The notes beneath the pieces were generated by a model that saw only the letters and a program-made list of their open reading frames with translations, made no database searches and had not been told where the DNA came from. Both the position numbers and the translations under genes were made by a program. A DNA stretch of 64,000 nt. It comes from a virus. Positions 1 to 64,000 of the stretch are shown here, piece after piece. The stretch lies in IMG/VR virus record IMGVR_UViG_3300044632_000653; one strand, given 5' to 3'. Every line of letters starts with the position of its first letter. Positions within the stretch are counted from its first letter, which is position 1.

Positions 1-362
1 CCGCAGTTGAACTGAAACAGCATTCCCGAACTGTTGTTGGTGTTCTTCTTATAGGGGAACATTCGGTTGGACCCCGCCGTGATGTAGTTCTCCTCGCTGG
101 TGTACCAACTCTTGTCGTTGATGGTCATCGACTTGCAGGTGGTTGCGAGTCGGGCTACATCGGGGACGAACTCCATCCCGAGTGCCGAGCGAACACGCTC
201 GTTGGGGAAGATCATCACAAGCCATCGGTTGGCTGACATCCAACCCGTTTCCCGCAGCCGACCGTAGGCATAGTCCATGAAGGACGGCGCAGGGCTGTCC
301 TTGGATCCCTCTAGGAACCTTGCCCGTGACGAAAGGAAGTCTGTGCGGAAGTCGAGTGCCAT
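1..362 (-). CDS. Baseplate tail-tube initiator, gp54/gp19-like (partial, runs off the window start)
   Basis: Manually translated from ATG at 362: MALDFRTDF...GWMSANRWLVMIFP...LATTCKSMTI, a gp19/gp54-type N-terminal pattern; follows gp4-gp2 as in cyanophage-like T4 relatives; TAGATA 5 nt upstream. Confidence 0.6.
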   Translation of the reverse strand, partial: MALDFRTDFLSSRARFLEGSKDSPAPSFMDYAYGRLRETGWMSANRWLVMIFPNERVRSALGMEFVPDVARLATTCKSMTINDKSWYTSEENYITAGSNRMFPYKKNTNNSSGMLFQFNC

Positions 363-370
363 AGGAGTAT

Positions 371-967
371 CTATTTGGCTAACTTCCACACCTGTTCCCG
401 AGTCGCTCCTTGGAAGTCATCCATGGGGAAGAACGGAACCGTCTTCCACTCGGCAGACGAGATGAAGGCGATGTCGCTGACGATGTGGCTGTAGAGGTAA
501 CGCTTGATGCAGGGGCGGTAGGGCTTGAGTTTCTTGGTCGCCTTCAGTATCGGGTAGGTGACCCTGATGAGTGCCTTGTAGTTGTTGTAGACAGCCCAAT
601 TCGGGTCATCCACCAACTTGATGAGGTTGTTGAGGAAGGTAGCCCGAACGCTCGGCGGGATGTAGTGAAGGTTGAGACCTAGAAATCCCTTGGGCTTCGG
701 GTGGAGGATGATGACCACGGGGAACGCATCCCAAAACGGGAGTTCGTCTTGGGTCTTGGGGTCGTATGCGTAGAAGACCATCCTCCCAGGCGAGAGTTGG
801 TTCCTCTTGGTGATCGTCCTTGACGAGTCGATGAACGAGGACTGCCGCATCCCCGTCTTGATCTTGGAGAGGTTGGTGGCAAGCCATTTCGTCGCCTTCG
901 GGTCCTTGAGGCTCAGTCCCGAGCGACCGAAGTCCCGCACCACCTTTGCTGCCGCTTTCTTGGTCAT
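371..967 (-). CDS. gp2: DNA end protector protein (T4 gp2-like)
   Basis: PGRMVFYAYDPKT..LPFWDAFP..GFLGLNLHYIPP and PCIKRYL motifs; next to gp4. Confidence 0.9.
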   Translation of the reverse strand: MTKKAAAKVVRDFGRSGLSLKDPKATKWLATNLSKIKTGMRQSSFIDSSRTITKRNQLSPGRMVFYAYDPKTQDELPFWDAFPVVIILHPKPKGFLGLNLHYIPPSVRATFLNNLIKLVDDPNWAVYNNYKALIRVTYPILKATKKLKPYRPCIKRYLYSHIVSDIAFISSAEWKTVPFFPMDDFQGATREQVWKLAK

Positions 968-1461
968 GCCTTTGCCTTTCCGAAGATGTTTTCCTCAGTC
1001 AGGATGCGGAAACTCCAACCCCTGTCCTCGCAGTAGTCCTTAGCCGCAGACCACTTCGCCGAGTTGATCATCCAATTCCTGATCTCCGTGATCTTGCTCT
1101 TGGACACCCTCTTGGTGGTGGGTTGCTCGGGCTTCATCGTCTGCTTCTTGGGCTTCACCTCAATCAGGGACTCCTCCACGGTTCCATCGGGCTTCCTGAT
1201 CCGAACCCAAAAGTCCACGAAGTACCTGTGTCTCCTGCCGTCTAGCGGGGAGATGTAGGGCACGATCACTTCCTCGGATGACCACTCGACCACGGAGTCG
1301 TTCTCGTCGCAGAATGTCATAAACCTGCGCTCCCACAGAGAGCGGTAGAAGCACATGTTGGCATCCCCTTTGTACTTCTGCGGCTGCTTTGGCTTGAATT
1401 TTCCCTTGTAAGACTTGCCCGTGGCTATGGCAGATCCCTCCGCTTCCTTATGTAGCGGCAC
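964..1461 (-). CDS. gp4: Head completion nuclease (T4 gp4, TnsA-like PD-(D/E)xK); true start uncertain
   Basis: YKGKFKP..P.KYKGD, YRSLWE, WSSEE..PY.SP.D.R.HRYFVDF, LIEVKP motifs. Confidence 0.93.
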   Translation of the reverse strand: MPLHKEAEGSAIATGKSYKGKFKPKQPQKYKGDANMCFYRSLWERRFMTFCDENDSVVEWSSEEVIVPYISPLDGRRHRYFVDFWVRIRKPDGTVEESLIEVKPKKQTMKPEQPTTKRVSKSKITEIRNWMINSAKWSAAKDYCEDRGWSFRILTEENIFGKAKA

Positions 1462-1471
1462 TCGCTAAATA
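1449..1471. promoter_or_regulatory. Back-to-back T4-type late promoters (TACATA on minus at 1449-1454; TAAATA on plus at 1466-1471)
   Basis: Resemble the T4 late promoter TATAAATA; lie at the divergence point between gp4 and gp48. Confidence 0.7.
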
Positions 1472-1479
1472 CGATCACG

Positions 1480-2649
1480 ATGGCAAACGAATACAGCAGC
1501 GTGGGGACATTTGGGGACATTCGTGCTATTGAGGGCATGCTCCTCAATAAGTCGAGGTCTGCGTTTGAGCGTCGGCTCTACGAGCGTGGCAAGGATGTCC
1601 GAGACAGGAAGCACTACAAGTACCCTCTTGAGATCCTCAGCACTCCCGACCACATGAACGCTATGTGCATTGAGATATGGGACAACAATCCCGCATATCT
1701 CGCCACTAAGCGTGAGACATTCAAGCGTCTTGGCGAGAGTGCCGCCCGAGCGGTGGGTGCCTCGCAGCAGAACGCCCAAAATGGACAGGCGGCAGCCGAC
1801 ATCGGGGACATCGTGGGTGCTGGTATCCAAGGCGCAGCGGCTGCTGCGGGAGCCTTCGTCGGTTTGCTTTCGGATGCCTTCGTCGGAGGCAACCTACAAG
1901 GACAGGGCTCGGGAAGGGACTCCTACACAGAGGAACAGACGGGTCTTGCGGGTGGCACAGCCCCCGTCATGCACAGGATCTACCTGTACATGCCAACGAA
2001 CATGTCGTTCGGGTATGGATTTGAGTACGAGGATGCCAACATGAGCGGCATGGACATCCTCAAGTTGCCCAAGGCTTTGGCTCAAGGCAACGCCGAGGTG
2101 GCTAAGGACATAGGAAAGAAAATCGCAATGACCAATCTCAAGGTCCTTGACGATCTCGGCAGCAAGGTCGGTATCGAAGCAGGAACTCTCGGGAAGTTCT
2201 TCTCGGCGCAGCAGAGGCAGGTCATCAATCCCATGAACCTGCACATCTTCAAGGAGGTGAAGAGGCGTGAGTTCTCATTCGCATACACCTTCCTCCCGAA
2301 GAGCCGTGCGGAGATGCTCAACTGCCATGAGATCGTGAACATCCTCAAGTTCTTCGCTCACCCCAAGAGGTCCGAGGGCGAGGGAAGGTTCCTCGACTAC
2401 CCCGCAGAGTTTCAGATTTACTTCCTACAGGGCGACGGCAAGAACAACGCATACATGCCCTACATCTTCAAGTGTGCGCTGAAGGACATCAAGGTCTCCT
2501 ACGGCGAGGAAACCGTGTTCTCCACATTTGAGTCGGACGATTTCGGAGCATCTCCGACCAAGATGAAGTTGGATCTCACCTTCAGCGAACTTGAGATCCT
2601 GACCCGTGATAGGTTCGGCATCGATGTCGGCACCGTTCCGAGTGCATGA
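1480..2649 (+). CDS. gp48: Baseplate tail-tube cap (T4 gp48-like)
   Basis: IYLYMP, INP..HIFKEVKRREFSFAYTFLPKSRAE, YPAEFQI, LTFSELEILTR motifs; precedes gp53. Confidence 0.88.
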   Translation: MANEYSSVGTFGDIRAIEGMLLNKSRSAFERRLYERGKDVRDRKHYKYPLEILSTPDHMNAMCIEIWDNNPAYLATKRETFKRLGESAARAVGASQQNAQNGQAAADIGDIVGAGIQGAAAAAGAFVGLLSDAFVGGNLQGQGSGRDSYTEEQTGLAGGTAPVMHRIYLYMPTNMSFGYGFEYEDANMSGMDILKLPKALAQGNAEVAKDIGKKIAMTNLKVLDDLGSKVGIEAGTLGKFFSAQQRQVINPMNLHIFKEVKRREFSFAYTFLPKSRAEMLNCHEIVNILKFFAHPKRSEGEGRFLDYPAEFQIYFLQGDGKNNAYMPYIFKCALKDIKVSYGEETVFSTFESDDFGASPTKMKLDLTFSELEILTRDRFGIDVGTVPSA

Positions 2650-2657
2650 GGTAAAGC

Positions 2658-3566
2658 ATGGGATACTTCGATTTCATCCCGAGCGTGGCTTATCCGAATG
2701 ACGAAGGCGGCAGGACCATCGTCAAGGACATACTCGTCCGTGGCAAGATCATCGACGCTCTCCGTGAAGCCGCCTCGGCGGCACTTGAGTACACGGTCGA
2801 GGACGAGGAGAAGCCCGAGACCCTCGCATACAGGATCTATGGCAGAGCCGACTACCATTGGCTCATTCTTCTCTTCAACGAGATCCACGATCCATTCTTC
2901 TCTTGGCCGATGAGCATCAACGAGATGGAGAAGCACATGGAGGCTTCCTACTCGGGCAAGGCACTCTTCATCGACCCTGTTGGTCTTTGGGACTATGACA
3001 AGGAACTTCCCCTCGACAGGCGTGTCCCCCACTTCGCAAAGGGAGACCTGATCCAACAGAAGGATGTCTTGGGGTCGGTGGTGGCGACCGCCGAAGTGAT
3101 TTCATGGGACCCCAACCTGTACAAGGTCGTGGTGGATTCCGTCAGCGGCTCGTTCAGGCTTGTGGGGGAGGCGGCTAGGCATACGAGCGTGATCTCGGAC
3201 AGGACCGCCTTGACGAGGGACATCACCACGGTCAACTCCACGGGCAAGACGATCACCGTCCCGCTCGTCAGGATCACCGATGACAACAGGTATGCCTTGC
3301 AGCGGTTTGAGAACTCCTCGCAGGAGGAGATATCCCCTTGGTTCCGTGCCAAGGGCAACCCTACGCCGATCATCGAAAAGTATGCGCTAGGCAGGTCCGA
3401 GGTCTTCCCGATGGGGGATAACGAGGTGGGAGAGGACCTCGGTAACGCCACAATCGTGACCAACATAGAGAACGAGGAGAGGATCAACGATGCGAAGCGC
3501 ACGATCAAGGTCATGCGTCCCGAGTACATCGACTTGGTCTTGAGAGACTTCCGCAGTCTGTTCTGA
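2658..3566 (+). CDS. gp53: Baseplate wedge subunit (T4 gp53-like)
   Basis: MGYFDFIP..Y, LysM-like EKPETLAYRIYG...HWLILLFN.I.DP...WP, C-terminal E..NDAKRTIKV..PEY. Confidence 0.9.
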   Translation: MGYFDFIPSVAYPNDEGGRTIVKDILVRGKIIDALREAASAALEYTVEDEEKPETLAYRIYGRADYHWLILLFNEIHDPFFSWPMSINEMEKHMEASYSGKALFIDPVGLWDYDKELPLDRRVPHFAKGDLIQQKDVLGSVVATAEVISWDPNLYKVVVDSVSGSFRLVGEAARHTSVISDRTALTRDITTVNSTGKTITVPLVRITDDNRYALQRFENSSQEEISPWFRAKGNPTPIIEKYALGRSEVFPMGDNEVGEDLGNATIVTNIENEERINDAKRTIKVMRPEYIDLVLRDFRSLF

Positions 3567-3573
3567 GGAAACC

Positions 3574-5043
3574 ATGCCTGAGATCAATGACGAGACGATG
3601 ATGCGACCTGGCGATGTGGTGATCGATGAGATCACCCTTCGGTCCTACACGGGATTCAACCTCAGCCTCAAGGGCATATTTCAGAACTTCACCATCTACG
3701 AGGACATCTTTTCCAACTGCATGTCGGGAAGCATCACGCTGATCGACAGCATGAACCTCATCAAGCACTTCCCGATCATCGGTGCCGAGACCCTGACCGT
3801 GAAGTACAAGACCCCGTACAAGGGGTCGCCGTTGGTCAAGTTGGTTTTCCGAACCTACAAGATCTCGGTCAAGGTCGCCACGGCGCAGCCCTTCACGCAG
3901 ATGGTCAGGATCGAATTCATGTCCGACCACGCCTTCAAGAGCATGCAGAAGAAGGTGTCCAAGTCGTTCAATCGGATGCCTGTCTCCAAGATGGTCGAGA
4001 ACATATTCCTTGAGTACCTCGCAAGGACCGACGAGGAGAACAGCGGCATCCTCAAGGCTGCGCTGCAAGGTGCCGTGGCGGGAGGCATGATCGCAGGTAT
4101 TGCGGGTCCGATTGTCGCCGCTCCCACCGCAGCACTCGGTGCCGTGATCGGTGCGGTCAAGGAGGCTAACGACGATGACAGGATCCCGCTGCGGACTGTC
4201 GAGGAGACTTACGACACCCGCTCGTATGTCATACCCTATTGGTCTCCCTTGTACACGATCAACTGGTTGGCGCACAAGGCTCGCTCCAAGTACGACACAT
4301 CCCTCTGCGACTATGTCTTCTACGAGAACTCCGATGGTCACCACTTCATACCGATCTCACGGCTGAAGCGGCAGTCACCGAAGTTCACCTACACGGACTA
4401 TGTGCAGGGATTCAGAAGTCAGTCGGGCGAGAGGATGATCGAATCCGAACTTCGGAACATCATCGCCATGACCGTGGAGGACATCTCCGACAGGGTCAAG
4501 CAGCAGAGTTTGGGGATGCTTTCCTCGGCGATACTCGCCCATGACATGGTCACCAAGTCGTGGAAGACGGTCCACTTCAACTACGACGAGTCTTTCTACA
4601 GGCAAGGTTTGCATGTGGAGGAGTATCCGCTCATACCCGCCGAGAAGACGGACTACTCCAAGGCTGTCGAGTCGAGCATCAAGTACTACCCGAACACGAC
4701 ATACACCATGAACGGCATCGTGTCGAACAGCGAGCCCGAGGAGACGGTTCTGCTCAGGCAGTCCCTGCTCAATCAGATCAACTCGGTGAACATCATAGTT
4801 GAGTGCCACGGGGACACGAATGTGAAGGTCGGTCAGGTCATCGAACTCAGGATCCCCGCACCCGAGTCCACCAAGAAGGCTGACAAGTACGAGGATGACT
4901 ACATGCGTGGCAAGTACCTCGTAACGACCGTGAAGCACACGGTGACGGACAGGGACCACACCATGACCATGACCCTTTCCCGTGATTCCCTCCCCGAGGC
5001 AATCGCCGACTTCAAGAAGCCCGAACTCGCCATGGAGATCTGA
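3574..5043 (+). CDS. Baseplate hub protein (gp27/phage late-control-D-like)
   Basis: IYEDIFSNCMSGSITLID, YVFYEN.DG.HF, GDTNVKVGQVI...GKYLVTTVKH; directly precedes gp5. Confidence 0.75.
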   Translation: MPEINDETMMRPGDVVIDEITLRSYTGFNLSLKGIFQNFTIYEDIFSNCMSGSITLIDSMNLIKHFPIIGAETLTVKYKTPYKGSPLVKLVFRTYKISVKVATAQPFTQMVRIEFMSDHAFKSMQKKVSKSFNRMPVSKMVENIFLEYLARTDEENSGILKAALQGAVAGGMIAGIAGPIVAAPTAALGAVIGAVKEANDDDRIPLRTVEETYDTRSYVIPYWSPLYTINWLAHKARSKYDTSLCDYVFYENSDGHHFIPISRLKRQSPKFTYTDYVQGFRSQSGERMIESELRNIIAMTVEDISDRVKQQSLGMLSSAILAHDMVTKSWKTVHFNYDESFYRQGLHVEEYPLIPAEKTDYSKAVESSIKYYPNTTYTMNGIVSNSEPEETVLLRQSLLNQINSVNIIVECHGDTNVKVGQVIELRIPAPESTKKADKYEDDYMRGKYLVTTVKHTVTDRDHTMTMTLSRDSLPEAIADFKKPELAMEI

Positions 5044-6533
5044 TGCACAACCACGAACCCATTCGTTCCGACTTCCTCGGCAAAAACGGCTTCGTGTGGT
5101 GGCAGGGTGTCGTTGAGGACATCTACGACCCGCTGAAGATCGGGCGTGTCCGTGTCCGCATCCTCGGATGGCACACGGATGACAAGTCGGAGATACCTAC
5201 CAAGGACCTGCCGTGGGCGCATGTCGTGATGCCTAGCAACAGCGCATCGATGTCGGGAAAGGGCTGGTCCCCCACGGGCATCCTCCAAGGCACTTGGGTC
5301 ATCGGGTTCTTTAGGGACGGGCTCAACTCACAGGAGCCCGTGGTGTTCGGCACCCTCGGCGGCATCAACACGGTGTCGATCCCCGTGCCGAACATAAGCC
5401 AAACGGGGTTCCCCTTCGTTGATGCCGAGACGAACCGCAGGTTGGTGGCGCAGATCATCGAATCCAAGAAGCAGGAGGTCCTCGCTCAGTTGGAGGAGGC
5501 GAAGGACGATGTGGGCATGAAGCCCTATCAACTGCCGAAGAACCCCGTCATCAACCCGAGCAAGGGGTTCACGGATCCCGATGGGCTCTATCCGCTCATC
5601 TCACGCATGGACGAGGCTGACACCAACCGACTCGCACGGAACGAGCAGGTGGAGAACACCATCGTCAGGAAGAAGACCGAGAGCCTTGAGGTGTGCCAAA
5701 CCGCACTCTACGGATTTTGGTCCGAGCCCAAGACACCCTATGCAGCCGTCTACCCGTTCAACAATGTGTACGAGTCTCAAGCGGGACACATCATCGAATA
5801 CGACGATACCCCCAAGGCAGAGAGGCTCCACTTCTACCATTGCTCGGGCTCCTTCACGGAGATCCATCCCAAGGGCAGCGAGGTCCACAAGGTCGTGGGC
5901 AACGCATGGGACATCACGCTCAACGACAAGATGATCCTCGTCAAGGGCAACGCATCGTTCAACGCCGACAAGACCCTAAAGGTCAAGATGGGCAAGGACC
6001 TTGAGATTGAGGTCTTGGGGGATGTCAAGATGCTCGTCAAGGGAAACATGACCACGGAGGTGAAGGGAAACGCTCTCCACAAGGTCGGCGGCACCTACAC
6101 CCTGTCGAGCGAGGGGAACATGGTCATCATGGCACCACGCATAGACCTCAATCCCGAGGGGGAGAATGCCTCCGAGGTCAGCACCTTCATGGACAAGTTG
6201 CGTGGGTTCGTGAACTCAATCATCACCGCCCTCGCTCCCGCCGATGCGAAGGTCACGAACACCGAACCGACACCCACCCCGCCCGAACTCCCACCCGCAC
6301 CGACTAGGCAGCAAGCCGAAGAAGCCGAGGAGGACGCATTCACCGATGACAGGGTCAGGATCAGCCGCAAGTATCCGAATTTGAGCGCAAGAACCGTGGA
6401 TGTTCTATTGGGGTACAGCGACGATGAGATCGAATACCTAGTGAACAACCCCCGACCGATACAGAGATCGTCCAATCAGACGAATGAAATGCTGCAAAGA
6501 ATCGGCAGGTACGAGGCTCGGGGAGAATCGTAG
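5043..6533 (+). CDS. gp5: Baseplate central spike (gp5: OB fold and beta-helix, no lysozyme domain) with C-terminal extension
   Basis: FVWWQGVVED..DPLKIGRVRVRILGWH, LPWA, GTWVIGFFRDG...Q.P, YPFNNVYES.AGH..EYDDTP..ER, RIDLNP. Confidence 0.93.
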   Translation: MHNHEPIRSDFLGKNGFVWWQGVVEDIYDPLKIGRVRVRILGWHTDDKSEIPTKDLPWAHVVMPSNSASMSGKGWSPTGILQGTWVIGFFRDGLNSQEPVVFGTLGGINTVSIPVPNISQTGFPFVDAETNRRLVAQIIESKKQEVLAQLEEAKDDVGMKPYQLPKNPVINPSKGFTDPDGLYPLISRMDEADTNRLARNEQVENTIVRKKTESLEVCQTALYGFWSEPKTPYAAVYPFNNVYESQAGHIIEYDDTPKAERLHFYHCSGSFTEIHPKGSEVHKVVGNAWDITLNDKMILVKGNASFNADKTLKVKMGKDLEIEVLGDVKMLVKGNMTTEVKGNALHKVGGTYTLSSEGNMVIMAPRIDLNPEGENASEVSTFMDKLRGFVNSIITALAPADAKVTNTEPTPTPPELPPAPTRQQAEEAEEDAFTDDRVRISRKYPNLSARTVDVLLGYSDDEIEYLVNNPRPIQRSSNQTNEMLQRIGRYEARGES

Positions 6534-6546
6534 GGGAGAGACATAA

Positions 6547-7260
6547 ATGTGCTTCCATATTCCCGCTAACAAGATCCCCATATCGAAAACCCCGCAGTCC
6601 GATGGAACGCAGGGTTCTGTGGCTATGCCTAGCGGCACAGAGGGAGCCACCGAGAACTACATGAAACTCGGCTCCGACGAGAAGTTGAACGCCGTGACGA
6701 GCGAGGATGTGTCCATCAAGGGGATGGTCAACCCTCCCGTGGCTACCGACTTCACCGAGTCGAAGCAGTCGCTGAACGAGTTGACGGCGCAGAAGGGAGA
6801 CCTGTCAAAGGTTCCCGACATCGACATCTGTGCCTTTATGAGCAATCTGCCCGATGGAGGCATCGACCTCCCGAGCCTTGAGGGGATTCCCTCGCTCAAC
6901 GACATCATGGTCGCCGTCAACGGTGTCACCCTTCCTGTGCTTCAAGCGGTCTCCCAAGGGATCACGGACATCGTCGGCAGGATCGGAGGAGCAATCGGGG
7001 ACATCGGTGCGGCTATCCAAGGGAGCGTACCGACGATCACCTGCGGCAAGCGTCCTGTGGTCGATCCGTTGCAGGTCGCCGCTTCCGCTGCGGGAGAACC
7101 CGCCCTCGGGGCTGCGCTCGCCCGTACGCCCGAGTCCACGCCCACGCCCACGCCCACGCCCGAGCCCGTTCCGTATGGAACTGATCCGAACATCGTCATC
7201 GAATCTCCCGATGTCACGGTCAGGAGCCTTGATGACACCATAGATTCGGGAGAGTTCTGA
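6547..7260 (+). CDS. Hypothetical baseplate-region protein with Gly-rich amphipathic segment and Pro-Thr linker
   Basis: SD-like GGGGAG upstream; phage codon usage; translationally coupled to next gene. Confidence 0.6.
   Translation: MCFHIPANKIPISKTPQSDGTQGSVAMPSGTEGATENYMKLGSDEKLNAVTSEDVSIKGMVNPPVATDFTESKQSLNELTAQKGDLSKVPDIDICAFMSNLPDGGIDLPSLEGIPSLNDIMVAVNGVTLPVLQAVSQGITDIVGRIGGAIGDIGAAIQGSVPTITCGKRPVVDPLQVAASAAGEPALGAALARTPESTPTPTPTPEPVPYGTDPNIVIESPDVTVRSLDDTIDSGEF
7136..7161 (+). repeat. (CCCACG)n hexamer repeat encoding a TPTPTPTP linker
   Basis: ccacg-cccacg-cccacg-cccacg-ccc. Confidence 0.8.
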
Positions 7261-8051
7261 TGCCTTTCGGGATGACGGGACAGAACCCGATTGAGTTCTA
7301 CTACCCCGACAGGAACTTCGGTGAACTCAACATCAAGGAACAGGACAACTCGACATCGTCAACCTACGACGAGATCGAATGGCTGTCACCTGCGGTTCTG
7401 AACAAGGACTACAACGAGACATTCCCAAACAGACCCATCTACGAACAACAGAGGTTCCTGCGTGACGGAGACGAGACACAATCATGCTCCCTGTCTATCA
7501 GGTTGAGAGCGACATATGTCTCGCAGAGAGGATCTCCGTCAGTTACAGGAGGATCGCTGAAGTTCGCCATAGTTAGCGGCACATTCCCACCAAGTCTGAC
7601 CTTGAACATCGATACGGGAAACATATTCGGTAGGGTCGATGACCTTGATGACATATTTCCTGAAGAGTTTGGTGTGCCCCCCGAAGGTCTTCCCGAGGAT
7701 CCGTTGGCTGAAGAGGCTAAGGAAGTTTATGGGTTCGACTATGGGGATCAGGGACCAAAGAAGTTCACCGAGCAGAACTACGCTGAGAGGGGATCTGCAT
7801 CCCTTCACAAGGGCGGATTCGGTATTGACAAGGATATCGTGTTCACCGCTAGGGCTTTCGATTCGGAACTGACCTCAAGGTACATCGACGGGATCTTCAC
7901 CATCAAGACGATGAACAACTGGTCCTCCGACAGAGACGAGTTCATCCTAAATATCAGGAATCAGTTTTTCATCGATGGTAAGCCTGTGACAAACGAGGAG
8001 TACCTCACCACGATGAAGGGGAGGGGATACTTCTCCGACAACTGTCCTTGA
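7260..8051 (+). CDS. Hypothetical structural protein with putative Ig-like (He_PIG-type) motif
   Basis: FAIVSGTFPPSLTLNIDTGNIFG resembles putative-Ig repeats; lies between gp5 and PAAR. Confidence 0.55.
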   Translation: MPFGMTGQNPIEFYYPDRNFGELNIKEQDNSTSSTYDEIEWLSPAVLNKDYNETFPNRPIYEQQRFLRDGDETQSCSLSIRLRATYVSQRGSPSVTGGSLKFAIVSGTFPPSLTLNIDTGNIFGRVDDLDDIFPEEFGVPPEGLPEDPLAEEAKEVYGFDYGDQGPKKFTEQNYAERGSASLHKGGFGIDKDIVFTARAFDSELTSRYIDGIFTIKTMNNWSSDRDEFILNIRNQFFIDGKPVTNEEYLTTMKGRGYFSDNCP

Positions 8052-8060
8052 GGGGGAAGT

Positions 8061-8348
8061 ATGCCAGCCGCACATCGACACACGGACATCTGCTCGGGTC
8101 ACTCCTGCTTCCCGCCGAGGAACAACATCCAAGGCTCGGACAATGTCTTCGTGAACAGCCTTGGGTGGCATAGGAAGGGTGATGGTTGGGCTACGCATTG
8201 CTGTGGTCCTTCCTGCCACACTAGCAAGACCGCAGAGGGCTCCTCCTCGGTCTTCATCAATAGCCGTCCTGCGGCTAGGGTCGGAGATCCCGTGCATTGC
8301 GGATCCGCATGTGCAAGGGGAAGCAACAATGTGTTCTGCGGGGGTTGA
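8061..8348 (+). CDS. PAAR-domain spike tip (T4 gp5.4-like)
   Basis: MPAAHRHTD.CSGH.CFPP, GS.NVFVN, RPAARVGDPVHCGS..A.GS.NVF.G. Confidence 0.95.
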   Translation: MPAAHRHTDICSGHSCFPPRNNIQGSDNVFVNSLGWHRKGDGWATHCCGPSCHTSKTAEGSSSVFINSRPAARVGDPVHCGSACARGSNNVFCGG

Positions 8349-8353
8349 CTAGG

Positions 8354-8983
8354 ATGTGGGCAAACCTGTCTCTTTGGTTTGACATCGGACTTGCGGTGTC
8401 GGGCGGCTTGGGCGGCATTTTTGCGGGTCTTTTCTACAGCAAGGTCAAGATCAAGGCTCAGGAGCGGAAGGCGGTCGAGGAGGCATCGATCAGCCCGAAG
8501 AACTCTGCGTTTCAGAGCAAGCACACCGTTGTGCATGAGACCCTTACGGCTCTGCGGATCAAGACGGGTGCCGATAGGGCGAGAATCGGTCACTTCCACA
8601 ACGGAGGCAAGTTCCTAGACGGAACCCCGATGAAGAAGTTCAGCATCACGCATGAGTCGTGCGAGCGTGGCATCCCGTATGACGGTGCCAACCTACAGAA
8701 CATATTGGTGACCATGTTTTGGGACTTGGTGGAGACCATGCGGATGGACATGCCGAGCCTCTATTGGTCCATGGACATGAGGGAAGGCTACTTCCGCTCG
8801 TACAACAACGCCAACGGGATCACGGCGTACTCCGTCCTCCCGATTATGAAAGGCGACCTGTACATCGGCTTCATCACCTTGGAATGGTTCGGTGCGGAGA
8901 AGACACCGTCGAGGCAGGATTCCTTTGAGTTGGTCTTCTCACAGGCAAAGGACTACATCGAACTTGAACTCGCATTGAGGTGA
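8354..8983 (+). CDS. Single-TM protein with GAF-like C-terminal domain; candidate T4 T-type holin
   Basis: N-terminal hydrophobic helix; L...R..TGADRA.I..FHNG and S..PI......IGFI.LEW GAF-like pattern. Confidence 0.5.
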   Translation: MWANLSLWFDIGLAVSGGLGGIFAGLFYSKVKIKAQERKAVEEASISPKNSAFQSKHTVVHETLTALRIKTGADRARIGHFHNGGKFLDGTPMKKFSITHESCERGIPYDGANLQNILVTMFWDLVETMRMDMPSLYWSMDMREGYFRSYNNANGITAYSVLPIMKGDLYIGFITLEWFGAEKTPSRQDSFELVFSQAKDYIELELALR

Positions 8984-8985
8984 GC

Positions 8986-9378
8986 ATGGCTAAGGTAGAA
9001 AATACATCCTTCGACCTCGACATAAACTTCGACCGCAACCCTCTGTCGGGGGATGTGGCTGTGAGGAAGGACGAGGAGGCGATCAAGCGGTCGCTGAAGA
9101 ACCTGATCCTCCTCAAGAGGAACGAGAAGCCGTTCCACCCCGAGGTCTATTCGGGGATACAGGACATGCTCTTTGAGTTGGTGGATCCACTCACGGTCGT
9201 TGAGGTGAAGAAGAGGATCTCCGACACCATCCGCAACTACGAGCCCCGTGTGAACACCGCCGTGGTTGATGTGGCGGATGTCATAGATAGGAATGAGATC
9301 AGGATCACGATTCGCTTCACCATCAAGAATGTGCAGCGGGTCTTCTCGACCACCGTAGCCGTTACGAGGCTCAGATGA
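8986..9378 (+). CDS. gp25: Baseplate wedge subunit / sheath initiator
   Basis: DLDINF...P..GD, EAIKRSLKNLI....EKPFHP, LFE, I.NYEPRV. Confidence 0.95.
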   Translation: MAKVENTSFDLDINFDRNPLSGDVAVRKDEEAIKRSLKNLILLKRNEKPFHPEVYSGIQDMLFELVDPLTVVEVKKRISDTIRNYEPRVNTAVVDVADVIDRNEIRITIRFTIKNVQRVFSTTVAVTRLR

Positions 9379-11300
9379 GAAACACCTCAAACACCCCCAT
9401 CAACGCACTCGGCTTTGACGAGATCAAGTCGAACCTCAAGGAATACCTTAGGGGGCAGGATCAGTTCAAGGACTACAACTTTGAGGGTTCAGCCCTCAAC
9501 ATCATCCTCGACCTCCTCGCATACAACACCCACTATCAGGCTTTCTACGCCAACATGGCTGCGAACGAGTCCTTCATCGACTCGGCTGCGATCAGGGAGT
9601 CGGTGGTCTCCTTGGCGAAGCACTTGGGATACACCCCACGGTCCAAGAAGGCGGCTAGGCTCGTCGTGGATGCGATCCTCACTCCTGGCGGCGTTGAGAC
9701 GGTGTTCACGCAGACGGTGATCCAAGGCAAGCAGTTCATCGAAAGGGGCACGATCTTCCGTGGCAAGGACACAAACGGCAAGAGCGTGAATTTCGTCAAC
9801 CTCGACAACTACAAGGCGGTTCGCAGGGGAGGCGACAACATCGTCAGGGACATCGTCCTCTACCAAGGATACCTCAAGCAGGTGTCCTTCGTGGCGAACA
9901 CCCAAGGCGGCACGAATGCTATGTTCACGATCCCCGACAGGAGCGTGGACATAGACACCATCTCCCTGTTCGTGCAGAGGTCTCAGACTGACAGCACGGG
10001 ATCGCAGGAACTGTGGAACAGGTCCACGGACATCAACAGGCTCAACTCGACCTCCAACGCCTTCTTCGTGCAGGAGAGCCGTGAGGGCTTTTGGGAGATC
10101 TACTTCGGCGACGGGATCGTCGGCAAGGCGGTCGAGAACGGAAACATCGTCACGATCCGCTACCTCGTCACGAACGGCAGCGAGGGCAACGGGATCGGCT
10201 TCGATGAGACCTCGGTGAAGAGGGCGATCACCTGCAACGACAGTCGAGTCACCGAAGTCAGGATTCAAACTGACGATAACGACGATGTGCAGGTTTCCTT
10301 CGGAGGCGAGGATTCGGAGGACACCGAATCCATCCGCTTCTATGCGCCGAGGAACTATCAGGCGCAGGACAGGGCGGTCACCTCGGATGACTACAAGGCG
10401 ATCCTCGGTCGTGAGTACGCACAGAGGGCTGAATCCTTCTTCATTTGGGGAGGCGAGGAGAACGACCCGCCCCAATACGGCAAGGTCTTCATCAGCATCA
10501 AGCCGAGGGTCGGGTCCCGACTCTCTACCGCCGAGAAGAGGGCTATTGAGAACACCATCCTCGGCGAGAAGAACCTAGTCACCATCACTCCCGAGGTCGT
10601 GGATCCCGACCTTCTCTACATCAACCCATCGGTCAAGGTCTACTACGACGAGTCGAAGACCACCTTGAACAGCACGGGTGTCGAGTCGAGGGTCGTGGAA
10701 CTCATCAAGACATTCGGAGACTCTTACCTCGGTCTGTTTCAGCGGAACTTCCGCATGTCGAAGTTCTCGTCCACCATCGACGGCTCATCACCCGCCGTCA
10801 ACTCCAACAGCACGGACATCACCCTCACGAAGAGGTTTGAACCGAACATCGGCAGGGCTGCTCCCTATACGGTCAACTTCGATAATGCCCTACTCCATCC
10901 CGTGGACGGCTACACCCCGATCCTGTCGAGCGACATCTTCGGCTACACCGATACGACATCGACCGCCGTGGTCAAGCCGAGTGTCGATGCGTTCGTAGAC
11001 GATGACGGATACGGGAACATCAGGGTCTACAAGCAGGTCGGCACCACCAAGGTCTACCTCAGCAGGAACACGGGGACCATCGACTACACCACGGGCAAGA
11101 TCTTCTTGAGGAACTTCAAGATTGAGTATCTTGACGATGGTAAGACCGAGTTGTCGCTCACCGTGGTTCCACAGAACAGGGACATCTTTGCCCGAAGGAA
11201 TCAGATCATCCTCATCGATCCGAACAGCATTTCGGTCACGACGGTGGCTGAAAAGACGGTTATAGATAGGGGTGCCAGCGATTCCGCCTTCACTCGTTGA
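9375..11300 (+). CDS. gp6: Baseplate wedge subunit
   Basis: FDEIKSNLK.YL..Q..FKDYNFEGS.L...LDLLAYNTHY, ESVVSLAK.LGY.PRS, YFGDG..GK, AQDRAVT..DY, PPQYGKVFISIKP. Confidence 0.96.
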   Translation: MRNTSNTPINALGFDEIKSNLKEYLRGQDQFKDYNFEGSALNIILDLLAYNTHYQAFYANMAANESFIDSAAIRESVVSLAKHLGYTPRSKKAARLVVDAILTPGGVETVFTQTVIQGKQFIERGTIFRGKDTNGKSVNFVNLDNYKAVRRGGDNIVRDIVLYQGYLKQVSFVANTQGGTNAMFTIPDRSVDIDTISLFVQRSQTDSTGSQELWNRSTDINRLNSTSNAFFVQESREGFWEIYFGDGIVGKAVENGNIVTIRYLVTNGSEGNGIGFDETSVKRAITCNDSRVTEVRIQTDDNDDVQVSFGGEDSEDTESIRFYAPRNYQAQDRAVTSDDYKAILGREYAQRAESFFIWGGEENDPPQYGKVFISIKPRVGSRLSTAEKRAIENTILGEKNLVTITPEVVDPDLLYINPSVKVYYDESKTTLNSTGVESRVVELIKTFGDSYLGLFQRNFRMSKFSSTIDGSSPAVNSNSTDITLTKRFEPNIGRAAPYTVNFDNALLHPVDGYTPILSSDIFGYTDTTSTAVVKPSVDAFVDDDGYGNIRVYKQVGTTKVYLSRNTGTIDYTTGKIFLRNFKIEYLDDGKTELSLTVVPQNRDIFARRNQIILIDPNSISVTTVAEKTVIDRGASDSAFTR

Positions 11301-11320
11301 GGCGGTGAAGGACGGGGAAA

Positions 11321-13504
11321 ATGAGCATCGACGGAGACCGTCAACTATCACAGTTCGTGTCAGACAGGCTCCCCGAGTTCGTGCGGGTCGATCACCCCAC
11401 GCTCGTCGCCTTCATGTCTGCGTACTACGAGTGGCTCGGTCTCCGCAGGGACAAGGGCAAGATCCTGTCCCCGCTCGACATGAAGGACATCCCCGACATT
11501 GATGTCACGCTCGACCAATTCGTTGACAAGTTCAAGAACGAGTACCTGCTCAACTTCCCCGAGTCGCTAGCCATCAATCCCGACACGGGGTATTTGGTAG
11601 ACCCGAGGAGGCTCGTCAAGAACATCAAGCAGTTCTATCTCGCCAAGGGAACCGAGAAGTCATACGAGTTCCTGTTCCGTATCCTCTACGACACGGCAGT
11701 CGAGTTCTACTACCCGAAGAAAGACATCCTCAGGCTGAGTACGGGAAGGTGGACGCAGAACAACTATCTGAGGCTGTCCAACGCCTTGGGTGATGGCATC
11801 TACAGGGCTGCGGGTAACACCGTGGTGCAGCGCAACTCCTCGGGACAGATACTCGCCACGGCGAGGTGTGTTGAGGTCAGCGTGTATCAGGTGGGAAACT
11901 TCGATGTCGCCGAGATGCTCATCACGGGAAGGAATGGAACATTCCAAGCGGGTAACCTCGGTATTGAGTTTACTGACGGCGAGGACACCCTCCGTGAAGT
12001 GAAGGTCTACAGCGTCATCTCTTCCATTTCCGTGACGAACGGTGGCTCGGACTATCAGGTCGGGGAGAAAGTCACCTTTGTCCCTGTGGGGAGCGACAGC
12101 GGTCAGCGGGGCACGGGGACGATCACCGAGGTGGACAGTCTCGGGGGCATCCGCAAGATCAACATCGATGACTTCGGCATCAACTATCAGGTTGCACCCA
12201 CGATCTCCATCGCCACTAGCAGGGGCACGGGCTTCTCGGGAACCGTGACCGTGGGGGCATTGGCTCAATCTGCGGGCTTCTACGCCAACAACGACGGTCG
12301 CCTCAGCACGAACAAGGTCCTTCAGGACAACAAGTACTACCAAAATTGGTCGTATGTCCTCAAGAGCGAAGTCGTTATTGACAGGTATAGGGAGGTGGTT
12401 CGCCGCCTCGTACACCCTGTGGGAACAGCAATGTTCGGTTCGGTGCTTATCAAGCGTTGCTCGCACGATGATCTCGCCAACGCATCCTCGGTCGCTAGGT
12501 ACGAGGTTCCGATCATCGGGCACTACATCCCGTACACATTCCATACCTTTGACGATCTCTCGGCATGGTTTATGACGGGGACAACGGGAGGGATGACTGC
12601 TGCGGGATACAAACCGTCGTTCCACGACATCTACATCAGGGGAGAGGGCGATGGCATCGTGATCGGAGGCAACCCGATCAGCAACAACATCCCCTTCGCC
12701 GCCACGGGTGGTGCGTTGGGTCTGACGGGATTCCAAAATGCCGACCCATTCTGGATCGTTTACACGCACCCAAACCGAAAGTTGAGCAACGAGAAGCACA
12801 TCGCCAAGATTTGGACAACCCAACTCGGCGATTTCCTCTCATGGGGGGAATGGGACCTTTCGGGGGATCCTGCCAACCAAGAACGGGTCAACACTTGGGT
12901 CAAGGAACTCACCGACAAGTTCGCCTCGGACGGAACACAGAACTCCTGCTGCAAGGGGTCCTGCTGCCGTGGCGAACTGTACAGGGAGCCGTATGACTTC
13001 AACTACGCACTCTTGAACTACAGCGAGGACAGCGAGTTCCGCAAGATCACCGCTCGGGCTTTCTTCAACATGCCCATCGGCGAGGTCTTCGACTGCCGCA
13101 CCGAGACATTCGTTTCTCCCGCTTCCCCGAGTTTCAGGATGATCCAACCGATTTCGGGAGGCACCGTCAGGAACACCTCCACTCCCATTGGAACATCACC
13201 CGCCGACTACGACTTCTTCAGGAACCTGACAGTCCGATTCGACATCGACAACGGCGACAACCTCTCGTTGGCGCAGATCGGGGCATCGAAGATCAGGGCT
13301 GTCTTGGACGGAAGGAAGACGGTCGATCTCGGTCTGAACGCACGAACGGTGGGCTTCAACAAGGTGCGTGACGGAAGACACTCCCTGCGACTCGACATAC
13401 TTGACTCGCAGGACCGCCTGATCGCAGGTACGAGGGAAATCGTCATCTTCGCCTATGAGTTCGTGCCCCCCTCACAGACAGAACTCCCATCACTAGAGGC
13501 ATAA
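11321..13504 (+). CDS. gp7: Baseplate wedge initiator (gp7-like)
   Basis: LPEFVR.DHP..VAF..AYYEWL, IKQFY.AKGTEKSY.FLFRILY, LQDN.YYQ.WSYVLKS, HPVG.AMFG. Confidence 0.85.
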   Translation: MSIDGDRQLSQFVSDRLPEFVRVDHPTLVAFMSAYYEWLGLRRDKGKILSPLDMKDIPDIDVTLDQFVDKFKNEYLLNFPESLAINPDTGYLVDPRRLVKNIKQFYLAKGTEKSYEFLFRILYDTAVEFYYPKKDILRLSTGRWTQNNYLRLSNALGDGIYRAAGNTVVQRNSSGQILATARCVEVSVYQVGNFDVAEMLITGRNGTFQAGNLGIEFTDGEDTLREVKVYSVISSISVTNGGSDYQVGEKVTFVPVGSDSGQRGTGTITEVDSLGGIRKINIDDFGINYQVAPTISIATSRGTGFSGTVTVGALAQSAGFYANNDGRLSTNKVLQDNKYYQNWSYVLKSEVVIDRYREVVRRLVHPVGTAMFGSVLIKRCSHDDLANASSVARYEVPIIGHYIPYTFHTFDDLSAWFMTGTTGGMTAAGYKPSFHDIYIRGEGDGIVIGGNPISNNIPFAATGGALGLTGFQNADPFWIVYTHPNRKLSNEKHIAKIWTTQLGDFLSWGEWDLSGDPANQERVNTWVKELTDKFASDGTQNSCCKGSCCRGELYREPYDFNYALLNYSEDSEFRKITARAFFNMPIGEVFDCRTETFVSPASPSFRMIQPISGGTVRNTSTPIGTSPADYDFFRNLTVRFDIDNGDNLSLAQIGASKIRAVLDGRKTVDLGLNARTVGFNKVRDGRHSLRLDILDSQDRLIAGTREIVIFAYEFVPPSQTELPSLEA

Positions 13505-13514
13505 GTACACCGCC

Positions 13515-15860
13515 ATGCCATCGTCTTGCGACCCATTCCGTCAAAATCACAAGCGAATCGCCGCCGATGCGCTGTTTGCCATCTACAGCGACACCGATGA
13601 CAAGAACCTGTTCCTGTCCATCGGCAAGATCACGGAATGGTCGGGTCTCGGTACCGACGAGGATCCGCCGTCGAGCATCGACAGCGTCAAGGACGATACC
13701 GAACTTTGGAGGGGCATCTTCGCCCACAAGAGGATCGACAGGTCGGATGTGTCCCTCGTCGTGCGAAGGTACGATTGGAAGCCGAGCGTCATCTACACGG
13801 CGTATCGGGATGACCTAGACCTGTTCGATGACTTCGACCCCGCTCCGTTCTATGTCCTCGTTGACGATGAGCGTGTGTACAAGTGCATCGACAACAACAA
13901 CCGTGCCCAATCCCTCGTCGCACCGACGCACACCGACAGCCAAATCCGCAAGTTGGGCGACGGATACCGTTGGAAGTTCCTCTATCAGATATCGGAGTCC
14001 AAGAGGAAGTTCCTGACGAAGACCCAAGGCGACTCCATTGGCTACATGCCCGTGGAGTATGTGGACTACCTGCGGCTCAATGACGAGCGCATCCTCCAAT
14101 GGAACACGCAGCAATCGGCTGTGGACGGGGAGATCGCTTTCGTCAGGGTGAGCCCCGATGTCAAGCCCTTCGTCGTGTCTGACACCTGCGTCTTTGCTAG
14201 TGCCAACAACACGGTCGTGGTGGATGTGGCTTTGGGGGCGACGGGAATCACCCTCACTTCACCCAATCTCATCCTCAAGCCGAACTATTACGACAACATG
14301 GTCCTGTCCATCGACAGCGGACAGGGTCAGGGACAGAGGAGAAGGATCTCCACCTTCACTCCATCGGGTGTGGGTGGTGCGGCATTCGTCACGGTGACGG
14401 ATCCCTTCTCGACTAGCGTCTCGGGTGGAGGCAACGCAAGCACCTTTTCCATCGTCCCGAACATCCGAGTGGTCGGCGACGGAACCTCTTACAGCAACTC
14501 GTACAACCCCTACGCCAAGGCTGCGGAGGTCTCGGTGCGCTTCGGTGCGACCGCAGACTTCAGCGTCGTTGGTGCCACCTCCTGCGCCGACTTCTTTGAA
14601 CTTCGCCGCCTCGTTGACTCCATCGAACTCGTTGACGGAGGAAGGGACTACACATTCGCCGACCTTGAGTTCGTCAAGGGACTCGTCGTTCCAACCGACA
14701 AGGTCTTCCTTGACGATCTCGCCGAGGCTGTGATGTCCCCACCTGGGGGTCATGGATCGAACCCCGTCAAGGAACTCGGATGCTCCTCCATAATGATCTC
14801 CAAGGAGTACTCTCAGGATGAGGAGGGGAAGGTCAGCACGGACAACGAGTACCGTCAGTTCTCAGTCATCCTCAACCCGCTCCTCGCCGAGAAGCAGGTG
14901 AGGCTGAAGTTCTTCGCCACGGGTGTCAGCGGATCATTCACGGTCGGGGCGACGGCGCAGCAATCGACCACAGGCGGATTCAGCGGTGCATACGGCGAGG
15001 TGGTCTCATGGAGGGCGGGTACCTCGGGTCACAGCGGCACGAACGAACTCGTACTCACGGAGATCAGGAACGGGGACTTTGAGTATGGCGGCAATGTCGG
15101 AGGACTGACAACGATGTCCGTCGATGTCCGAACCATCGCAGGTACGGAGTCGAGGAGGCTCCTCAGGCTGACCCTTTCTCCCACGGACCCCGCCTTCTCG
15201 GGCTCGGCGACGGACTTCACGAAGGGCTACCTCGTCCACGGTATCGGGGATTGGTCAACATCGACCAACGCTTCCCGTGCGGTCGGTGAGGTCCATGCGT
15301 GGGAGCCGCAGGTCGGATCGAACATCCTCGGCTTCCTCTACCTTGAGAATCCTCAGGGATCCTTCAAGGTCAACGAGCGTGTCTCGCAGACGGACCTCTT
15401 CTACTCGGGCTACAGCAAGGGACTCAGCGGAATAGGTCAGATCAAAGCAATCGACACAGTCATCAGGGAGGGCGTGGACACATACGACCAGACCACGACC
15501 CTTGTCATGTCCTACGACGGCAACAACCTGTTCAAGACCACCTCGTTCCTTGAGGATGCGTTCGAGGAATTCGTACTCGGTGCGACGGGCTCTGCGAACG
15601 GATATGTGATGGATTGGACCCTCGGGGGTACGGGAAGCACGGGAACTCTCAGGGTCTCGGGCACCCAAGGAACCTTCCGCACGGGAATGACCGCAGCATA
15701 CGGACTGACCACGGACATCAATACGGCGACCGTCACCCAAGTGGTACACACAGGCGAACTGAAGTACCGCTCGGGAGAGGTCCTATACATACAGAACATG
15801 AAGCCGATTCAGCGTGATCTTGAGCAACGAGAAGAGATCAAGATCGTCATCGACTTCTAA
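13515..15860 (+). CDS. gp8: Baseplate wedge subunit (gp8-like, enlarged)
   Basis: FYVL....VYKCIDNN, DGYRWKFLY.I, SPPGGHGSNP..ELG, SGEVLYI.N..PI.R...Q.EEIKIVIDF. Confidence 0.88.
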   Translation: MPSSCDPFRQNHKRIAADALFAIYSDTDDKNLFLSIGKITEWSGLGTDEDPPSSIDSVKDDTELWRGIFAHKRIDRSDVSLVVRRYDWKPSVIYTAYRDDLDLFDDFDPAPFYVLVDDERVYKCIDNNNRAQSLVAPTHTDSQIRKLGDGYRWKFLYQISESKRKFLTKTQGDSIGYMPVEYVDYLRLNDERILQWNTQQSAVDGEIAFVRVSPDVKPFVVSDTCVFASANNTVVVDVALGATGITLTSPNLILKPNYYDNMVLSIDSGQGQGQRRRISTFTPSGVGGAAFVTVTDPFSTSVSGGGNASTFSIVPNIRVVGDGTSYSNSYNPYAKAAEVSVRFGATADFSVVGATSCADFFELRRLVDSIELVDGGRDYTFADLEFVKGLVVPTDKVFLDDLAEAVMSPPGGHGSNPVKELGCSSIMISKEYSQDEEGKVSTDNEYRQFSVILNPLLAEKQVRLKFFATGVSGSFTVGATAQQSTTGGFSGAYGEVVSWRAGTSGHSGTNELVLTEIRNGDFEYGGNVGGLTTMSVDVRTIAGTESRRLLRLTLSPTDPAFSGSATDFTKGYLVHGIGDWSTSTNASRAVGEVHAWEPQVGSNILGFLYLENPQGSFKVNERVSQTDLFYSGYSKGLSGIGQIKAIDTVIREGVDTYDQTTTLVMSYDGNNLFKTTSFLEDAFEEFVLGATGSANGYVMDWTLGGTGSTGTLRVSGTQGTFRTGMTAAYGLTTDINTATVTQVVHTGELKYRSGEVLYIQNMKPIQRDLEQREEIKIVIDF

Positions 15861-15869
15861 GGTGAACAG

Positions 15870-18800
15870 ATGGGCTCATACGACTCAAGCATCTTCAATG
15901 TCGATCCGTACTACGACGATTTCTCGGAGGACAAGAAGTTCCTCCGACTCATGTTTCGTCCAGGCTACGGAGTCCAAGCGAGGGAACTGACTCAGGTTCA
16001 GACGATCCTACAGAATCAGATTGAGCGTTTTGGGTCTCACATCTTCGATGAGGGAAGCATCGTTCTCGACGGAAGGATCAGCGAGAACAGGGTCAAGTAT
16101 GCCAAGGTAGCCCTCGGCACCACGGTCGATCACACGGACTTCATCGGCACGGTGGCGCAGGTCTCGGGCAAGGCGAATGCGAGGATCATCCACGCCGAGG
16201 ACATCCTTGAGGACTCGGGAGACGAGTACAGCGTCCTGTTCTTCGACTACATGGACGGCGGCACGACTTTCGGGATCAACGACACGATCACGGCTACGGC
16301 TGCGAACGGAACGGGGATCACCGCAGGTATCACGGGTCCCGCAATCGGCGGTGTTGTCGGAGACGCAATCGTTGTCTCGGTAGAGCGTGGCGTTCGCTTC
16401 GTGGAGGGGTACTTCGTACTCAACACGGCGCAGTCTCTCGGTGCCTACACCCTCACGGGAGCCACGGGTTCGCAGGTGAGGCTCTACAACTCCCCGACTA
16501 CGAGCATCGGCTTCTCGGTGGACAAGACCTTCGTCACCGCCGAGGATGACACCACCCTCAACGATCCTGCTTTCGGCTTCTACAACTACGCCGCACCTGG
16601 CAGCGACCGATTCAAGATCGACCTCACCCTCTCGCAGAAGAACTTCTCACCGAGCGACACCTCGTCCATCGACAACTTCAGCCGAGTCGGCTTCATTGAG
16701 TTCATGCGGATCGATGACGGCGACATCGTCAAGGTCGAGAGGTATCCCGACTACGCCATGCTTGAGGATACCCTCGCAAGGCGCACCTACGACGAGTCGG
16801 GGAACTACACGGTGGTTCCGTTTGAACTCAACCTCAAGGGTCCGACCGCCGTCAGCGGGACCGCTGTCCTGAAGGCTGAACTGTCCACGGGCAAGGCTTA
16901 TGTCTTCGGATATGAGTTTGAGACGCAGAGCAAGACCAAGTTGAACCTCCCGTGCGCCCGTGGGGGTGCGCACCTGCGCACGGTCGAGCGTGACTTCAAC
17001 CGCTCGGTCGGTCCATACACCCGAGTCGTGTTCTCGGGCGTGGCAGACTCCATCGGTGCGACCACCGACTTCGCCAAGCATCCGACCGTGCATCTCTCGA
17101 CGGGAGAGAGCGGTGCCGCTTTCGCATCAATCGGAACGGCGAGGGTCCGTTGGTTGGAGCCGTACTCCCCTCCCGTCTACAACCTCTCGCTGTACGACAT
17201 CAACATCACGGGACCGACCGCCGAGTTCACGGATGTCAAGCGCATCTTCTTCCCGAGCCTCACGGCTGCGGGTAAGCATGCGTTTGCGATCACGGGAAGC
17301 GCAGGTCTACAGAGCGAAAGCCAAGGGCTCCTTCTCTATCAGGTGCCCGAGGGTTCGGGCGTGACGGCATTTACGGATGCCAACTACGCAATCACGACAT
17401 ACAAGACGCAGACCGCATCCTCCCTGCCTCACTCGTTCACGGTCAACGCCGTCTCGGGTCTTGAGTTCGCCGTTGGAACCTCGGAGGTCAGCCTTCCCAA
17501 CGAGAACATCTTGGTCTTCGATCAGGACGGCAAGGTCGTGGGTGGCACGGCGGCGAGGGACGGCAGCAATCCCGCAGTCCTCTCAATCACGGTCTCATCG
17601 AATACGAGCAGCGGCAAGAAACTGCACATCATCTCCACCGAGGATGTCTCGCAGTCGCCGATGACGAGCCGCACGAAGACTTTGCAGACGGTGAGCCTCA
17701 CGCTCACGGGTCAATGGGGATCCTCGTTGACGGGAGACGGTCGTGGAACCACGGCTGACACCCTGTATCTGAATGGATACACCGATGTCCTCCAAGTCCT
17801 TTCCCTCACGGGAACGAAGGGTGCAAGCAGCGGCATCAGCATCCTGCCCTTTATGAACTTCGATGACGGTCAGCGTGATGCCCTCTATGACTGGTCGAGG
17901 ATGTGGATGACGGCGGGTGTCACGGGTATCACGGGTCCGTTCTATGCCACCTTCCGCCACTACAGCCACAGCGCAACCGATGGTCCGTTCACGGTCAAGT
18001 CGTATCCCAACTACGAGGACATCCCCTCGTACACCAGCCGCACCACGGGAACCGTCTACAGCCTCCGTGACTGCATCGACTTCCGTCCCGTGAGGAACAC
18101 GGACGGCACGATCAAGACTAACACATGGGTCCCGACGAACACCGCCGCCAACGACAACAACTTTGAGTACACCCACCACCTCCCGAGGACGGACAAGATC
18201 GTCCTCACACGGGACAGGAGGTTCTCCGTCCTCTCGGGCGTTCCGTCGCTGAATGCGGACATCCCCGCCGACGATCCGAACGCCATGTCGCTCTACATCG
18301 TGCGGATGAATCCGTACACCTTCTCGGCTGACGATGCCTCCATTCGTTATGTCGAGAACAAGAGGTACACGATGCGTGACATCGGCGACCTTGAGAAGAG
18401 GATCGAAGCAGTCGAGTACTACACCACCCTCAGCCTCCTTGAGCAGGAGGCGAAGGCGAAGAAAGTCCTTGACGATGCGGGTGACGAGATGCCGAAGAAG
18501 GGCATCCTCGTTGATCAGTTCAAGGGACACACCGTCGCCGACAACACCGATCCCATGTTCGCCGCAAGCATCGACTACGAGAGGAACGAACTCCGTCCTC
18601 CGTTCACGATCAGGTCCTATGGACTCACGGCAGGATCTCTGTCGAATGTGGTGGGCAACCTCACGGACGGGGTCTACACGCTCAACTTCACCCAATCTCC
18701 CGAGATCTCCCATCTCCTGTCGAGCGAGTCCGTGGTGGTCAATCCGTCCACGATCATCTCCTTCCTCGGCACTCTGAAGGTCTCTCCCTCCACCGACACT

Positions 18801-20813
18801 TGGTTCGACACGGAGAAGCAGCCCAAGGTCAGGGTGAATGTCGAGGGAGAGAACGACAATTGGGAGCAGAACCCGAACTACGGTTTCGGCACCCGCTACA
18901 ACGATTGGGAGGCTATTTGGTTCGGGCGTGAGAACGCCAACGAGAAAAACACCAAGCCGAACCTCGTCCGCAACAGGCTCCTCACCGCCAAGGTGGAGGG
19001 GATCTCCCTGTCGAGCATCAACTCGTCGGTGACCCCCGAGAGCATGAAGAAGGTCGTGCGGAACAAGACCGTGGCTAGGGATGTCCTCCCTGTCGCTCGT
19101 CGGAGGACGCTGACCCTCAGCGCAACGGGTCTCAAGCCAAGCACCGCCTACCGTGTCTACTGCGACGATGTCGATGTGACCGCTTACTGCACCTCTGCAA
19201 GTGCGTCCACCGACACCAAGGGACGGGCGACCATCTTCTTCTCGTTCAACGCAGCGCAAGTGCTGCCATACGCCGATCAGAACTTCCTCATCGGACGGCA
19301 CACGATCAGGGTGACTGACGGTACCAATGCCGAGGATCCCTCGGCTTGGACCATGCTTGCGGAGGCGACCTACACCGTCGAGGGCGCATACGACTCGGTG
19401 AGCGAGGAAGGAATCCTCTCCACCCGTGTGCCCGAGACCCGTCGCAAGTCGGTGAAGTCGGACAAGATCGTGTCGAACCTCTCGGAGGTGCTTACGAGTT
19501 CGGGCGAGATCCGAGGCTACAACGACCCCCTCAGCCAAACGATCTACATCGATCCCGTCAAGTATCCGAGGGGCGTGTTCGTCAAGTCGGTGGACCTTTA
19601 CTTCTCGGATAAGGAATCCCTCACCACGGTCCCCGTGACCGTTCAGATCCGTCCGACGATCTCGGGATACCCCCACCCGTCGAAGGTCCTTCCTTTCGCC
19701 ACCTCCACGCTCTACTCGGACGATGTCTCCACCGCCGACCTGATCACGGCAGGTAACGATAACGAGACCAACTTCCCGTTCACCACCCCCGTGTATCTCC
19801 TACCCGCCCGTGAATATGCCATCTGCCTGTCTACGAACAGTCCGAATTACTCGGTGTTCACGGGCACCATCGGTAGCACGATTCTCAGGCAGTCCGAGGA
19901 GGATGACAAGGTCTCCGTGACCAAGCAGCCGATGATGCGCTCCCTGTTCAAGGCTAGCAACAGCGGCAACCTCGTCAGGAACGACAATCAGACTCTTGCC
20001 GTCAGGCTCAACCTGTGCAAGTTCACCTCGTCGGGAAACATGACGGTCGAGAACGAGGCATACTCGGGCTCTGCGACGATGACCGTGAACGAGTTCAGGT
20101 TCAACGCTACCGACTTCGTGCCCGAGGGATCGGACATCTCGTACTCGGCATCCATAGCCACCAGTTCTCCGACGATATACACGGAGATCCCCGTTGGTAA
20201 GAACATCGTGCCGAGCAATGGGTATCTCGACCTTCTCGGTGCGAATGCGGAAGCAGGATTCGGAACCTTTACTGTTTCCATGTCCGCAAGCACGGACGGA
20301 TATGTCTCTCCCGTGTTCGACATGGAAAGGTCGAGCGTCATCTCGGCTACCAACCTCGTCAACAACAGCATCATCACCACCATCGGGGACTCGGCGTACA
20401 ACGGCGAGATCGAACCCACGAACTCCGCTGCGGGTGAAGCCTACAAGACAAAGGCTAGGTACATCACGAAGAAGGTGACGCTTGAGGAGGGTGCCGAAGC
20501 CGAGAACATCACGGTGACGCTCTCCCTCTGCAATCCGAGGAAGGGCAACTCCACCGCTGCGAGTGTGCAGGTCTTTGTCCGTCCGATTCCTGTCGGCGAG
20601 GTCGATTTCGACAACACCAACTATGTCAAGTTGACCACCACGGATACGGGGGTGTCCACCTCCGACGATGACTTCCGTGAGGTCACCTTCACGAACATCG
20701 GCAGCAGCACCTTGAGCAAGTTCAAGACCTTCTCCATCAAGATCGTCATGTACGGCGAGACCAACGGCTCCGCAATCCCGAGGATCAGGAACTTGAGGGT
20801 CATCGCTACATGA
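15870..20813 (+). CDS. Large virion structural protein, VrlC / DUF4815-like
   Basis: NV.PYYDDF...K.F.R..FRPG..VQARELTQ.Q.ILQNQIE.FG, APG.DR, LARRT.DESG.Y, NKRYTMRDIG.LEKRI..EYYT.LSLLE, P.I.NLR.IA end. Confidence 0.9.
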   Translation: MGSYDSSIFNVDPYYDDFSEDKKFLRLMFRPGYGVQARELTQVQTILQNQIERFGSHIFDEGSIVLDGRISENRVKYAKVALGTTVDHTDFIGTVAQVSGKANARIIHAEDILEDSGDEYSVLFFDYMDGGTTFGINDTITATAANGTGITAGITGPAIGGVVGDAIVVSVERGVRFVEGYFVLNTAQSLGAYTLTGATGSQVRLYNSPTTSIGFSVDKTFVTAEDDTTLNDPAFGFYNYAAPGSDRFKIDLTLSQKNFSPSDTSSIDNFSRVGFIEFMRIDDGDIVKVERYPDYAMLEDTLARRTYDESGNYTVVPFELNLKGPTAVSGTAVLKAELSTGKAYVFGYEFETQSKTKLNLPCARGGAHLRTVERDFNRSVGPYTRVVFSGVADSIGATTDFAKHPTVHLSTGESGAAFASIGTARVRWLEPYSPPVYNLSLYDINITGPTAEFTDVKRIFFPSLTAAGKHAFAITGSAGLQSESQGLLLYQVPEGSGVTAFTDANYAITTYKTQTASSLPHSFTVNAVSGLEFAVGTSEVSLPNENILVFDQDGKVVGGTAARDGSNPAVLSITVSSNTSSGKKLHIISTEDVSQSPMTSRTKTLQTVSLTLTGQWGSSLTGDGRGTTADTLYLNGYTDVLQVLSLTGTKGASSGISILPFMNFDDGQRDALYDWSRMWMTAGVTGITGPFYATFRHYSHSATDGPFTVKSYPNYEDIPSYTSRTTGTVYSLRDCIDFRPVRNTDGTIKTNTWVPTNTAANDNNFEYTHHLPRTDKIVLTRDRRFSVLSGVPSLNADIPADDPNAMSLYIVRMNPYTFSADDASIRYVENKRYTMRDIGDLEKRIEAVEYYTTLSLLEQEAKAKKVLDDAGDEMPKKGILVDQFKGHTVADNTDPMFAASIDYERNELRPPFTIRSYGLTAGSLSNVVGNLTDGVYTLNFTQSPEISHLLSSESVVVNPSTIISFLGTLKVSPSTDTWFDTEKQPKVRVNVEGENDNWEQNPNYGFGTRYNDWEAIWFGRENANEKNTKPNLVRNRLLTAKVEGISLSSINSSVTPESMKKVVRNKTVARDVLPVARRRTLTLSATGLKPSTAYRVYCDDVDVTAYCTSASASTDTKGRATIFFSFNAAQVLPYADQNFLIGRHTIRVTDGTNAEDPSAWTMLAEATYTVEGAYDSVSEEGILSTRVPETRRKSVKSDKIVSNLSEVLTSSGEIRGYNDPLSQTIYIDPVKYPRGVFVKSVDLYFSDKESLTTVPVTVQIRPTISGYPHPSKVLPFATSTLYSDDVSTADLITAGNDNETNFPFTTPVYLLPAREYAICLSTNSPNYSVFTGTIGSTILRQSEEDDKVSVTKQPMMRSLFKASNSGNLVRNDNQTLAVRLNLCKFTSSGNMTVENEAYSGSATMTVNEFRFNATDFVPEGSDISYSASIATSSPTIYTEIPVGKNIVPSNGYLDLLGANAEAGFGTFTVSMSASTDGYVSPVFDMERSSVISATNLVNNSIITTIGDSAYNGEIEPTNSAAGEAYKTKARYITKKVTLEEGAEAENITVTLSLCNPRKGNSTAASVQVFVRPIPVGEVDFDNTNYVKLTTTDTGVSTSDDDFREVTFTNIGSSTLSKFKTFSIKIVMYGETNGSAIPRIRNLRVIAT

Positions 20814-21016
20814 GCAAGGACAAGGTGCCCGTCCAAAACGAACCGATGGTCCGTGACATGAAGACGGGTGCCCTCCTGTTCACGGACAGGGATGCTTTCC
20901 GAGCATACGAGGACAGGAAGCGGGAGCGTCAGGCTCAAAGGGACAGGATAAATACCCTTGAGGAGAAGGTTGCCGAGTTGCAACGGATCCTCGCCGAGAT
21001 CATAGGGAAACGGTAA
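20810..21016 (+). CDS. Small coiled-coil protein typically following VrlC
   Basis: VRD..TGA.L.TD...Y..Y motif then coiled coil; ATGA coupling. Confidence 0.75.
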   Translation: MSKDKVPVQNEPMVRDMKTGALLFTDRDAFRAYEDRKRERQAQRDRINTLEEKVAELQRILAEIIGKR

Positions 21017-21022
21017 ACGCAG

Positions 21023-24000
21023 ATGTCTTGTACAGCCTCAGACTTCGTCAACATCCAACCTCTGACCCTGTCGGACACCTTCAACACATGGTTCGACAGG
21101 ACGAATGAGGTCATCTCCGCTGCGAATGGGATCAACATCCTTGATGTGGCGGTCGGAGGCACGGCAGGTGGTCTTCTCCGTGAGACGGGATGCTCGGCGG
21201 GGTACTACAACGGCGTTGTGACTCTGTCCGTCAATCCTGGAGCGGGAATCGGCATCGGCAATGTTGCTTTCGGCACCAACTTCAACAAGGTGGTGATCGA
21301 TGCGGTTCAACTTGAGAACCTCGGGACGGGTGCGACGGCGAATCCTGCTGTCGGCGACTACATCATCGTCAGCGACATCAGCGACACAAGGCAGGGATCG
21401 GCGGGAACCCCGAAGAGGACGGTGGCGAGCAGGATGCTTCCCCCCGCAGTCTACTTCGGCGATGCGGGTGAAGGCACATTTGAGATCTACGGCGATGTCA
21501 CCATCCACGGCGACATCAACATCGAAGGCGATCAGTCGTACATCGATGCGAACGACTTGCGGATCGAAGACAAGATCATCGAACTCGCATACAACAGGTA
21601 CTCGCAGTTCACCATCCAAAAGACGGGAATGACTGCGGGATCTGTCGATGTCGGTGCGACCGCCTACTACATTGACCCTGGATCCGCCACCCTCACGGCG
21701 AACTCGACCACCATCGGCTACATCCGAGCGTTCACCTACTCGGGAAGCACCACGGGTTCGGTGCAGATGCACTCGTTCAACGAGGGCGGGGTGTCCGACA
21801 TCGTCAACGGCGGCAGTCTCTATGTGGACGGTGCATCGCTGACCTTCGGTGTCGTTTCCACACCCGTCACCGACACGGCGTTCTACAACGATACGCTCCT
21901 GACCCCCGCAGGAATCGACATCAAGGGCGCATCAGGCGACAAGACATTCCTTTGGAACCTCAAGACCCCCGACACGCTCTCGACATGGAACGCCTTCGTT
22001 GCGAACACCAACCTCGGCGTGACGGGTGCGGACAACTACATCATCTCGTCCAAGTTCGCATCGTTCGGATACGGCGCAGGTACGGATGACACCTACACCT
22101 TCTATGGCTCGGGCGACTCGTTCACCAAGGCTGCGGTCGGAACGGAATTCGTCCTTCAGCACAGCGCAACGGGTGCAGCGGGAATCACCTTCGCACAGGT
22201 GTTCTCGGGAAGCACGGGACCCGCAGTCTATCCTGGGGTCACGGCGACCAACTGGTCCAAGTACCTCAACGCCGACCAACTCGACGGTGCCCACGCACTC
22301 ACCACCTCGACTGCATGGTCGATCCCCGTGGCACTCGCCAACGGTAAGATCCATGAGGATTGGGTCAACTCCGATGCGATCCGCAAGACCTTCTCGCAGA
22401 CGGGTCACTCGTTCGTCATGGGTGACATCCTGCGGTTCGACACGAACGGATCGCTGACCTTCGCCCGTGCCGATACCATCCCCACCGCCGAGGCACTCGG
22501 CATGGTCGAGGTCGCCTCGGGTAGCACCCTCACCCTCGTCACTAAGGGCTTCATCTCGGGGCTCACGGGTACGAGGATCAACGCACTCAAGCCTCTCGTC
22601 ACGGGCAACGCCTACTACCTCAGTCAGTCTGTTGGTGGAGGCATGATCGCTAATCCCGACTCGGGCGCATACGAGATCACGGCAGGTCAGGTCCGAAAGG
22701 CGATGTTCATCGCATCGGGCATTGACAAGGGATATGTCGTAAACTACACGGGCGTGGTTGTCGGCAGCGATCCCACGGACCTGATCTACCTCAACCGTGT
22801 GGTCCCCGTGGGAACGGTGCATCCGTTCTCGGGAGTTACAGCCGCCATTCCCGATGGATGGCTCATCTGCGACGGTGCCGCCATCTCGCAGAACGAGGAG
22901 CCCGATCTCTTCGCAGCGATTGAAAACAACTACTACGCCGAGGCTGAGGTCTACAACTCCTCGACCTTCACATTGGATGCGGATACGAGGGGACTCGCAA
23001 TCGGCGACGGACTCCGTGTCGTTTGGGCGACGGGTAGTGCGAATGTCCTGATCACAAGCGTCAACAGCGTCAACAGGAGGGTCGAGGTCTCCTCAAGTTC
23101 CTTCTCCTCGTTGGCTGAAGGGACCGACCTCAAGGTCTACGGAAGGACCATCCCGTCCACCTCGGGACGATCAATCTTCTTCATCCCCGATCTCAGGCGG
23201 CGCACGGTCTTCGGCACCTCCTCGGGCGAAGGCATCGCAGGTAGCGAGACGATCACTCCCGCCCTCGCACAGGGAACCATCGGAGGCGAGAGCCAAGTCA
23301 CCCTTGGCGCAAGCAACATCCCCCCGCACACGCACACGCTCGACACCCTCGTCACGAACAATCCGTTCAGCAACGCATACGGATCCTCCACGAACGAGAC
23401 GGGCGGCTTGGTGGAGACGGGTGTCTCGCCGAGCCCGTTCAGCATCCTCCCCCCGCACTTGGTGATGCACTACATCATCCGTGCGAAGAAGGGAACATCA
23501 GCCACGGTCCTCACGGGGCACGACCACGACAACTTCTACATCAGGTACGACAAGGCTCACACATTGGCTGCGGGTGCAAGCAGGACCCTCACCGATGCGG
23601 ACAGGACTCAGTTCCGAGCGAACGCCAAGGTGCTTCGGAACGATGGGGACGATGTGTTCGGCGGGAAACTCACGGTCACGGGAGATCTCGTCGTTGGTGG
23701 TCTCGGTGGCACGGACAGCGTGGACCTGATCGTCAGCGGAGGAATGAGTGCGGACTTCGTGAACGCCAACCGTGCGTTCATCAACGAGTCGGCTGTCATC
23801 GACCTCGCAAGCGGACAGGCACTCAACATCACGGGAGCATCCAACAGCATCGTGAGGATGTTCCCCGCATTGAACTACGGCTTGACGGGCGGCAGCAGGT
23901 TCTACGATCAGAATCAAAGGGATTCCGACAGCCGAAACCTCGTCGTTGACTACAAGACGGGAGAGGTGACATGCCGCCCGATGTTCAATGTGTCCTCAAG

Positions 24001-24568
24001 CAGTCCTCCTGCGTCCACCGTTGGATATGCCGAGGGCTTCGTTTGGTACACCACGGGAACGGGTAATGCGAGTAGTGGGGGTGGCGGTGGCGGTGGATCG
24101 ATTGCCGATTCCATCACATATTTCAGCGATGCAAGTACACCGTTTAGGGAATGGGTATGGAGCGGAGGTTTTCCTGGAGGCGGAACACCCCCTCCGACAA
24201 CCACTAGAGGGTTTCAGATCCTCACCGATCAAGATGTTCCTCTTACCGCCAAGTTTGCATACATCACGGTGGAGGGGACTATGATCGGTCGTTCGGGCGC
24301 AATAAACCTCAAGATGTGGGCAGGGAGAAATGGTACTCCTGCAAACTTGAACAAGGGTCATTTGATCTTTGATTTTGTTGACTCCACCAACGATTCAAAC
24401 AGTTCAAATCAGAGGCATTGTTACCTTTCTCCTTCGGTGCTTGTCCCTCTTGTGGTGAACGGAGGAAACATCGGTTTCTTCTTCAACTTCCAAGAGGTTA
24501 CTCAAGAACTCGGTTCCAACAATGATGTGTCCTTCAGAGTGAGTTTGCGCTTGGACGGCTACTTCTGA
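21023..24568 (+). CDS. Tail fibre protein with split tail-collar domain
   Basis: SDTFN.W..RTNE N-terminus; IEDKIIEL; collar motifs PVGTVHPFSG..PDGWLICDG and FFIPDLRRR..FG; NIPPHTH; divergent C-terminal tip. Confidence 0.85.
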   Translation: MSCTASDFVNIQPLTLSDTFNTWFDRTNEVISAANGINILDVAVGGTAGGLLRETGCSAGYYNGVVTLSVNPGAGIGIGNVAFGTNFNKVVIDAVQLENLGTGATANPAVGDYIIVSDISDTRQGSAGTPKRTVASRMLPPAVYFGDAGEGTFEIYGDVTIHGDINIEGDQSYIDANDLRIEDKIIELAYNRYSQFTIQKTGMTAGSVDVGATAYYIDPGSATLTANSTTIGYIRAFTYSGSTTGSVQMHSFNEGGVSDIVNGGSLYVDGASLTFGVVSTPVTDTAFYNDTLLTPAGIDIKGASGDKTFLWNLKTPDTLSTWNAFVANTNLGVTGADNYIISSKFASFGYGAGTDDTYTFYGSGDSFTKAAVGTEFVLQHSATGAAGITFAQVFSGSTGPAVYPGVTATNWSKYLNADQLDGAHALTTSTAWSIPVALANGKIHEDWVNSDAIRKTFSQTGHSFVMGDILRFDTNGSLTFARADTIPTAEALGMVEVASGSTLTLVTKGFISGLTGTRINALKPLVTGNAYYLSQSVGGGMIANPDSGAYEITAGQVRKAMFIASGIDKGYVVNYTGVVVGSDPTDLIYLNRVVPVGTVHPFSGVTAAIPDGWLICDGAAISQNEEPDLFAAIENNYYAEAEVYNSSTFTLDADTRGLAIGDGLRVVWATGSANVLITSVNSVNRRVEVSSSSFSSLAEGTDLKVYGRTIPSTSGRSIFFIPDLRRRTVFGTSSGEGIAGSETITPALAQGTIGGESQVTLGASNIPPHTHTLDTLVTNNPFSNAYGSSTNETGGLVETGVSPSPFSILPPHLVMHYIIRAKKGTSATVLTGHDHDNFYIRYDKAHTLAAGASRTLTDADRTQFRANAKVLRNDGDDVFGGKLTVTGDLVVGGLGGTDSVDLIVSGGMSADFVNANRAFINESAVIDLASGQALNITGASNSIVRMFPALNYGLTGGSRFYDQNQRDSDSRNLVVDYKTGEVTCRPMFNVSSSSPPASTVGYAEGFVWYTTGTGNASSGGGGGGGSIADSITYFSDASTPFREWVWSGGFPGGGTPPPTTTRGFQILTDQDVPLTAKFAYITVEGTMIGRSGAINLKMWAGRNGTPANLNKGHLIFDFVDSTNDSNSSNQRHCYLSPSVLVPLVVNGGNIGFFFNFQEVTQELGSNNDVSFRVSLRLDGYF

Positions 24569-24585
24569 TCTGATCGGTAAAAGAC

Positions 24586-25431
24586 ATGGCAGCAATATCA
24601 TTCGCCGACATCGCCGTTGGTACAAGCAGACCACAGACCACAGCGTCAGGTGGAGGCGTTCTCATGGCGTGGGAGGTGACCTCCGTGCAGAGGCAGGTCA
24701 CCCTTTCGGGCTTCAATGTCGTGAACCAAGGTGCATGGAACACGGGTTATGCCGCAAGCATTGTCCACGATGAATCATGGAAGCAGGTCGGAGACTCCAA
24801 GATAGTCAGCCAAGGGTCTTGGGTGGACACATCCCCCACCGTGGTCAGGACCGTGACGAAGAAGCGAGTGAAATTTTCCACAGCGAATACGGGAGAGCAG
24901 AACCCCTATGCGGAACCTTCCATCGCAAACTACGGAATCACTCCGACCGCTGCGGGAGACAATCCATATGTCCCCGCAGGTTGGAAGATCGTCCGTTGCT
25001 ATCTGCACGGCATCTACGACGATCTCTTGGACGGCATCTTCATGTACAGGGGCGGTGTCGAAAGCGCATTCGTCCTCGCTCGCAAGGAACCTTCGACTTG
25101 GGTCGGCAGGTTCAAGAACGGATGGGACTTCACCGACTACCAATGGGTAAGCATCCCCGACTTCACCATCGATGCTCCGTTTGCTTCGGGGGGTCTACGG
25201 ACTAGCGCATGCAGCAATTGGTACTGCCCCTACATTATGACTACGGGTGAAGCAGGTGGCGGATGCGGCTCGGACGGCTGCACACGGTATGTCTTCTTGG
25301 GCGATGCCCATGAGACAACGGGTATTCCCGTTGACATGAACAGGCTTGTCTCGGTCAAGACGGGTGGTAATCCTGGCGACACGCTCAATCACTACTTCTT
25401 CGTGCAAACTCTTGTCCTAGAGGAACCGTGA
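24586..25431 (+). CDS. Putative fibre-tip adhesin / receptor-binding protein
   Basis: Directly follows the fibre gene; rich in Trp, Gly and Cys; no recognised family. Confidence 0.45.
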   Translation: MAAISFADIAVGTSRPQTTASGGGVLMAWEVTSVQRQVTLSGFNVVNQGAWNTGYAASIVHDESWKQVGDSKIVSQGSWVDTSPTVVRTVTKKRVKFSTANTGEQNPYAEPSIANYGITPTAAGDNPYVPAGWKIVRCYLHGIYDDLLDGIFMYRGGVESAFVLARKEPSTWVGRFKNGWDFTDYQWVSIPDFTIDAPFASGGLRTSACSNWYCPYIMTTGEAGGGCGSDGCTRYVFLGDAHETTGIPVDMNRLVSVKTGGNPGDTLNHYFFVQTLVLEEP

Positions 25432-25446
25432 GGTCTAAATACGGTC

Positions 25447-25788
25447 ATGGCTGACACGATCAACAGGGACATGGATCAGGGGTCGAACTTCTCGTTCGAC
25501 TATGTGGTCAAGGGGACCAACGGTCAGCCCACCAACATATCCACGGGTCACACGGCGTATGCGCAGATGAGGAAGTTCTACTCCTCCACCTCTGCTGTCA
25601 ACCTCACCGCATCGATCACAGGAAGCACGGGGAACATCCGTGTCTCGCTCGGTCCCACGGGGACTGCGGCGGTCAAGGCGGGCATCTGGTACTACGATGT
25701 CGAACTTCACTCCAACGGAAGCAGCACCGTGAATCGTGTCGTTCAGGGCATGGTCACCGTCTATCCCGAGATCACGAAAATTCCTTGA
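25447..25788 (+). CDS. Small virion protein, BppU-N-like Ig fold
   Basis: DQGSNF, YAQMRK.Y.S, G.I..SL....T...KAG..YYDVE, R..QG.VTV.P.IT pattern common in T4-like phages. Confidence 0.7.
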   Translation: MADTINRDMDQGSNFSFDYVVKGTNGQPTNISTGHTAYAQMRKFYSSTSAVNLTASITGSTGNIRVSLGPTGTAAVKAGIWYYDVELHSNGSSTVNRVVQGMVTVYPEITKIP

Positions 25789-25865
25789 TTCATAGGGTTT
25801 TCGGAGGATCCCCGTCAGAGACTCCATAGATACGGGCACAACCCGATTTGTAATGGAGATCTGAA

Positions 25866-27068
25866 ATGAGCGAAGCATTGACGATTGAAGCACCCGCTGC
25901 CCCTGTTTCGGCAGAAACCTCAGTCACCGCACCCAACAAGCACAAGAGGCTCACCCTCTGCATGATCGTGAAGAACGAGGCGCATGTCATCGAAAGGTGC
26001 CTCGCCTCGGTCCTGCCCGTCATCGACTACTGGGTCATCGTGGATACGGGATCGACTGATGGAACTCAGCAGAAGATCCAAGACTTCTTCGACCGAAACG
26101 GCATCGATGGCGAAATCCACAACCGACCGTGGATCGACTTCGGTCACAACCGCAGCGAGGCTCTTGAACTCGCACAGAAGACCGACACGGACTACGCCCT
26201 GATGATCGATGCGGACGAGATCCTCGTCTTCGATCCAGGTTTTGATCCCGTGGCGTTCAAGGACAGCCTCACCGCCGACCTGTACAACATTTTCGCACAG
26301 TTCGGTCAGACCCGATACCACCGTCCTCAGTTGACGAGCAACAAGAAGCGGTTCTACTACCGTGGCGTTCTCCATGAGTATGTGGATTGCCACGACCCGA
26401 TTGGAACCCGTGATTTTGCTCGTGGGTTTATGAACACGCCGATCCAAGACGGTGCCCGTTCGTCCGACCCGCAGAAGTACGCCAAGGATGCGGTGAAGTT
26501 TGAGGAAGCCCTCGCATCGGGCAAGGTCGAGGAGAAGGACTTCAACCGCTATCACTTCTACATGGCGCAGTCGTACCGTGACTCGCAGCAATGGGAGAAG
26601 TCCCTTGAGGCTTACCTCAGGAGGGCTGACCTCGGCGGTTGGAACGAGGAGGTCTTCTACTCGCTTTATCAGGCGGGTCGGATCATGGAGATCCTTGAGA
26701 AGCCTGTGGACAACATCATCCAAGTCTACTTCAAGGCGTACCAAACCGCCCCTTGGAGGGCAGAGAGCCTGTGGGCTGCGGCACGACTCTGCCGTTCGTT
26801 CAGCCGATTCGACCAAGGCTACAGGTTCGTCAAGCAAGGTCTCAAGATCCGCTATCCCGAGGGTGCCCTCTTCGTCGGTCAGGGGATCTACGATTGGGCA
26901 CTCCTTGACGAGTTCGCCATCGCCGCATATTGGACGGGGAACCACCGTGAGTCGAGGATCGCTTCGATCCAACTGCTCAAGGAAGGCAAGTTCCCTCCCG
27001 ATCAGAAGGATCGCATCGAAGCAAACCTCAAGTTTGCATCGGAGTCGCTCCTCAACGAAGCCGAGTGA
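25866..27068 (+). CDS. GT2-family glycosyltransferase with C-terminal TPR-like helices (SunS/GmaR-like architecture)
   Basis: LCMIVKNEA.VIERCL.SV, IVDTGSTDGT, DFGHNR, DADE (DxD), GVLHE; TPR-like repeats; own TAGATA late element at 25827-25832. Confidence 0.9.
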   Translation: MSEALTIEAPAAPVSAETSVTAPNKHKRLTLCMIVKNEAHVIERCLASVLPVIDYWVIVDTGSTDGTQQKIQDFFDRNGIDGEIHNRPWIDFGHNRSEALELAQKTDTDYALMIDADEILVFDPGFDPVAFKDSLTADLYNIFAQFGQTRYHRPQLTSNKKRFYYRGVLHEYVDCHDPIGTRDFARGFMNTPIQDGARSSDPQKYAKDAVKFEEALASGKVEEKDFNRYHFYMAQSYRDSQQWEKSLEAYLRRADLGGWNEEVFYSLYQAGRIMEILEKPVDNIIQVYFKAYQTAPWRAESLWAAARLCRSFSRFDQGYRFVKQGLKIRYPEGALFVGQGIYDWALLDEFAIAAYWTGNHRESRIASIQLLKEGKFPPDQKDRIEANLKFASESLLNEAE

Positions 27069-27117
27069 CATGCGCTAAATAGGTGGCAGTTCAGCAAACA
27101 GTCAGGAACTACCACCG

Positions 27118-30100
27118 ATGGCATACAGCGCAATCCCAATTTTCCCTAGCAGCGGAGGCGGCGGGGATGGACGCAGGATCCTCAACACTTGGACGGTCCC
27201 CTCGGGGCATCCATTCGATGCGGGTCATGTGGTCATCTACACCGCAGGGACCACGGGATTTCAACTAGGCATCGCAGACGATCTCGACACGGCTCAGACT
27301 GTCGGCATCGTCGAGGCAACCACGACCGAATCAATTACCGTTGTCTATCAGGGCGAGATCGACTTCGCAGGATCTTCGCTCCTGATAGATGACGGTACTA
27401 CGAGCCTGACTGCGGGTCTCGTCTACTACCTGTCTCCCACGAACAGCGGGTACCTCACCCCTGTCAGACCGCTTGACGGCGCATCCTTCGTCCAAGGTGT
27501 CCTCGTAGCCACCGACACCAAGGAAGGCATCGTCATCAACTCGCTGCCTCAGGCACCGACCACGGCATCCCTCTACACCCCCGTTGGGTCCATCGTTCCC
27601 TTCGCAGGACCCTACAGCGAGATCCCGCAGACTTGGCGCATCTGCGACGGCGCAGCGGTGAGGAAGTCGGGCAACACGCCGATGGATGGCGTTGACTACT
27701 CGACTCTCTACGGAGTGATCGGAGACAAGTACAGGGTCATGGGTCTCGCCTCGGAGGTCACGGGACCCGTCAGCAACATCTACAGGGATGTCATCATCTC
27801 ATTCGATGGCGAGGGGCATGAGGACTACCCAGGAACCACCACCCACGGTTTCGTGGATGCGAACGGCTCCGACACCTACAAGCAATACAAGATCGGTTGG
27901 GGAGGCACCAACGACTTCGCCGTCGCAGCCCTGACCGCCGCATCGGGCTCGGCATCCAAAACTGCTAGGTTCCACTTCCTCGCACCGTACACGGGTACGA
28001 GCGTTGTCAACTTCAGCGGCGTTTCGGTCAACTCGCCGATCACGATCCAATCGCTTTCGGATGGCGAGGTTGCGGGATACACCTCGCAGAGGTTCTTCAT
28101 CCCCGATCTCCGTGCGAGGACGATCTTCGGTGCGGGATACTCGGTGGGTCTGACGGGAACAAACCGTGGCGAGATCAAGGGCAATGACCTGTATCTCTTG
28201 ACCACGGATGACATCCCCGACCACATCAACAAGGTCTACACCTACCCGAGCAACCCCGCTCCCGATGCGGCTGGCGGCGGCACGAATGTCATGGCGGTCA
28301 TCGCCAACAGGGACAACTGCGACATCGCTCAGGCAATCGTCCACGACTCCTCCTTCACGGCAGACAACGAGGCAATCAACCTCCTTCCTCCCCATGTCGT
28401 GACCAATTGGATCATCCGACACCTTCCCTTTGAGGGACCTGGTGTCGAGGTTGGACCGAGGGGTCCTGCGGGTCCTGCGGGACCAACGGGAGCGACAGGT
28501 GGTACGGGAGCAACGGGCGGAACGGGAGCGACAGGTGGGACGGGAGCAACGGGTCCCACGGGAGATGCGGGTCCGTCAGGTCCCGATGGTCCCACGGGTC
28601 CTACGGGTCCCACGGGAGACGAAGGTCCTGCTGGTGAGTGCAACTGCCTTCAAGGAGGAGCAGGTGGAGTCCCTGTCGAGAGCATCTATCTCGCAGCAAC
28701 CTCGGACTATAAGAACGGGATCATCGGCAACGCCTCGGGAACCATCCTTGAGGAGCAGATCTCCACGGACATCCTGTACCCAACCGACTTCGCCTATGCG
28801 ATCTCCTCGCTGACGATGACGGGCGTGAACATCGAAAGCCCCGCAACCTTCTACTACCGTGATCCTGCGAACAACCCGAATGAGCAGACATACTCGTATC
28901 CGAGGACTCGGCAGTTCGCCCCCCATCCGCTCAATGGTTTTGCTCGGGCTAGTGCGGTCAACGGAGCCATCATCACCCCACCAACAGGTAGTGGTGGACC
29001 TGGACAATGTGGCGGCGGTTTGGCTAATCCTTTCAGAATCGTCCTCACGAACGGCGTGTACACCCTCAACAAGAGCATGTACACCAACCTTCCCCGTGAC
29101 CTCTACATCGGCGGTCAGACGGGAAGCGTCATCAATCAGACGATCTCGGGCGTGACCGTCCTTCCCGTGCTTGACTCGGGTGCGACGAGCGTGACTGCGT
29201 TCTCCCTCAGTTTCAACATCGGCACGGCGCAGTCGATGATCGCAGCAACGGGAACCGCCATCGTCATCCCCCCGCCGAACAGCATCGTCTACGGCTCCAT
29301 CCCATCGGCGACGGGCATGTACGGTCTCACCGCCACCATCGAAGGTGCGACGAGCGGCACGGCAGGGTTCTTCAACTCGCTTGCGGGTGGCTATGTGGTC
29401 AAGGGGATCAGCGGACAGACCTTCACGGTCGATGTCCTCACCGAGGCGGGAGCGACCTTCAACTTCGGCAACTTCCTCAATCAGACCTACAACAGGTACA
29501 TCAACAGCATCGATGTCTACCGTGTCACGGTCCACACCACCTCGCAGGACGGCATCTTCTTCTCGGAGAAGGGCACACGCACCTACTTCGGCGATTGGAC
29601 TGTCGCCGCAAACGGATCGGAGATGGGCGGCATCGCCTTCGTCAACGATGCGACGGGCGTGGCTCTCAACGACTCAAGTCTTTCGGGCTTCGCCCCGAGC
29701 GGCTACTACAGCAATGTGAGGGGTCTTGAGACCGATGGCGGCTTGATCAAGGCAAGCGGCTGCGTGTTCATCAACTACCCGATTGCGACACACGCCTTCA
29801 ACGGCGGCTCGGTCTCGCTGAACCACTCGTATGTCAGCAACTCGTACTACGGTGTAGCCGTGGACAGCGGTGCGAATGTGAAGATCGAAGGCAGCGTCAT
29901 CTCCCACTCGGCGATCCCCGTGATCGCAGAAGGTGCTGCGAATGTGAAGATCACCCACGACCTGTCGCATGTCGGCAAGAGCCACATGATCGCCAACAAG
30001 GGCGGCATCTGCACGGTCAACACTCCCTTGGAGATCGGAAGCACCCGAATCTTCGGTCCTGGTGTCTATGCCGAGAACTCAAGCGTGAAGGTGAAGCCGT

Positions 30101-30429
30101 TCACGGAGATCTACTCGCAGAGGGACACCACGAAGGGCGGTAGTGTGCAGATTGATGATGCGGTCACCAACAACAGGTTCGTGATCCTCGCCGTCAACTC
30201 AAGCGTCTCGACTCCTGACATGTACGGTGCGCTCGGGATCTCGGGGATCGACCCCGTCACCAAGACATCGAAGCCGAAGTTCAAGGCGCAGGGAACCCTT
30301 CAGGGCATCAACTCCAAGATCACCCTGTCCTACGACAACAATCCGCTTGTCGCCCCCGTGGTTGACACCGACACCCTTGACGAGAGCATCAAGGGTAACT
30401 CGTCGCAACTCCCGCTCCCAATCGCATAA
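27118..30429 (+). CDS. Second tail fibre / appendage: collar domain, collagen-like segment, C-terminal beta-helix-like region
   Basis: [32 protein letters not shown] repeats, pectin-lyase-like repeats near the C-terminus. Confidence 0.8.
28453..28641 (+). repeat. Collagen-like (Gly-X-Y) repeat, Thr-rich (GPT/GAT/GGT)
   Basis: [63 protein letters not shown]. Confidence 0.92.
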
Positions 30430-30432
30430 GCC

Positions 30433-30840
30433 ATGTTCAAGCAGCACAAGGACAAGGTCTTCCTCGACGGCATGGAGATTCCTCTCGCCCTTTTCAAGGT
30501 CCTTGAGCCGAACTACTCCCATCCCTCCGACATCATCGTCATGTTCTACGACGGCGAGCGGAGGCACTACAGGACCAAGAACCGTTCGTGGTCGATCATG
30601 GGAGCATGGGACGAGGGTGAAAGGTACCTGTCCCGAAAGGACGAATTCGCTCGACTCATCCGTGGAGAGAACAACGAGACGGTCGCAGCCGAGGTTGAGG
30701 TCGCTAGGGTCAAGTCCGACCTAAAGGCTAAATACGCCGAGGAGGATAAGACCGATGTCGAACTGCACAAGCGGACTGATCTCGACAAGGGCGGAACTAA
30801 AAGAGTACGCCCTCCGAGCAAACGGACACCCCGTAGTTGA
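30433..30840 (+). CDS. Hypothetical protein (possible fibre chaperone); 3' end overlaps gp13
   Basis: Phage codon usage; abuts the fibre gene. Confidence 0.5.
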   Translation: MFKQHKDKVFLDGMEIPLALFKVLEPNYSHPSDIIVMFYDGERRHYRTKNRSWSIMGAWDEGERYLSRKDEFARLIRGENNETVAAEVEVARVKSDLKAKYAEEDKTDVELHKRTDLDKGGTKRVRPPSKRTPRS

Positions 30841-31609
30841 GATCAACATCGCCGACGAGCAACTTGAGGACCGCATCAACGATGCGCTTCAGTTCTTCAG
30901 CGAGTACCACTTCGACGGCGTTGAGAAGGTCTACCTGAAGTACAAGTTGTCTCAGCAGGACATCACCAACGGGTACATATCCTTCACGGCAGACAACATT
31001 CAGTCGGAGACCGCCGATGGCTCGGGTTTCTCCGATGCCGATGCCGTTCAGACGAGCGTCGATCCCGACTGCCCTGAGGATGTCCTCCTACAGAACCTCA
31101 TCGTCAGCGTGACGAGGATCTTCCCGTTCACGCAGCAGTCCGTGGGCATGTTCGATGTCCGCTATCAGTATGCGTTGAACGACCTGTACACCTTCGGGAC
31201 CATCGATCTCGTCCAATACGACATGACTCAGCAGTACCTCCAACTGCTTCGTCAGTTCCTGTCCCCCGACAAGAGCATCCGCTTCAACAGGGTCGCCAAC
31301 AAACTGTACATCGACAGCGACAAGAGGCAGTTCACGGCGGGGATGTACCTCATCATCGAAGCGTACCGCATCCTCGACCCGAGGGTCTACCCCGAGGTCT
31401 ACAACGACAGGCTCCTCAAGAAGTACTGCGTTGCCCTCGTCCGATGGCAATGGGGAGTGAACCTCTCCAAGTACAGCGGCATCAAGTTGCCTGGAGACAT
31501 CACCCTCGACGGGCAGAGCATGATGAAGGACTCTTGGCAGCAGAAGGAAGACATTGAGAAGGAGATCATTCTCAAGGGCGAGTTGCCCGTTGACTTCATC
31601 ATGGGCTGA
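30755..31609 (+). CDS. gp13: Neck protein
   Basis: R.ELKEYALR..G.PVVEIN...Q..DRI.DALQ.F.EYHFDG, QWG.NLSKY.GI.LPG..TL.G, P.DF..G. Confidence 0.95.
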   Translation: MSNCTSGLISTRAELKEYALRANGHPVVEINIADEQLEDRINDALQFFSEYHFDGVEKVYLKYKLSQQDITNGYISFTADNIQSETADGSGFSDADAVQTSVDPDCPEDVLLQNLIVSVTRIFPFTQQSVGMFDVRYQYALNDLYTFGTIDLVQYDMTQQYLQLLRQFLSPDKSIRFNRVANKLYIDSDKRQFTAGMYLIIEAYRILDPRVYPEVYNDRLLKKYCVALVRWQWGVNLSKYSGIKLPGDITLDGQSMMKDSWQQKEDIEKEIILKGELPVDFIMG

Positions 31610-31620
31610 CGAAAGGGAAC

Positions 31621-32514
31621 ATGGCACTCAATCCGTACATCAGAGTCAACAGCAAGACCTATGTCCCCGAGCAGAGCCTCATCGATGAACTGACGGTCGA
31701 GGCGATCAAGATCTACGGACATGAGATGTACTACATCCCTAGGGAGTTGGTCACTAGGGACGATCTGTTCGGCGAGTCGAAGTACTCACGATTCGTCTCG
31801 TTCAAGATGATTGAGATGTACATGGATACCACCACCGCATTTGAGGGCGGTGACACCTTCACGAAGTTCGGGTTTGAGATCAGGGACAGCGTCAAGTTCA
31901 CGGTGTCCCGAAGGAGGTTCAAGAGGGAAACGGGCAAGGACAGGCCCCTTGAAGGAGACTTGCTATTCCTCCCGATCAGCAAGGGTCTCTTTGAGATCAA
32001 GTTCGTGGAGCATGAGAATCCCTTCTATCAGTTGGGCAAACTCTACTCCTTCCAACTGACATGCGAACTGTTCCAATACTCGGAGGAGGAGTTCGACACG
32101 GGAGTTCCCGAGATCGATGCCATCAACGAGGAAACGGGGTTCAAGGTCAATCTCGACTTGGGGGCGGTCTATGGAGGAGGAACTTTTGCAGAAGGCGACA
32201 GCGTATATCAATACGAGAATGGCTCTCCTACAGGACCAACTGCGGGAGCGTCTGCGAGGGCGGTGGTCTTCTCGTATGACCCATACACAGATCCGCTCCG
32301 AGTATCTCTTTCCGATGTTGTTGGTACTTGGATCTCGGAGACCTCCTCGGGCGCAACCGCCTACATAGCCAAAGCAAACAACACCGTATACGCCTCCATC
32401 GCCGCAAAGGATGACACGATGGGGATCTTGGACGAGGCGAAGAACGAAGCCATCCAAGAGGAGGCAGACGGGGTCTTCAACTTCGATGAGGAGAACCCGT
32501 TCGGGGATCCATGA
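31621..32514 (+). CDS. gp14: Neck protein
   Basis: EQ.LI..L..E.IKIYG...YY.PR, KFG.EIRD, RP.EGDL, FEIKFVEHE.PFYQLGK, F.E.NPFG. Confidence 0.95.
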   Translation: MALNPYIRVNSKTYVPEQSLIDELTVEAIKIYGHEMYYIPRELVTRDDLFGESKYSRFVSFKMIEMYMDTTTAFEGGDTFTKFGFEIRDSVKFTVSRRRFKRETGKDRPLEGDLLFLPISKGLFEIKFVEHENPFYQLGKLYSFQLTCELFQYSEEEFDTGVPEIDAINEETGFKVNLDLGAVYGGGTFAEGDSVYQYENGSPTGPTAGASARAVVFSYDPYTDPLRVSLSDVVGTWISETSSGATAYIAKANNTVYASIAAKDDTMGILDEAKNEAIQEEADGVFNFDEENPFGDP

Positions 32515-32517
32515 TCC

Positions 32518-33369
32518 ATGCTTGAGTACTACTACCACAGCACCGTCAGGAAGGTCGTGGTGGGGTTCGCCTCGCTCTTCAACGACATCTATGTCTCTAG
32601 GAAGGGACAGTCGGGTGCGGAGAGCGAGAGGATCCGTGTTCCCCTTGCCTACGGACCACAGCAGAAGTTCCTTCGGCGGCTCGACAGGATCGGCACGGAC
32701 TTCGATCAGCAGGATGTGAGGCTTGAGACCTACCTGCCGAGGATGTCGTTTGAGATCAACTCCCTTCAGTACGACTCCGCAAGGAAGTTGAACAGCATTC
32801 AGCAGACTGTCGGGTACGCCGCATCGGCTGACAACAAGTTGAAGCGGCGGTACGAGCGTGTCCCCTACAACATGCAGTTGACGGTGGGGGTTATGACCAA
32901 GACGATGGATGACTGCCTACAGATCGTGGAGCAGATCCTTCCGTACTTCACCCCCGAGTATGTGTTCACGATCAAAGCCATAGACGGGCTCGACACCGAT
33001 GTCGATGTGCCTATCGTGATCTCGTCCGTCGCCCTGACCGAGGGCGATGACGGCTCCTACGGCGACTACTCGACACGCAAGATCAACTTCGCCAACATGG
33101 CTTTCCAAGCGAAGATGTACCTCTACGGTCCCGTGAAGACCGTGCCCGTGATCACACAGGCAGAGGTGAACTTCTTCGACTTCGGCGACTACGGCAAGGA
33201 CAGGGACACCCTCAAGAAGTACGCAGACATCAGCGTCACGGCGGCTGACGGAATCACGGCGGGTAGTTACGCACCGTCGCTCACGGCGGGTTGGACGGGT
33301 GCGGGTGCGACCCATGCGAATGTCAGCATTCGTGAATATCCACCGTATGCGTGGGGAACCACAGGATGA
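32518..33369 (+). CDS. gp15: Tail sheath stabiliser / terminator
   Basis: YYH..RK.VV.F..LFNDI, VPLAYGP.QKFL.R, LPRMSFE, QIVEQILPYF.P, LYGPV. Confidence 0.95.
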   Translation: MLEYYYHSTVRKVVVGFASLFNDIYVSRKGQSGAESERIRVPLAYGPQQKFLRRLDRIGTDFDQQDVRLETYLPRMSFEINSLQYDSARKLNSIQQTVGYAASADNKLKRRYERVPYNMQLTVGVMTKTMDDCLQIVEQILPYFTPEYVFTIKAIDGLDTDVDVPIVISSVALTEGDDGSYGDYSTRKINFANMAFQAKMYLYGPVKTVPVITQAEVNFFDFGDYGKDRDTLKKYADISVTAADGITAGSYAPSLTAGWTGAGATHANVSIREYPPYAWGTTG

Positions 33370-33854
33370 CGGGAGAAGGCGTGAACGACATCGACATGAA
33401 CATAGCGAAGACACTCGGCATAGATCCCCCCCATGCGCCCGTGCGCACGGACACGCCCGAGCCCGCACCCGAGCAGGAGATACTCCCCGCAAGGCAGGGC
33501 GGATACACCTCGCAGGATGCCGACAAGGACTATGCGGAGGTTCGCCGCAACCTCAAGGTGGTGATTGAGAAGTCCCAAGAAGCCATCGAAGGGATCATCG
33601 AACTCGCACAGGACAGCCAACAGCCCCGAGCCTACGAGGTGGTGGCGCAACTCATACAGTCGAACCTTGAGGCGAACACACGGCTCATGGACCTGCACCG
33701 CCGCATGAAGGACATCAAGCGGCAGGATGTGGTCAACAAGACCACGAATGTGACCAACAACTCGATCTATGTGGGCAGCACCGCAGACCTACAGAAGATG
33801 ATCCGTGACCAAAGGAAGGCTATGGATTCGGGGGAGGAGCCTTCCCATGAGTAG
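33366..33854 (+). CDS. gp16: Terminase small subunit
   Basis: DY..VR.NL...I.K...AI, PRAYEV...LI, NNSIYVGST.DLQK. Confidence 0.93.
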   Translation: MTGEGVNDIDMNIAKTLGIDPPHAPVRTDTPEPAPEQEILPARQGGYTSQDADKDYAEVRRNLKVVIEKSQEAIEGIIELAQDSQQPRAYEVVAQLIQSNLEANTRLMDLHRRMKDIKRQDVVNKTTNVTNNSIYVGSTADLQKMIRDQRKAMDSGEEPSHE

Positions 33855-35529
33855 CGACGGAACCTACATGGGCAACCCCCTCCTCAAGGGGGAGTATGTC
33901 CAACAGGAGTTCACCAAGGATCAACTCGCCGAGTACATCAGGTGTTCCGAGGATCCCGTTCACTTCATTGAGAACTATGTCAAGGTCGTGACCATCGATG
34001 CGGGACTCGTACCGTTCAAGATGTACGGGTGGCAGAGGGACATCGTCAGGTCCGTCTTCGACAATCGCTTCGTCATCTGCAAGATCCCCCGACAGAGCGG
34101 CAAGACAACCACCTTGGTGTCCTGCATCCTGCACCTCGTCCTGTTCAATCCCGACTACAAGGCTGCGATCCTCGCCAACAAACTGAAGACGGCGACCGAG
34201 ATCATGGACAGGGTCAAGATCGCCTACGAGAACCTCCCCAAGTGGCTACAGCAGGGAGTTCGGGAATGGAACAAGACCTCGGTCACCCTTGAGAACGGCT
34301 CCAAGATCGTCTGTTCCTCGACCTCGTCCTCCGCTGTCCGTGGCTCGGCGTATAACTTCCTCCTCCTAGACGAGTTCGCCTTCGTCCCCGATCAAATCGC
34401 AGAGCAGTTCTTCGCCTCGGTGTATCCGACGATCACCTCGGGTAAGACGAGCAAGACGGTCATCGTCTCCACCCCGAACGGGCTGAACCTGTTCTACAAG
34501 ATGTGGCAGAACGCAAAGAACGGCAAGAGCGAGTTCAAGCCCGTCGATGCCCATTGGTGGCAGGTCCCAGGTCGTGACGATAGGTTCAAGGAAACCACGA
34601 TCAGGAACACCTCCGAGAGGCAATGGCTCTCGGAGTACGAGTGCGAGTTCCTCGGGTCGCAGGAGACCTTGGTCAAGGCATCCAAGATCGCAGCCCTTGC
34701 CTTCACCACCCCGATCCTTGAGACCGAGGAGGGGATGACGGTCTATGAGAATCCAATAAAGGGGCACATCTATGCCGCCACGGTGGACTCCTCACGGTCC
34801 ATCGGGCAGGACTACAACACGATGACGGTGATCGATGCGACCACCGTTCCGTACAAGGTGGTCTGCAAGTTCCGTTCCAACACCATTCCCGTCCCGATCT
34901 TCCCCGAGGTCATCAAGCAGGTGGGGAGCAAGTACAACGAGGCGTATGTCCTTGTCGAGATCAACGACACGGGGCAGCAGGTCGCCGACATCCTCAAGGA
35001 TGACTTGGAGTACGAGAATGTCATCTCCATCTCCATCAAGGGCAAGAAGGGTCAGAGGGTCGGCGAGGGATTCGGCGGGGCTAGGGTCTATAACGGTGTC
35101 AAGATGTCGGCTCAGGTCAAGAAGGTGGGATGCCTCATCCTCAAGGAGATGATCGAATCCGACAAGTTGATCCTCAACGACTTTGACATCATCTCGGAAC
35201 TCTCGACCTACATCCTCAAGGCGGGTTCATACGAGGCGACGGAGGGATACCACGACGATCTTGTGGCGACCCTCGTCATGTTCGCATGGCTCACCACGCA
35301 GGAGTACTTCAAGGACTTGGTCAACCTAGATGTCAGGAAGCGGGTCTTTGAGGAAAAAATCAAGAAACTGGAGGAGGACATGGTCCCCTTCGGATTCATG
35401 GACATCGGCACGGACGAGATGGACGAGGCTGTCAAGGCTCTGTCTAGCGAGCCCAACATGGCTCCGAAGCCTTCCAAGCGAAACAGGTCTTGGATGGACG
35501 ATGCCGACGAGATCCTCGGTCAGCCTTGA
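33847..35529 (+). CDS. gp17: Terminase large subunit
   Basis: Y.GNPLLK, PRQSGKTT (Walker A), LLDEFAF (Walker B), VSTPNG.N.FY, HDDLV..L. Confidence 0.97.
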   Translation: MSSDGTYMGNPLLKGEYVQQEFTKDQLAEYIRCSEDPVHFIENYVKVVTIDAGLVPFKMYGWQRDIVRSVFDNRFVICKIPRQSGKTTTLVSCILHLVLFNPDYKAAILANKLKTATEIMDRVKIAYENLPKWLQQGVREWNKTSVTLENGSKIVCSSTSSSAVRGSAYNFLLLDEFAFVPDQIAEQFFASVYPTITSGKTSKTVIVSTPNGLNLFYKMWQNAKNGKSEFKPVDAHWWQVPGRDDRFKETTIRNTSERQWLSEYECEFLGSQETLVKASKIAALAFTTPILETEEGMTVYENPIKGHIYAATVDSSRSIGQDYNTMTVIDATTVPYKVVCKFRSNTIPVPIFPEVIKQVGSKYNEAYVLVEINDTGQQVADILKDDLEYENVISISIKGKKGQRVGEGFGGARVYNGVKMSAQVKKVGCLILKEMIESDKLILNDFDIISELSTYILKAGSYEATEGYHDDLVATLVMFAWLTTQEYFKDLVNLDVRKRVFEEKIKKLEEDMVPFGFMDIGTDEMDEAVKALSSEPNMAPKPSKRNRSWMDDADEILGQP

Positions 35530-35543
35530 AATCTAGCCGAGGC

Positions 35544-35549
35544 TAAATA
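35544..35549 (+). promoter_or_regulatory. T4-type late promoter (TAAATA) upstream of gp18
   Basis: Same element precedes gp48, fibre 1 (20949), 25447, fibre 2 (27076), gp13 (30729) and gp23 (44477); TACATA variants at 37491, 42655, 43343, 45939. Confidence 0.75.
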
Positions 35550-35582
35550 CCCCCGTTCAACCTATCCAAGGAGAGAGCAGAC

Positions 35583-37469
35583 ATGGCATTCCAACTCAGC
35601 CCAGGCGTGAATGTGACCGAGCGGGACCTCACGACGATTGTCCCTGCGGTCGCTACTACCAATGCGGGTATCGTGGGTCTTTTCAACTGGGGTCCCTGCA
35701 ACAAGAGGATCCTCGTTGACAGCGAGAACAACCTCGTTCAACTTTTCAGCACCCCCGATGACAATGTCGCCGAGTGGTGGTTCTCTGCCGCCAACTTCCT
35801 CGGATACGGCAACAACCTCCAAGTGGTCCGTGCCAAGATCGACGGCATGGTGAACGCCAACGCAAGGGGCTTCACGGGCGGCACCGCCGCCGACTCCGAC
35901 GATGCCATGATTGAGAACGATGACAAGGTCGGCTTCGTCACCGTGGACAACATGGGCTCGTTCGTTGCCCGTTACCCTGGTGCCATCGGCAACAGCCTTG
36001 AGGTTCAGATCTGCGGATCGCTTTCAGTCACCGCCGTGTCCAACATCACGGGGGGTGGAACTACTGCCTACGGTGCGGACTTTGAGGATTGGACCTACGC
36101 CACTCAGTTCGACTCCCGTCCGACCACGACCTCGTACATCGAAAGTCTGGGCGGTTCGGCTGACGAATTCCACGCCGTTGTCATCGACCGCAAGGGTCTC
36201 TTCTCGGGAACCCGTGGTGAGATCCTTGAGAAGTTCCAAGGCATGTCGTTCCTTCCGAATGTCACCGATTCGATTGGCAACAGCCTCTACTATGTGGACA
36301 AGATCAACCGTGAGTCGAAGTACATCTTCGCCGTGGAGAGGTCGGGGGCGAACGACTACGACGATCTGTTCATCGGAGGCACGGGTGCATGGGGCAACTC
36401 TGCCGTCAAGACTTGGTACTTGGCGGGTTCTCTCAGCACCACCTCGGGTATCACCGCTAGCAATGTGTCCTTCGGCGTGGGCGTGTGGCAACTCGGTGCG
36501 GGTAGCGACGGTCTCACCGCAGACCAAACCAACTACATGAAGATCGCCTTCGGTCAGGATTCGGACTCGGATCCCGAAGGCTATCGCCTGTTTGAGGATT
36601 CGGAGACGGTCGATGTCAACCTCCTGATCGGCGGTCCCGACAAGACCTTCACCCCGAACTCCAACGACCTCGCCGCAAGCGTCACGGGCTTCGTCGCACA
36701 GTCCATCAAGGACATCGTTGATGCCCGTAAGGACTGCGTGGCGTTCTTCAGCGTCCCGAACAAGGACCCGAACGAGACGGATCAGACCAAGCAGGACCGT
36801 GCCGTTCAGTATCGCAACAACATCGGCTCGTCCTCGTACTGCGTGATCGACAGCGGTTACAAGTACATGTACGACATCTACAACGACAAGTACCGTTGGG
36901 TCCCGCTGAACGCCGACATCGCAGGTCTCTGCGCCCGTTCCGATGTCAACTTCGACCCGTGGTACAGCCCCGCAGGTTTCAACCGTGGTCAGATCCGTGG
37001 CGTGGTCAAGTTGTCGTTCCAACCCCGTCAGGCGGCTAGGGATGTCCTCTACAAGAACGGCATCAATCCCGTCGCCACCTTCAGCGGCGAGGGAACCGTC
37101 CTCTACGGCGATAAGACCGCCCTCGCCAAGCCCTCGGCTTTCGACCGCATCAATGTGCGCCGTCTGTTCATCGTGCTTGAGAAGGCGATCTCGACCGCAT
37201 CGAAGTACAGCCTGTTTGAGTTCAACGATGCCTTCACCCGTGCGCAGTTCCGCTCGCTTGTCGAGCCATTCCTCCGTGATGTTCAGGCTCGCCGTGGCAT
37301 CTTCGATTTCAAGGTCGTGTGCGACGAGAAGAACAACACCCCCGAGGTCATCGACAGCAACAGGTTCGTCGCAGACATCTACATCAAGCCGAACCGAAGC
37401 ATCAACTTCATCCAGTTGAACTTCATCGCCACCAAGACGGGCGTGAACTTCAACGAGGTCGGTGCCTGA
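35583..37469 (+). CDS. gp18: Tail sheath protein
   Basis: MAFQLSPGVNVTERDLT, PWYSPAGFNRG, SAFDRINVRRLF, IYIKPNRSINFI.LNFIATKTG. Confidence 0.98.
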   Translation: MAFQLSPGVNVTERDLTTIVPAVATTNAGIVGLFNWGPCNKRILVDSENNLVQLFSTPDDNVAEWWFSAANFLGYGNNLQVVRAKIDGMVNANARGFTGGTAADSDDAMIENDDKVGFVTVDNMGSFVARYPGAIGNSLEVQICGSLSVTAVSNITGGGTTAYGADFEDWTYATQFDSRPTTTSYIESLGGSADEFHAVVIDRKGLFSGTRGEILEKFQGMSFLPNVTDSIGNSLYYVDKINRESKYIFAVERSGANDYDDLFIGGTGAWGNSAVKTWYLAGSLSTTSGITASNVSFGVGVWQLGAGSDGLTADQTNYMKIAFGQDSDSDPEGYRLFEDSETVDVNLLIGGPDKTFTPNSNDLAASVTGFVAQSIKDIVDARKDCVAFFSVPNKDPNETDQTKQDRAVQYRNNIGSSSYCVIDSGYKYMYDIYNDKYRWVPLNADIAGLCARSDVNFDPWYSPAGFNRGQIRGVVKLSFQPRQAARDVLYKNGINPVATFSGEGTVLYGDKTALAKPSAFDRINVRRLFIVLEKAISTASKYSLFEFNDAFTRAQFRSLVEPFLRDVQARRGIFDFKVVCDEKNNTPEVIDSNRFVADIYIKPNRSINFIQLNFIATKTGVNFNEVGA

Positions 37470-37513
37470 TCGTGATGATGGAAACCCCGATACATAAGGA
37501 GAAGGAGTCCTAA

Positions 37514-38140
37514 ATGTCACAGTTCAGCATCGATGCGTTCCGTGCGAACCTCATCAACGGTCTTGCGAGGAACAACCTGTTCCTCGTCCAAGGCAACTTC
37601 CCAGGCGGCGGAACCAACGCCATCCAAGGTGCGGCTGCGGTTGCAGGTGCCCTTTTCGGCGGCGCAGTCGCAGGTGCGATCACCAATGTCGCAGCGGCTG
37701 TAGGCGGCGGAAACCCGAGTGCGCAGATTTCGTTCCTCTGCAAGTCCTCAAAGATTCCGTCCTCGACCATCGCCACCAACCAAGCGTTCTACATGGGTCG
37801 CCCGTTCAAGTATCCTGGCGACAAGACCTTCAGCGATTGGGGCATGAGCGTCTACAACGACGGCACCTACGGTCTCCGCAAGTCCTTTGAGGCTTGGATG
37901 AACCTGATGAACACCAACAGGACCAACATCGGTCCCAACGGTGTCAGCGGTTACATGACCGATTGGACCGTCACCCCGCTCACCCGTGAAGGCAATCCCA
38001 TCGCCCGATACAAGTTGATCGGTTGTTGGCCTACCACCATCGCAGAAACCACTCTCGACATGGCGGCGCAGTCCGAGCCTTCGACCTTCGATGTGACGAT
38101 TGCGTATCAGTACTTTGAAGTCGAAGGCGTGACCACCTGA
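37514..38140 (+). CDS. gp19: Tail tube protein
   Basis: GLAR.NLF.V, FLCK...IP, GR..K.PGD.TF.DW...VYND, P.......LD, F.VT..YQY. Confidence 0.93.
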   Translation: MSQFSIDAFRANLINGLARNNLFLVQGNFPGGGTNAIQGAAAVAGALFGGAVAGAITNVAAAVGGGNPSAQISFLCKSSKIPSSTIATNQAFYMGRPFKYPGDKTFSDWGMSVYNDGTYGLRKSFEAWMNLMNTNRTNIGPNGVSGYMTDWTVTPLTREGNPIARYKLIGCWPTTIAETTLDMAAQSEPSTFDVTIAYQYFEVEGVTT

Positions 38141-38168
38141 CATCAGGTAGACGAGGGAACTATACATC

Positions 38169-39671
38169 ATGGCACTCTTTGGCTTTGACTTAGGCCGCAG
38201 CAAGAAACAGAAGAAGCAGGACAAGGCTCTGAAGTCGTTTGTCGTTCCGACATTCGATGACGGAGCCATTCCTGTTGAAGCGGGTGGCTTCTACGGTCAG
38301 TATGTCGATCTCGACGGCACCGTCCGCAACGACTTTGAACTCACGATGAAGTACCGTGAGATGGCGCAGGACCCGATTGTCGAGGTCGCAATCGATGACA
38401 TCGTCAACGAGTCCATCATCATGGGCGAGAAGAAGTCTCCCGTGAAGATCCTCCTCGACAAACTTGACGAAAGCGACGGCATCAAGCAGAAGATCCACGA
38501 CGAGTTCAGGAACCTCATCAGGGTCATGCAGTTTGAGACCAAGGGAGCCGAGATCTTCCGCCGATGGTATGTGGACGGGAAGATCTTCTTCCACATCATC
38601 ATCGATGAGGAGAACCCGCAGAAGGGCATCCTTGAACTCCGCTATGTCGATCCGATGAACATTCAGAAGATCCGTGAGTACACCAAGGAGACCCTCAAGA
38701 ACGGCACGAAGATCATCACGGGGTACAAGGACTTCTACCTGTACAACAAGGACAATCCCCGTGCAGGTGGCAACGCTGCGGGAATCAAGATCAGCGAGGA
38801 TGCCATCGCATTCTGCTCGTCGGGTCTCATGGACAGCCGCTACAAGCGCACCGTGGGCTTCCTCCACAAGTCGATCAAGCCGCTGAACCAACTGCGGATG
38901 CTTGAGGATGCCATCGTCATCTACCGTATCTCCCGTGCGCCCGAGAGGCGTATCTTCTACATCGATGTCGGCAACCTGCCCAAGACCAAGGCAGAGCAGT
39001 ATGTCAAGGACCTGATGAACCGATACCGCAATCGCCTCGTCTACGATGCGAACACGGGAGAGGTCAGGGATGACAAGAAGTTCATGTCCATGCTTGAGGA
39101 CTATTGGCTTCCCCGCCGTGAAGGTAGCCGTGGTACCGAGATCACCACCCTACAGGGAGGTCAGAACCTCGGCGAACTCACCGATGTCATTTATTTTCAG
39201 AAGAAGGTCTACAGGGCGTTGTCCGTCCCCGCTAGCCGCCTCGACCAAGACAAGCAGTTCATGCTCGGTCGCAGCACGGAGATCACCCGTGACGAGGTGA
39301 GGTTCACCAAGTTCGTCCACAGGCTCCGCACCAAGTTCAGCGAACTGTTTTTCGACATCCTTCGGAAGCAACTGATCCTCAAGAAGGTGATTACCGCCGA
39401 CGAATGGCCCGAGATGAAGGAGTCGATCTACTTCGACTTCCTCAAGGACAACCTGTTCACCGAACTCAAGAACGCCGAACTGCGGAAGCAGCAGGTCGAG
39501 GAGTTGGGAAACATCAAACCATACATAGGTAAGTACTACAGCCATGAGTGGGTCCGCAGGAATGTCCTCGGTTTCTCCGAGTCCGACATCAAGGAAATGG
39601 ACCGTGAGATTGAGAAGGAACGCAACGCAGGAAAGATCGAACCCGACAACTCGCAGTTCGGTCTCGCCTAA
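38169..39671 (+). CDS. gp20: Portal protein
   Basis: IFRRWYVDG, NQLRMLEDAIVIYRISRAPERRIFYIDVGNLPK.KAEQY, MLEDYWLPRREG.RGTEITTL.GG. Confidence 0.98.
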   Translation: MALFGFDLGRSKKQKKQDKALKSFVVPTFDDGAIPVEAGGFYGQYVDLDGTVRNDFELTMKYREMAQDPIVEVAIDDIVNESIIMGEKKSPVKILLDKLDESDGIKQKIHDEFRNLIRVMQFETKGAEIFRRWYVDGKIFFHIIIDEENPQKGILELRYVDPMNIQKIREYTKETLKNGTKIITGYKDFYLYNKDNPRAGGNAAGIKISEDAIAFCSSGLMDSRYKRTVGFLHKSIKPLNQLRMLEDAIVIYRISRAPERRIFYIDVGNLPKTKAEQYVKDLMNRYRNRLVYDANTGEVRDDKKFMSMLEDYWLPRREGSRGTEITTLQGGQNLGELTDVIYFQKKVYRALSVPASRLDQDKQFMLGRSTEITRDEVRFTKFVHRLRTKFSELFFDILRKQLILKKVITADEWPEMKESIYFDFLKDNLFTELKNAELRKQQVEELGNIKPYIGKYYSHEWVRRNVLGFSESDIKEMDREIEKERNAGKIEPDNSQFGLA

Positions 39672-39680
39672 GGGGAGTAG

Positions 39681-40412
39681 ATGGAAAAGAACCGTCTCAG
39701 GAACGCCATCGACAGCCTCGTCGGAAAGGATGCTCCCTCATTCAGGGGCTCCGTCCGCACCGAGTTGTTCTCACGCATCCACGGCACCTTCGACTCCCTC
39801 AGGCAGGAACTCTCTCGGGACATCATCTCGGAGAACCTTCCAGGTGCGCCTTCCGCTCCTCCCGTGACCAAGCCCATCAAGGCAGGGGACCTCAAGATCG
39901 TCCCGACCGCTGCGGGTGCCGCCAAGGATGATATGTCCCTCGACCCGAACTTTGAGAAGGAGTTCTTCCAATCCTCCTCGGACTACAAGGGTCAGCGCAT
40001 CACGGTCAAGCAGTTGGGCACGGGCTTCGGAAAGCCCGTGAGGATCTACATCAACGACCGCCGATGGGAGTTCTTCCCTGGTCCCAAGGTAGGGATCAAG
40101 GCTGCGAAGGACTACATCGACGGCATGGTGAAGGATGTCAGGAAGGATCCGCAACTCGCCGCTGCAATGACGGCGCAGATCGCAAAGGACAAGGCTGCGG
40201 GTGTATCGACCGTCGCAGCACCCGTTGATGCAGGTAAGCCGAACGAGGTCGCCGATGCGAACCTCAAGCAGAAGGAACTTGAGACGGGTCAGCCTGTCGG
40301 CAAGGGCAAGCCTCCTGCGCAGAAGCCACCCGCAGCAGCGAAACCGAAGGCGGCTCCCAAGCCACCTGCACCACCGAAGCCGAAGCCAACGAAGGAAGTG
40401 AAGCCGAAATGA
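39681..40412 (+). CDS. Prohead core-region protein (gp67/gp68 position) with Pro/Lys-rich tail
   Basis: Lies between gp20 and gp21; contains an IISE (I-x-E) possible gp21 site. Confidence 0.55.
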   Translation: MEKNRLRNAIDSLVGKDAPSFRGSVRTELFSRIHGTFDSLRQELSRDIISENLPGAPSAPPVTKPIKAGDLKIVPTAAGAAKDDMSLDPNFEKEFFQSSSDYKGQRITVKQLGTGFGKPVRIYINDRRWEFFPGPKVGIKAAKDYIDGMVKDVRKDPQLAAAMTAQIAKDKAAGVSTVAAPVDAGKPNEVADANLKQKELETGQPVGKGKPPAQKPPAAAKPKAAPKPPAPPKPKPTKEVKPK

Positions 40413-41860
40413 GCAACAGGAACCACGACAACGACAGCATCCAAGAGGACGAATGGGGCGGTGGCTTTCAGAGTTACAAGGATGCCCACAGGGAAGTCCA
40501 AGCGGGCTTGAGAGGCGACATGGTCAATCAGCGCAACAAGACTCTTGCTCTGATGGTTCAAGTCATCCGTGGAGAGATCAGCAAGCAGAAGTTCAAGAAA
40601 CTCACGGGCAGCAGTTTCGATGACCTGATGAAGAACGCCAAGTGGTACATCAACCAAATCAAGCGGATGCCGAAGTCGAAACTCGCTCCCGTCGCTCCCG
40701 CTGCACCCACCGCCAAGGAAAGCGTGGACACGGACATCCAAGAAGCAGAAAAGGCAGTCGCTCCCAACGATGACGAGTTGCGCCGCCTTCTTGATGCTGC
40801 AAAGGAAATCCTTTACGGTCGTGGTGGTGGGCACAGTTACGGTCAACGAGATGCGGAGGCGAAGAAACTCGTCAACAAGGCGAAGAAGTTTGCGATGGTG
40901 ACGAGGAACCGAGACCTTTTGGCTGATTGGAAGGACTTGAACTATCACCTCAAGGGTATCAAGGTCAGGAAGGTCAAGCCCAACCTCAACCGCAGTTTTG
41001 GTGGAGTGCATGATCCCCGTTCCTACGGCAGGGGCGGCGTGGCTGACTCCTACGAAGCCGAAGGCGATGACATCCAAGAGACGGCAAACCTCTCTGCTAG
41101 AGAAAAGAAACTGATCAACTTTGATCAGGACGATTTCTCGCCAAAAAGTCTTGAGATGCACCGTGAAGCGGAAGCATTGGTTTCGATGTTTGTGGGTCGA
41201 AATGTCATTGCAGGTGGCACTACAAGGGAAAAAATCATAAAAGCCGCAACCTACGACTACAAGCGGAATCCTAAAGAGGGAGTCCACAAGGCGGTGAAAG
41301 CGGGAATCGACCAACTGCTACGGAGTGGATCAATCCCTCGCAAGGTTTACATGGGCACGGGCATCCATCCAATCGAAAGTTTAGTGGTTGATGCGGAAGA
41401 CATCCAAGAGAAGGTCGAGATCGACGGTCGCACCCGCATGTACAGGGAAACCGTGATGCGGCTTGATGTTGCTAGGAAACTCCGAGAGCAAAGGATGAAG
41501 GCAATGCAAGAGAACCGATTCGGTGGTCTGTACGACGATGGCAGCGGCAAGGGAGCGATGGTTCCTGCGCCCGTGGACTTCAACTTCCATGAGGCGATGC
41601 GTGTCATTGAGAAGTACCGCTCCCTCCGTGAGAAGAAGAAGACCCTCATGGGTGCGCCCAAGGAGGACATCGACGCTGCGGTCGTGATGAAGGGCGACAA
41701 GTTCGCCATGTCCGAGACCGAACTCAGCCCGAAGCAGAAGGAGTTCCGTGCCTTCTTCAAGAAGGCTTTGCAGAAGTTCGGCAAGTCTTCCCCTGCCAAG
41801 ATGGACGATGCCGAGAAGAAGAAGTTCTTCAACTGGGTCGAGAAGAACTGGAAGGGCTGA
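40409..41860 (+). CDS. Putative internal head polyprotein with repeated (D/S)IQE cleavage linkers
   Basis: Four (D/S)IQE motifs; basic modules; C-terminal FF.KAL.KFG..SP......KKKFF..V...W segment. Confidence 0.6.
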   Translation: MSNRNHDNDSIQEDEWGGGFQSYKDAHREVQAGLRGDMVNQRNKTLALMVQVIRGEISKQKFKKLTGSSFDDLMKNAKWYINQIKRMPKSKLAPVAPAAPTAKESVDTDIQEAEKAVAPNDDELRRLLDAAKEILYGRGGGHSYGQRDAEAKKLVNKAKKFAMVTRNRDLLADWKDLNYHLKGIKVRKVKPNLNRSFGGVHDPRSYGRGGVADSYEAEGDDIQETANLSAREKKLINFDQDDFSPKSLEMHREAEALVSMFVGRNVIAGGTTREKIIKAATYDYKRNPKEGVHKAVKAGIDQLLRSGSIPRKVYMGTGIHPIESLVVDAEDIQEKVEIDGRTRMYRETVMRLDVARKLREQRMKAMQENRFGGLYDDGSGKGAMVPAPVDFNFHEAMRVIEKYRSLREKKKTLMGAPKEDIDAAVVMKGDKFAMSETELSPKQKEFRAFFKKALQKFGKSSPAKMDDAEKKKFFNWVEKNWKG

Positions 41861-41865
41861 TCCCG

Positions 41866-42297
41866 ATGCCCAAGGTCACCGTCAAGTTCAAGAAGGACAA
41901 GGCTGCGAGTGAGTTCGCAGCCAACTTCTCCATTCTTGACGATGGTGCGAAGGTGACGGTGAAGGGCAAGGAGGCTACGGTCGTTTCCTCCAACCCGAGG
42001 ACGGTGTCCGTCGTGAAGCAGTTGTCGAAGGATGTCGTTGAGGACATCCGATACGGCGAGATCGCCGATGCGATGCTCTCTGCGATACGAAAGTCCATCT
42101 CGGGCAGCAGGGTTTCGATCCGTCTCTTGGACGGGGAGACCCAACCCATGACCCCTGCACAGGGAGAGGCTCTCGCCCGTGCATACGACCGCCTGTCGGA
42201 GAGCAACCAATCAGCCTTCCTCATCCTCGCATCAGAGGGCAGGGAGGCATTCACCCATGCCATTGGGTTCGCAAGGAAGAACGAGGAGAACGAGTAA
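41866..42297 (+). CDS. Hypothetical prohead core-region protein
   Basis: Position; phage codon usage; TAATG coupling to next gene. Confidence 0.55.
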   Translation: MPKVTVKFKKDKAASEFAANFSILDDGAKVTVKGKEATVVSSNPRTVSVVKQLSKDVVEDIRYGEIADAMLSAIRKSISGSRVSIRLLDGETQPMTPAQGEALARAYDRLSESNQSAFLILASEGREAFTHAIGFARKNEENE

Positions 42298-42644
42298 TGC
42301 CACAGATCGTAAGGACCAACAAGCGTGTCGTGTACGCCACGGGAGCAACCGTGAGCGATATCGGCATCACCGCAAGCGCATTCTGCGACTACGGCACCAC
42401 GGACGGAAGGCAACTCGGCGAAGGCTCGGGCATCACGAATGGTACGGCGGCGATCTCCAAGATCGTCTCGGGATCACCTTCCTTCAGCGTCAGCATGTCG
42501 GGACAGACCGTGTTCACGGGTGGTGCGGCTGGCGAGTACAACTTTGAGCGGTACACGCTGAAGCCCATCGGGATCAACCCAACGGGCGTGTTCGGCGTGG
42601 TCGTCAGCACGGCGGGAACCGTGATAATCGAATTCGTCCTCTGA
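42297..42644 (+). CDS. Small Gly/Thr-rich beta protein, possible capsid decoration
   Basis: Immediately upstream of gp21; ends GTVIIEF. Confidence 0.5.
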   Translation: MPQIVRTNKRVVYATGATVSDIGITASAFCDYGTTDGRQLGEGSGITNGTAAISKIVSGSPSFSVSMSGQTVFTGGAAGEYNFERYTLKPIGINPTGVFGVVVSTAGTVIIEFVL

Positions 42645-42678
42645 TCTAAAAGACTACATAAGGGAAAAGGAGACGGGG

Positions 42679-43323
42679 ATGAAACTCATCTGCGAGGTCA
42701 ACGAGGAGATCGAAGTCCTGACCGAGGAAAAGAACGGTCAGCGGCAGTACTTCATCGAAGGAACCTTCCTGCAAGGCGACATCAAGAACCGCAACGGTCG
42801 TGTCTACGAGTTCAAGATGCTCAAGGACAAGGTCGATCAGTACCGCAGGGAGTTCGTTGAGGCGAAGAGGGCGTTCGGTGAACTCGGTCACCCCGAGGGT
42901 CCGACGATCAACCTTGAGCGTGTCTCGCACATGATCATGGAACTCCATCCTGACGGCAAGAACTTCTACGGCAAGGCGAAGATCACCGACACCCCATACG
43001 GCAAGATCGTCAAGAACCTCATCGATGAGGGTGCGAAGTTGGGCGTGTCGAGCCGTGGTGTCGGCTCCCTTGAGGAGAAGAACGGTGCGTCCTATGTCAA
43101 GGATGACTTCCGCCTCTCGACCGCAGCAGACATCGTCGCCGACCCTTCCGCCCCCGAGGCTTTCGTGCGTGGCGTGATGGAAGGCAGGGAGTGGATCTAC
43201 GAGAACGGTCTCCTCGTCGCCAAGCAAGCCGAGGAGATCCGAAACAGCATCAAGAAGGCTTCTGCGAGAAAGTTGGAAGAGGCGAAGATCGCCGCTTTCA
43301 AGAGGTTCCTCGGAAGGCTTTGA
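42679..43323 (+). CDS. gp21: Prohead core protease
   Basis: MKLI.E, IEG.FLQ....NRNGRVY, GELGHP.GPTINL.RVSH, LGVSSRG.GSL, ADIVADPSAP.AFV.G.ME. Confidence 0.98.
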   Translation: MKLICEVNEEIEVLTEEKNGQRQYFIEGTFLQGDIKNRNGRVYEFKMLKDKVDQYRREFVEAKRAFGELGHPEGPTINLERVSHMIMELHPDGKNFYGKAKITDTPYGKIVKNLIDEGAKLGVSSRGVGSLEEKNGASYVKDDFRLSTAADIVADPSAPEAFVRGVMEGREWIYENGLLVAKQAEEIRNSIKKASARKLEEAKIAAFKRFLGRL

Positions 43324-43368
43324 TCGAACCCTTACGGAAGCCTACATAACAAGCACAGGAGAAAATCC

Positions 43369-44463
43369 ATGGATTACGAGAGCAACGACGAAGTCGAAGA
43401 AATCATCCTTGACGAGGACGAGGTCACCGAGGAGGAGACCCCCCTTGACGAAGAGGATGCCAAGACCAAGCAGATGACCAATCTTTCCGCCAAGCGTGGT
43501 GGAGCGGTCTCCGCTGCACCGACCGCATCGAAGGGTGTCGCCAACGCATCGAAGACGGGTGCAGGTAGCGGCAAGTACGCAGGTCTCTACAAGGACGGCA
43601 CGGGCGGCGGCGTTGTCGTTCCCGAGCCTGTCGATGTCGGCGCAGGTAGCGGCGACTCCAAGTCGAAGTTGATGGCTAGCGTCAAGTCGAAGAGGGCGAT
43701 GCGTGAGGAGATCGACTCCCACATGGATGCCATGTTCGACGGCGAGGACCTCACCGAGGACTTCAAGAACAAGGCTGCGACCATCTTTGAGGCGGCGATC
43801 AACGAGCGTGTCGAGGCGATCCGCACCGAACTTGAGGAGGAGTACAACAACCGCCTCGTCAGCGAGATCGAAGAGAACAAGACCGCCCTCACCGAGCAGT
43901 TGGACTCGTACCTCTCGTATGTCGTGAACGAGTGGCTTGAGGAGAACCGTCTCGCCGTCGAGAAGGGCATCCGCACCGAGGTCGCCGAGCAGTTCATGGA
44001 GGGTCTCCGCAGCCTCTTCAACGAGCATGACATCATGGTTCCTGAGTCGAAGATCGACATCGCCGACCAACTCGCTGAGACCGCCGACCAACTGAAGACC
44101 CGCCTTGACGAGGAGATGCGCAAGAACATCGAACTCGCCGAGCAGGTCAACGAGTTCCGTCGCCACAGGATCATCGATGAGTTGTCCGAGGACATGACCC
44201 TTTCGCAGAAGGAGCGTTTCCGCACCCTCGCCGAGGGAGTCACCCTCGGTAGCGACGAGCAAGATGTCCGCAACAAGTTGGGCGTGATCAGGGAGTCCTA
44301 CTTCAACGGCAAGGGCAGGAAGGCGGTCCTCACCGAGCAGACCGCCGCCACCGTCGAGGAGGGCATCAATGAGGAGCCCGCTTCCAACCAAGACCAAACT
44401 CAGTTTGTCAGCGAGTCCATGAAGGTCTACGCCGACACGCTGCGCAGGATTTCCAAGCGGTAA
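43369..44463 (+). CDS. gp22: Prohead core scaffold protein
   Basis: L.E.FK.KAATIFEAA, D.YL.YVV.EW..EN..A.E.G.R.E..E.F..GL..LF.EH, K...I.ESYF. Confidence 0.93.
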   Translation: MDYESNDEVEEIILDEDEVTEEETPLDEEDAKTKQMTNLSAKRGGAVSAAPTASKGVANASKTGAGSGKYAGLYKDGTGGGVVVPEPVDVGAGSGDSKSKLMASVKSKRAMREEIDSHMDAMFDGEDLTEDFKNKAATIFEAAINERVEAIRTELEEEYNNRLVSEIEENKTALTEQLDSYLSYVVNEWLEENRLAVEKGIRTEVAEQFMEGLRSLFNEHDIMVPESKIDIADQLAETADQLKTRLDEEMRKNIELAEQVNEFRRHRIIDELSEDMTLSQKERFRTLAEGVTLGSDEQDVRNKLGVIRESYFNGKGRKAVLTEQTAATVEEGINEEPASNQDQTQFVSESMKVYADTLRRISKR

Positions 44464-44515
44464 ACAGCCGCTGCACTAAATACAACAACCTTTCAAACAA
44501 GGGAGAAGAGAGAAA

Positions 44516-45877
44516 ATGGAACTGACGATTTCCGAGGCCCTTCAGAAGAAGTGGCAACCCATCCTTGAACACGCTGACTTGCAGCCGATCAAGGACCCGT
44601 ACCGCAAGGCGGTTACGACCATGCTCCTTGAGAATCAGGAGCAGTACCTCCGTGAGGCTGCGCCCACCAACTTCAGCGGTGCTGCCACCATTGGTCAGGA
44701 AAGCGGCGGCAATGTGGCTCGTTGGGACCCGATCCTGATCAGCCTCGTTCGTCGTGCGATGCCGAACCTCATCGCCTACGACATCTGCGGCGTTCAGCCG
44801 ATGAGCGGTCCTACGGGACTTATCTTCGCCATGCGCAGCCGCTACATCAATCAGACGGGTCCTGAGGCTCTCTACCAAGAGGCTGACACCGCTTTCGGTG
44901 GCTCGGGCTCGACGGGTGCGACGGCTCAAGGCAACTACAACACCGATCCGTTTGAGATCAGCGGTGTGGATCCGTTCGGCTCGGGCACCCTCGCTCAGGC
45001 GACGGGCGTGAAGGGCACTAAGGGCTTCAGCACCTACGGCGGTGAAGCCCTCGGCGACTCGGCGAACAATCCGTTCCCGCAGATGGCATTCAGCATTGAG
45101 AAGACCACGGTCGAAGCGAAGACCCGTGCCCTCAAGGCTGAGTACACGATGGAACTCGCACAGGATCTCAAGGCGATCCACGGTCTCGACGCTGAGACGG
45201 AACTCGCCAACATCCTGTCGAGCGAAATCCTCGCCGAGATCAACCGTGAGGTCGTTCGTGTCATCTACGCCAACGCCAAGTTGGGTGCGAAGAGCGGCAC
45301 GACCCAAACCACGGGTGTCTTCGACCTCAATGTCGATTCCAACGGTCGTTGGAGCGTTGAGAAGTTCAAGGGTCTCCTCTTCCAGATTGAGCGTGAGTGC
45401 AATCAGATCGCCAAGGAAACCCGCCGTGGCAAGGGCAACTTCATCGTCTGCTCGTCGGATGTCGCCTCGGCTCTGTCGATGGCGGGTGTCCTCGACTACG
45501 CCCCTGCCCTCAGCACGAACCTCAATGTGGATGACACGGGCAACACCTTCGCAGGTGTCCTCAACGGCAAGTTGCGTGTGTACATCGATCCGTACTCGTC
45601 CATGACCACCTCGCATGACTTCTTCATGGCGGGTTACAAGGGCTCGTCGGCTTACGATGCGGGTATGTTCTACTGCCCGTATGTGCCGCTGCAAATGGTC
45701 CGTGCGGTCGGTGAGCAGTCCTTCCAGCCGAAGATCGGCTTCAAGACTCGCTACGGCTTGGTCAACAATCCGTTTGCGACGATCAACAACGGTTTGTCGG
45801 TGGCTGACCCCTACGACACCAATGCGACCCGCAAGAACATCTACTACCGCATCGTCAAGGTCACGAACCTCTTCTGA
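44516..45877 (+). CDS. gp23: Major capsid protein
   Basis: DPILISLVRRAMPNLIAYDICGVQPMSGPTGLIFAMRSRY, RALKAEYT.ELAQDLKAIHGLDAE.EL.NILS.EI, FQPKIGFKTRYG. Confidence 0.99.
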   Translation: MELTISEALQKKWQPILEHADLQPIKDPYRKAVTTMLLENQEQYLREAAPTNFSGAATIGQESGGNVARWDPILISLVRRAMPNLIAYDICGVQPMSGPTGLIFAMRSRYINQTGPEALYQEADTAFGGSGSTGATAQGNYNTDPFEISGVDPFGSGTLAQATGVKGTKGFSTYGGEALGDSANNPFPQMAFSIEKTTVEAKTRALKAEYTMELAQDLKAIHGLDAETELANILSSEILAEINREVVRVIYANAKLGAKSGTTQTTGVFDLNVDSNGRWSVEKFKGLLFQIERECNQIAKETRRGKGNFIVCSSDVASALSMAGVLDYAPALSTNLNVDDTGNTFAGVLNGKLRVYIDPYSSMTTSHDFFMAGYKGSSAYDAGMFYCPYVPLQMVRAVGEQSFQPKIGFKTRYGLVNNPFATINNGLSVADPYDTNATRKNIYYRIVKVTNLF

Positions 45878-45899
45878 TCGGTCGTAGCAGGGAACTCAT

Positions 45900-45935
45900 G
45901 GGGGCGGGGTCGAAAGACCTCGCCCCTTGTCATTT
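45900..45935 (+). terminator. Intrinsic terminator after gp23
   Basis: GGGGCGGGGTC-GAAA-GACCTCGCCCC hairpin followed by TTGTCATTT. Confidence 0.8.
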
Positions 45936-45949
45936 GGATACATACTTCG

Positions 45950-46498
45950 ATGGAACCGTTCCCCCGTGTCCCTGACGATATCAAGTTCAGTCCCCTGAAC
46001 CGTCAGCCCATCAACACGAACCCTTCGTTCAGCACGAACTTCAGGCTGATGATCCCCAAGATCCGCACGGGGATCTACTTCTGCACCGAGGCGACCTTTC
46101 CGTCGCTCACGATGGAGCCGATCAAGGTGCCTGTTCCTCTGTCCCCTTCGCTCAAGTTCTTCGGTAACAAGATCGACCACGGGGACCTCTCCGTCAAGTT
46201 CATCGTCAACGATGACTTCAGCAATTGGTTTGAGATGGCTGATTGGTTCAACAAGAGCCTCAACTACTACGGCTTCTTCAAGGACCAATCCGACTCTAGG
46301 CTGAGGAACATCATCACCGACTCGGGTCAGTTGCTGATCCTCAACAACAAGAAGAACCCCGTCGCTCGGGTCCTCTTCGATGGTCTGATGATCACAAGCC
46401 TTGCTGGCATGCCGATGAACTCAAGCGTTTCGGACAACGCCCCGCTCATTTGCGATGCGACCTTTCAGTTCACCGCTTACGACATCAAGGAGCCCTGA
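45950..46498 (+). CDS. gp3: Tail tube terminator (gp3-like), copy 1
   Basis: N......NF.L.I.K, YFC.....P...M, G.K...GDL.V.F.V..D..NW.E...W, F.GL....L, ATFQF..Y. Confidence 0.8.
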   Translation: MEPFPRVPDDIKFSPLNRQPINTNPSFSTNFRLMIPKIRTGIYFCTEATFPSLTMEPIKVPVPLSPSLKFFGNKIDHGDLSVKFIVNDDFSNWFEMADWFNKSLNYYGFFKDQSDSRLRNIITDSGQLLILNNKKNPVARVLFDGLMITSLAGMPMNSSVSDNAPLICDATFQFTAYDIKEP

Positions 46499-47049
46499 TG
46501 TCCACCACCGACCTCAAGGATTGGTTCCCGAAACTGACCGACTTCGGTGCCCTCGGGAACAACCCCATCAACACCAACCTCGCCATGGCGACGAACTACA
46601 GGTTCGTCTGCGAGAAGGTGCAGGGGGTGACCTACTTCTGCACCTCGGTCACCACGCCGAGCCTTTCCTCCAATCCCGTGGTCCTCAACCACCTGTTCGC
46701 CGCCAACGACATCAAGTTCCCTGGCGGAAGGTCGCCATCGGACCTGTCGCTCAGGTTCATCGTCAGCGAGGACTTCAGCAACTACATGGAGATCGTCCGA
46801 TGGCAGCGGTCGGGTGTTCCGTACAGGGACTTCAGGGAAATCGTGCCCGAGTACAAGGGGAATGTGAACCACGGCAAACTGTTCTTCCTCAACAACAAGA
46901 AGAACCCCGTCCTGATGATGACCTTCTCCAACCTCATCCCGACGCAGATCTCAGGGTTCACCCTTACGCAGAGCGAGACGGACCCCACCCCGATCTACGG
47001 CACGGTGAACTTCGTGTTCGATGCCTACAGGGTCGATCCCGTCTCCTAG
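46498..47049 (+). CDS. gp3: Tail tube terminator (gp3-like), copy 2
   Basis: Paralogue of the preceding gene (PINTN, YFCT, F.V..DFSN, LNNKKNPV); TGATG coupling. Confidence 0.78.
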   Translation: MSTTDLKDWFPKLTDFGALGNNPINTNLAMATNYRFVCEKVQGVTYFCTSVTTPSLSSNPVVLNHLFAANDIKFPGGRSPSDLSLRFIVSEDFSNYMEIVRWQRSGVPYRDFREIVPEYKGNVNHGKLFFLNNKKNPVLMMTFSNLIPTQISGFTLTQSETDPTPIYGTVNFVFDAYRVDPVS

Positions 47050-47183
47050 GGTCGTGGCTTCCTCGGAGCCATCGGAGGCTTCGGCTTCTTCACGGATGTC
47101 TTGCTCCGTCTGTCGGACGGGGACAACGGCTTTGCGGACTTCTTCGGACGCTGCGGCTTGACTGTGGCTGTTCGGCGAGGCAT
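47046..47183 (-). CDS. Small highly basic Lys/Arg/Pro-rich protein (45 aa)
   Basis: MPRRTATVKPQRPKKSAK...; late-type TAAACA exactly 5 nt upstream of ATG. Confidence 0.5.
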   Translation of the reverse strand: MPRRTATVKPQRPKKSAKPLSPSDRRSKTSVKKPKPPMAPRKPRP

Positions 47184-47216
47184 GCCTATGTTTAGGGTCG
47201 ATCCATAAGTAAAAGC

Positions 47217-48197
47217 ATGAAACCCTTGAACTTCCAAAGGATCGGCATCATCGTCCTGTTCACGATTCTCGGCGTTCTCGCCTCATGCAAGACCGTTCCG
47301 ACCGTGGTGGAGCCCAAGCCATCGACGGGCACATCCTCGGTGACCCTCAACTCCGTGGTGGATCACACGGAGGACTCGGTCGAGAGCATCAAGAACGATG
47401 CCATGGGCATCAAGAAGGACACTAGGATCGTCAGGGAGGCTCTCTCAATCGGGGTCATCACCGAGTCCCTCTCTAGGGATTCGTCCCCCACCGAGGCACC
47501 CAAGCCGTCCGATGTGGCGGTAGACACTCTCGCCAAGATAGATGCCAAGGCAGAAAACATCTCCCAATCTGCCGAGGAGATCAGGCGGGAGACCGAGCGG
47601 CTCAAAACCCTCAGCGAGGAGGTCGAGACCCTTGAGCGCAGCCTGACGAGCCTACGGCTCATGCTTGAAGAGACCCGAGTCAAAGCCATGGAGAAACTGT
47701 ATTCGTACATCTCCATGTTCTGGGTCATCGGTTTCGTGCTGATCGCCGCAGGTGCAGCCGTGGCGTTCTTCCTGAATAAGACCTATGGTGGAAGCCTTGC
47801 CATGCTCGGGGTGCTGATGCTCGGGTTCGCCTCGGCATCGCAGTACTACATGGAGGAGATCGCCCTCGTCGGGGCGATACTCCTCATCGTGGGATTCGTG
47901 GCATCCATCGCCATGATCGTGTGGTCAACGATCAAGAGCAAGAGGAACTCGACCGCCATCCATGAGGTGGTCGAGATGATCGAAATCCTCAAGGAGACGA
48001 TGACCGACTCCGAGAAGGAACGCATCTTCGGCACGGACGGGCTTGCGTCGAAGGTGCAGAGCGACCTGACCATGCAAATCATTGCCAAGATCAAGGAGCG
48101 CAACGGCTTCAGGAAGTTGAGTCAGGTCAGTCCCTCAGACTCTTCATCACAGCCGCAAGCAGGGCAAGAACCGACACCCCCACCGAGTACGCTGTGA
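47217..48197 (+). CDS. Lipoprotein with coiled coil and three C-terminal TM helices (spanin-like candidate)
   Basis: Lipobox VLASC; heptad region; three hydrophobic segments; TAAGTA 5 nt upstream of ATG. Confidence 0.65.
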   Translation: MKPLNFQRIGIIVLFTILGVLASCKTVPTVVEPKPSTGTSSVTLNSVVDHTEDSVESIKNDAMGIKKDTRIVREALSIGVITESLSRDSSPTEAPKPSDVAVDTLAKIDAKAENISQSAEEIRRETERLKTLSEEVETLERSLTSLRLMLEETRVKAMEKLYSYISMFWVIGFVLIAAGAAVAFFLNKTYGGSLAMLGVLMLGFASASQYYMEEIALVGAILLIVGFVASIAMIVWSTIKSKRNSTAIHEVVEMIEILKETMTDSEKERIFGTDGLASKVQSDLTMQIIAKIKERNGFRKLSQVSPSDSSSQPQAGQEPTPPPSTL

Positions 48198-48333
48198 CGG
48201 CTCCGAGGAACGACATCCCGCAGGTGTTCCTCAGGAACTCGTAGATTCCGAACCAACAGAGGGTGCCAACGAAGGACACCGACAACGCTAAGAGAAAGAT
48301 GACGAGGATGACCGCTATGGTTGTCTTGTTCAT
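48127..48333 (-). CDS. Small two-TM membrane protein
   Basis: Two hydrophobic helices; antisense overlap with the 3' end of the lipoprotein gene. Confidence 0.45.
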   Translation of the reverse strand: MNKTTIAVILVIFLLALSVSFVGTLCWFGIYEFLRNTCGMSFLGAVTAYSVGVSVLALLAAVMKSLRD

Positions 48334-48402
48334 GTCACATGCGTCCTTGCATATGGTTGGTGCCCCCCGTCGCATGGGGGGTGTCGCACCGAGGATGTAT
48401 CG

Positions 48403-48645
48403 TTAGATCGGTTCGTAGCCGCCATCGGCGAGGGTCTGCCACATCTTCTGTGCATCCTCGACCTTCCATACGCCCATGTCATCCGAGGGGAAGTCGGGCG
48501 CATAGACACGCCATCGACGGTCGATCCGAACGAAGGAGACCTTTTGGGGATCATCGCTGTCGGGTAGGGGCGTGAAGGTGTAGTGGCAGTCGTTGCCCGA
48601 CAGGATGAGCGGGTTGTCGATGCGGAACTTCGGCTTCATCGTCAC
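48403..48645 (-). CDS. Hypothetical early protein
   Basis: SD GAGGGGG; C-terminal DAQKMWQTLADGGY motif. Confidence 0.6.
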   Translation of the reverse strand: MTMKPKFRIDNPLILSGNDCHYTFTPLPDSDDPQKVSFVRIDRRWRVYAPDFPSDDMGVWKVEDAQKMWQTLADGGYEPI

Positions 48646-48657
48646 CCCCTCATTCGG

Positions 48658-48903
48658 TCACATGCAACTTGCAGAGGAACCGTCGAGGGTTCCTTCCATG
48701 ATCAGGTTTCCTCGGTCATCCTTTCGTCCGTGGGGCTGAAGGGTGACCGTGTACTTATCGGTGTTGGTTTGGCTGCAACGCCACATCCTGACCCTGATCT
48801 GCCCCTTCCATGACTGCGTCACGGTTTCGATGGAGTGGTGACCTCTCGCCGTTGGCACGGTCTTACGGGCTGACTCGGTGATCTGTGCGTAGAAATGGGA
48901 CAT
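48658..48903 (-). CDS. Hypothetical phage protein
   Basis: MSHFYA...TARGH....QSW.G; SD GGAAAG. Confidence 0.65.
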   Translation of the reverse strand: MSHFYAQITESARKTVPTARGHHSIETVTQSWKGQIRVRMWRCSQTNTDKYTVTLQPHGRKDDRGNLIMEGTLDGSSASCM

Positions 48904-48933
48904 TTCTTTCCTCCGATGGGATTGCGGCGTTCG

Positions 48934-49410
48934 TCACATGTACCTGTCGTTCGTGACTTCCCTCATCGTGTCAAACATCAGGACAACATTGGATCCACCA
49001 AGGTCTTCGATGAGGGCTCTCGCATCTTGGATTTGATCACTTTGCGCCATGATCTGCTTTTCAGATCGGGAGATTTGGGCGATGCGCCACTTCACCTCTG
49101 CCTCCATGTCGGTGATCCTCTTGTCCATTGCCTCAATCTTCGTGTTGGTCTTCTGAACGAGTTCCTTCACCGCCGACTCATGGATGTCGGAGATCGTCTT
49201 CGTGATCTCGGGATCTAGCAACCGACCTCCGTAGTCGATGATCATCGACCATAGGGTCCGTGCGTCATCCTCGGAGTAAACGCCGTCCTTCCACTTCGAT
49301 CCCATGGTCCGCTCGGCATTCCGCACCAAGACAGATCCATCTCCCTGTTGACAGAACAGGACCGAATCGGTGTCTGCCGTGATCAGGATATGAAAGCGGA
49401 TATTTGCCAT
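48934..49410 (-). CDS. Hypothetical early protein with coiled coil (probably leaderless)
   Basis: ATG lies 6 nt downstream of the -10 element. Confidence 0.65.
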   Translation of the reverse strand: MANIRFHILITADTDSVLFCQQGDGSVLVRNAERTMGSKWKDGVYSEDDARTLWSMIIDYGGRLLDPEITKTISDIHESAVKELVQKTNTKIEAMDKRITDMEAEVKWRIAQISRSEKQIMAQSDQIQDARALIEDLGGSNVVLMFDTMREVTNDRYM

Positions 49411-49416
49411 GTATCA

Positions 49417-49445
49417 AAGATACGATATCAAATGGTCTGTGTCAA
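49417..49445 (-). promoter_or_regulatory. Sigma70-type early promoter TTGACA-N17-TATCTT
   Basis: 17-nt spacer; the same architecture recurs several times to the right. Confidence 0.85.
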
Positions 49446-49467
49446 GTGGTTTGGGGAAGTTCCCCAT

Positions 49468-49578
49468 AAAAACGCAACCACCTTGAGGTCAAGGTGGTGC
49501 GCATGGGAGAAAGATGGCGGTTGGGGCGGGGGGAGTGGCGGTGGGGGACTCGACCCCCGCCCCTTGGGGTGGTTTTGT
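49468..49578 (-). ncRNA. Candidate small RNA A (seed CATCTTTCTCCCATGCG plus intrinsic terminator)
   Basis: No convincing ORF; sigma28-like promoter upstream; hairpin CCACCTTG-ACCT-CAAGGTGG then T5; seed shared with 63578-63634. Confidence 0.5.
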
Positions 49579-49585
49579 GACTGTT

Positions 49586-49612
49586 ACATCGACCGTATTG
49601 ATTATGCCTTTA
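49586..49612 (-). promoter_or_regulatory. Sigma28 (FliA/WhiG)-like promoter TAAA-N15-GTCGATGT
   Basis: Matches the TAAA-N15-GCCGATAA architecture; similar copies at 54045-54071 and 62058-62084. Confidence 0.5.
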
Positions 49613-49647
49613 GTCGGAGGTGGGAAAATTCCCGAAATCACCTGCGA

Positions 49648-49932
49648 CTAGTCCCGCATTATCGATTGCCAATCGGAGAAGTCCTCTGCGCTCATCCTGA
49701 CGAACCGCTCACGCAGGGTCTCGTATTCCTCACGCCAAGTGATTCCGTGCTGTCCCCCGCTTGGCGGGTAGGCGAACACAAGCCCTTGCAACATGTGGAT
49801 CTCGTCCCGTGCTTGCATGATCAGCACGGGCAGAGATTCGCTTGTGAACTCATGGAGGCGAGCCCTCTCCCTAGACACCTCCTCCAATGCGACGGTCAGC
49901 CTGTCCACGATGTCGATATCGGGTGTGTTCAT
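49648..49932 (-). CDS. Hypothetical protein
   Basis: DIVDRL...ARDEI..L motif typical of small phage proteins; follows gmd. Confidence 0.6.
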   Translation of the reverse strand: MNTPDIDIVDRLTVALEEVSRERARLHEFTSESLPVLIMQARDEIHMLQGLVFAYPPSGGQHGITWREEYETLRERFVRMSAEDFSDWQSIMRD

Positions 49933-49939
49933 GGGATGC

Positions 49940-50986
49940 TCAGTAGATGATGCCGCCTGTACTGACCATGCAATTATCGGACACAAACATCGCCTGTGCA
50001 AGAGTCTTCATGTTGTACGAAGGTTGCCATCCGAGGATGAGACGGGCTCGGGTCGAGTCGCCGAGGAGATATGGCACCTCGTTCGGACGGAACAGCCTCG
50101 GGTCGATGATGACATACTTTTCCCATGAGCCGAGATCCGCAGCGGAGAACACCTCGTCAAGGAACTCACGGACGGTGTATGTCTCTCCCGTAGCGATCAC
50201 ATAGTCGCTCGGAATGTCCTGTTGGAGCATGAGCCACATGGCATGCACATAGTCCGCTGCATGTCCCCAATCACGCTTTGCGTCGAGGTTGCCAAGACGG
50301 AGGTTCCTCTGAAGCCCGTGCTTGATCCTCGCAGCCGCCATCGTGATCTTGCGGGTGACGAAGGTCTCCCCACGGCGTGGACTCTCATGGTTGAACAGGA
50401 TGCCGCATGAGGCATGGATTCCATAAGCCTTGCGGTATGTCTGCACCATCTGATGGGCATACACCTTGGCGACGGCATACGGCGAGACGGGTTGCAGCGG
50501 GGACTGTTCGTTGAATCCCATCGGGCTCGTCGGGACCGAGTCGCCGAACATCTCCGAGGATGACGCTTGATACAGCCTCGTCTGCGGGGAGATCGTCCTG
50601 ATGGCGTTGAGGATGTTCAGGGTGCCGTTGCAGATGCCGTCCGAGGTGTACTCGGGGAGTTCAAACGAGACTGCGACATGGCTCTGTGCGGCGAGGTTGT
50701 AGACCTCGTCAACCTCGTACTCCATGAGGATGTTGGAGATGCAGGATCCGTCGTGCAGGTCGTAGTACTTGAGGATGAACCTCGGATCGTTCGTGAGGTG
50801 ATCGATCCTTCCCGTCGAGATGGTGGATGTCCTCCGCTTCAAGCCGATGACGGTGTAGCCCTTGCGGAGGAGGAGTTCGCTGAGGTACGAGCCGTCCTGA
50901 CCGTTCACGCCCGTGATGACGGCGGTCTTTCCGTTCGGGACGGGATCGGCGTTACTTGCGGATGGAGTCGTAGTTGCTTCTGACAT
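49940..50986 (-). CDS. gmd: GDP-mannose 4,6-dehydratase
   Basis: ITGVNGQDGSYLSELLL.KGY, YNLAAQSHVAVSF, YQASSSEMFG, P.SPYAVAK, GILFNHESPRRGETFVTRKIT, LGNLDAKRDWGHA.DYV. Confidence 0.98.
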   Translation of the reverse strand: MSEATTTPSASNADPVPNGKTAVITGVNGQDGSYLSELLLRKGYTVIGLKRRTSTISTGRIDHLTNDPRFILKYYDLHDGSCISNILMEYEVDEVYNLAAQSHVAVSFELPEYTSDGICNGTLNILNAIRTISPQTRLYQASSSEMFGDSVPTSPMGFNEQSPLQPVSPYAVAKVYAHQMVQTYRKAYGIHASCGILFNHESPRRGETFVTRKITMAAARIKHGLQRNLRLGNLDAKRDWGHAADYVHAMWLMLQQDIPSDYVIATGETYTVREFLDEVFSAADLGSWEKYVIIDPRLFRPNEVPYLLGDSTRARLILGWQPSYNMKTLAQAMFVSDNCMVSTGGIIY

Positions 50987-51872
50987 GGTCGCAGGTTTCC
51001 TTGATGGCTGTCTTGATGTCGGTGAAATTGAAGTCGGGGTACGCCGCTCGGAACCTTGAGTTGTCCGTGGGCTTTCGGTATATGCCTTCGGGCATGTCCG
51101 TTTGGAAGACGATCTCGCCGTCGAATTCCATGGCTTCGGCGATCATCCAAACGATGTCCTTGATCCTGTACTCCTGAGACGGAGATACGATCATCTCTGT
51201 CGGCACGGACTCACGGTTGTCGGAGTGGATCGTGGTCAGGGCTCTTGCGATGTCGGGTGCGTACACGAATTCACGCAACGCATCTCCCGAACCCCACACG
51301 GCAAAGGGCGTTCTTTCCCTCTTGGCGAGGTAGCACTTGTGGATGAGGCTCGGGATGACATGCCCGTGCATGCAGTTGTAGTTGTCGTTCTTGCCGAAGA
51401 CATTGCAGGGGATCACGCATCGGACCTGCATGCTGCGGTCCTTGCGGAGGCATCGGGCACCGACCTCAAGCATCCTCTTGGCATAGGCATAGCCGAAGTT
51501 GGTGTGGTGCGGTTCGCCGAGGTGGAGGCTGTCCTCCGTGAGCGGATACTGAACCTGCGTGGGGAAGACGCAGGTCGAGAGTACGAATGTTGCGGAGTTC
51601 AGCAAAAACTCCCCGCAGACACGCATCACATTGGCGTTGATGGAGAGGTTGTTGCTGAAGAACTCAAAGGAGTGGCGGTCGTTCGCACGGACACCTCCGA
51701 CCGTGGCGGCAAGGTGGATGACCTCGCTGATCTCGTTGTCGGCGACGAACTCACGCAGTTGCCTGTAGTCGAGGAGATTGAGTTCCCTTGATGTGGGGGC
51801 GAGTGCGTATCCCGAAGGAATCTCGCTGCCGATCAGCCCGTGACCTCCCGTGATGAGGACATGCCTGTTCAT
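50952..51872 (-). CDS. fcl: GDP-L-fucose synthase (GDP-4-keto-6-deoxymannose epimerase/reductase)
   Basis: TGGHGLIGS, HLAA.VGG..AN, STCVFP, N.GYAYAKR, P.N.FG..DN......HVIP.LI.K, WGSG...REF.Y. Confidence 0.95.
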   Translation of the reverse strand: MNRHVLITGGHGLIGSEIPSGYALAPTSRELNLLDYRQLREFVADNEISEVIHLAATVGGVRANDRHSFEFFSNNLSINANVMRVCGEFLLNSATFVLSTCVFPTQVQYPLTEDSLHLGEPHHTNFGYAYAKRMLEVGARCLRKDRSMQVRCVIPCNVFGKNDNYNCMHGHVIPSLIHKCYLAKRERTPFAVWGSGDALREFVYAPDIARALTTIHSDNRESVPTEMIVSPSQEYRIKDIVWMIAEAMEFDGEIVFQTDMPEGIYRKPTDNSRFRAAYPDFNFTDIKTAIKETCDHVRSNYDSIRK

Positions 51873-52444
51873 GGGTTCTCCTCTTCCTTACGGGCATCCA
51901 TGATCCTCCGCTTGAGGTCGGAGATGCGGACATGCACCGAGTTCACGGCGATACCCGCAACCTTGGAGATCTCCTCGGTGGACTTTCCCTCGCACTTCAT
52001 CTTGAGCATGGTGATGTCAACGGGGCGCAGGTTGTGCTTCTGACGGAGCGACTCCCAATCCTCATGGGACACGACAAGGGGTTCCTCATGGGTGTCAACG
52101 AAGATGACATCCTCCATCTTCTGAGACTTGTGGGCGTTGTCGGCAGAGTCGAGGCAGGAGATGGGAAGCATGCGGTCCTGCTTGTAGTACTTCTTGGCGT
52201 AGAAGGTCTTCTGCTGCAAGATCGCCTTGCGCCGCATGAACTTGGGGTCCGAGCGGTTGCGCCAAATGACAAGAGCCGCTTCCTGTAGGAAGTCATCGAA
52301 TCCCATCATGCCAAGGATCCTGTCTCCGTAACGCTTGCGGAGCCAATGCTTGGTCAACTGAAGGTTCTTGAGGAACTCCCTCAAGTATCCCTCTTCAGAG
52401 AGATTTTCCTTGTCGCCGTCCTTGCCGTTGTCGCCACCATCCAT
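51869..52444 (-). CDS. Sigma-70-like (ECF/FliA-sized) protein with region-4 HTH
   Basis: DDFLQEAAL.IW (region 2-like); EGKSTEEISKVAGIAVNSVHVRISDLKRRI (region 4). Confidence 0.65.
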   Translation of the reverse strand: MDGGDNGKDGDKENLSEEGYLREFLKNLQLTKHWLRKRYGDRILGMMGFDDFLQEAALVIWRNRSDPKFMRRKAILQQKTFYAKKYYKQDRMLPISCLDSADNAHKSQKMEDVIFVDTHEEPLVVSHEDWESLRQKHNLRPVDITMLKMKCEGKSTEEISKVAGIAVNSVHVRISDLKRRIMDARKEEENP

Positions 52445-52456
52445 GGAACCCCCTTT

Positions 52457-52936
52457 TCACTCCGATTTTGCCTTGCCGATCAACACCCTTTGCCTGTCCA
52501 ACTTGTTGAGGAAGATGCGCCGAAGTTCAGCGTTCACCTTGACCGTGTTCGGATCCCCGAGCGACACCGTGCCCTTCAAGAGGCACTCCTCTGCTGCGGA
52601 GAGCGTCTCCTGCATGATGTCGATCCTCGTCCTGAGTTCCAACACTTTCTCCTGCAACTCAGCCACGCCCTGTGGGAGATACACCTTCTCCAAGGAAACC
52701 GTGTCGGGTTGCCTGATAGGCATGTTCCTGCTCTCTGCGAACTTGACGAGATCGGAGACAAGAACTCTGCGGTCCTTGTTGATGAGCCATGACGGAATAC
52801 ATCCCTTGTCAATCCACTTTGTGACGGTTCTCGGAGATACCCCGAGCATGGAAGCCGCCTGTCCCGTTGTGGCTTGATGATTTCCACCGTTTGCGCCGAT
52901 AGACCTTGTCTTGCGATTACGACTCATTCTGCTCAC
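52457..52936 (-). CDS. MerR/excisionase-type HTH regulator with coiled coil
   Basis: TTGQAASMLGVSPRTVTKWIDKG.I.......DRRV...DL.KF....NMP. Confidence 0.8.
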   Translation of the reverse strand: MSRMSRNRKTRSIGANGGNHQATTGQAASMLGVSPRTVTKWIDKGCIPSWLINKDRRVLVSDLVKFAESRNMPIRQPDTVSLEKVYLPQGVAELQEKVLELRTRIDIMQETLSAAEECLLKGTVSLGDPNTVKVNAELRRIFLNKLDRQRVLIGKAKSE

Positions 52937-53129
52937 TCCCTCCCTGTTCGTTGTCGCTTTGCTTCATCTTGAGAAAGGTTCGGCTTCCGATGTACACGAT
53001 GGAAAGTGCGGTGCCGCACACGATCAGCCACTTGGCGATCTCCTTGTCTCCCTTCATGCCTTCGATCAGACCGATCAGAACGGGTGCGATTGACACCCAA
53101 AACTCTGTGGTCTTCGTTCCCGACTTCAT
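52917..53129 (-). CDS. Small two-TM holin-like membrane protein
   Basis: MKSG.KTTEFW N-terminus; two hydrophobic helices ending YI.SR; ATGA coupling. Confidence 0.6.
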   Translation of the reverse strand: MKSGTKTTEFWVSIAPVLIGLIEGMKGDKEIAKWLIVCGTALSIVYIGSRTFLKMKQSDNEQGGSEQNES

Positions 53130-53857
53130 CGGCTTTCTCCCGAAGATTCGTTCACCGATGGCACCGATGGGGTGGTGTATGCCCCGAGGACGAGTGATTG
53201 GTCTTTTGCGTCCGTGGTCCCGTCTCCGTTCACATCTCCCTTGCCGCTTCCCCAACCACCAAGAACGAGAGCAAGGTCTGCGGCATCCACCTTGTTGTCG
53301 AGGTTGAGGTCCTCGGCACGGAACAGGTCCATCTCAAAGACCATGCTCTCGCCGCAAGGCACGGACACCACGATGCTGTGCTTGAGGAATGGCGTGGAGA
53401 GGCTGCGCTCATCCTTCACCCAAAGGTGCAGGGACTCCTGCGTGGTTTCCTTGAGCATGATCGGAGGCAGCGTGTCGAAGGCGAGTCGATTGCAGGGGGT
53501 CACGCTGTTCCATGCGATGGACGATTCGTGATCCTTGATTTGGATGTACGACTGCTGCGGGTAGCGGAGACGAATCCGCCAAGACTTGTTCATGTCAACC
53601 TGCTGCGTGTTCATGTCAACGAAGAAGCCCTCGGAGACATCGGAGTCGTTTCGGAGTTCGATCTTCCATCCGAGGGATCCGATGTCCCTCTTCGACACAT
53701 TGATGGAGAGTTTGTCGTTGGCGACGATCATCTGCGGGGTCTCCGAGATGACGGTCGTGTAGTCCCTGATCGTGTTGTCAGGATTCCCAAGAGTCGCAGG
53801 ATCCAACGGATTGAGTCGGAATGCTGCCATCAAGACATAGGTTGCGGTTGCTGACAT
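53126..53857 (-). CDS. Protein with C-terminal dockerin-like (paired EF-hand) domain
   Basis: DLNLDNKVDAADLALVLGGWG and GDVNGDGTTDAKDQSLVLGAY. Confidence 0.8.
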   Translation of the reverse strand: MSATATYVLMAAFRLNPLDPATLGNPDNTIRDYTTVISETPQMIVANDKLSINVSKRDIGSLGWKIELRNDSDVSEGFFVDMNTQQVDMNKSWRIRLRYPQQSYIQIKDHESSIAWNSVTPCNRLAFDTLPPIMLKETTQESLHLWVKDERSLSTPFLKHSIVVSVPCGESMVFEMDLFRAEDLNLDNKVDAADLALVLGGWGSGKGDVNGDGTTDAKDQSLVLGAYTTPSVPSVNESSGESR

Positions 53858-53891
53858 ATCGGATGTACTTTCTTGGTTATGGGTCTGCGGG

Positions 53892-53919
53892 ATGATAGCG
53901 GACGCAAAAAGGCTGTCAA
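53892..53919 (-). promoter_or_regulatory. Sigma70-type promoter TTGACA-N16-TATCAT for the dockerin-to-gmd operon
   Basis: Near-consensus hexamers. Confidence 0.6.
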
Positions 53920-54015
53920 GGGACAGTCCTAGAAGTTTTCACCCCAAACTGACCTCGTCAGAAGGCTAGTTTTTCCAAAATGTGTCCGTTTTGGACGGCT
54001 AGTTCCGCAGGGGCA

Positions 54016-54048
54016 CAAAAGAAACAGTCCCCTGCGTGAGGGGACTGT
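54016..54048 (-). terminator. Intrinsic terminator
   Basis: ACAGTCCCCT-CACGC-AGGGGACTGT followed by TTCTTTT on the minus strand. Confidence 0.75.
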
Positions 54049-54071
54049 CGGCGTTCGCTACAGAGGTTTTA
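54045..54071 (-). promoter_or_regulatory. Sigma28-like promoter TAAA-N15-GCCGACAG overlapping the terminator stem
   Basis: Shares CCGACTAAA with the 49586-49612 copy. Confidence 0.5.
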
Positions 54072-54126
54072 GTCGGCGTGATCCGTTTTTTCGGACTCGC
54101 TCACCGATGGGGTTTTCCCCCGAGGG

Positions 54127-54543
54127 TTAGTAGCGATGCTCTGCGTGATGCTCAAGGATCGTGTCATCGAAGGAGTCGGTGGGAAAGTGGGCGGTCGCAT
54201 GCGCAACCATCAACTCCCACACCTCGCTCGGCAGAGGCTCCACCTCGGAGGACGAATCCTCAAGGCTGAACCACTCACCGTTCTCCATCTCCACCATGAT
54301 GTCTGTGTCGGCGATGGAGACCTCGGCATCGGAAACCTCGGTTTCCTCCCGATAGGTGTTCGCCGCATCGGGATAGTTCCATCCGACACGCTCGACCTCG
54401 TATTCGATGCTGAAGCCTGTGACGATCAGTTTCACCTGCTTCCCGTCTGCGAGGATGGAGGGTACGGGTCCCGTCCATTCCTTGCCGAGGGAGAACGGTT
54501 CCTTGATCACGATTTCGGTTCCCTCTCGTTCGATGTTTCCCAT
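54127..54543 (-). CDS. Acidic hypothetical protein
   Basis: SD AAGGA; strongly Glu/Asp-rich. Confidence 0.65.
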   Translation of the reverse strand: MGNIEREGTEIVIKEPFSLGKEWTGPVPSILADGKQVKLIVTGFSIEYEVERVGWNYPDAANTYREETEVSDAEVSIADTDIMVEMENGEWFSLEDSSSEVEPLPSEVWELMVAHATAHFPTDSFDDTILEHHAEHRY

Positions 54544-54554
54544 GGTGAGTCCTT

Positions 54555-54809
54555 TCAGTCCTTGGGCAGGAGGTGTGCGTAGACCTCTTCGCCTCTCTCC
54601 GTGAGGGCGTAGAGAGGAGTGCCGTCCTCATCGAACACGGGCACTTCGATGAGTTTTCCCTCGCACTCGCTCGGGAGGGATGCCATCTCCTCGACTGCGG
54701 CAGCGAGAAGTGCCATGGCTAGGCGAGGATTCGTGGTCATCAGGTAGTGACAGAACTCGCCCATGTTCAGCGTGGCGGGAGGGTCTCTGTACTGCGTCAT
54801 CTTCGTCAT
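54555..54809 (-). CDS. Hypothetical early protein
   Basis: SD GAGGAG; promoter TTGACT-N17-TATCTT at 54832-54860. Confidence 0.65.
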   Translation of the reverse strand: MTKMTQYRDPPATLNMGEFCHYLMTTNPRLAMALLAAAVEEMASLPSECEGKLIEVPVFDEDGTPLYALTERGEEVYAHLLPKD

Positions 54810-54871
54810 AGTGTGATCTCCTCTCACACAAAAGATAGCATACTTTCGTGATGGAGTCAACGGTATTACCG

Positions 54872-56092
54872 TCACAAGATGCAGTTGGCGAAGATGCTCG
54901 GCTTGGATTCAAAATTCACGGGAGTGGGGATGCTCAAGTTCTTGAGCCGAAGGTTGGTCTCAAAGGTCACCGACCTAGCCGAGTGGGCGAAGTCGCAGAG
55001 GATCTCATATCCAACCTGTGAACCCGTACCCGTGCGCCGTGAAGCCTTGGTCGCCGAATGGACCTTGACGATGTGACCGATATGCTCGTCATCATTTTCG
55101 CCGTTCGGATGCACGATGTAGCGCAGGTCAGCCATGCTGCCCCCACGCAGACCGAACTGCGGTGCCGCCTTCGGGTCGAAGGTAATAGCCTTGCTGAGGC
55201 TGGTAACCTTGATTCCGTCGCCGTCCTTCGGCACGGGTCCGTGCATCTGCCTTGTGCCTGAATTGATGAACATCCTGCGATTCGCTTGCACGATGCTTGT
55301 GTTGTTGCCGCCGCCTCGCTTGAAACGGGCTTCAGCCATTCCACCTGCGTCAGCCGTGACCTTGTCGATCCTCGGTGCAGCCAAGAGCGTCGGGGTCGGC
55401 ATGAACCAAGACTCAGGGAACGACGCACCGCCTACGAGAAGCGTTCCCATACCCTTGATCACAAGCATATGAGATCCGTGCATCGTGGAGTTCAGGGTGC
55501 GCCAGTACGCATCCGACTCGACGGGGAATTGCCACCTGATCGACTTATCGTCGTATGACTCGGCTTGGATCTCATTCGCCACCAACCGCAGGACGATCTT
55601 CCATATCTCGGGCACCGTGGTGAACGGGATCTTGTTGGTCATCAGTTCGGGAATGTACTGTGCATGCCGAGCGATGACCTTGTGGACACGGTTCATCACG
55701 GTCGGGGTGCCGAGGATTTCCTGTAGCGTGGCGCAGAAGACGGGATCTGTACCGCAGATGGGGACAGCCTTCTTCGACTGCGGACTGACGATCCACTCGG
55801 ACCCGTTGTAGTTCCAAGTCAGCGCACCGCCTTGCGACACGCCGTTCTTACATTCGATGTGCAGGGGTTGGTTCGGGTAGTCGGCATGGACCACCCTGAT
55901 GTCTGCCGAGGTGGACCCACCGATTGCTGAGGTAAAGGTGATCTTGTCACGCTTGTTCGGGGGTAGGCTCGACTGTAGGAGAGCCATCAAGTTCCGTTGG
56001 AACTCATGTCCCTTGGTGTCGATGTTCTTTTTCTTCCCCTCGGTCAGGTCTTGCAGGTCCTGTTCGTGGAGATGTGACAAAAAATCCTTCAT
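54872..56092 (-). CDS. PD-(D/E)xK endonuclease-like protein with capsid-targeting-like N-terminus
   Basis: MKDFLSHLHEQ..DLTE leader; GHEFQ...ADI...HIECK catalytic pattern; TACATA 5 nt upstream of ATG. Confidence 0.65.
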   Translation of the reverse strand: MKDFLSHLHEQDLQDLTEGKKKNIDTKGHEFQRNLMALLQSSLPPNKRDKITFTSAIGGSTSADIRVVHADYPNQPLHIECKNGVSQGGALTWNYNGSEWIVSPQSKKAVPICGTDPVFCATLQEILGTPTVMNRVHKVIARHAQYIPELMTNKIPFTTVPEIWKIVLRLVANEIQAESYDDKSIRWQFPVESDAYWRTLNSTMHGSHMLVIKGMGTLLVGGASFPESWFMPTPTLLAAPRIDKVTADAGGMAEARFKRGGGNNTSIVQANRRMFINSGTRQMHGPVPKDGDGIKVTSLSKAITFDPKAAPQFGLRGGSMADLRYIVHPNGENDDEHIGHIVKVHSATKASRRTGTGSQVGYEILCDFAHSARSVTFETNLRLKNLSIPTPVNFESKPSIFANCIL

Positions 56093-56106
56093 GCAGGTAT
56101 GTATCG

Positions 56107-56418
56107 CTACATTTCGACACGCCTGTATCCGCAAGCCCACAGAAGATTGGCAATTTCAGTCGCAGAGCGGTTCACCATCTCCTCGGTTTCGTCGGGATAG
56201 ATCGCATGCAGGGCTTCATGGATGATCAGGTCCATGCGGTTCTTCCCCTCGACAGCCCTCCGCACTCTGATGGTCGGCTGCGGGTCCTCGGGATGACCGC
56301 AGTCTCCCCACCTGTCGGAAGGGATCTCACGGCTGCGCACGAACTTGATGTGCCACTCCTTCCCACCGAGTTTGGTGGTGAGGGCATTGGGGTCCTGCTT
56401 TTGCTTTCTTTTCGCCAC
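56107..56418 (-). CDS. Minimal HExxH zinc metallopeptidase-like protein
   Basis: WGDC....TIRV, IIHEALHA, EE.V; TAAATA 5 nt upstream of GTG. Confidence 0.75.
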   Translation of the reverse strand: MAKRKQKQDPNALTTKLGGKEWHIKFVRSREIPSDRWGDCGHPEDPQPTIRVRRAVEGKNRMDLIIHEALHAIYPDETEEMVNRSATEIANLLWACGYRRVEM

Positions 56419-56476
56419 GGCGTTATTTAGTGAAAAACGATGGACCGATAAGTAGTATAAAGGGAGGGCAGAAACG

Positions 56477-57868
56477 ATGGGAACGACCTATGTCTGGGTT
56501 GGTGGACACACAGGATACACGGGAACGAACAGCGGATACTCCGCAACGGGTGGAGGTCCTACGGGAGCAAACCCGAGGTGGACCAATGTCATCACGGGAC
56601 AAACTTCGGATAGCGGGGACTTCTATTTTGGTCCTTACTTCTGGAGCAACACGAAGAACTGGCTGAGGGCAGTTCAAGCAACGGGATCGGGTGGAGCATA
56701 CAACTACTCCTCAACGACCGTTTTGCCCAAGGGTGGAGACTCCGTCATTTTCACGGGATCCTTGACGGGCGTGGGTTCGATTACGGGAGGCAGCGGCAAC
56801 ACCCTGAAGACCTACTCCGTTTCGTGCCTTTACGGTGGAATGACTGGTGACGGTTTCACCGCAAGTTCCGCAACGGGATGGGCAGGTGGATGGACCGCAG
56901 GTTCAGGCGCACATGGAACCATCAACTTCGTGGTTCAACAGTCGTTCAATCCGTACCTTTCGGGGTTTGACTTGGCGGAAATGCTCAATAAGTGGGGAAC
57001 CACTCTCCGTGTTGGTGAAATTGGAGTGGGAGCCACGGGCAACCTCGACAACTACAGTCCTTTGCGAATCAGGACTACCTCGTTCAATTTCACAGACGGA
57101 TCTCAAGTCGATGGTTACGGTGCGATGGTCGCCGTGAACAACATACACAACACGGGAACTCCATGGTTCACGATGGGTGGCGGCAGCAATCCGAATTCTT
57201 ACCGATATGGAAAGTCGATCATCTCGGGTAAGTGGACCGTCGTGCAGCAATCCTCGGGAACTCTGCTTGCAGACAACATCACGAATACGAATGACAACGG
57301 CTACTACAGCGTGAGCGGTTATCCCGTGCAGTTCGGAACTTCGTCTACTGTCTCCTTCAGGGACTTCAACATCAATGTGAAGGCATTGAGGGATGGTGGA
57401 TACATCTATGGCAACAGCGGCTCTCAAGCGAAGGTTGTGATTTCGGGATACAGCAATACAAATACTGCACCGATCACCCTCGGTGCGTTCAACGACGGTT
57501 CCAATCCCACCTTTGAATCGTTGTCGTTGTTTGCTGGTGGTTCTTCTGACACGGCAATCACCTATCCGACCGTCAAGTTGGCATCGTGCCAAATCGACAA
57601 CTTGACGATGAATGGCGGCAAGATCCTCGTCAGCGAAAACTCCACTCAGTTTGACTACTGCATCATTCGTGACGGATACGCAAAGGGCACTTCTGTGATC
57701 GACATGTCTCACCCGCAGATTGAGACTTGGCAGAACTTCATTATTTCCTACTCACCAGGAGACGAAGGTCTCCGTTTGGATGACTCGACGGTCTCGGTGA
57801 AGCCCTACCGAGGTGCCTCATTCAAGACGGGAACTCCCGAATCTCCCACGGGCGCATTCGGATACTGA
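56477..57868 (+). CDS. Late Gly/Ser/Thr-rich beta-solenoid virion or adhesin protein
   Basis: YVWVGG...WSNTKNW...LPKGGDSVIF motif of passenger-type surface proteins; TAAGTA element, strong SD, own terminator. Confidence 0.65.
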   Translation: MGTTYVWVGGHTGYTGTNSGYSATGGGPTGANPRWTNVITGQTSDSGDFYFGPYFWSNTKNWLRAVQATGSGGAYNYSSTTVLPKGGDSVIFTGSLTGVGSITGGSGNTLKTYSVSCLYGGMTGDGFTASSATGWAGGWTAGSGAHGTINFVVQQSFNPYLSGFDLAEMLNKWGTTLRVGEIGVGATGNLDNYSPLRIRTTSFNFTDGSQVDGYGAMVAVNNIHNTGTPWFTMGGGSNPNSYRYGKSIISGKWTVVQQSSGTLLADNITNTNDNGYYSVSGYPVQFGTSSTVSFRDFNINVKALRDGGYIYGNSGSQAKVVISGYSNTNTAPITLGAFNDGSNPTFESLSLFAGGSSDTAITYPTVKLASCQIDNLTMNGGKILVSENSTQFDYCIIRDGYAKGTSVIDMSHPQIETWQNFIISYSPGDEGLRLDDSTVSVKPYRGASFKTGTPESPTGAFGY

Positions 57869-57885
57869 CAGAACATCAACAAAAC

Positions 57886-57922
57886 AAACGAACGAGAGGG
57901 GGAAACCCCTCTCGTTTCTTTT
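57886..57922. terminator. Bidirectional intrinsic terminator between convergent genes
   Basis: AACGAGAGGGG-GAAA-CCCCTCTCGTT flanked by A-rich and T-rich tracts. Confidence 0.85.
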
Positions 57923-57933
57923 ACTCATCTGAC

Positions 57934-58329
57934 TCACCCGAGGTATCTGATGCCGTGAGGAGTCAGCATCTCGGTGCCCTGCATGGCATCGAACAGGTTG
58001 CCACGGGCATGCTTGGCGGGACCCTTGTAGGACGCAGCCCGAAGCACATCCCCCGTTTGCTTGTCGATGAAGGCATACACCGACCGTGAGCCTCGACCTG
58101 CGTCACGGACGATGTCGATGCGGATGTAGCGGCGACCGTCAGACATCTCAAGTTGAGACGAGACGAGCGGGTGAAAGTTCTTGGCGTAGTCCTTGTTCAC
58201 GATGTCCTGTGCCGTCCACAGCCATCGGTCGAGGCGCAGGAGAGCGAGGGACTTGTCTCCCCATACAGCAGGGAGGTTCGTCTTGTGGGTCAGGAGATTG
58301 ACTGCGTTGGTGGCGTTCGTGGTGGTCAT
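57934..58329 (-). CDS. Conserved phage hypothetical protein
   Basis: GRRYIRI...SVYAFIDK.TGDV..AAS.K.PAKHARGNL motif, recalled from many phage genomes. Confidence 0.8.
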   Translation of the reverse strand: MTTTNATNAVNLLTHKTNLPAVWGDKSLALLRLDRWLWTAQDIVNKDYAKNFHPLVSSQLEMSDGRRYIRIDIVRDAGRGSRSVYAFIDKQTGDVLRAASYKGPAKHARGNLFDAMQGTEMLTPHGIRYLG

Positions 58330-58339
58330 GGTGGGTCCT

Positions 58340-58465
58340 TTAGTTGATCATGCAGATGACCGTCTTCGGGATGTTCGTGGTGATTCGGATCCGAGGCGGC
58401 AGGAAGATAGCCGTCAGGGTGGTGAGGGCGGCGAGGGCGAGGACGAGGGCTGTGCGGGTTGTCAT
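58340..58465 (-). CDS. Small hydrophobic protein (41 aa)
   Basis: SD AGGAGGT; MTTRTALVLALAALTTLTAIFLPP...; below the ORF-track size cutoff. Confidence 0.55.
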   Translation of the reverse strand: MTTRTALVLALAALTTLTAIFLPPRIRITTNIPKTVICMIN

Positions 58466-58505
58466 ATCTGTACCTCCTACACCCGAATCCTATCATATCT
58501 TTTGG

Positions 58506-58547
58506 AAAAAGCAAGACCCCCGCCGTACCGCTCGGCGGGGGTGCTGC
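58506..58547 (-). terminator. Intrinsic terminator
   Basis: ACCCCCGCCG-loop-CGGCGGGGGT then CTTGCTTTTT on the minus strand. Confidence 0.75.
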
Positions 58548-58566
58548 AAGAAGAGGACAGGTTTGG

Positions 58567-58920
58567 TTATCGGCGGGTGCCGCTTGAGACCTCGGCGAGG
58601 GCTCGGACGCAGGAAAGCATCCCGTGTCTGAAGACCAAGTCAGCCATGCCCGACATGAGTTCGCTCTCGACCTCGGTGCGCTCGGTGATGCGGATGTAGT
58701 TGTTCCTGCCCGTGCGACCCCAATCGATCTTGTACTTCGCACCGAGACCGCTCGGGCTCTCTGCCCAAGTCTTGAAGGTCGGCGGCGAGATCTGCGGACA
58801 GAACCTTCCCCGAACCTCGGAGGCATTGAGCCTCTCGTTGGTCAGAGCCTTTGCCACCCCGTTCCAATCGATGTCATCGATCCTCGTCGGCGCACTCTTC
58901 GTCTTCTTTTGCCTTGCCAT
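58567..58920 (-). CDS. Putative DNA-binding protein
   Basis: Basic N-terminus, HTH-like core; SD AAGGAG; palindromic operator upstream. Confidence 0.55.
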   Translation of the reverse strand: MARQKKTKSAPTRIDDIDWNGVAKALTNERLNASEVRGRFCPQISPPTFKTWAESPSGLGAKYKIDWGRTGRNNYIRITERTEVESELMSGMADLVFRHGMLSCVRALAEVSSGTRR

Positions 58921-58956
58921 GTCGTGATTCTCCTTTCGCATCATTGCGATGTCCGT

Positions 58957-59002
58957 ACTCTAACGGATATGTTCATATCTATCAACAATATTGTTGATAG
59001 AT
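58957..59002 (-). promoter_or_regulatory. Promoter TTGATA-N17-TAGAGT whose -35 lies inside a 26-bp perfect palindrome
   Basis: ATCTATCAACAATATTGTTGATAGAT at 58977-59002. Confidence 0.7.
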
Positions 59003-59011
59003 TTTGCAAAA

Positions 59012-59452
59012 TCACGAAGACAGTTGGGCGGGAGTGATTGCGACCTTGGGGAGCCTGTCGGGTTGCCACCCCTTGGCGATGGCATCTCCCCATAGGATGC
59101 GGCAGAAGTCCTTGGTAGCCCACCACGACTTGCCCACCGTGAAGTGCAGGGTTGTCCTCGTTCCTGATGGGGAGAAAACATCGAAAGTTTGGACCGAATC
59201 CATGCGGGGATCGTCGGTCTCAAGTGCGACCGACACCATGCTGCTGCGTCCCTTGATCGGGTTCTGCGGGTCGATGTGCGGGATGCGGAACACCAACTTG
59301 ATCGGAGACAGGAGATCGGGTCCTCTGAGAATGTGTATCTCGGGATCGACCACCAACCTGTCGAGGACGCTGTCCACCATTTCGGCGACTGCGATCTTCT
59401 TGTCGAGGTCGGATTCGGATGCTTGGGTTGGGGTTGCTTCGGATTGATTCAT
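59012..59452 (-). CDS. Hypothetical early protein (probably leaderless)
   Basis: TTGACA-N17-TATCTT at 59459-59487 ends 6 nt before the ATG. Confidence 0.65.
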   Translation of the reverse strand: MNQSEATPTQASESDLDKKIAVAEMVDSVLDRLVVDPEIHILRGPDLLSPIKLVFRIPHIDPQNPIKGRSSMVSVALETDDPRMDSVQTFDVFSPSGTRTTLHFTVGKSWWATKDFCRILWGDAIAKGWQPDRLPKVAITPAQLSS

Positions 59453-59502
59453 GGGATGAAGATACGATAAGAAACCGTTCCTGTCAATCAAAAATCTGCA
59501 AC

Positions 59503-59835
59503 TTATTCAAGACCGAGTTCACGGTCGAGTTTGGCGATCCGCTTCATCGCCTCCTGCGCTTCCTTGCGGAACGGCACCTTCGCCCTACGCTTGTCCCATG
59601 TGTCTGGATGCTGACTCTTGAACACGCCTTCGATCCATGAAAGCGGGAACTGTTGTTCGATGTCCCTCGTCTGATCGGGATTCTCCTCGTCGGGAATCTC
59701 GCCGTAGAGCCAACAGTCATTCTTCTCGGGAACGAGAACTCGTATCTCGTAGATGCCGCTGTCCTCGCCGTCTTCGATGTAGACCTTGTCGCCGTGCCTG
59801 AGTCTTGTGGTGGTTCGGGGTTTCTTTGCCATCAT
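59503..59835 (-). CDS. Hypothetical protein (possible SH3/KOW-like fold)
   Basis: Coupled operon member. Confidence 0.6.
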   Translation of the reverse strand: MMAKKPRTTTRLRHGDKVYIEDGEDSGIYEIRVLVPEKNDCWLYGEIPDEENPDQTRDIEQQFPLSWIEGVFKSQHPDTWDKRRAKVPFRKEAQEAMKRIAKLDRELGLE

Positions 59836-60209
59836 TCACCGTCCGTTCTGCGGAAACGCTCGTTGTTCTCGTCCGCTTCTTGCTTGTCGCAGCCCCGCCA
59901 CGACTTCCCTTGGAGGGCGATGTAGGACTCCTCAACGATTTGGGACAAGCCCTTGACGCTACCCCTGCCCGTGTTCGGGTTGTAGTAGCCGTCCCAATCC
60001 ATGAGCATGAACGATGCGGTGATCGTGTTTCGGTGAAGGGATTCGATGTAGTCCCTCACGGTTTTGATGTCACGGAGACGCTTGTCCACGGAAGTCAGCG
60101 GTCCCTGATTTCCATGGAGACCCTGCTTCTTCGTCCATCGTTCGATGCGGTCGATGGCGAGGGATGCGTCGTTGCTGTTCGGGGGATCCTTCTTGGGGGC
60201 GAACTTCAT
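59832..60209 (-). CDS. Hypothetical protein
   Basis: ATGA-coupled operon member. Confidence 0.6.
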   Translation of the reverse strand: MKFAPKKDPPNSNDASLAIDRIERWTKKQGLHGNQGPLTSVDKRLRDIKTVRDYIESLHRNTITASFMLMDWDGYYNPNTGRGSVKGLSQIVEESYIALQGKSWRGCDKQEADENNERFRRTDGE

Positions 60210-60577
60210 GGCTCTTCTCCTTCGTCCAAGAGTCCCTTCATCTTGGAGACGATCTTGGTGAGACGCTCGACCTCGGTGGTCAACTTCACATTCAACGCAC
60301 CGACAGGCTCACAGGTCGTGCAGCAACCCTCGTAGCCTTCCTTGAACTGATCGATCTTCTTTTCCAAGTCGTAGATCATGTATGCCATATGGGTGAACAC
60401 TTCGCTCTCGTCCTTCAGCACACTCTTGAGACGAGAGACCTCCTCCTCAAGAAGAGCGTTCTGTTCCTTGAGGGAGTCGATGGTCTTGTCCTTCAGCACG
60501 ATGGCGGTGATCCCGATTCGGGTCGCTTCCTCGACCATCCGCAGTTGGTCGATGGCTTCTTTCGTTGGTTCGTTCAC
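60206..60577 (-). CDS. Coiled-coil protein with CCxxC motif
   Basis: GYEGCCTTCEPVG; GTGA coupling. Confidence 0.6.
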   Translation of the reverse strand: MNEPTKEAIDQLRMVEEATRIGITAIVLKDKTIDSLKEQNALLEEEVSRLKSVLKDESEVFTHMAYMIYDLEKKIDQFKEGYEGCCTTCEPVGALNVKLTTEVERLTKIVSKMKGLLDEGEEP

Positions 60578-60957
60578 TTGCCGTCCTCCTCGTAGCAATT
60601 CCATCCTCTTTCCGCAGCGATCTGTTGTTCGGTGTCGATGCTTTCGTTAGCAATTTGCCGACAATACATTCGCCTCGCCTCGTTACGCTCTGCGGTCAGG
60701 CGTTCGATCTCCGCTTCAAGATTCTCGGCTCCGATTCGATAATCCTCCTGTTCGGAGAGCAGAGTTCGTTCCCGTGACAATGCGTTGTCCAGTTCTCCGA
60801 TTGTCCCCTCTAACCGAAACATGAGATCCTCAATCTCGTCTGCGGCTTCTACGAGGAGCCTGTGTGTCGGTGGTGTACCGAACAGGCGAAGATAGTTCGC
60901 AGCATCCTTGACTTCCACAAGCAGATCCTTGGGATCCTTGAACTTGATCTCGCTCAC
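60574..60957 (-). CDS. Coiled-coil hypothetical phage protein
   Basis: EAADEIE..., ERNEARR..C...RGWNC motifs. Confidence 0.65.
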   Translation of the reverse strand: MSEIKFKDPKDLLVEVKDAANYLRLFGTPPTHRLLVEAADEIEDLMFRLEGTIGELDNALSRERTLLSEQEDYRIGAENLEAEIERLTAERNEARRMYCRQIANESIDTEQQIAAERGWNCYEEDGK

Positions 60958-61085
60958 TTGGTGTCCTTTCCGTCTTCAAGTCGCTCTTCGATCTCGTCTA
61001 GCATGAGTTCAAGCCTTCCCAAGTACCATCCGAGGAGGAACGAGCATCCTGCAACCATAAGCACGACGGCAACGAGTACCGTCAT
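60954..61085 (-). CDS. Small single-TM protein (43 aa)
   Basis: MTVLVAVVLMVAGCSFLLGWYLGR...; fills the gap with overlaps at both ends. Confidence 0.55.
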   Translation of the reverse strand: MTVLVAVVLMVAGCSFLLGWYLGRLELMLDEIEERLEDGKDTK

Positions 61086-61531
61086 CGCTTCCCCGCTTCA
61101 AGGATGGGGAGCCCTGCCTCGGTGGGCACATAGATCACGCTGTTGGAGCCTGACTCCAAGTTCTTGATCCATTGCCACCTCAAGTACGCCTCGTTGTCCT
61201 TGAGGCTTTGTCCGATGATGGCGTTGGCTTCAGCCACGCCTTTCGCTCTCTCAACCTCGGCGGCGGCGAGTGCCTTCGCCGACTGTAGTTCCGCTTCGGC
61301 TTCCAAGATGGAGATGCGCCGATTCTGCTCGGCTTGTGCGTACTCGGCTTCGCCCCGCATCTGTGCAGCCCAAACATCGTAGCGGGGCTTGATGTAGGCG
61401 CAGCCGCCGATGCCGCCGCCGAGGACGATCAGGACGATCAGCACCCAAATGCCGATTCCCAACACGCTCCCGTAGTCAAACTTGTTCCTGACCTTTGAGT
61501 TGTCCTGATTGTTGCTTCCATAGTATGACAT
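61082..61531 (-). CDS. Membrane-anchored SPFH/prohibitin-like coiled-coil protein
   Basis: TM helix; P.Y.VW.....G.A..A.A..R.I...EA.A, A.G.A.AN.I...SL....YL.W.WI, IYVPTEA.LPILEA. Confidence 0.8.
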   Translation of the reverse strand: MSYYGSNNQDNSKVRNKFDYGSVLGIGIWVLIVLIVLGGGIGGCAYIKPRYDVWAAQMRGEAEYAQAEQNRRISILEAEAELQSAKALAAAEVERAKGVAEANAIIGQSLKDNEAYLRWQWIKNLESGSNSVIYVPTEAGLPILEAGKR

Positions 61532-61535
61532 GGCT

Positions 61536-62033
61536 TCAGTTTCCCATTCCTAGTAGGCGAAGTAGTCGCCACTTTTCCTGATCGATGATCTGACGAATTC
61601 TTGTTGAGGAGACACCGAGGGTCTTTGCGGCGCATGTCTGCGTCCTGCCTTCATAGAGGCATTGGCAGATGACCCTGAAGTCTTTGTGACCGATCCTGTC
61701 GAAGTTGATTTCCTCTTGGTATTCCTGCTCATGGTAAGTGGTTGACTGAAACACAAGCGATTCAGGGCTCTTGAACTCTACCTTTACTCGTTCCTTGTTT
61801 CTTCCATACCAATTACGCATGTCTTCGATCACCAAGAACTTCGCCCTGCGTGAGGTGTATTCGTGAGACATGCCACGCTCCTCATGGTAAAGCCATGCCT
61901 CCGTGGCATACTCCCGTGCTGTCTTGCCGTTGAATGTCTTCTTTCCACCTCTACCCAAGACCTTCGCCGCCGCACTAGCAGCCCTGCCGATGATTTCATT
62001 CGGATCTTGAGTCAGATCCTGATCAATACTCAT
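61536..62033 (-). CDS. Sigma-like protein with FliA-type region-4 HTH
   Basis: RAKFLVIEDMR (region 2-like); YEGRTQTCAAKTLGVSSTRIRQI. Confidence 0.6.
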   Translation of the reverse strand: MSIDQDLTQDPNEIIGRAASAAAKVLGRGGKKTFNGKTAREYATEAWLYHEERGMSHEYTSRRAKFLVIEDMRNWYGRNKERVKVEFKSPESLVFQSTTYHEQEYQEEINFDRIGHKDFRVICQCLYEGRTQTCAAKTLGVSSTRIRQIIDQEKWRLLRLLGMGN

Positions 62034-62057
62034 GTAAAGCGACCTCCGAGGTTAGGA

Positions 62058-62084
62058 GTATCGACCTGATTTCGCCATCTTTCA
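62058..62084 (-). promoter_or_regulatory. Sigma28-like promoter TGAA-N15-GTCGATAC upstream of the sigma-like gene
   Basis: 15-nt spacer; SD GGAGGT follows. Confidence 0.45.
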
Positions 62085-62119
62085 GCGTAGGTCGAGACTA
62101 TTCTCGGAGGTCGTTCTGT

Positions 62120-62395
62120 TCAGAGGGTCTGCTTGAACACGCCGACGAAGTCGCCACGGTGGTGGCTGTTGACGAGCCAATCCTTCTTGTACCTGTGGAT
62201 GAAGGCGATCACATCCTCACGGCTGACCTTCTTCTGATCTAACAGGTAGAACTCCCTTGCCATGTGCGGGGCATCGGCAGATCCATACTTTCTCGCCTCC
62301 CGAAGGATGCCGTGGGCGATGTCGATGATCAACTGATCCTTCTCGCCCTCGGTGAGTTCGTGCGGGAGTTTCGGTGGCTTGTAAGACACGATCAT
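62120..62395 (-). CDS. Hypothetical protein
   Basis: SD AAGGAG. Confidence 0.6.
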   Translation of the reverse strand: MIVSYKPPKLPHELTEGEKDQLIIDIAHGILREARKYGSADAPHMAREFYLLDQKKVSREDVIAFIHRYKKDWLVNSHHRGDFVGVFKQTL

Positions 62396-62412
62396 GTCCG
62401 CTCCTTGTTGGT

Positions 62413-62907
62413 TCAGAGGGTCTGCCCGAACTGCTGAACCCAACGGGTCTTGCTGTCGAGGGACAGGATGTACTGCTTGTTCGCCTTGATGAAGGCGATC
62501 AGCGCAGCCTTCGTCTCGGTCCACCGCTCACGGCGGTCGGTGATGTCGAGGGTGTACAACTCGTAGGCGAGGTCGGGCGTGTTCGCATCACGGGTGTCCT
62601 TGGCGTTCCGCAGGACCTCGTAGGCGATGTTGAAGAGGAGGACGGGCTCGTTCACCACGGGCGGCTTCGCCACGGTCGGGGTGACGGTCGGCGCAGTCTT
62701 CTTCTTGGCGAAGAGACGGACGGGCGGCTCGTAGGGCTCGGCAGGAACGACCTCGGTGTACCGCTCGGTGGTCGGGGTCAGCCGTCCCACGGGGCGGGAA
62801 GTCTGCGGCTGCGGCTCGGGCTGCGCCGAGGTTCGGGAGCGGAGACCCTCCTCAAGGTTACGGGCGGTGAGGGATGCGGCGGGTGCAGCGGTGTTCTTGT
62901 TGCTCAT
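62413..62907 (-). CDS. Hypothetical early protein with Pro/Thr-rich N-terminal half
   Basis: SD AGGAG; promoter TTGACA-N17-TATCTT at 62965-62993. Confidence 0.65.
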   Translation of the reverse strand: MSNKNTAAPAASLTARNLEEGLRSRTSAQPEPQPQTSRPVGRLTPTTERYTEVVPAEPYEPPVRLFAKKKTAPTVTPTVAKPPVVNEPVLLFNIAYEVLRNAKDTRDANTPDLAYELYTLDITDRRERWTETKAALIAFIKANKQYILSLDSKTRWVQQFGQTL

Positions 62908-62989
62908 GGTGTGTGTCTCCTGTGTTCCTCTTGCTTGCGTTTCGTGGGTTGATCCCACACGGCAAAGATACCTTTTCTTTGATGGTGTG

Positions 62990-63517
62990 TCAAGCCCCCG
63001 TGACAACTTTCACGGCGGCGACATTCACCTTGGCGAGGACATTCTTGATGTCCTTCGCCAACTGCTGCTTGGTTCGGGCGGAAGCCTCCAACCCATCGAA
63101 GTACCGCTTCGTCCACTTGGTGTGGGTCTCGGCGTTGTCCCGTTGGCGGCTTGCGGCAGCGAGGAGCGAGTCGGCTTCGGCAATGAGAGCCTCGGCGTAG
63201 GCGGCGGCGTTAGCGGTGCCGACCATGTTGACCCAATAGCGGAGGCAAGCCTCCCGCCACTCACGGTTCCACAGTTCCCGTTGGAGGTAGTGGTCCTGCT
63301 TGACGAACTTGTCAACCCATGCCTTCTGCTTCACGGACCATCGTCCGACCTGACGCAGGAGGGAGGCGGCGAACTCGTTGCCTCGGTTCGCCCGTCTCTT
63401 GAGGGAGCAGGTCGCCGTAGCCTCGTAGGAGGTGTCAATCCCATGATCGGCTAGGGTCCCCGTAAACCTCGGGGCGGGGAGGACTTTGAGGATGTCGGTG
63501 TTCACGGTCGGAGTCAC
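62990..63517 (-). CDS. Hypothetical early protein
   Basis: SD AAGGAG before GTG; promoter TTGACA-N17-TATCTT at 63537-63565; FA.SL..Q...WS.KQ.AW motif. Confidence 0.65.
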   Translation of the reverse strand: MTPTVNTDILKVLPAPRFTGTLADHGIDTSYEATATCSLKRRANRGNEFAASLLRQVGRWSVKQKAWVDKFVKQDHYLQRELWNREWREACLRYWVNMVGTANAAAYAEALIAEADSLLAAASRQRDNAETHTKWTKRYFDGLEASARTKQQLAKDIKNVLAKVNVAAVKVVTGA

Positions 63518-63577
63518 GGTGTTCTCCTTCACAAGAAAGATACGATACCAAACCTCCCGTGTCAAGACCAATCATGC

Positions 63578-63634
63578 AAAAACGAACTCGGCTCGGGACA
63601 AGTCACCGAGCCGAGGTCGCATGGGGGAAAAGAT
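63578..63634 (-). ncRNA. Candidate small RNA B (about 57 nt; seed ATCTTTTCCCCCATGCG plus terminator)
   Basis: Own promoter TTGACA-N17-TAATCT at 63641-63669; hairpin CTCGGCTCGG..CCGAGCCGAG then T5; no ORF. Confidence 0.6.
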
Positions 63635-63689
63635 GCAGGAAGATTACGAACCCTTTGATCCCCTGTCAAGAGGGTCCGTGGAATTTTCG

Positions 63690-63878
63690 TCATTTCGCTT
63701 GATCAGCCCGAATCACCTTGACCGACAGACGCTCGACCTTCAGTTGAGCCGCTTGGAGGAGTGGAGTGACCAAGATCGTCTCATAGACGGAGAGGGTCTT
63801 GAGACGCTCCATGAGCCTGTTGCGGTCGGCGACGGCGTTGTCGAGTTGCTGCTTGATGTTCAGTTCGTCGTTCGGCAT
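63690..63878 (-). CDS. Small coiled-coil early protein
   Basis: SD AAGGGG; promoter TTGACC-N17-TATTCT at 63898-63926. Confidence 0.6.
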   Translation of the reverse strand: MPNDELNIKQQLDNAVADRNRLMERLKTLSVYETILVTPLLQAAQLKVERLSVKVIRADQAK

Positions 63879-64000
63879 GGCTTCCCCTTTCAGCACAAGA
63901 ATAGCGGACGGAAGGCGGCAGGTCAAGGGGCTTCTTCTACATACCTGCATGTTGACGCTCAAGCACCCGTTGGAGGTCGGCTCGGTCCTTCAGTCGATCA

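Follow-up and report, generated by a model that had tools for sequence, protein, structure and literature searches.

The stretch of DNA analysed here (the window; 64 kb, 57% GC) is the structural module of an uncultured T4-like myovirus. Matches to Pfam and PHROG place genes for the gp23 capsid protein, the gp20 portal, a T4-type terminase, the sheath and the gp5, gp6 and gp8 baseplate proteins together in one module (Table 1), which identifies a virion module of the Straboviridae/Kyanoviridae type. The major capsid protein, which we used as the query for relatives and as the basis of the tree, is 60–63% identical to those of pelagimyophage, Melnitz and cyanomyophage, and 83–93% identical to those of IMG/VR contigs. 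One relative, G002, is 168 kb long and 93% complete, and as it lacks psbA a cyanophage reading was rejected. The phage genome is about 170–190 kb in size and T4-like.

Table 1. Features of the window discussed in the text.
Feature	Position	Strand	Description
Whole window	1..64000		Five tetramers absent, GGCC and CCAG/CTGG almost so; about 15 words of five or six letters at 0–1 copies
Residual GGCC	2905..2908	+	TGG-CCG (Trp-Pro), no synonymous escape
Residual GGCC	31943..31946	+	AGG-CCC (Arg-Pro), avoidable by synonymous change
Large terminase, T4 type	33805..35529	+	Pfam Terminase_6N 3.3e-23, Terminase_6C 5.3e-13
Residual GGCC	38028..38031	+	TGG-CCT (Trp-Pro), unavoidable
Portal protein, T4 gp20 type	38169..39671	+	Pfam Portal_T4 6.6e-177
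Residual GGCC	38193..38196	+	GGC-CGC (Gly-Arg), 24 nt into portal gene, avoidable
Residual GGCC	39406..39409	+	TGG-CCC (Trp-Pro) within portal gene, unavoidable
Major capsid protein, T4 gp23 type	44516..45877	+	Pfam Gp23 1.1e-149
Residual GGCC	44536..44539	+	GAG-GCC (Glu-Ala), 20 nt into major capsid gene, avoidable
ORF with invariant D...E-C-K motif	54872..56140	-	Tested as a possible restriction-like nuclease

Counted over the whole window and on both strands, a set of four-letter words is missing or almost so. ACGT, AGCT, CCGG and CGCG, which the original prediction had claimed to be absent, have exact counts of 0 against Markov expectations of 243, 153, 376 and 269, respectively. GGCC, of which only three copies had been claimed, occurs six times (262 expected; Table 1), and the depletion of CCAG/CTGG, previously judged by eye, amounts to 63 copies where 374 (about 400) are expected. 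To this list we add TTAA, which is absent against a Markov expectation of 8.4, or of 139 by base composition, and which is the weakest case (P = 2e-4) because its Markov expectation is so low. Overall, 150–420 copies of each of the six tetramers would be expected (8–140 for TTAA). The palindromes that had been called common are indeed near expectation (observed/Markov: GATC 558/611, GTAC 207/241, CATG 326/405, CTAG 64/92), as is TCGA (436/604), and the most enriched 4-mers are ACAT/ATGT, CGCA/TGCG, CCGA/TCGG and AACT/AGTT.

The depletion also stands under the codon-preserving shuffle that had been named as its decisive test. In 300 shuffles of 45 confident genes (52,194 nt), the expected and observed counts were 180 and 0 for ACGT, 175 and 0 for AGCT, 243 and 0 for CCGG, 242 and 0 for CGCG, 214 and 6 for GGCC, 60 and 0 for TTAA, and 414 and 54 for CCAG, with z from -9 (TTAA) to -25, and none of the 300 shuffles approached what was observed. 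In total, the coding sequence lacks about 1,470 sites, roughly one in every 36 nt, and such under-representation relative to null models with preserved composition and codon usage is as restriction-site avoidance predicts. Words containing TAA are also short at codon junctions; these were not taken as a restriction signal, since their shuffle expectation is inflated by the use of T-ending codons mostly where a site gets broken.

The loss is synonymous in nature, and every codon-switching rule proposed from the first inspection holds, the switch being made wherever a site would form. Thus, GAC, AAC, TAC or CAC is never used before GTN (0/139), compared with 70–86% use elsewhere; leucine is never encoded as CTN after NAG (0/47), TTG being used in 46 of the 47 cases; and neither CCG (0/238) nor CGC (0/297) is found before G. 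ATC, CTC or TTC precedes GAG once in 103 cases, and GTC does so in 38 of 62. Three of the six residual GGCC sites fall on Trp-Pro pairs, for which there is no synonymous alternative, and this dipeptide is itself scarce in the window (3 compared with 9.1 expected, P = 0.02). The leftover sites and this scarcity fit selection pushed to its limit.

A second layer of longer words was scored by Markov expectation and by a codon shuffle barred from creating the six 4-mers. Present at 0–1 copies are CASTG, GACGAC, HTCGAG, GTCGAC, GRCGYC, RGCGCY, CACGAG, CGATCG, GWGCWC, GCACGC, GCAGGC, CGTACG, TCATGA, TTCGAA and CTGCAG. Taken together, the avoided words look like sites that restriction enzymes recognise, again as restriction-site avoidance predicts. 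They comprise six palindromes of 4 bp and about nine of 6 bp, the degenerate words GRCGYC, RGCGCY, GWGCWC and CASTG, and the non-palindromic GACGAC, CACGAG, HTCGAG, GCACGC, GCAGGC and CCAG. We take them to be mostly the sites of classical Type II enzymes, namely AluI, MaeII, HpaII, FnuDII, HaeIII, MseI, SalI, XhoI, PvuI, PstI, BspHI, AcyI, HaeII, HgiAI, TspRI and BssSI.

The voids extend across the whole genome of the relative G002, which contains 0 ACGT, 0 AGCT, 0 CCGG and 0 CASTG and avoids most of the 6-mers that are avoided in the window. Unlike the window, G002 tolerates CGCG, TTAA, TTCGAA and TCATGA, and it has private avoided words of its own (GGWCC, TGCGCA, GAGCCC, ACCTGC, TCGCGA and CCGCGG). 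At 137 orthologous positions G002 carries CGCG where the window has none (0/137), with identical amino acids at 71 of them, and the converse is seen for the private words of G002, which are recoded between orthologues in the opposite direction. ACGT and AGCT are missing from all 18 related contigs examined, at GC contents from 39 to 57%, and the other voids vary, so that the avoided set differs between related phages (the window, G002 and 17 other contigs). Such turnover of words is the pattern expected from strain-variable restriction-modification sets.

The same core words turn up in bacteria. In the chromosome of the Planctomycetota genome G245, ACGT stands at 0.03 of expectation, ACGT and AGCT are the two most depleted 4-mers, and a quarter of its relatives show depletion of both. 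As the two words are purged from the lineage's own chromosomes, we infer that this Planctomycetota lineage is a candidate host, and the purged chromosomes point to a pressure residing in cells rather than in the phage. The suggestion that the missing sites would fingerprint the host is thus supported in part, through the clade-wide words ACGT and AGCT. It is possible, although we would put it well short of probable, that these two voids are a scar common to phage and host, in which the whole T4-like clade infects the relatives of G245 and ancient ACGT- and AGCT-cutting activities, either harsh or poorly matched by methylation, made the bacteria purge both words too. Genomes of the candidate host lineage do contain C5 methyltransferases with no obvious partner endonuclease; of two in G245, one lies inside an integrative element (with an integrase, a ParB-methylase and a TrwB-like protein) and the other is solitary, and no recognisable endonuclease family was found in the neighbourhood of either.

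Further indicators of the host were examined. When positions 24,001–64,000 of the window were compared with 41 genomes of the lineage (7 candidates per genome scored), no spacer-like sequence or other DNA link between host and phage emerged, the sole match being to the gmd gene at 66–77%. This gene was set aside as a host indicator, as its best bacterial matches share only 52–60% identity and come from many phyla, Planctomycetota being barely on top; G245 has no gmd orthologue. Matches of dockerin-type and uncharacterised proteins in the ESM Atlas leaned weakly to Planctomycetota, with scores of 0.80–0.89, and were rejected as lying under the tool's trust threshold, and the tmRNA of G002 was rejected as only its universal 27-nt 3' end is matched, in 77 of 301 Planctomycetota genomes.

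We hypothesise that the phage has undergone restriction-site avoidance under many host restriction enzymes, on unmodified DNA, and we regard this as very probable. A virulent T4-like phage that packages ordinary, unmethylated and unmodified DNA would, over a long time, have shed every losable copy of the short words cut by its hosts, mostly by synonymous substitutions, and at least 20 separate specificities, met in the host population, would be involved. With no sites there would be nothing to cut, and hence no need for a methyltransferase or base modification. Long selection against many short words, as originally predicted, is upheld by the shuffles, the codon switching and the silent recoding seen in both directions between orthologues of the window and G002; the role of host restriction enzymes as the selective agent is our inference. 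Consistent with the further suggestion that the DNA is probably not hypermodified, no methyltransferase was found among 40 window ORFs scanned, and G002, the relative on which this check was made, has no match to four major DNA methyltransferase families (PF01555, PF00145, PF02086 and PF02384) or to the thymidylate synthase/dCMP hydroxymethylase family (PF00303). Several observations count against this theory. No restriction enzyme of matching specificity was identified, the two C5 methyltransferases of G245 having no recognisable endonuclease beside them, and the 41 genomes of the candidate lineage gave no DNA link to positions 24,001–64,000 of the window. The non-palindromic avoided words, a type of site for which little or no avoidance has been reported (Type IIG and Type III; Rusinov et al., 2018), need Type IIS-like enzymes or another cause, and the void of ACGT and AGCT in every member of the clade calls for two restriction specificities that are conserved to an unusual degree among its hosts.

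The last observation could instead mirror a conserved phage gene, if the clade encoded one or more sequence-specific nucleases, for ACGT and AGCT at the least, which degraded host DNA and spared the phage by the absence of sites rather than by methylation. The lack of methyltransferase matches in G002 agrees with this, as does the window ORF with a D..ExK motif (Table 1), in whose 11 homologues D64, E80 and K82 are invariant. However, this ORF has no Pfam or PHROG match, its AlphaFold2 model is poor (pLDDT 57.7) and with that model a Foldseek search against the PDB returned nothing at E<=0.001, and G002 has no copy of it despite having the core voids and most of the avoided words, so that it is apparently not part of the shared avoidance. 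Nor did PADLOC, run on 127 G002 ORFs, give a Type II endonuclease model among the best 25 of 91 matched families; these were generic ATPase/helicase-type matches, and 'REase_MTase_I/IIG' matches were likewise taken for helicase-type ones, having no N6_Mtase domain behind them. Moreover, a separate nuclease would be required for each of more than 20 specificities, and the purging of the same two words from the bacterial chromosomes of one lineage is more readily explained by a cellular enzyme. A nuclease of the phage's own, raised as an alternative in the original prediction, found no support, and we consider it distinctly unlikely.

The same words would also be predicted if the phage were shedding the sites that host methyltransferases, often orphan ones, would mark, so that its progeny escape methylation-dependent (Type IV/IIM) enzymes in the next host. 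Sequence by itself does not tell the two readings apart, and the partnerless C5 methyltransferases of the candidate host lineage are in keeping with this one; yet avoidance for modification-dependent enzymes was reported to be weak and was ascribed to overlap with Type II sites (Rusinov et al., PMC6286503), and the purging of ACGT from host-lineage chromosomes would not be favoured by a methylation-dependent enzyme present in other cells. We give this reading a small chance at best. Selection could be dispensed with altogether if cytosines were methylated at each infection and the sites then decayed by deamination of 5-methylcytosine, and the commonest replacements, as judged from the enriched 4-mers, are indeed transition neighbours. 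However, under mutation pressure alone an equilibrium residue remains, in place of 0 out of about 250; transversions or double changes account for many replacements (CGC-G to AGG-G, ACC-GG to ACG-GG); cytosines are absent or few in TTAA and TCATGA; and words with no methylatable CpG behave alike, so we find mutational decay very improbable. The chance of a sequencing or assembly artefact, such as systematic miscalls at methylated motifs, is practically negligible, given intact reading frames, amino acids that are conserved where codons differ, and the same voids in independent assemblies of other samples (G001, L001–L016, L019 and G002).

Restriction-site avoidance has precedents, T4-like lytic phages being the class with documented strong site elimination (Rusinov et al., 2018; PMC6286503); Type IIG, I and III sites showed almost no avoidance in that survey. 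As in the phages of that survey, the words lost from the window are short, mostly palindromic and near zero in a non-temperate dsDNA phage, the effect is stronger than in bacteria, and no methylation is needed; unlike in those phages, five to six tetramers and about 15 longer words are gone together, at about one removed site per 36 nt, and several non-palindromic words have been eliminated. AGCT is absent from A-clade pandoraviruses, and GCGC from five enterobacterial phages of 345–359 kb (Poirot et al., 2019; bioRxiv 10.1101/712018). These cases resemble ours in that a tetramer, AGCT included, is wholly gone across a viral clade, with a loss that tracks phylogeny and random synonymous replacement, but they concern one word each, whereas five or six are jointly missing from the window. 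The pandoravirus case, moreover, has no bacterial restriction-modification context and is unexplained, whereas here restriction fits the context of a phage that lacks classical Type II words.

Cultured T4-like relatives, of the Kyanoviridae type and others, share the virion module with the window at a capsid identity of about 60%. In these, voids are of a like kind but fewer (observed/expected: CGCG 0/25 and GATC 15/178 in Methylophilales phage Melnitz, GGCC 0/139 in Stenotrophomonas phage DLP_6 and AGCT 21/94 in Synechococcus phage S-SRM01), with 0–2 purged tetramers per phage compared with 5–6, plus CCAG, in the window. The shedding of restriction sites by phages is known and mechanistically ordinary, and the window is an example, though an uncommonly complete one, of an established counter-defence of phages and not a new mechanism.

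It is the extent that matters. Recoding has affected about one coding position in 36, non-palindromic words are included and even Trp-Pro has been thinned, which shows how far the codon usage of a large phage can be shaped by silent-site selection. The layered voids, with two words missing in every member and others that come and go between close relatives, are a readable record of the restriction repertoire met by the clade. For a phage group of which no member has been cultured, the match of the core words to Planctomycetota chromosomes provides a concrete host hypothesis. If the shared scar is true, hosts of uncultured phages could be read from the words that those phages have purged, and the clade would be a first T4-like phage group for that Planctomycetota lineage.

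Counted on both strands, the whole window holds no copy of ACGT, AGCT, CCGG, CGCG or TTAA, six of GGCC and 63 of CCAG/CTGG, against Markov expectations of 243, 153, 376, 269, 8, 262 and 374, respectively. The original prediction had noted the absence of the first four words and the depletion of CCAG/CTGG, both of which are borne out, but had counted three GGCC where there are six; TTAA, with its low expectation, is an addition to its list. GATC, TCGA, CATG, GTAC, CTAG, TGCA and GCGC occur at 0.55-0.91 of expectation. When synonymous codons were permuted 300 times within each of 45 confident genes (52,194 nt), the shuffles averaged 180 ACGT, 175 AGCT, 243 CCGG, 242 CGCG, 214 GGCC, 60 TTAA and 414 CCAG/CTGG, whereas the genes themselves contain 6 GGCC, 54 CCAG/CTGG and none of the other five. 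The depletion thus survives the codon-preserving shuffling on which the original prediction had staked its claim, with z values of -9 to -25 and some 1,470 sites missing, one per 36 nt. TAA-containing words over codon junctions (CTTA, GTTA, GTAA, ATAA, CTAA, ATTA) also lie 2-5 fold under shuffle expectation, probably as a side effect of keeping T-ending codons for site breaking, together with a general shortage of TpA.

The context-dependent codon switching proposed at the outset proved, by codon counts, to be absolute in all its rules. Asp, Asn, Tyr and His never take their C-ending codon before GTN (0/139, compared with 70-86% elsewhere), TTG encodes 46 of the 47 Leu residues that follow AAG, GAG or CAG, and CAA 94 of the 98 Gln residues that follow NNC, while neither CCG nor CGC is used before G and GGC is not used before C. 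Before GAG, the codons ATC, CTC and TTC for Ile, Leu and Phe appear once in 103 cases; Val keeps GTC there (38/62). Selection against sites reaches even the protein level, as Trp-Pro, the sole dipeptide for which every codon pair contains GGCC, is found three times where 9.1 are expected (P = 0.02). These TGG-CCN junctions make up three of the six GGCC copies, and two of the three avoidable ones lie no more than 25 nt from the start of the portal gene and the capsid gene, respectively.

A second layer of avoidance emerged from a constrained shuffle, a Markov chain barred from producing any of the six tetramers, which allows longer words to be assessed independently. Present in 0-1 copies, where 13-82 are expected, are GACGAC, GTCGAC, CACGAG, CGATCG, GCACGC, GCAGGC, CGTACG, TCATGA, TTCGAA and CTGCAG, the sets HTCGAG (ATCGAG, TTCGAG, CTCGAG), GRCGYC (GACGCC, GGCGCC), RGCGCY (AGCGCC, AGCGCT, GGCGCC) and GWGCWC (GAGCAC, GTGCAC), and the 5-mer CASTG. 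In contrast to HTCGAG, GTCGAG is over-used, with 129 copies. The few remaining copies of second-layer words are dispersed, with no single-gene cluster, and a conservative count gives more than 20 separate specificities avoided.

The window (56.8% GC) carries a T4-like myovirus virion module, assigned by Pfam and PHROG matches, and its genes are minus-strand oriented from ~48.9 kb on. No cultured phage is close to it: its capsid protein shares 60-63% identity with the counterparts in Methylophilales phage Melnitz, pelagimyophages and cyanomyophages, and 83-93% with those of uncultured IMG/VR relatives, which include a 168-kb contig. The closest bacterial homologues of the gmd/fcl-like pair are only 52-60% identical.

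Features of the window, of its relative G002 and of the Planctomycetota genome G245
Feature	Sequence	Position	Strand	Detail
Large terminase, T4 type	Window	33805-35529
Portal, gp20	Window	38169-39671		Pfam E = 6.6e-177
Major capsid protein, gp23	Window	44516-45877		E = 1.1e-149
gp5-type spike; gp6, gp8 baseplate proteins; tail sheath; scaffold protein	Window
gp2-like DNA end protector; head-closure proteins; tail-tube-cap proteins	Window
GDP-mannose 4,6-dehydratase, epimerase, helix-turn-helix proteins	Window	beyond ~48.9 kb	-	also a weak dockerin match
GDP-mannose 4,6-dehydratase and second epimerase/reductase	Window	49940-51872	-	gmd/fcl-like pair
Candidate nuclease ORF	Window	54872-56140	-	406 aa; family of 12 members, all uncultured
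tmRNA gene	G002	L088:1090-1432		tag ANKQTRRYALAA; within cluster of 11 tRNAs
C5 DNA methyltransferase, ParB-fused N4/N6 methyltransferase, tyrosine integrase, 1,860-aa TrwB/HerA-like ATPase	G245	L233:3578-7911 (C1:1759578-1763911)

The nearest relative analysed, G001 (14.5 kb), has the same voids as the window. G002, the 168-kb relative (93% complete, 51% GC), contains over its whole length no ACGT (419 expected), AGCT (415), CCGG (559) or CASTG (159) and shares most of the second-layer 6-mer voids, but tolerates CGCG (504), TTAA, TTCGAA and TCATGA and has instead purged GGWCC (51/221), TGCGCA, GAGCCC, ACCTGC, TCGCGA, CCGCGG and others. CCAG in the window is depleted with all four extensions; in G002 the survivors are largely CCAGT (162/244; CCAGA 5, CCAGC 14), and the avoided word there is closer to CCAGV. 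G002 carries CGCG at 137 positions aligned between 34 pairs of orthologous genes (68% identical in amino acids); the window has it at none of them, and 71 of the 137 encode the same amino acids through different codons (for example CGC-GAG versus CGT-GAG). G002's private words give the mirror image at orthologous positions, which shows that silent recoding between the two phages runs both ways.

In a capsid tree the window falls with 17 other contigs into one group (bootstrap 85), with GC contents of 39-57%, and ACGT and AGCT are entirely absent from all 18, while voids in CCGG, CGCG, GGCC, TCGA and CASTG are variably gained and lost. The sister pair, L017 and L018, has both core words at normal levels. 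In this clade the purging has arisen by evolution and extends over the genome. Other voids (GATC, CATG, TCGA, ACGT) occur in low-GC T4-like contigs at greater distance. Individual T4-like contigs with complete voids of their own are L011 (IMG/VR contig 3300023174_000629; TCGA 0/33), L028 (TCGA 1/23, CGCG 0/18) and L045 (CATG 0/32, GATC 5/42, TCGA 1/16, ACGT 0/19). Tetramer purging is widespread in the T4-like family, and since cultured T4-like comparators have purged 0-2 tetramers each, compared with five or six in the window, the latter represents the extreme of a common habit.

The classical reading is that a virulent phage loses the restriction sites it meets (Rusinov et al., 2018, PMC6286503): where its DNA is unprotected, selection would favour loss of the sites of the enzymes encountered. 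We consider restriction-site avoidance the best-supported account of the window voids because of the form of the words, their sharp on/off behaviour, the differences among closely related phages and the absence of methyltransferase matches. No methyltransferase was found among 40 window ORFs scanned, and G002 matched neither the N4/N6, C5, D12/Dam and N6_Mtase families nor the single thymidylate synthase / dCMP hydroxymethylase family; psbA was likewise not found in G002. As the searched methyltransferase and hydroxymethylase families gave no match, the data fit plain, unmodified phage DNA, and protection by other means looks absent from these gene sets. Among the G002 tRNAs are Leu-CAA (TTG), Gln-TTG (CAA), Arg-TCT and Ile-TAT. 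TTG and CAA are the codons that the window takes for Leu after NAG and Gln after NNC, but a phage with lower GC than its host would equally be expected to carry such a set. Of the long selection by host restriction systems originally proposed, the selection itself stands on the shuffles and the silent recoding, and we infer that host enzymes were its agent.

The conserved ACGT/AGCT core would be accounted for by a nuclease that the phage encodes while keeping its own genome free of sites, but the full avoided set would demand many such enzymes. The only candidate, the ORF listed in the table, has a T4-like capsid-targeting-type leader at its start (MKDFLSHLHE) and a family with invariant D64 and E80-C-K82; it is unassignable, with no family match in Pfam or PHROG and no Foldseek match from a poor AlphaFold2 model, and G002 lacks it. 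When 127 G002 ORFs were scanned with PADLOC, no Type II endonuclease was among the best 25 of 91 matched families. The sequence in itself does not distinguish restriction-site avoidance from avoidance of methyltransferase targets, by which the phage would escape methylation-dependent enzymes. Deamination decay on its own cannot bring counts down to zero, and leaves both the transversion replacements and the C-poor words unexplained. An assembly or base-calling artefact is excluded by the independent assemblies, the conserved proteins and the silent recoding of window and G002 orthologues in both directions.

Of 20 Planctomycetota genomes sampled at 20 kb each, one, G245 (2.9 Mb, 67% GC), had no ACGT in its sample; over 420 kb it has 33 ACGT (1,245 expected) and 387 AGCT (977 expected), and these, its two most depleted 4-mers, are the clade's two core voids. 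No other phage-avoided word is strongly depleted there (ratios 0.48-1.29 over the 420 kb). Of the 36 genomes of this lineage whose samples reached 10 kb or more, nine have ACGT or AGCT at or below 0.35 of expectation, including G308 (ACGT 0/72, AGCT 4/44) and G335 (ACGT 5/56, CCGG 30/130), compared with 0/20 genomes of Verrucomicrobiota and Pseudomonadota (Fisher P = 0.019) and 0/80 short loci from many phyla (Fisher P = 3e-6). Because the chromosomes are depleted in the same two words, this suggests that the ACGT/AGCT pressure resides in cells and not in the phage. The case for the lineage as host is circumstantial; neither a spacer nor a DNA link was found between window positions 24,001-64,000 and 41 genomes of the lineage, with seven candidates scored in each, and that the shared voids mark a phage-host link in Planctomycetota seems to us a possibility, on the unlikely side. 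The tabulated G245 locus looks like an integrative element carrying methyltransferases but no recognisable endonuclease, and none was recognised next to either of the two C5 methyltransferases examined in G245.

Site purging of phage genomes is of a known kind, of which this phage is an extreme case. Unlike the survey of PMC6286503, where non-palindromic sites were little avoided, such words are fully purged here (GACGAC, CACGAG, HTCGAG, GCACGC and GCAGGC, and ACCTGC in G002), and the loss of two tetramers from every clade member regardless of GC is a less standard feature. The case is a large T4-like genome from which five or six tetramers and ~15 longer words have been removed, in a clade with a core-and-shell pattern of voids and with a candidate host lineage bearing the same scar.

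Follow-up and report, generated by a model that had tools for sequence, protein, structure and literature searches.

The outward-facing particle proteins of the phage analysed here carry a roughly fourfold excess of a short threonine motif, G-x-T-[AG], and this excess, in combination with a glycosyltransferase (GT) related to SgtA of Clostridioides difficile, suggests that the virion is probably sugar-coated. With moderate confidence, we propose that this late-expressed GT, of the SgtA/GmaR/SunS type, O-glycosylates the threonine of G-x-T-[GA] both in a collagen-like fibre stretch and at sites dispersed over the virion. The window, that is, the whole 64,000-nucleotide stretch of viral DNA that was analysed, contains a late module collinear with that of T4-like phages (gp48/53/5/25/6/7/8, VrlC, fibres, and gp13-gp23, as assigned by PHROG and Pfam; Table 1). 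Its major capsid protein (MCP) shares 60-63% identity with the MCPs of Melnitz, HTVC008M, and cyanophages, and by sequence the source phage is a T4-like (Kyanoviridae-type) myovirus.

Table 1. Features of the window discussed in the text. Motif, G-x-T-[AG]; obs, observed; exp, expected.
Feature	Coordinates	Strand	Motif matches	Evidence and remarks
gp7-like baseplate wedge protein	11321..13504	+	3 obs, 0.68 exp	
gp8-like baseplate wedge protein	13515..15860	+	7 obs, 1.0 exp	PHROG
VrlC/DUF4815 giant structural protein	15870..20813	+	11 obs, 1.9 exp	Pfam
Tail fibre 1, Collar domain	21023..24568	+	10 obs, 3.1 exp	Tail-fibre PHROGs
Fibre-associated protein, 113 aa	25447..25788	+	3 obs, 0.22 exp	PHROG 'L-shaped tail fiber assembly'
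Possible late-promoter variant CCATAGATAC	25823..25833	+		Putative; 33 nt upstream of GT start
SgtA/GmaR/SunS-type glycosyltransferase (GT)	25866..27068	+		400 aa; Pfam, phrog_13126, AF2, Foldseek, BLASTP
Tail fibre 2, Collar and Collagen (Pfam)	27118..30429	+		Tail-fibre PHROGs; directly 3' of GT
gp14 neck protein	31621..32514	+	2 obs	Residues 205 and 244
gp15 tail sheath stabiliser	32518..33369	+	3 obs	Residues 245, 258, and 280
gp18 tail sheath	35583..37469	+	6 obs, 0.64 exp	
gp23 major capsid protein	44516..45877	+	3 obs	
GDP-mannose 4,6-dehydratase (gmd)	49940..50986	-		PF16363, E 2.6e-120
SDR epimerase/reductase, fcl-like	50952..51872	-		PF01370, E 4e-38
G/T-rich ORF, 463 aa	56477..57868	+	7 obs, 1.75 exp	Outside late module

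Across the late-module proteins, G-x-T-[AG] occurs 69 times against 17.4 expected, and 57 times against 16.6 when the collagen-like stretch of tail fibre 2 is left aside. Both forms of the motif contribute to the latter figure (G.TA, 31 versus 7.4 expected, p = 7.5e-11; G.TG, 26 versus 8.9, p = 2e-6), and they take ranks 1 and 2 among 8000 a-x-b-c patterns in the late module. The first-pass annotation, which had noticed the motif by reading the translations, asked for control against composition and shuffling, and the enrichment persists over local block shuffles of 10 to 100 residues (z 7.7 to 10, the lower value being that of 10-residue blocks). Control patterns lie at expectation (G.T[^AG], 0.92x; [^G].T[AG], 1.09x), none of the 57 sites have paralogous flanks in common, and 57 matches are in frame versus 2-10 in the other reading frames: the motif excess is protein-level, not DNA-level. 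The serine counterpart G.S[AG] is not clearly enriched (25 versus 16.2 expected; ranks 335 and 681 of 8000), although serine is accepted by SgtA in vitro. When the proteins are separated by location, the excess resides in the outer virion proteins (52 versus 11.06 expected, p = 5e-19), with none in inner or non-virion late proteins (2 versus 3.06) or in early genes other than ORF 56477 (3 versus 2.13). At 270 pooled sites, position x never holds D and rarely holds E (0.2x) or K (0.1x), and K and R are similarly depleted directly after the motif (0.1-0.2x).

Every motif instance listed in the first-pass annotation is present in the window proteins, and gp17, gp20, and gp21, in which it had seen none, contain zero each. 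All six gp18 sites fall within residues 96-313, the variable outer domains (only residues 5-84 and 332-626 can be aligned to solved T4-type sheaths), and in the AlphaFold (AF2) model five of them are in coil and four in segments with a pLDDT under 50. Both gp14 sites are C-terminal to the conserved part of the protein (PHROG match, residues 1-196), the three gp15 sites lie in a C-terminal extension past the conserved residues 2-221, and GSTGATA of gp23 (residues 131-137) belongs to a stretch, 113-176, that is unalignable to T4 gp23 and occupies the position of the insertion domain. However, GPTG of gp23 (residues 98-101) is part of QPMxxPTG in a conserved core segment. Because of this match and of one match each in gp48 and the small terminase gp16, not every motif instance can be a site. 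In tail fibre 2, 12 matches are clustered in the collagen-like G-x-T stretch (residues about 449-506, nt 28462-28635) and four are dispersed outside it, while the matches of the 113-aa fibre-associated protein recur in its orthologues from two relatives (G002 and G003). ORF 56477, for which no family match was found, is a candidate additional virion or fibre protein.

The GT2+TPR architecture that had been assigned to the GT is confirmed. Its product has a GT2 domain (PF00535, E 1.4e-9; also PF13704) and matches phrog_13126 over its full length, and the AF2 model (pLDDT 89) shows a GT-A domain at residues 29-192 (pLDDT above 90) followed by ten paired helices at residues 202-399. These helices match no Pfam TPR model; a TPR-like C-terminal domain is supported by Foldseek matches to consensus TPR proteins, the TPR domains of OGT and GmaR, and full-length SunS/ThuS. 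Within a DxD-type motif, D115-x-D117-E118, the three named residues are invariant in 20 homologues, and the gene is conserved in 131 IMG/VR contigs. In fold, the peptide glycosyltransferases SunS and ThuS match best (E 1e-14 to 1e-12, about 390 columns), whereas cell-wall GTs align to the GT-A half alone. By sequence, the best characterised relative is SgtA (BLASTP E 2e-22, 28% identity over 240 aa), and matches in the PDB are GmaR (E 1.6e-8), ThuS (6e-4), and SunS; a SunS equivalog is ruled out by 27.7 bits against a cut-off of 350 (NCBIfam TIGR04195). Sequence and fold thus support membership in the protein- and peptide-glycosylating GT-A+TPR group (SgtA, GmaR, SunS/ThuS), with the activity itself predicted.

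The location of the gene between two fibre genes, as described in the first-pass annotation, is borne out by Collar domains and tail-fibre PHROGs on both flanks (Pfam, PHROG). The putative acceptor, tail fibre 2, begins 50 nt downstream of the GT, which keeps its position inside the fibre module throughout the T4-like clade. As to the late-type element attributed to the GT, a possible late-promoter variant, CCATAGATAC, lies upstream of the gene, and the canonical T4 late promoter TATAAATA occurs nowhere in the window. CTAAATA is found upstream of the late genes 1480, 25447, 27118, 35583, and 44516, and the ATAGATA variant CCATAGATAC is common to the GT and gp7. Beyond this phage, among 80 bacterial loci whose GT homologue is 42-51% identical, 27 encode within 4 kb a collagen-like protein about 85% of whose triplets are G-x-T, and in the jumbo phage Tunturi_5 a distance of 3.7 kb separates the homologue from a collagen-like tail fibre that has 66 motif matches. 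These gene neighbourhoods support the view that members of the GT-A+TPR group adjoin collagen-like G-x-T substrates, both in many bacteria and in a second phage.

These observations bear on the usual assumption for phage sugar genes, namely that the GT modifies a non-virion target (host envelope polysaccharide, LPS, or a host protein), which would leave the motif as an unmodified structural or folding feature. This would agree with the PHROG label 'beta-1,4-glycosyltransferase' in the moron/AMG category, with the presence of two genes of a kind typical for cell-surface sugar pathways (gmd and the fcl-like gene), and with the placement of the GT among non-structural genes in G005 (another GT-bearing genome) and megaphages. 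Nevertheless, we consider it quite improbable given that the closest relatives in both fold and sequence act on proteins or peptides, that the gene is embedded in the fibre module across the whole clade, and that bacterial homologues adjoin G-x-T collagen-like proteins; for a purely structural motif, placement in low-confidence loops and shifts between subclades would also be unexpected.

In 80 GT-bearing IMG/VR loci (GC 37-59%), the motif occurs 1364 times against 367.5 expected, and all T4-like contigs found with the GT show an excess, of 2-7x. In the near-complete relatives (G002, G003, and G004), structural and fibre genome bins alone show the excess, of 2.4-5.9x, and those of replication and metabolism are at about 0.8-1.0x; G.TG heads the 8000 patterns in distant members (G004, G003, and L057+L066). 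The gp18 orthologues of GT-bearing phages keep 2-7 sites at alignment columns that differ between subclades, versus 0-3 sites in those without the GT. Densities are likewise unequal: 15 loci without a GT at the syntenic position have 135 matches against 101.7 expected (about 1.3x), and GT-less HTVC008M has 31 against 25.5. Pooled GT-less T4-likes show no G.TG excess (61 versus 72 expected) and a 1.9x excess of G.TA, part of which may reflect a general property or the pooling of related loci. In a gp15 tree, every GT-bearing phage lies to the same side of one branch. The coincidence of GT and motif is therefore a single one, and with this one origin the association is unreplicated and lineage history inseparable from cause. 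The GT is also present in G005 (GC 27%) and in the megaphage loci L292 and L293, where neither G-x-T-rich neighbours nor a clear excess was found. Taken together, the sequences support a real motif that is restricted to exposed proteins of the virion and particular to the clade with the GT.

It is also conceivable, if unlikely, that the GT acts on the collagen-like G-x-T stretches of fibres only and that something else explains the dispersed tetrapeptides, for instance another modifying enzyme specific to the clade or a lineage-inherited preference for loop formation. Every experimentally or syntenically supported substrate of the GT family is a collagen-like repeat, and both the single origin of the association and the G.TA excess of GT-less relatives fit this alternative. 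Against it, the dispersed motif has the exact residues of the collagen acceptor, G-x-T-G/A, and is restricted to the exposed portions of unrelated proteins; its positions turn over while density is kept, G.TG ranks first solely in the GT-bearing clade, and the window yielded no other candidate enzyme.

The first-pass annotation had further described a complete gmd+fcl pair and a possibly fucose-containing coat. Here gmd is solid (412.2 bits against TIGR01472, 3 bits short of the cut-off of 415), but the fcl-like product, whose best match is GDP-L-fucose synthase, stays far below equivalog level (NF047922, 169.4 bits versus a cut-off of 500); it is an SDR of that general kind, with an uncertain product sugar. 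That the coat contains L-fucose from the phage Gmd and Fcl, attached by the GT, is, in our view, very improbable. The two genes are neighbours in the window and form a syntenic pair in G002, and in G003 gmd adjoins a small second GT2, so that glycan extension in some relatives could draw on a GDP-sugar. However, most of the 86 phage records with gmd are cyanophages without the GT, no gmd was found in G004, which has GT and motif (the record is 72% complete), and neither a fucosyltransferase family nor a further GT was found among the ORFs of the window. The characterised relatives of the GT use UDP-GlcNAc or UDP-Glc, and SgtA uses UDP-GlcNAc only (PMC7157674). The link of the GT system to fucose is weak.

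Reading the motif as a threonine O-glycosylation sequon, as the first-pass annotation did, finds comparative support in motif excess, exposure, clade specificity, GT family, and synteny, whereas its fucose part does not. We envisage that the GT would be a late-expressed protein O-glycosyltransferase with a GT-A catalytic and a TPR-like acceptor-binding domain, transferring, most likely, a UDP-sugar-derived hexose or HexNAc in the cytoplasm during assembly. Its acceptor would be the threonine of G-x-T-[GA] in charge-poor surroundings, where x is small or hydrophobic and acidic residues are shunned. The ancestral substrate may have been the collagen-like stretch of the downstream fibre, as in the bacterial and Tunturi_5 homologues, and in a deep T4-like clade selection would have placed the tetrapeptide in flexible loops and extended C termini of the majority of outward-facing virion proteins (gp7, gp8, VrlC, both fibres, gp14, gp15, the gp18 outer domains, and the capsid insertion region). 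The outcome would be a dispersed glycan coat, which might provide shielding, stability, or adhesion.

Among known systems, mycobacteriophage GTs reportedly modify capsid and tail proteins of the phages that encode them, at extensions of the C terminus (Freeman and colleagues, 2023, as cited in PMC12801897), sites that would be comparable to the gp14 and gp15 extensions described here. These phages are siphoviruses of Actinobacteria, unlike the T4-like phage here, and to our knowledge their GT families differ and no short sequon has been defined. SunS/ThuS (PDB 7MSN, 7MSK), the best full-length structural match (TM 0.57-0.60), share the GT-A plus helical-repeat architecture for peptide recognition at only 14-16% identity; SunS is encoded by the SPbeta prophage, and its target is a Cys of one secreted bacteriocin rather than structural proteins. 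GmaR of Listeria monocytogenes (PDB 22AO, 7X9R) is the best PDB sequence match to the GT-A domain, with common LxxxIVKNE...VDTGSTD motifs, and its TPR domain also matches by fold. It is a flagellin O-GlcNAc transferase that modifies Ser/Thr of a surface filament protein, is longer than the GT, and doubles as an anti-repressor; we know of no G-x-T sequon in flagellin. A parallel in gene arrangement and acceptor is SgtA-BclA3 of C. difficile, in which a GT-A domain is likewise followed by TPRs (about 360-400 aa) and the gene lies directly beside that of a surface fibre whose collagen-like repeats are G-x-T: BclA3 comes after sgtA, and SgtA O-GlcNAcylates Thr in GPTG and GATG peptides of BclA3 (PMC7157674), the same tetrapeptide motif as in the window. 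SgtA is, however, a bacterial enzyme that serves one spore-surface protein with all sites inside long collagen repeats, whereas the GT described here is phage-encoded, with predicted donor and activity, and is accompanied by a short collagen stretch, most of its candidate sites being isolated loop tetrapeptides in about ten unrelated virion proteins.

The window, with a GC content of about 57%, comes from a T4-like myovirus; according to the PHROG and Pfam assignments, its late module is collinear and runs in the order gp48, gp53, gp5, PAAR, gp25, gp6, gp7-like, gp8-like, VrlC/DUF4815, two fibres and gp13-gp23. The major capsid proteins of Methylophilales phage Melnitz, Pelagibacter phage HTVC008M and cyanomyoviruses share no more than 60-63% identity with that of the window; no near-identical record was found in the phage collection searched, and the nearest one, G001, is a 14-kb fragment that lacks the glycosyltransferase (GT) encoded between the fibre genes. 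The canonical T4 late promoter TATAAATA is absent from the whole window. CTAAATA(C/G) precedes late genes (upstream of 1480, 25447, 27118, 35583 and 44516), while gp19, gp21 and gp22 are preceded by (A/T)ACATAA. The late-type element that the first-pass annotation had assigned to the GT gene may be a variant, CCATAGATAC, in common with gp7 (ATAGATA in both), and is not of the canonical T4 form. The TnsA-like ORF is possibly a homing-type or mobile nuclease, and the two small ORFs with weak sigma-70 matches are possible phage transcription regulators.

Coordinates of the features discussed, in the window and in related phage (G002, G003) or bacterial (L217, L222) records
Record	Feature	Position (nt)	Strand	Remarks
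Window	TnsA-like ORF	964-1461	-	165 aa; endonuclease N-terminal domain (PF08722, E 1.4e-23); directly upstream of late module
Window	Late module	1480-48197	+	
Window	First fibre gene	21023-24568		Flanks GT
Window	GT	25866-27068	+	400 aa
Window	Second fibre gene	27118-30429		Flanks GT; collagen-like G-x-T stretch
Window	gmd	49940-50986	-	
Window	gmd/fcl-like overlap	50952-50986	-	35 nt
Window	Small ORF	51869-52444	-	Sigma-70 region 4 / HTH (E 2.5e-3); directly downstream of fcl-like gene, same orientation
Window	Motif-rich ORF	56477-57868	+	463 aa
Window	Small ORF	61536-62033	-	Sigma-70 region 4 / HTH (E 3e-5)
G002	Sugar island	112-128 kb		
G003	Sugar island	130-146 kb		gmd copy then 201-aa GT2
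G003	Fibre-like protein (L177)	165699-174221		2841 aa
G003	Fibre-like protein	2-3259		1086 aa
L222	GT fusion (Mesorhizobium)	3992-6793		
L217	GT fusion (Bradyrhizobium)	1892-7573		Adds N-terminal TPRs and GDSL lipase domain

The GT matches phrog_13126 over its full length and carries a GT2 domain (PF00535, E 1.4e-9). Pfam returned no TPR match for it; the TPR half of the GT2-TPR architecture claimed earlier is instead borne out by the predicted structure. In the AlphaFold model (20 homologues, pLDDT 89), a GT-A fold at residues 29-192 is followed by ten paired helices (202-399), and the top Foldseek hits are the glycocin S-glycosyltransferases SunS and ThuS, aligned over ~390 columns (E 1e-14 to 1e-12, TM 0.57-0.60). 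The cell-wall glycosyltransferases RmlT, TarP and TarS align with the catalytic half only, and the C-terminal half is matched by TPR proteins, including the TPR domains of GmaR and OGT. GmaR is also the best solved sequence relative (E 1.6e-8). The best characterised homologue is SgtA of C. difficile, whose gene we retrieved from a metagenome contig via the published cloning primer, the downstream ORF being BclA3; its 358-aa product matches the GT with E 2e-22 and 28% identity over 240 residues. SgtA, whose gene directly precedes bclA3, combines a GT-A domain with TPRs; in a Mn-dependent manner, it transfers beta-O-GlcNAc from UDP-GlcNAc, the only donor used, onto the Thr of G-x-T-G sites, for example in the peptides AGLIGPTGATGV and TGATGLIGPTGATGA (PMC7157674).

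Scanning one genome per bacterial species gave more than 590 GT homologues (42-51% identity) in Alphaproteobacteria, methanotrophs, Verrucomicrobia, Acidobacteria, Myxococcota, Chlamydiia and other taxa. In 27 of the 80 bacterial loci kept, a protein at most 4 kb away contains long collagen repeats (Pfam Collagen) in which ~85% of the triplets are G-x-T, with up to 342 G-x-T-[AG] motifs in one protein, so that a likely substrate class, G-x-T collagen-like proteins, can be assigned to this widespread bacterial GT-A/TPR family. The unrelated jumbo phage Tunturi_5 supports the link with collagen-like G-x-T fibres in an independent phage lineage, as a tail fibre located 3.7 kb away from its GT homologue contains 66 G-x-T-G matches in collagen repeats; no G-x-T-rich neighbours were found within 10-12 kb of the GT in the low-GC phage G005 and two megaphage loci. 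In bacteria, fusions of the enzyme with GT25 and Anp1-like domains are frequent, as one would expect if the glycan is extended. Two such fusions, in Mesorhizobium and Bradyrhizobium, are proteins of 930-1900 aa that adjoin collagen-like proteins bearing DUF4347 at the N terminus and over 100 G-x-T triplets, an arrangement that looks like an undescribed bacterial glycoprotein system.

In the late-module proteins of the window, we counted 69 G-x-T-[AG] motifs, where per-protein composition predicts 17.4; with the collagen stretch left out, 57 remain against 16.6 expected. In an unbiased scan of all 8000 a-x-b-c combinations, likewise without that stretch, the two forms of the motif took the first two places, G.TA with 31 vs 7.4 (p 7.5e-11) and G.TG with 26 vs 8.9 (p 2e-6). 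The excess exceeds chance and, as regards the composition-matched shuffles that the first-pass annotation had named as a potential refutation, it stays at z 7.7 to 10 when residues are shuffled within blocks of 10 to 100. These shuffles, together with masking of the collagen stretch, rule out a composition or low-complexity artefact. Inflation by paralogous repeats is likewise ruled out, since the 57 remaining sites have no similar flanks, and so is a DNA-level motif, since the corresponding DNA pattern keeps to the coding frame (57 matches there vs 2-10 in other frames). G.T[^AG] (0.92x) and [^G].T[AG] (1.09x) stay near expectation, and the three motif positions are therefore jointly constrained; for the serine form, G.S[AG], enrichment is not clear (25 vs 16.2, ranks 335 and 681). 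Pooling 270 sites shows a preference for A, M, I, L and V at the x position, from which D, E and K are excluded, and a depletion of charge around the motif. The main rival reading, which we regard as unlikely, is that glycosylation is confined to the collagen stretches and that the dispersed motif has some other cause.

The sites are concentrated on the outside of the virion. Proteins that we take to be outward-facing from established knowledge of the T4 structure hold 52 sites vs 11.06 expected (p 5e-19), whereas the inner-baseplate, tube, portal, protease, scaffold and terminase proteins together with the GT hold two (vs 3.06); counts were also close to expectation in late ORFs without assignment (3 vs 2.39) and in genes outside the late module other than ORF 56477-57868 (3 vs 2.13). 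The proposed skew towards exposed structural proteins is thereby confirmed. That ORF, which lies alone on its strand among minus-strand early genes, is rich in G (15.6%) and T (11.7%), is without a family match in Pfam or PHROG and contains 7 motifs vs 1.75; despite its place outside the late module, its product may be a virion or fibre protein that has gone unrecognised. In the gp18 sheath, all six sites fall within residues 96-313, outside the only parts that align with solved T4-type sheaths (5-84 and 332-626), and therefore in variable outer domains. In the gp18 model, five of the six sites are in coil, and four of the six fall in segments reported below pLDDT 50. In gp14 and gp15, every site is C-terminal of the conserved PHROG-matched part, and GSTGATA of the capsid protein lies in a stretch replacing the T4 gp23 insertion region; its third match, GPTG, falls in a conserved QPMxxPTG segment and may be incidental. 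Candidate site peptides include ARGFTGGTAADS, from a loop of gp18, and RTGMTAAYG in gp8. Taken together, the most economical reading is that of an SgtA-like enzyme with a spread acceptor: on balance, we favour a protein O-glycosyltransferase whose original substrate would be the adjacent collagen-like fibre and whose acceptor tetrapeptide would, in this clade, have been brought by selection into the exposed loops and tails that most outer virion proteins have. The glycosylation steps themselves we infer.

The GT is present in 131 IMG/VR contigs; in 73 loci (L002-L074, 55-94% identity) it lies in the fibre region, and in seven low-GC loci (~50% identity) among non-structural genes. In + strand ORFs of the 80 fetched loci (GC mostly 37-59%), we counted 1364 motifs vs 367.5, with a 2-7x excess in almost every locus. 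In the near-complete genomes G002, G003 and G004, the excess (2.4-5.9x) is found only in structural and fibre bins, with about 0.8-1.0x in replication and metabolism bins, and PHROG assigns the further motif-rich ORFs to tail-fibre or virion proteins. No GT25 domains were found in relatives. Two fibre-like proteins of G003, both very large and G/T-rich, show no excess (15 vs 16.4 in the larger and 6 vs 6.0 in the smaller), and therefore not all fibre proteins of the clade are enriched. In unbiased scans, G.TG ranked first in the distant GT-bearing G004, G003 and L057+L066, with S.TG in second or third place. The excess is absent from GT-less T4-likes: HTVC008M has 31 motifs vs 25.5, 15 loci whose syntenic position has no GT contain 135 vs 101.7, and a pooled GT-less clade has 61 vs 72 for G.TG and 104 vs 54.7 (1.9x) for G.TA. 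A general property of T4-like structural proteins is thus ruled out for G.TG, while the G.TA background stays, and G.TA may owe some of its signal to a generic cause or to the pooling of related loci. In a gp15 tree, all 39 GT-bearing loci, together with 12 short contigs whose ratios are all elevated, lie on one side of a well-supported branch and every GT-less locus on the other. The co-occurrence of motif and enzyme anticipated earlier therefore holds as a single origin, with no independent contrasts and no statistical replication inside the T4-likes. The gp18 orthologues of the GT-bearing clade have 2-7 sites, always in variable domains but in columns that differ between subclades (0-3 sites in GT-less orthologues); such turnover with the number kept speaks against simple inheritance.

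As for the sugar, the gmd assignment is secure, and the pair with fcl described earlier is complete only in a looser sense: the neighbouring gene encodes an SDR whose best match, GDP-L-fucose synthase, scores 169 bits against a curated cut-off of 500. The overlap of the two genes is consistent with translational coupling. A GDP-fucose-derived sugar in the coat, which the first-pass annotation had envisaged as a possibility, has the gmd gene in its favour, and yet appears very improbable: the score of the fcl-like protein falls short of the family threshold, 86 phage records contain gmd and most of these are cyanophages that lack this GT, the 72%-complete record of G004 has GT and motif but yielded no gmd, the donor of SgtA is UDP-GlcNAc only (PMC7157674), and the window encodes no other glycosyltransferase. 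G002 and G003 contain islands of ~15 sugar-pathway-like ORFs (SDRs and small GT2s, one next to gmd), without counterpart inside the window, so that extension of the glycan by GDP-derived sugars is possible in some members.

We give about even odds to the broader proposal that a four-residue O-glycosylation sequon, G-(small/hydrophobic)-T-(G/A), arose from collagen-like G-x-T repeats and was spread by selection over nearly every outward-facing virion protein of a deep, environmentally widespread T4-like clade, with a single phage enzyme building, at these sequons, the glycan coat of a tailed phage. If so, candidate sites could be read from sequence and glycosylation predicted throughout a large uncultured clade, the view of phage sugar genes as "auxiliary" genes for the host surface would need revision, and the system would provide a testable model for the masking or stabilising of exposed phage proteins. 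It would also offer a portable bacterial O-glycosylation tag and, with its enzyme, a compact pair for site-directed O-glycosylation in bacteria. To our knowledge, glycosylated virions are documented for few phages only, with no short acceptor motif recorded for them, and our searches of the full-text literature found nothing specific on virions of phages being glycosylated by such an enzyme or at such a motif. The enzyme type and its G-x-T acceptor are already known from bacterial spore fibres, and virion glycosylation from mycobacteriophages; what appears to be new is a phage-encoded GT tied, in a large uncultured clade, to a short sequon dispersed across the whole virion surface, which, if true, would be for phages what glycan shields built on sequons are for enveloped animal viruses.
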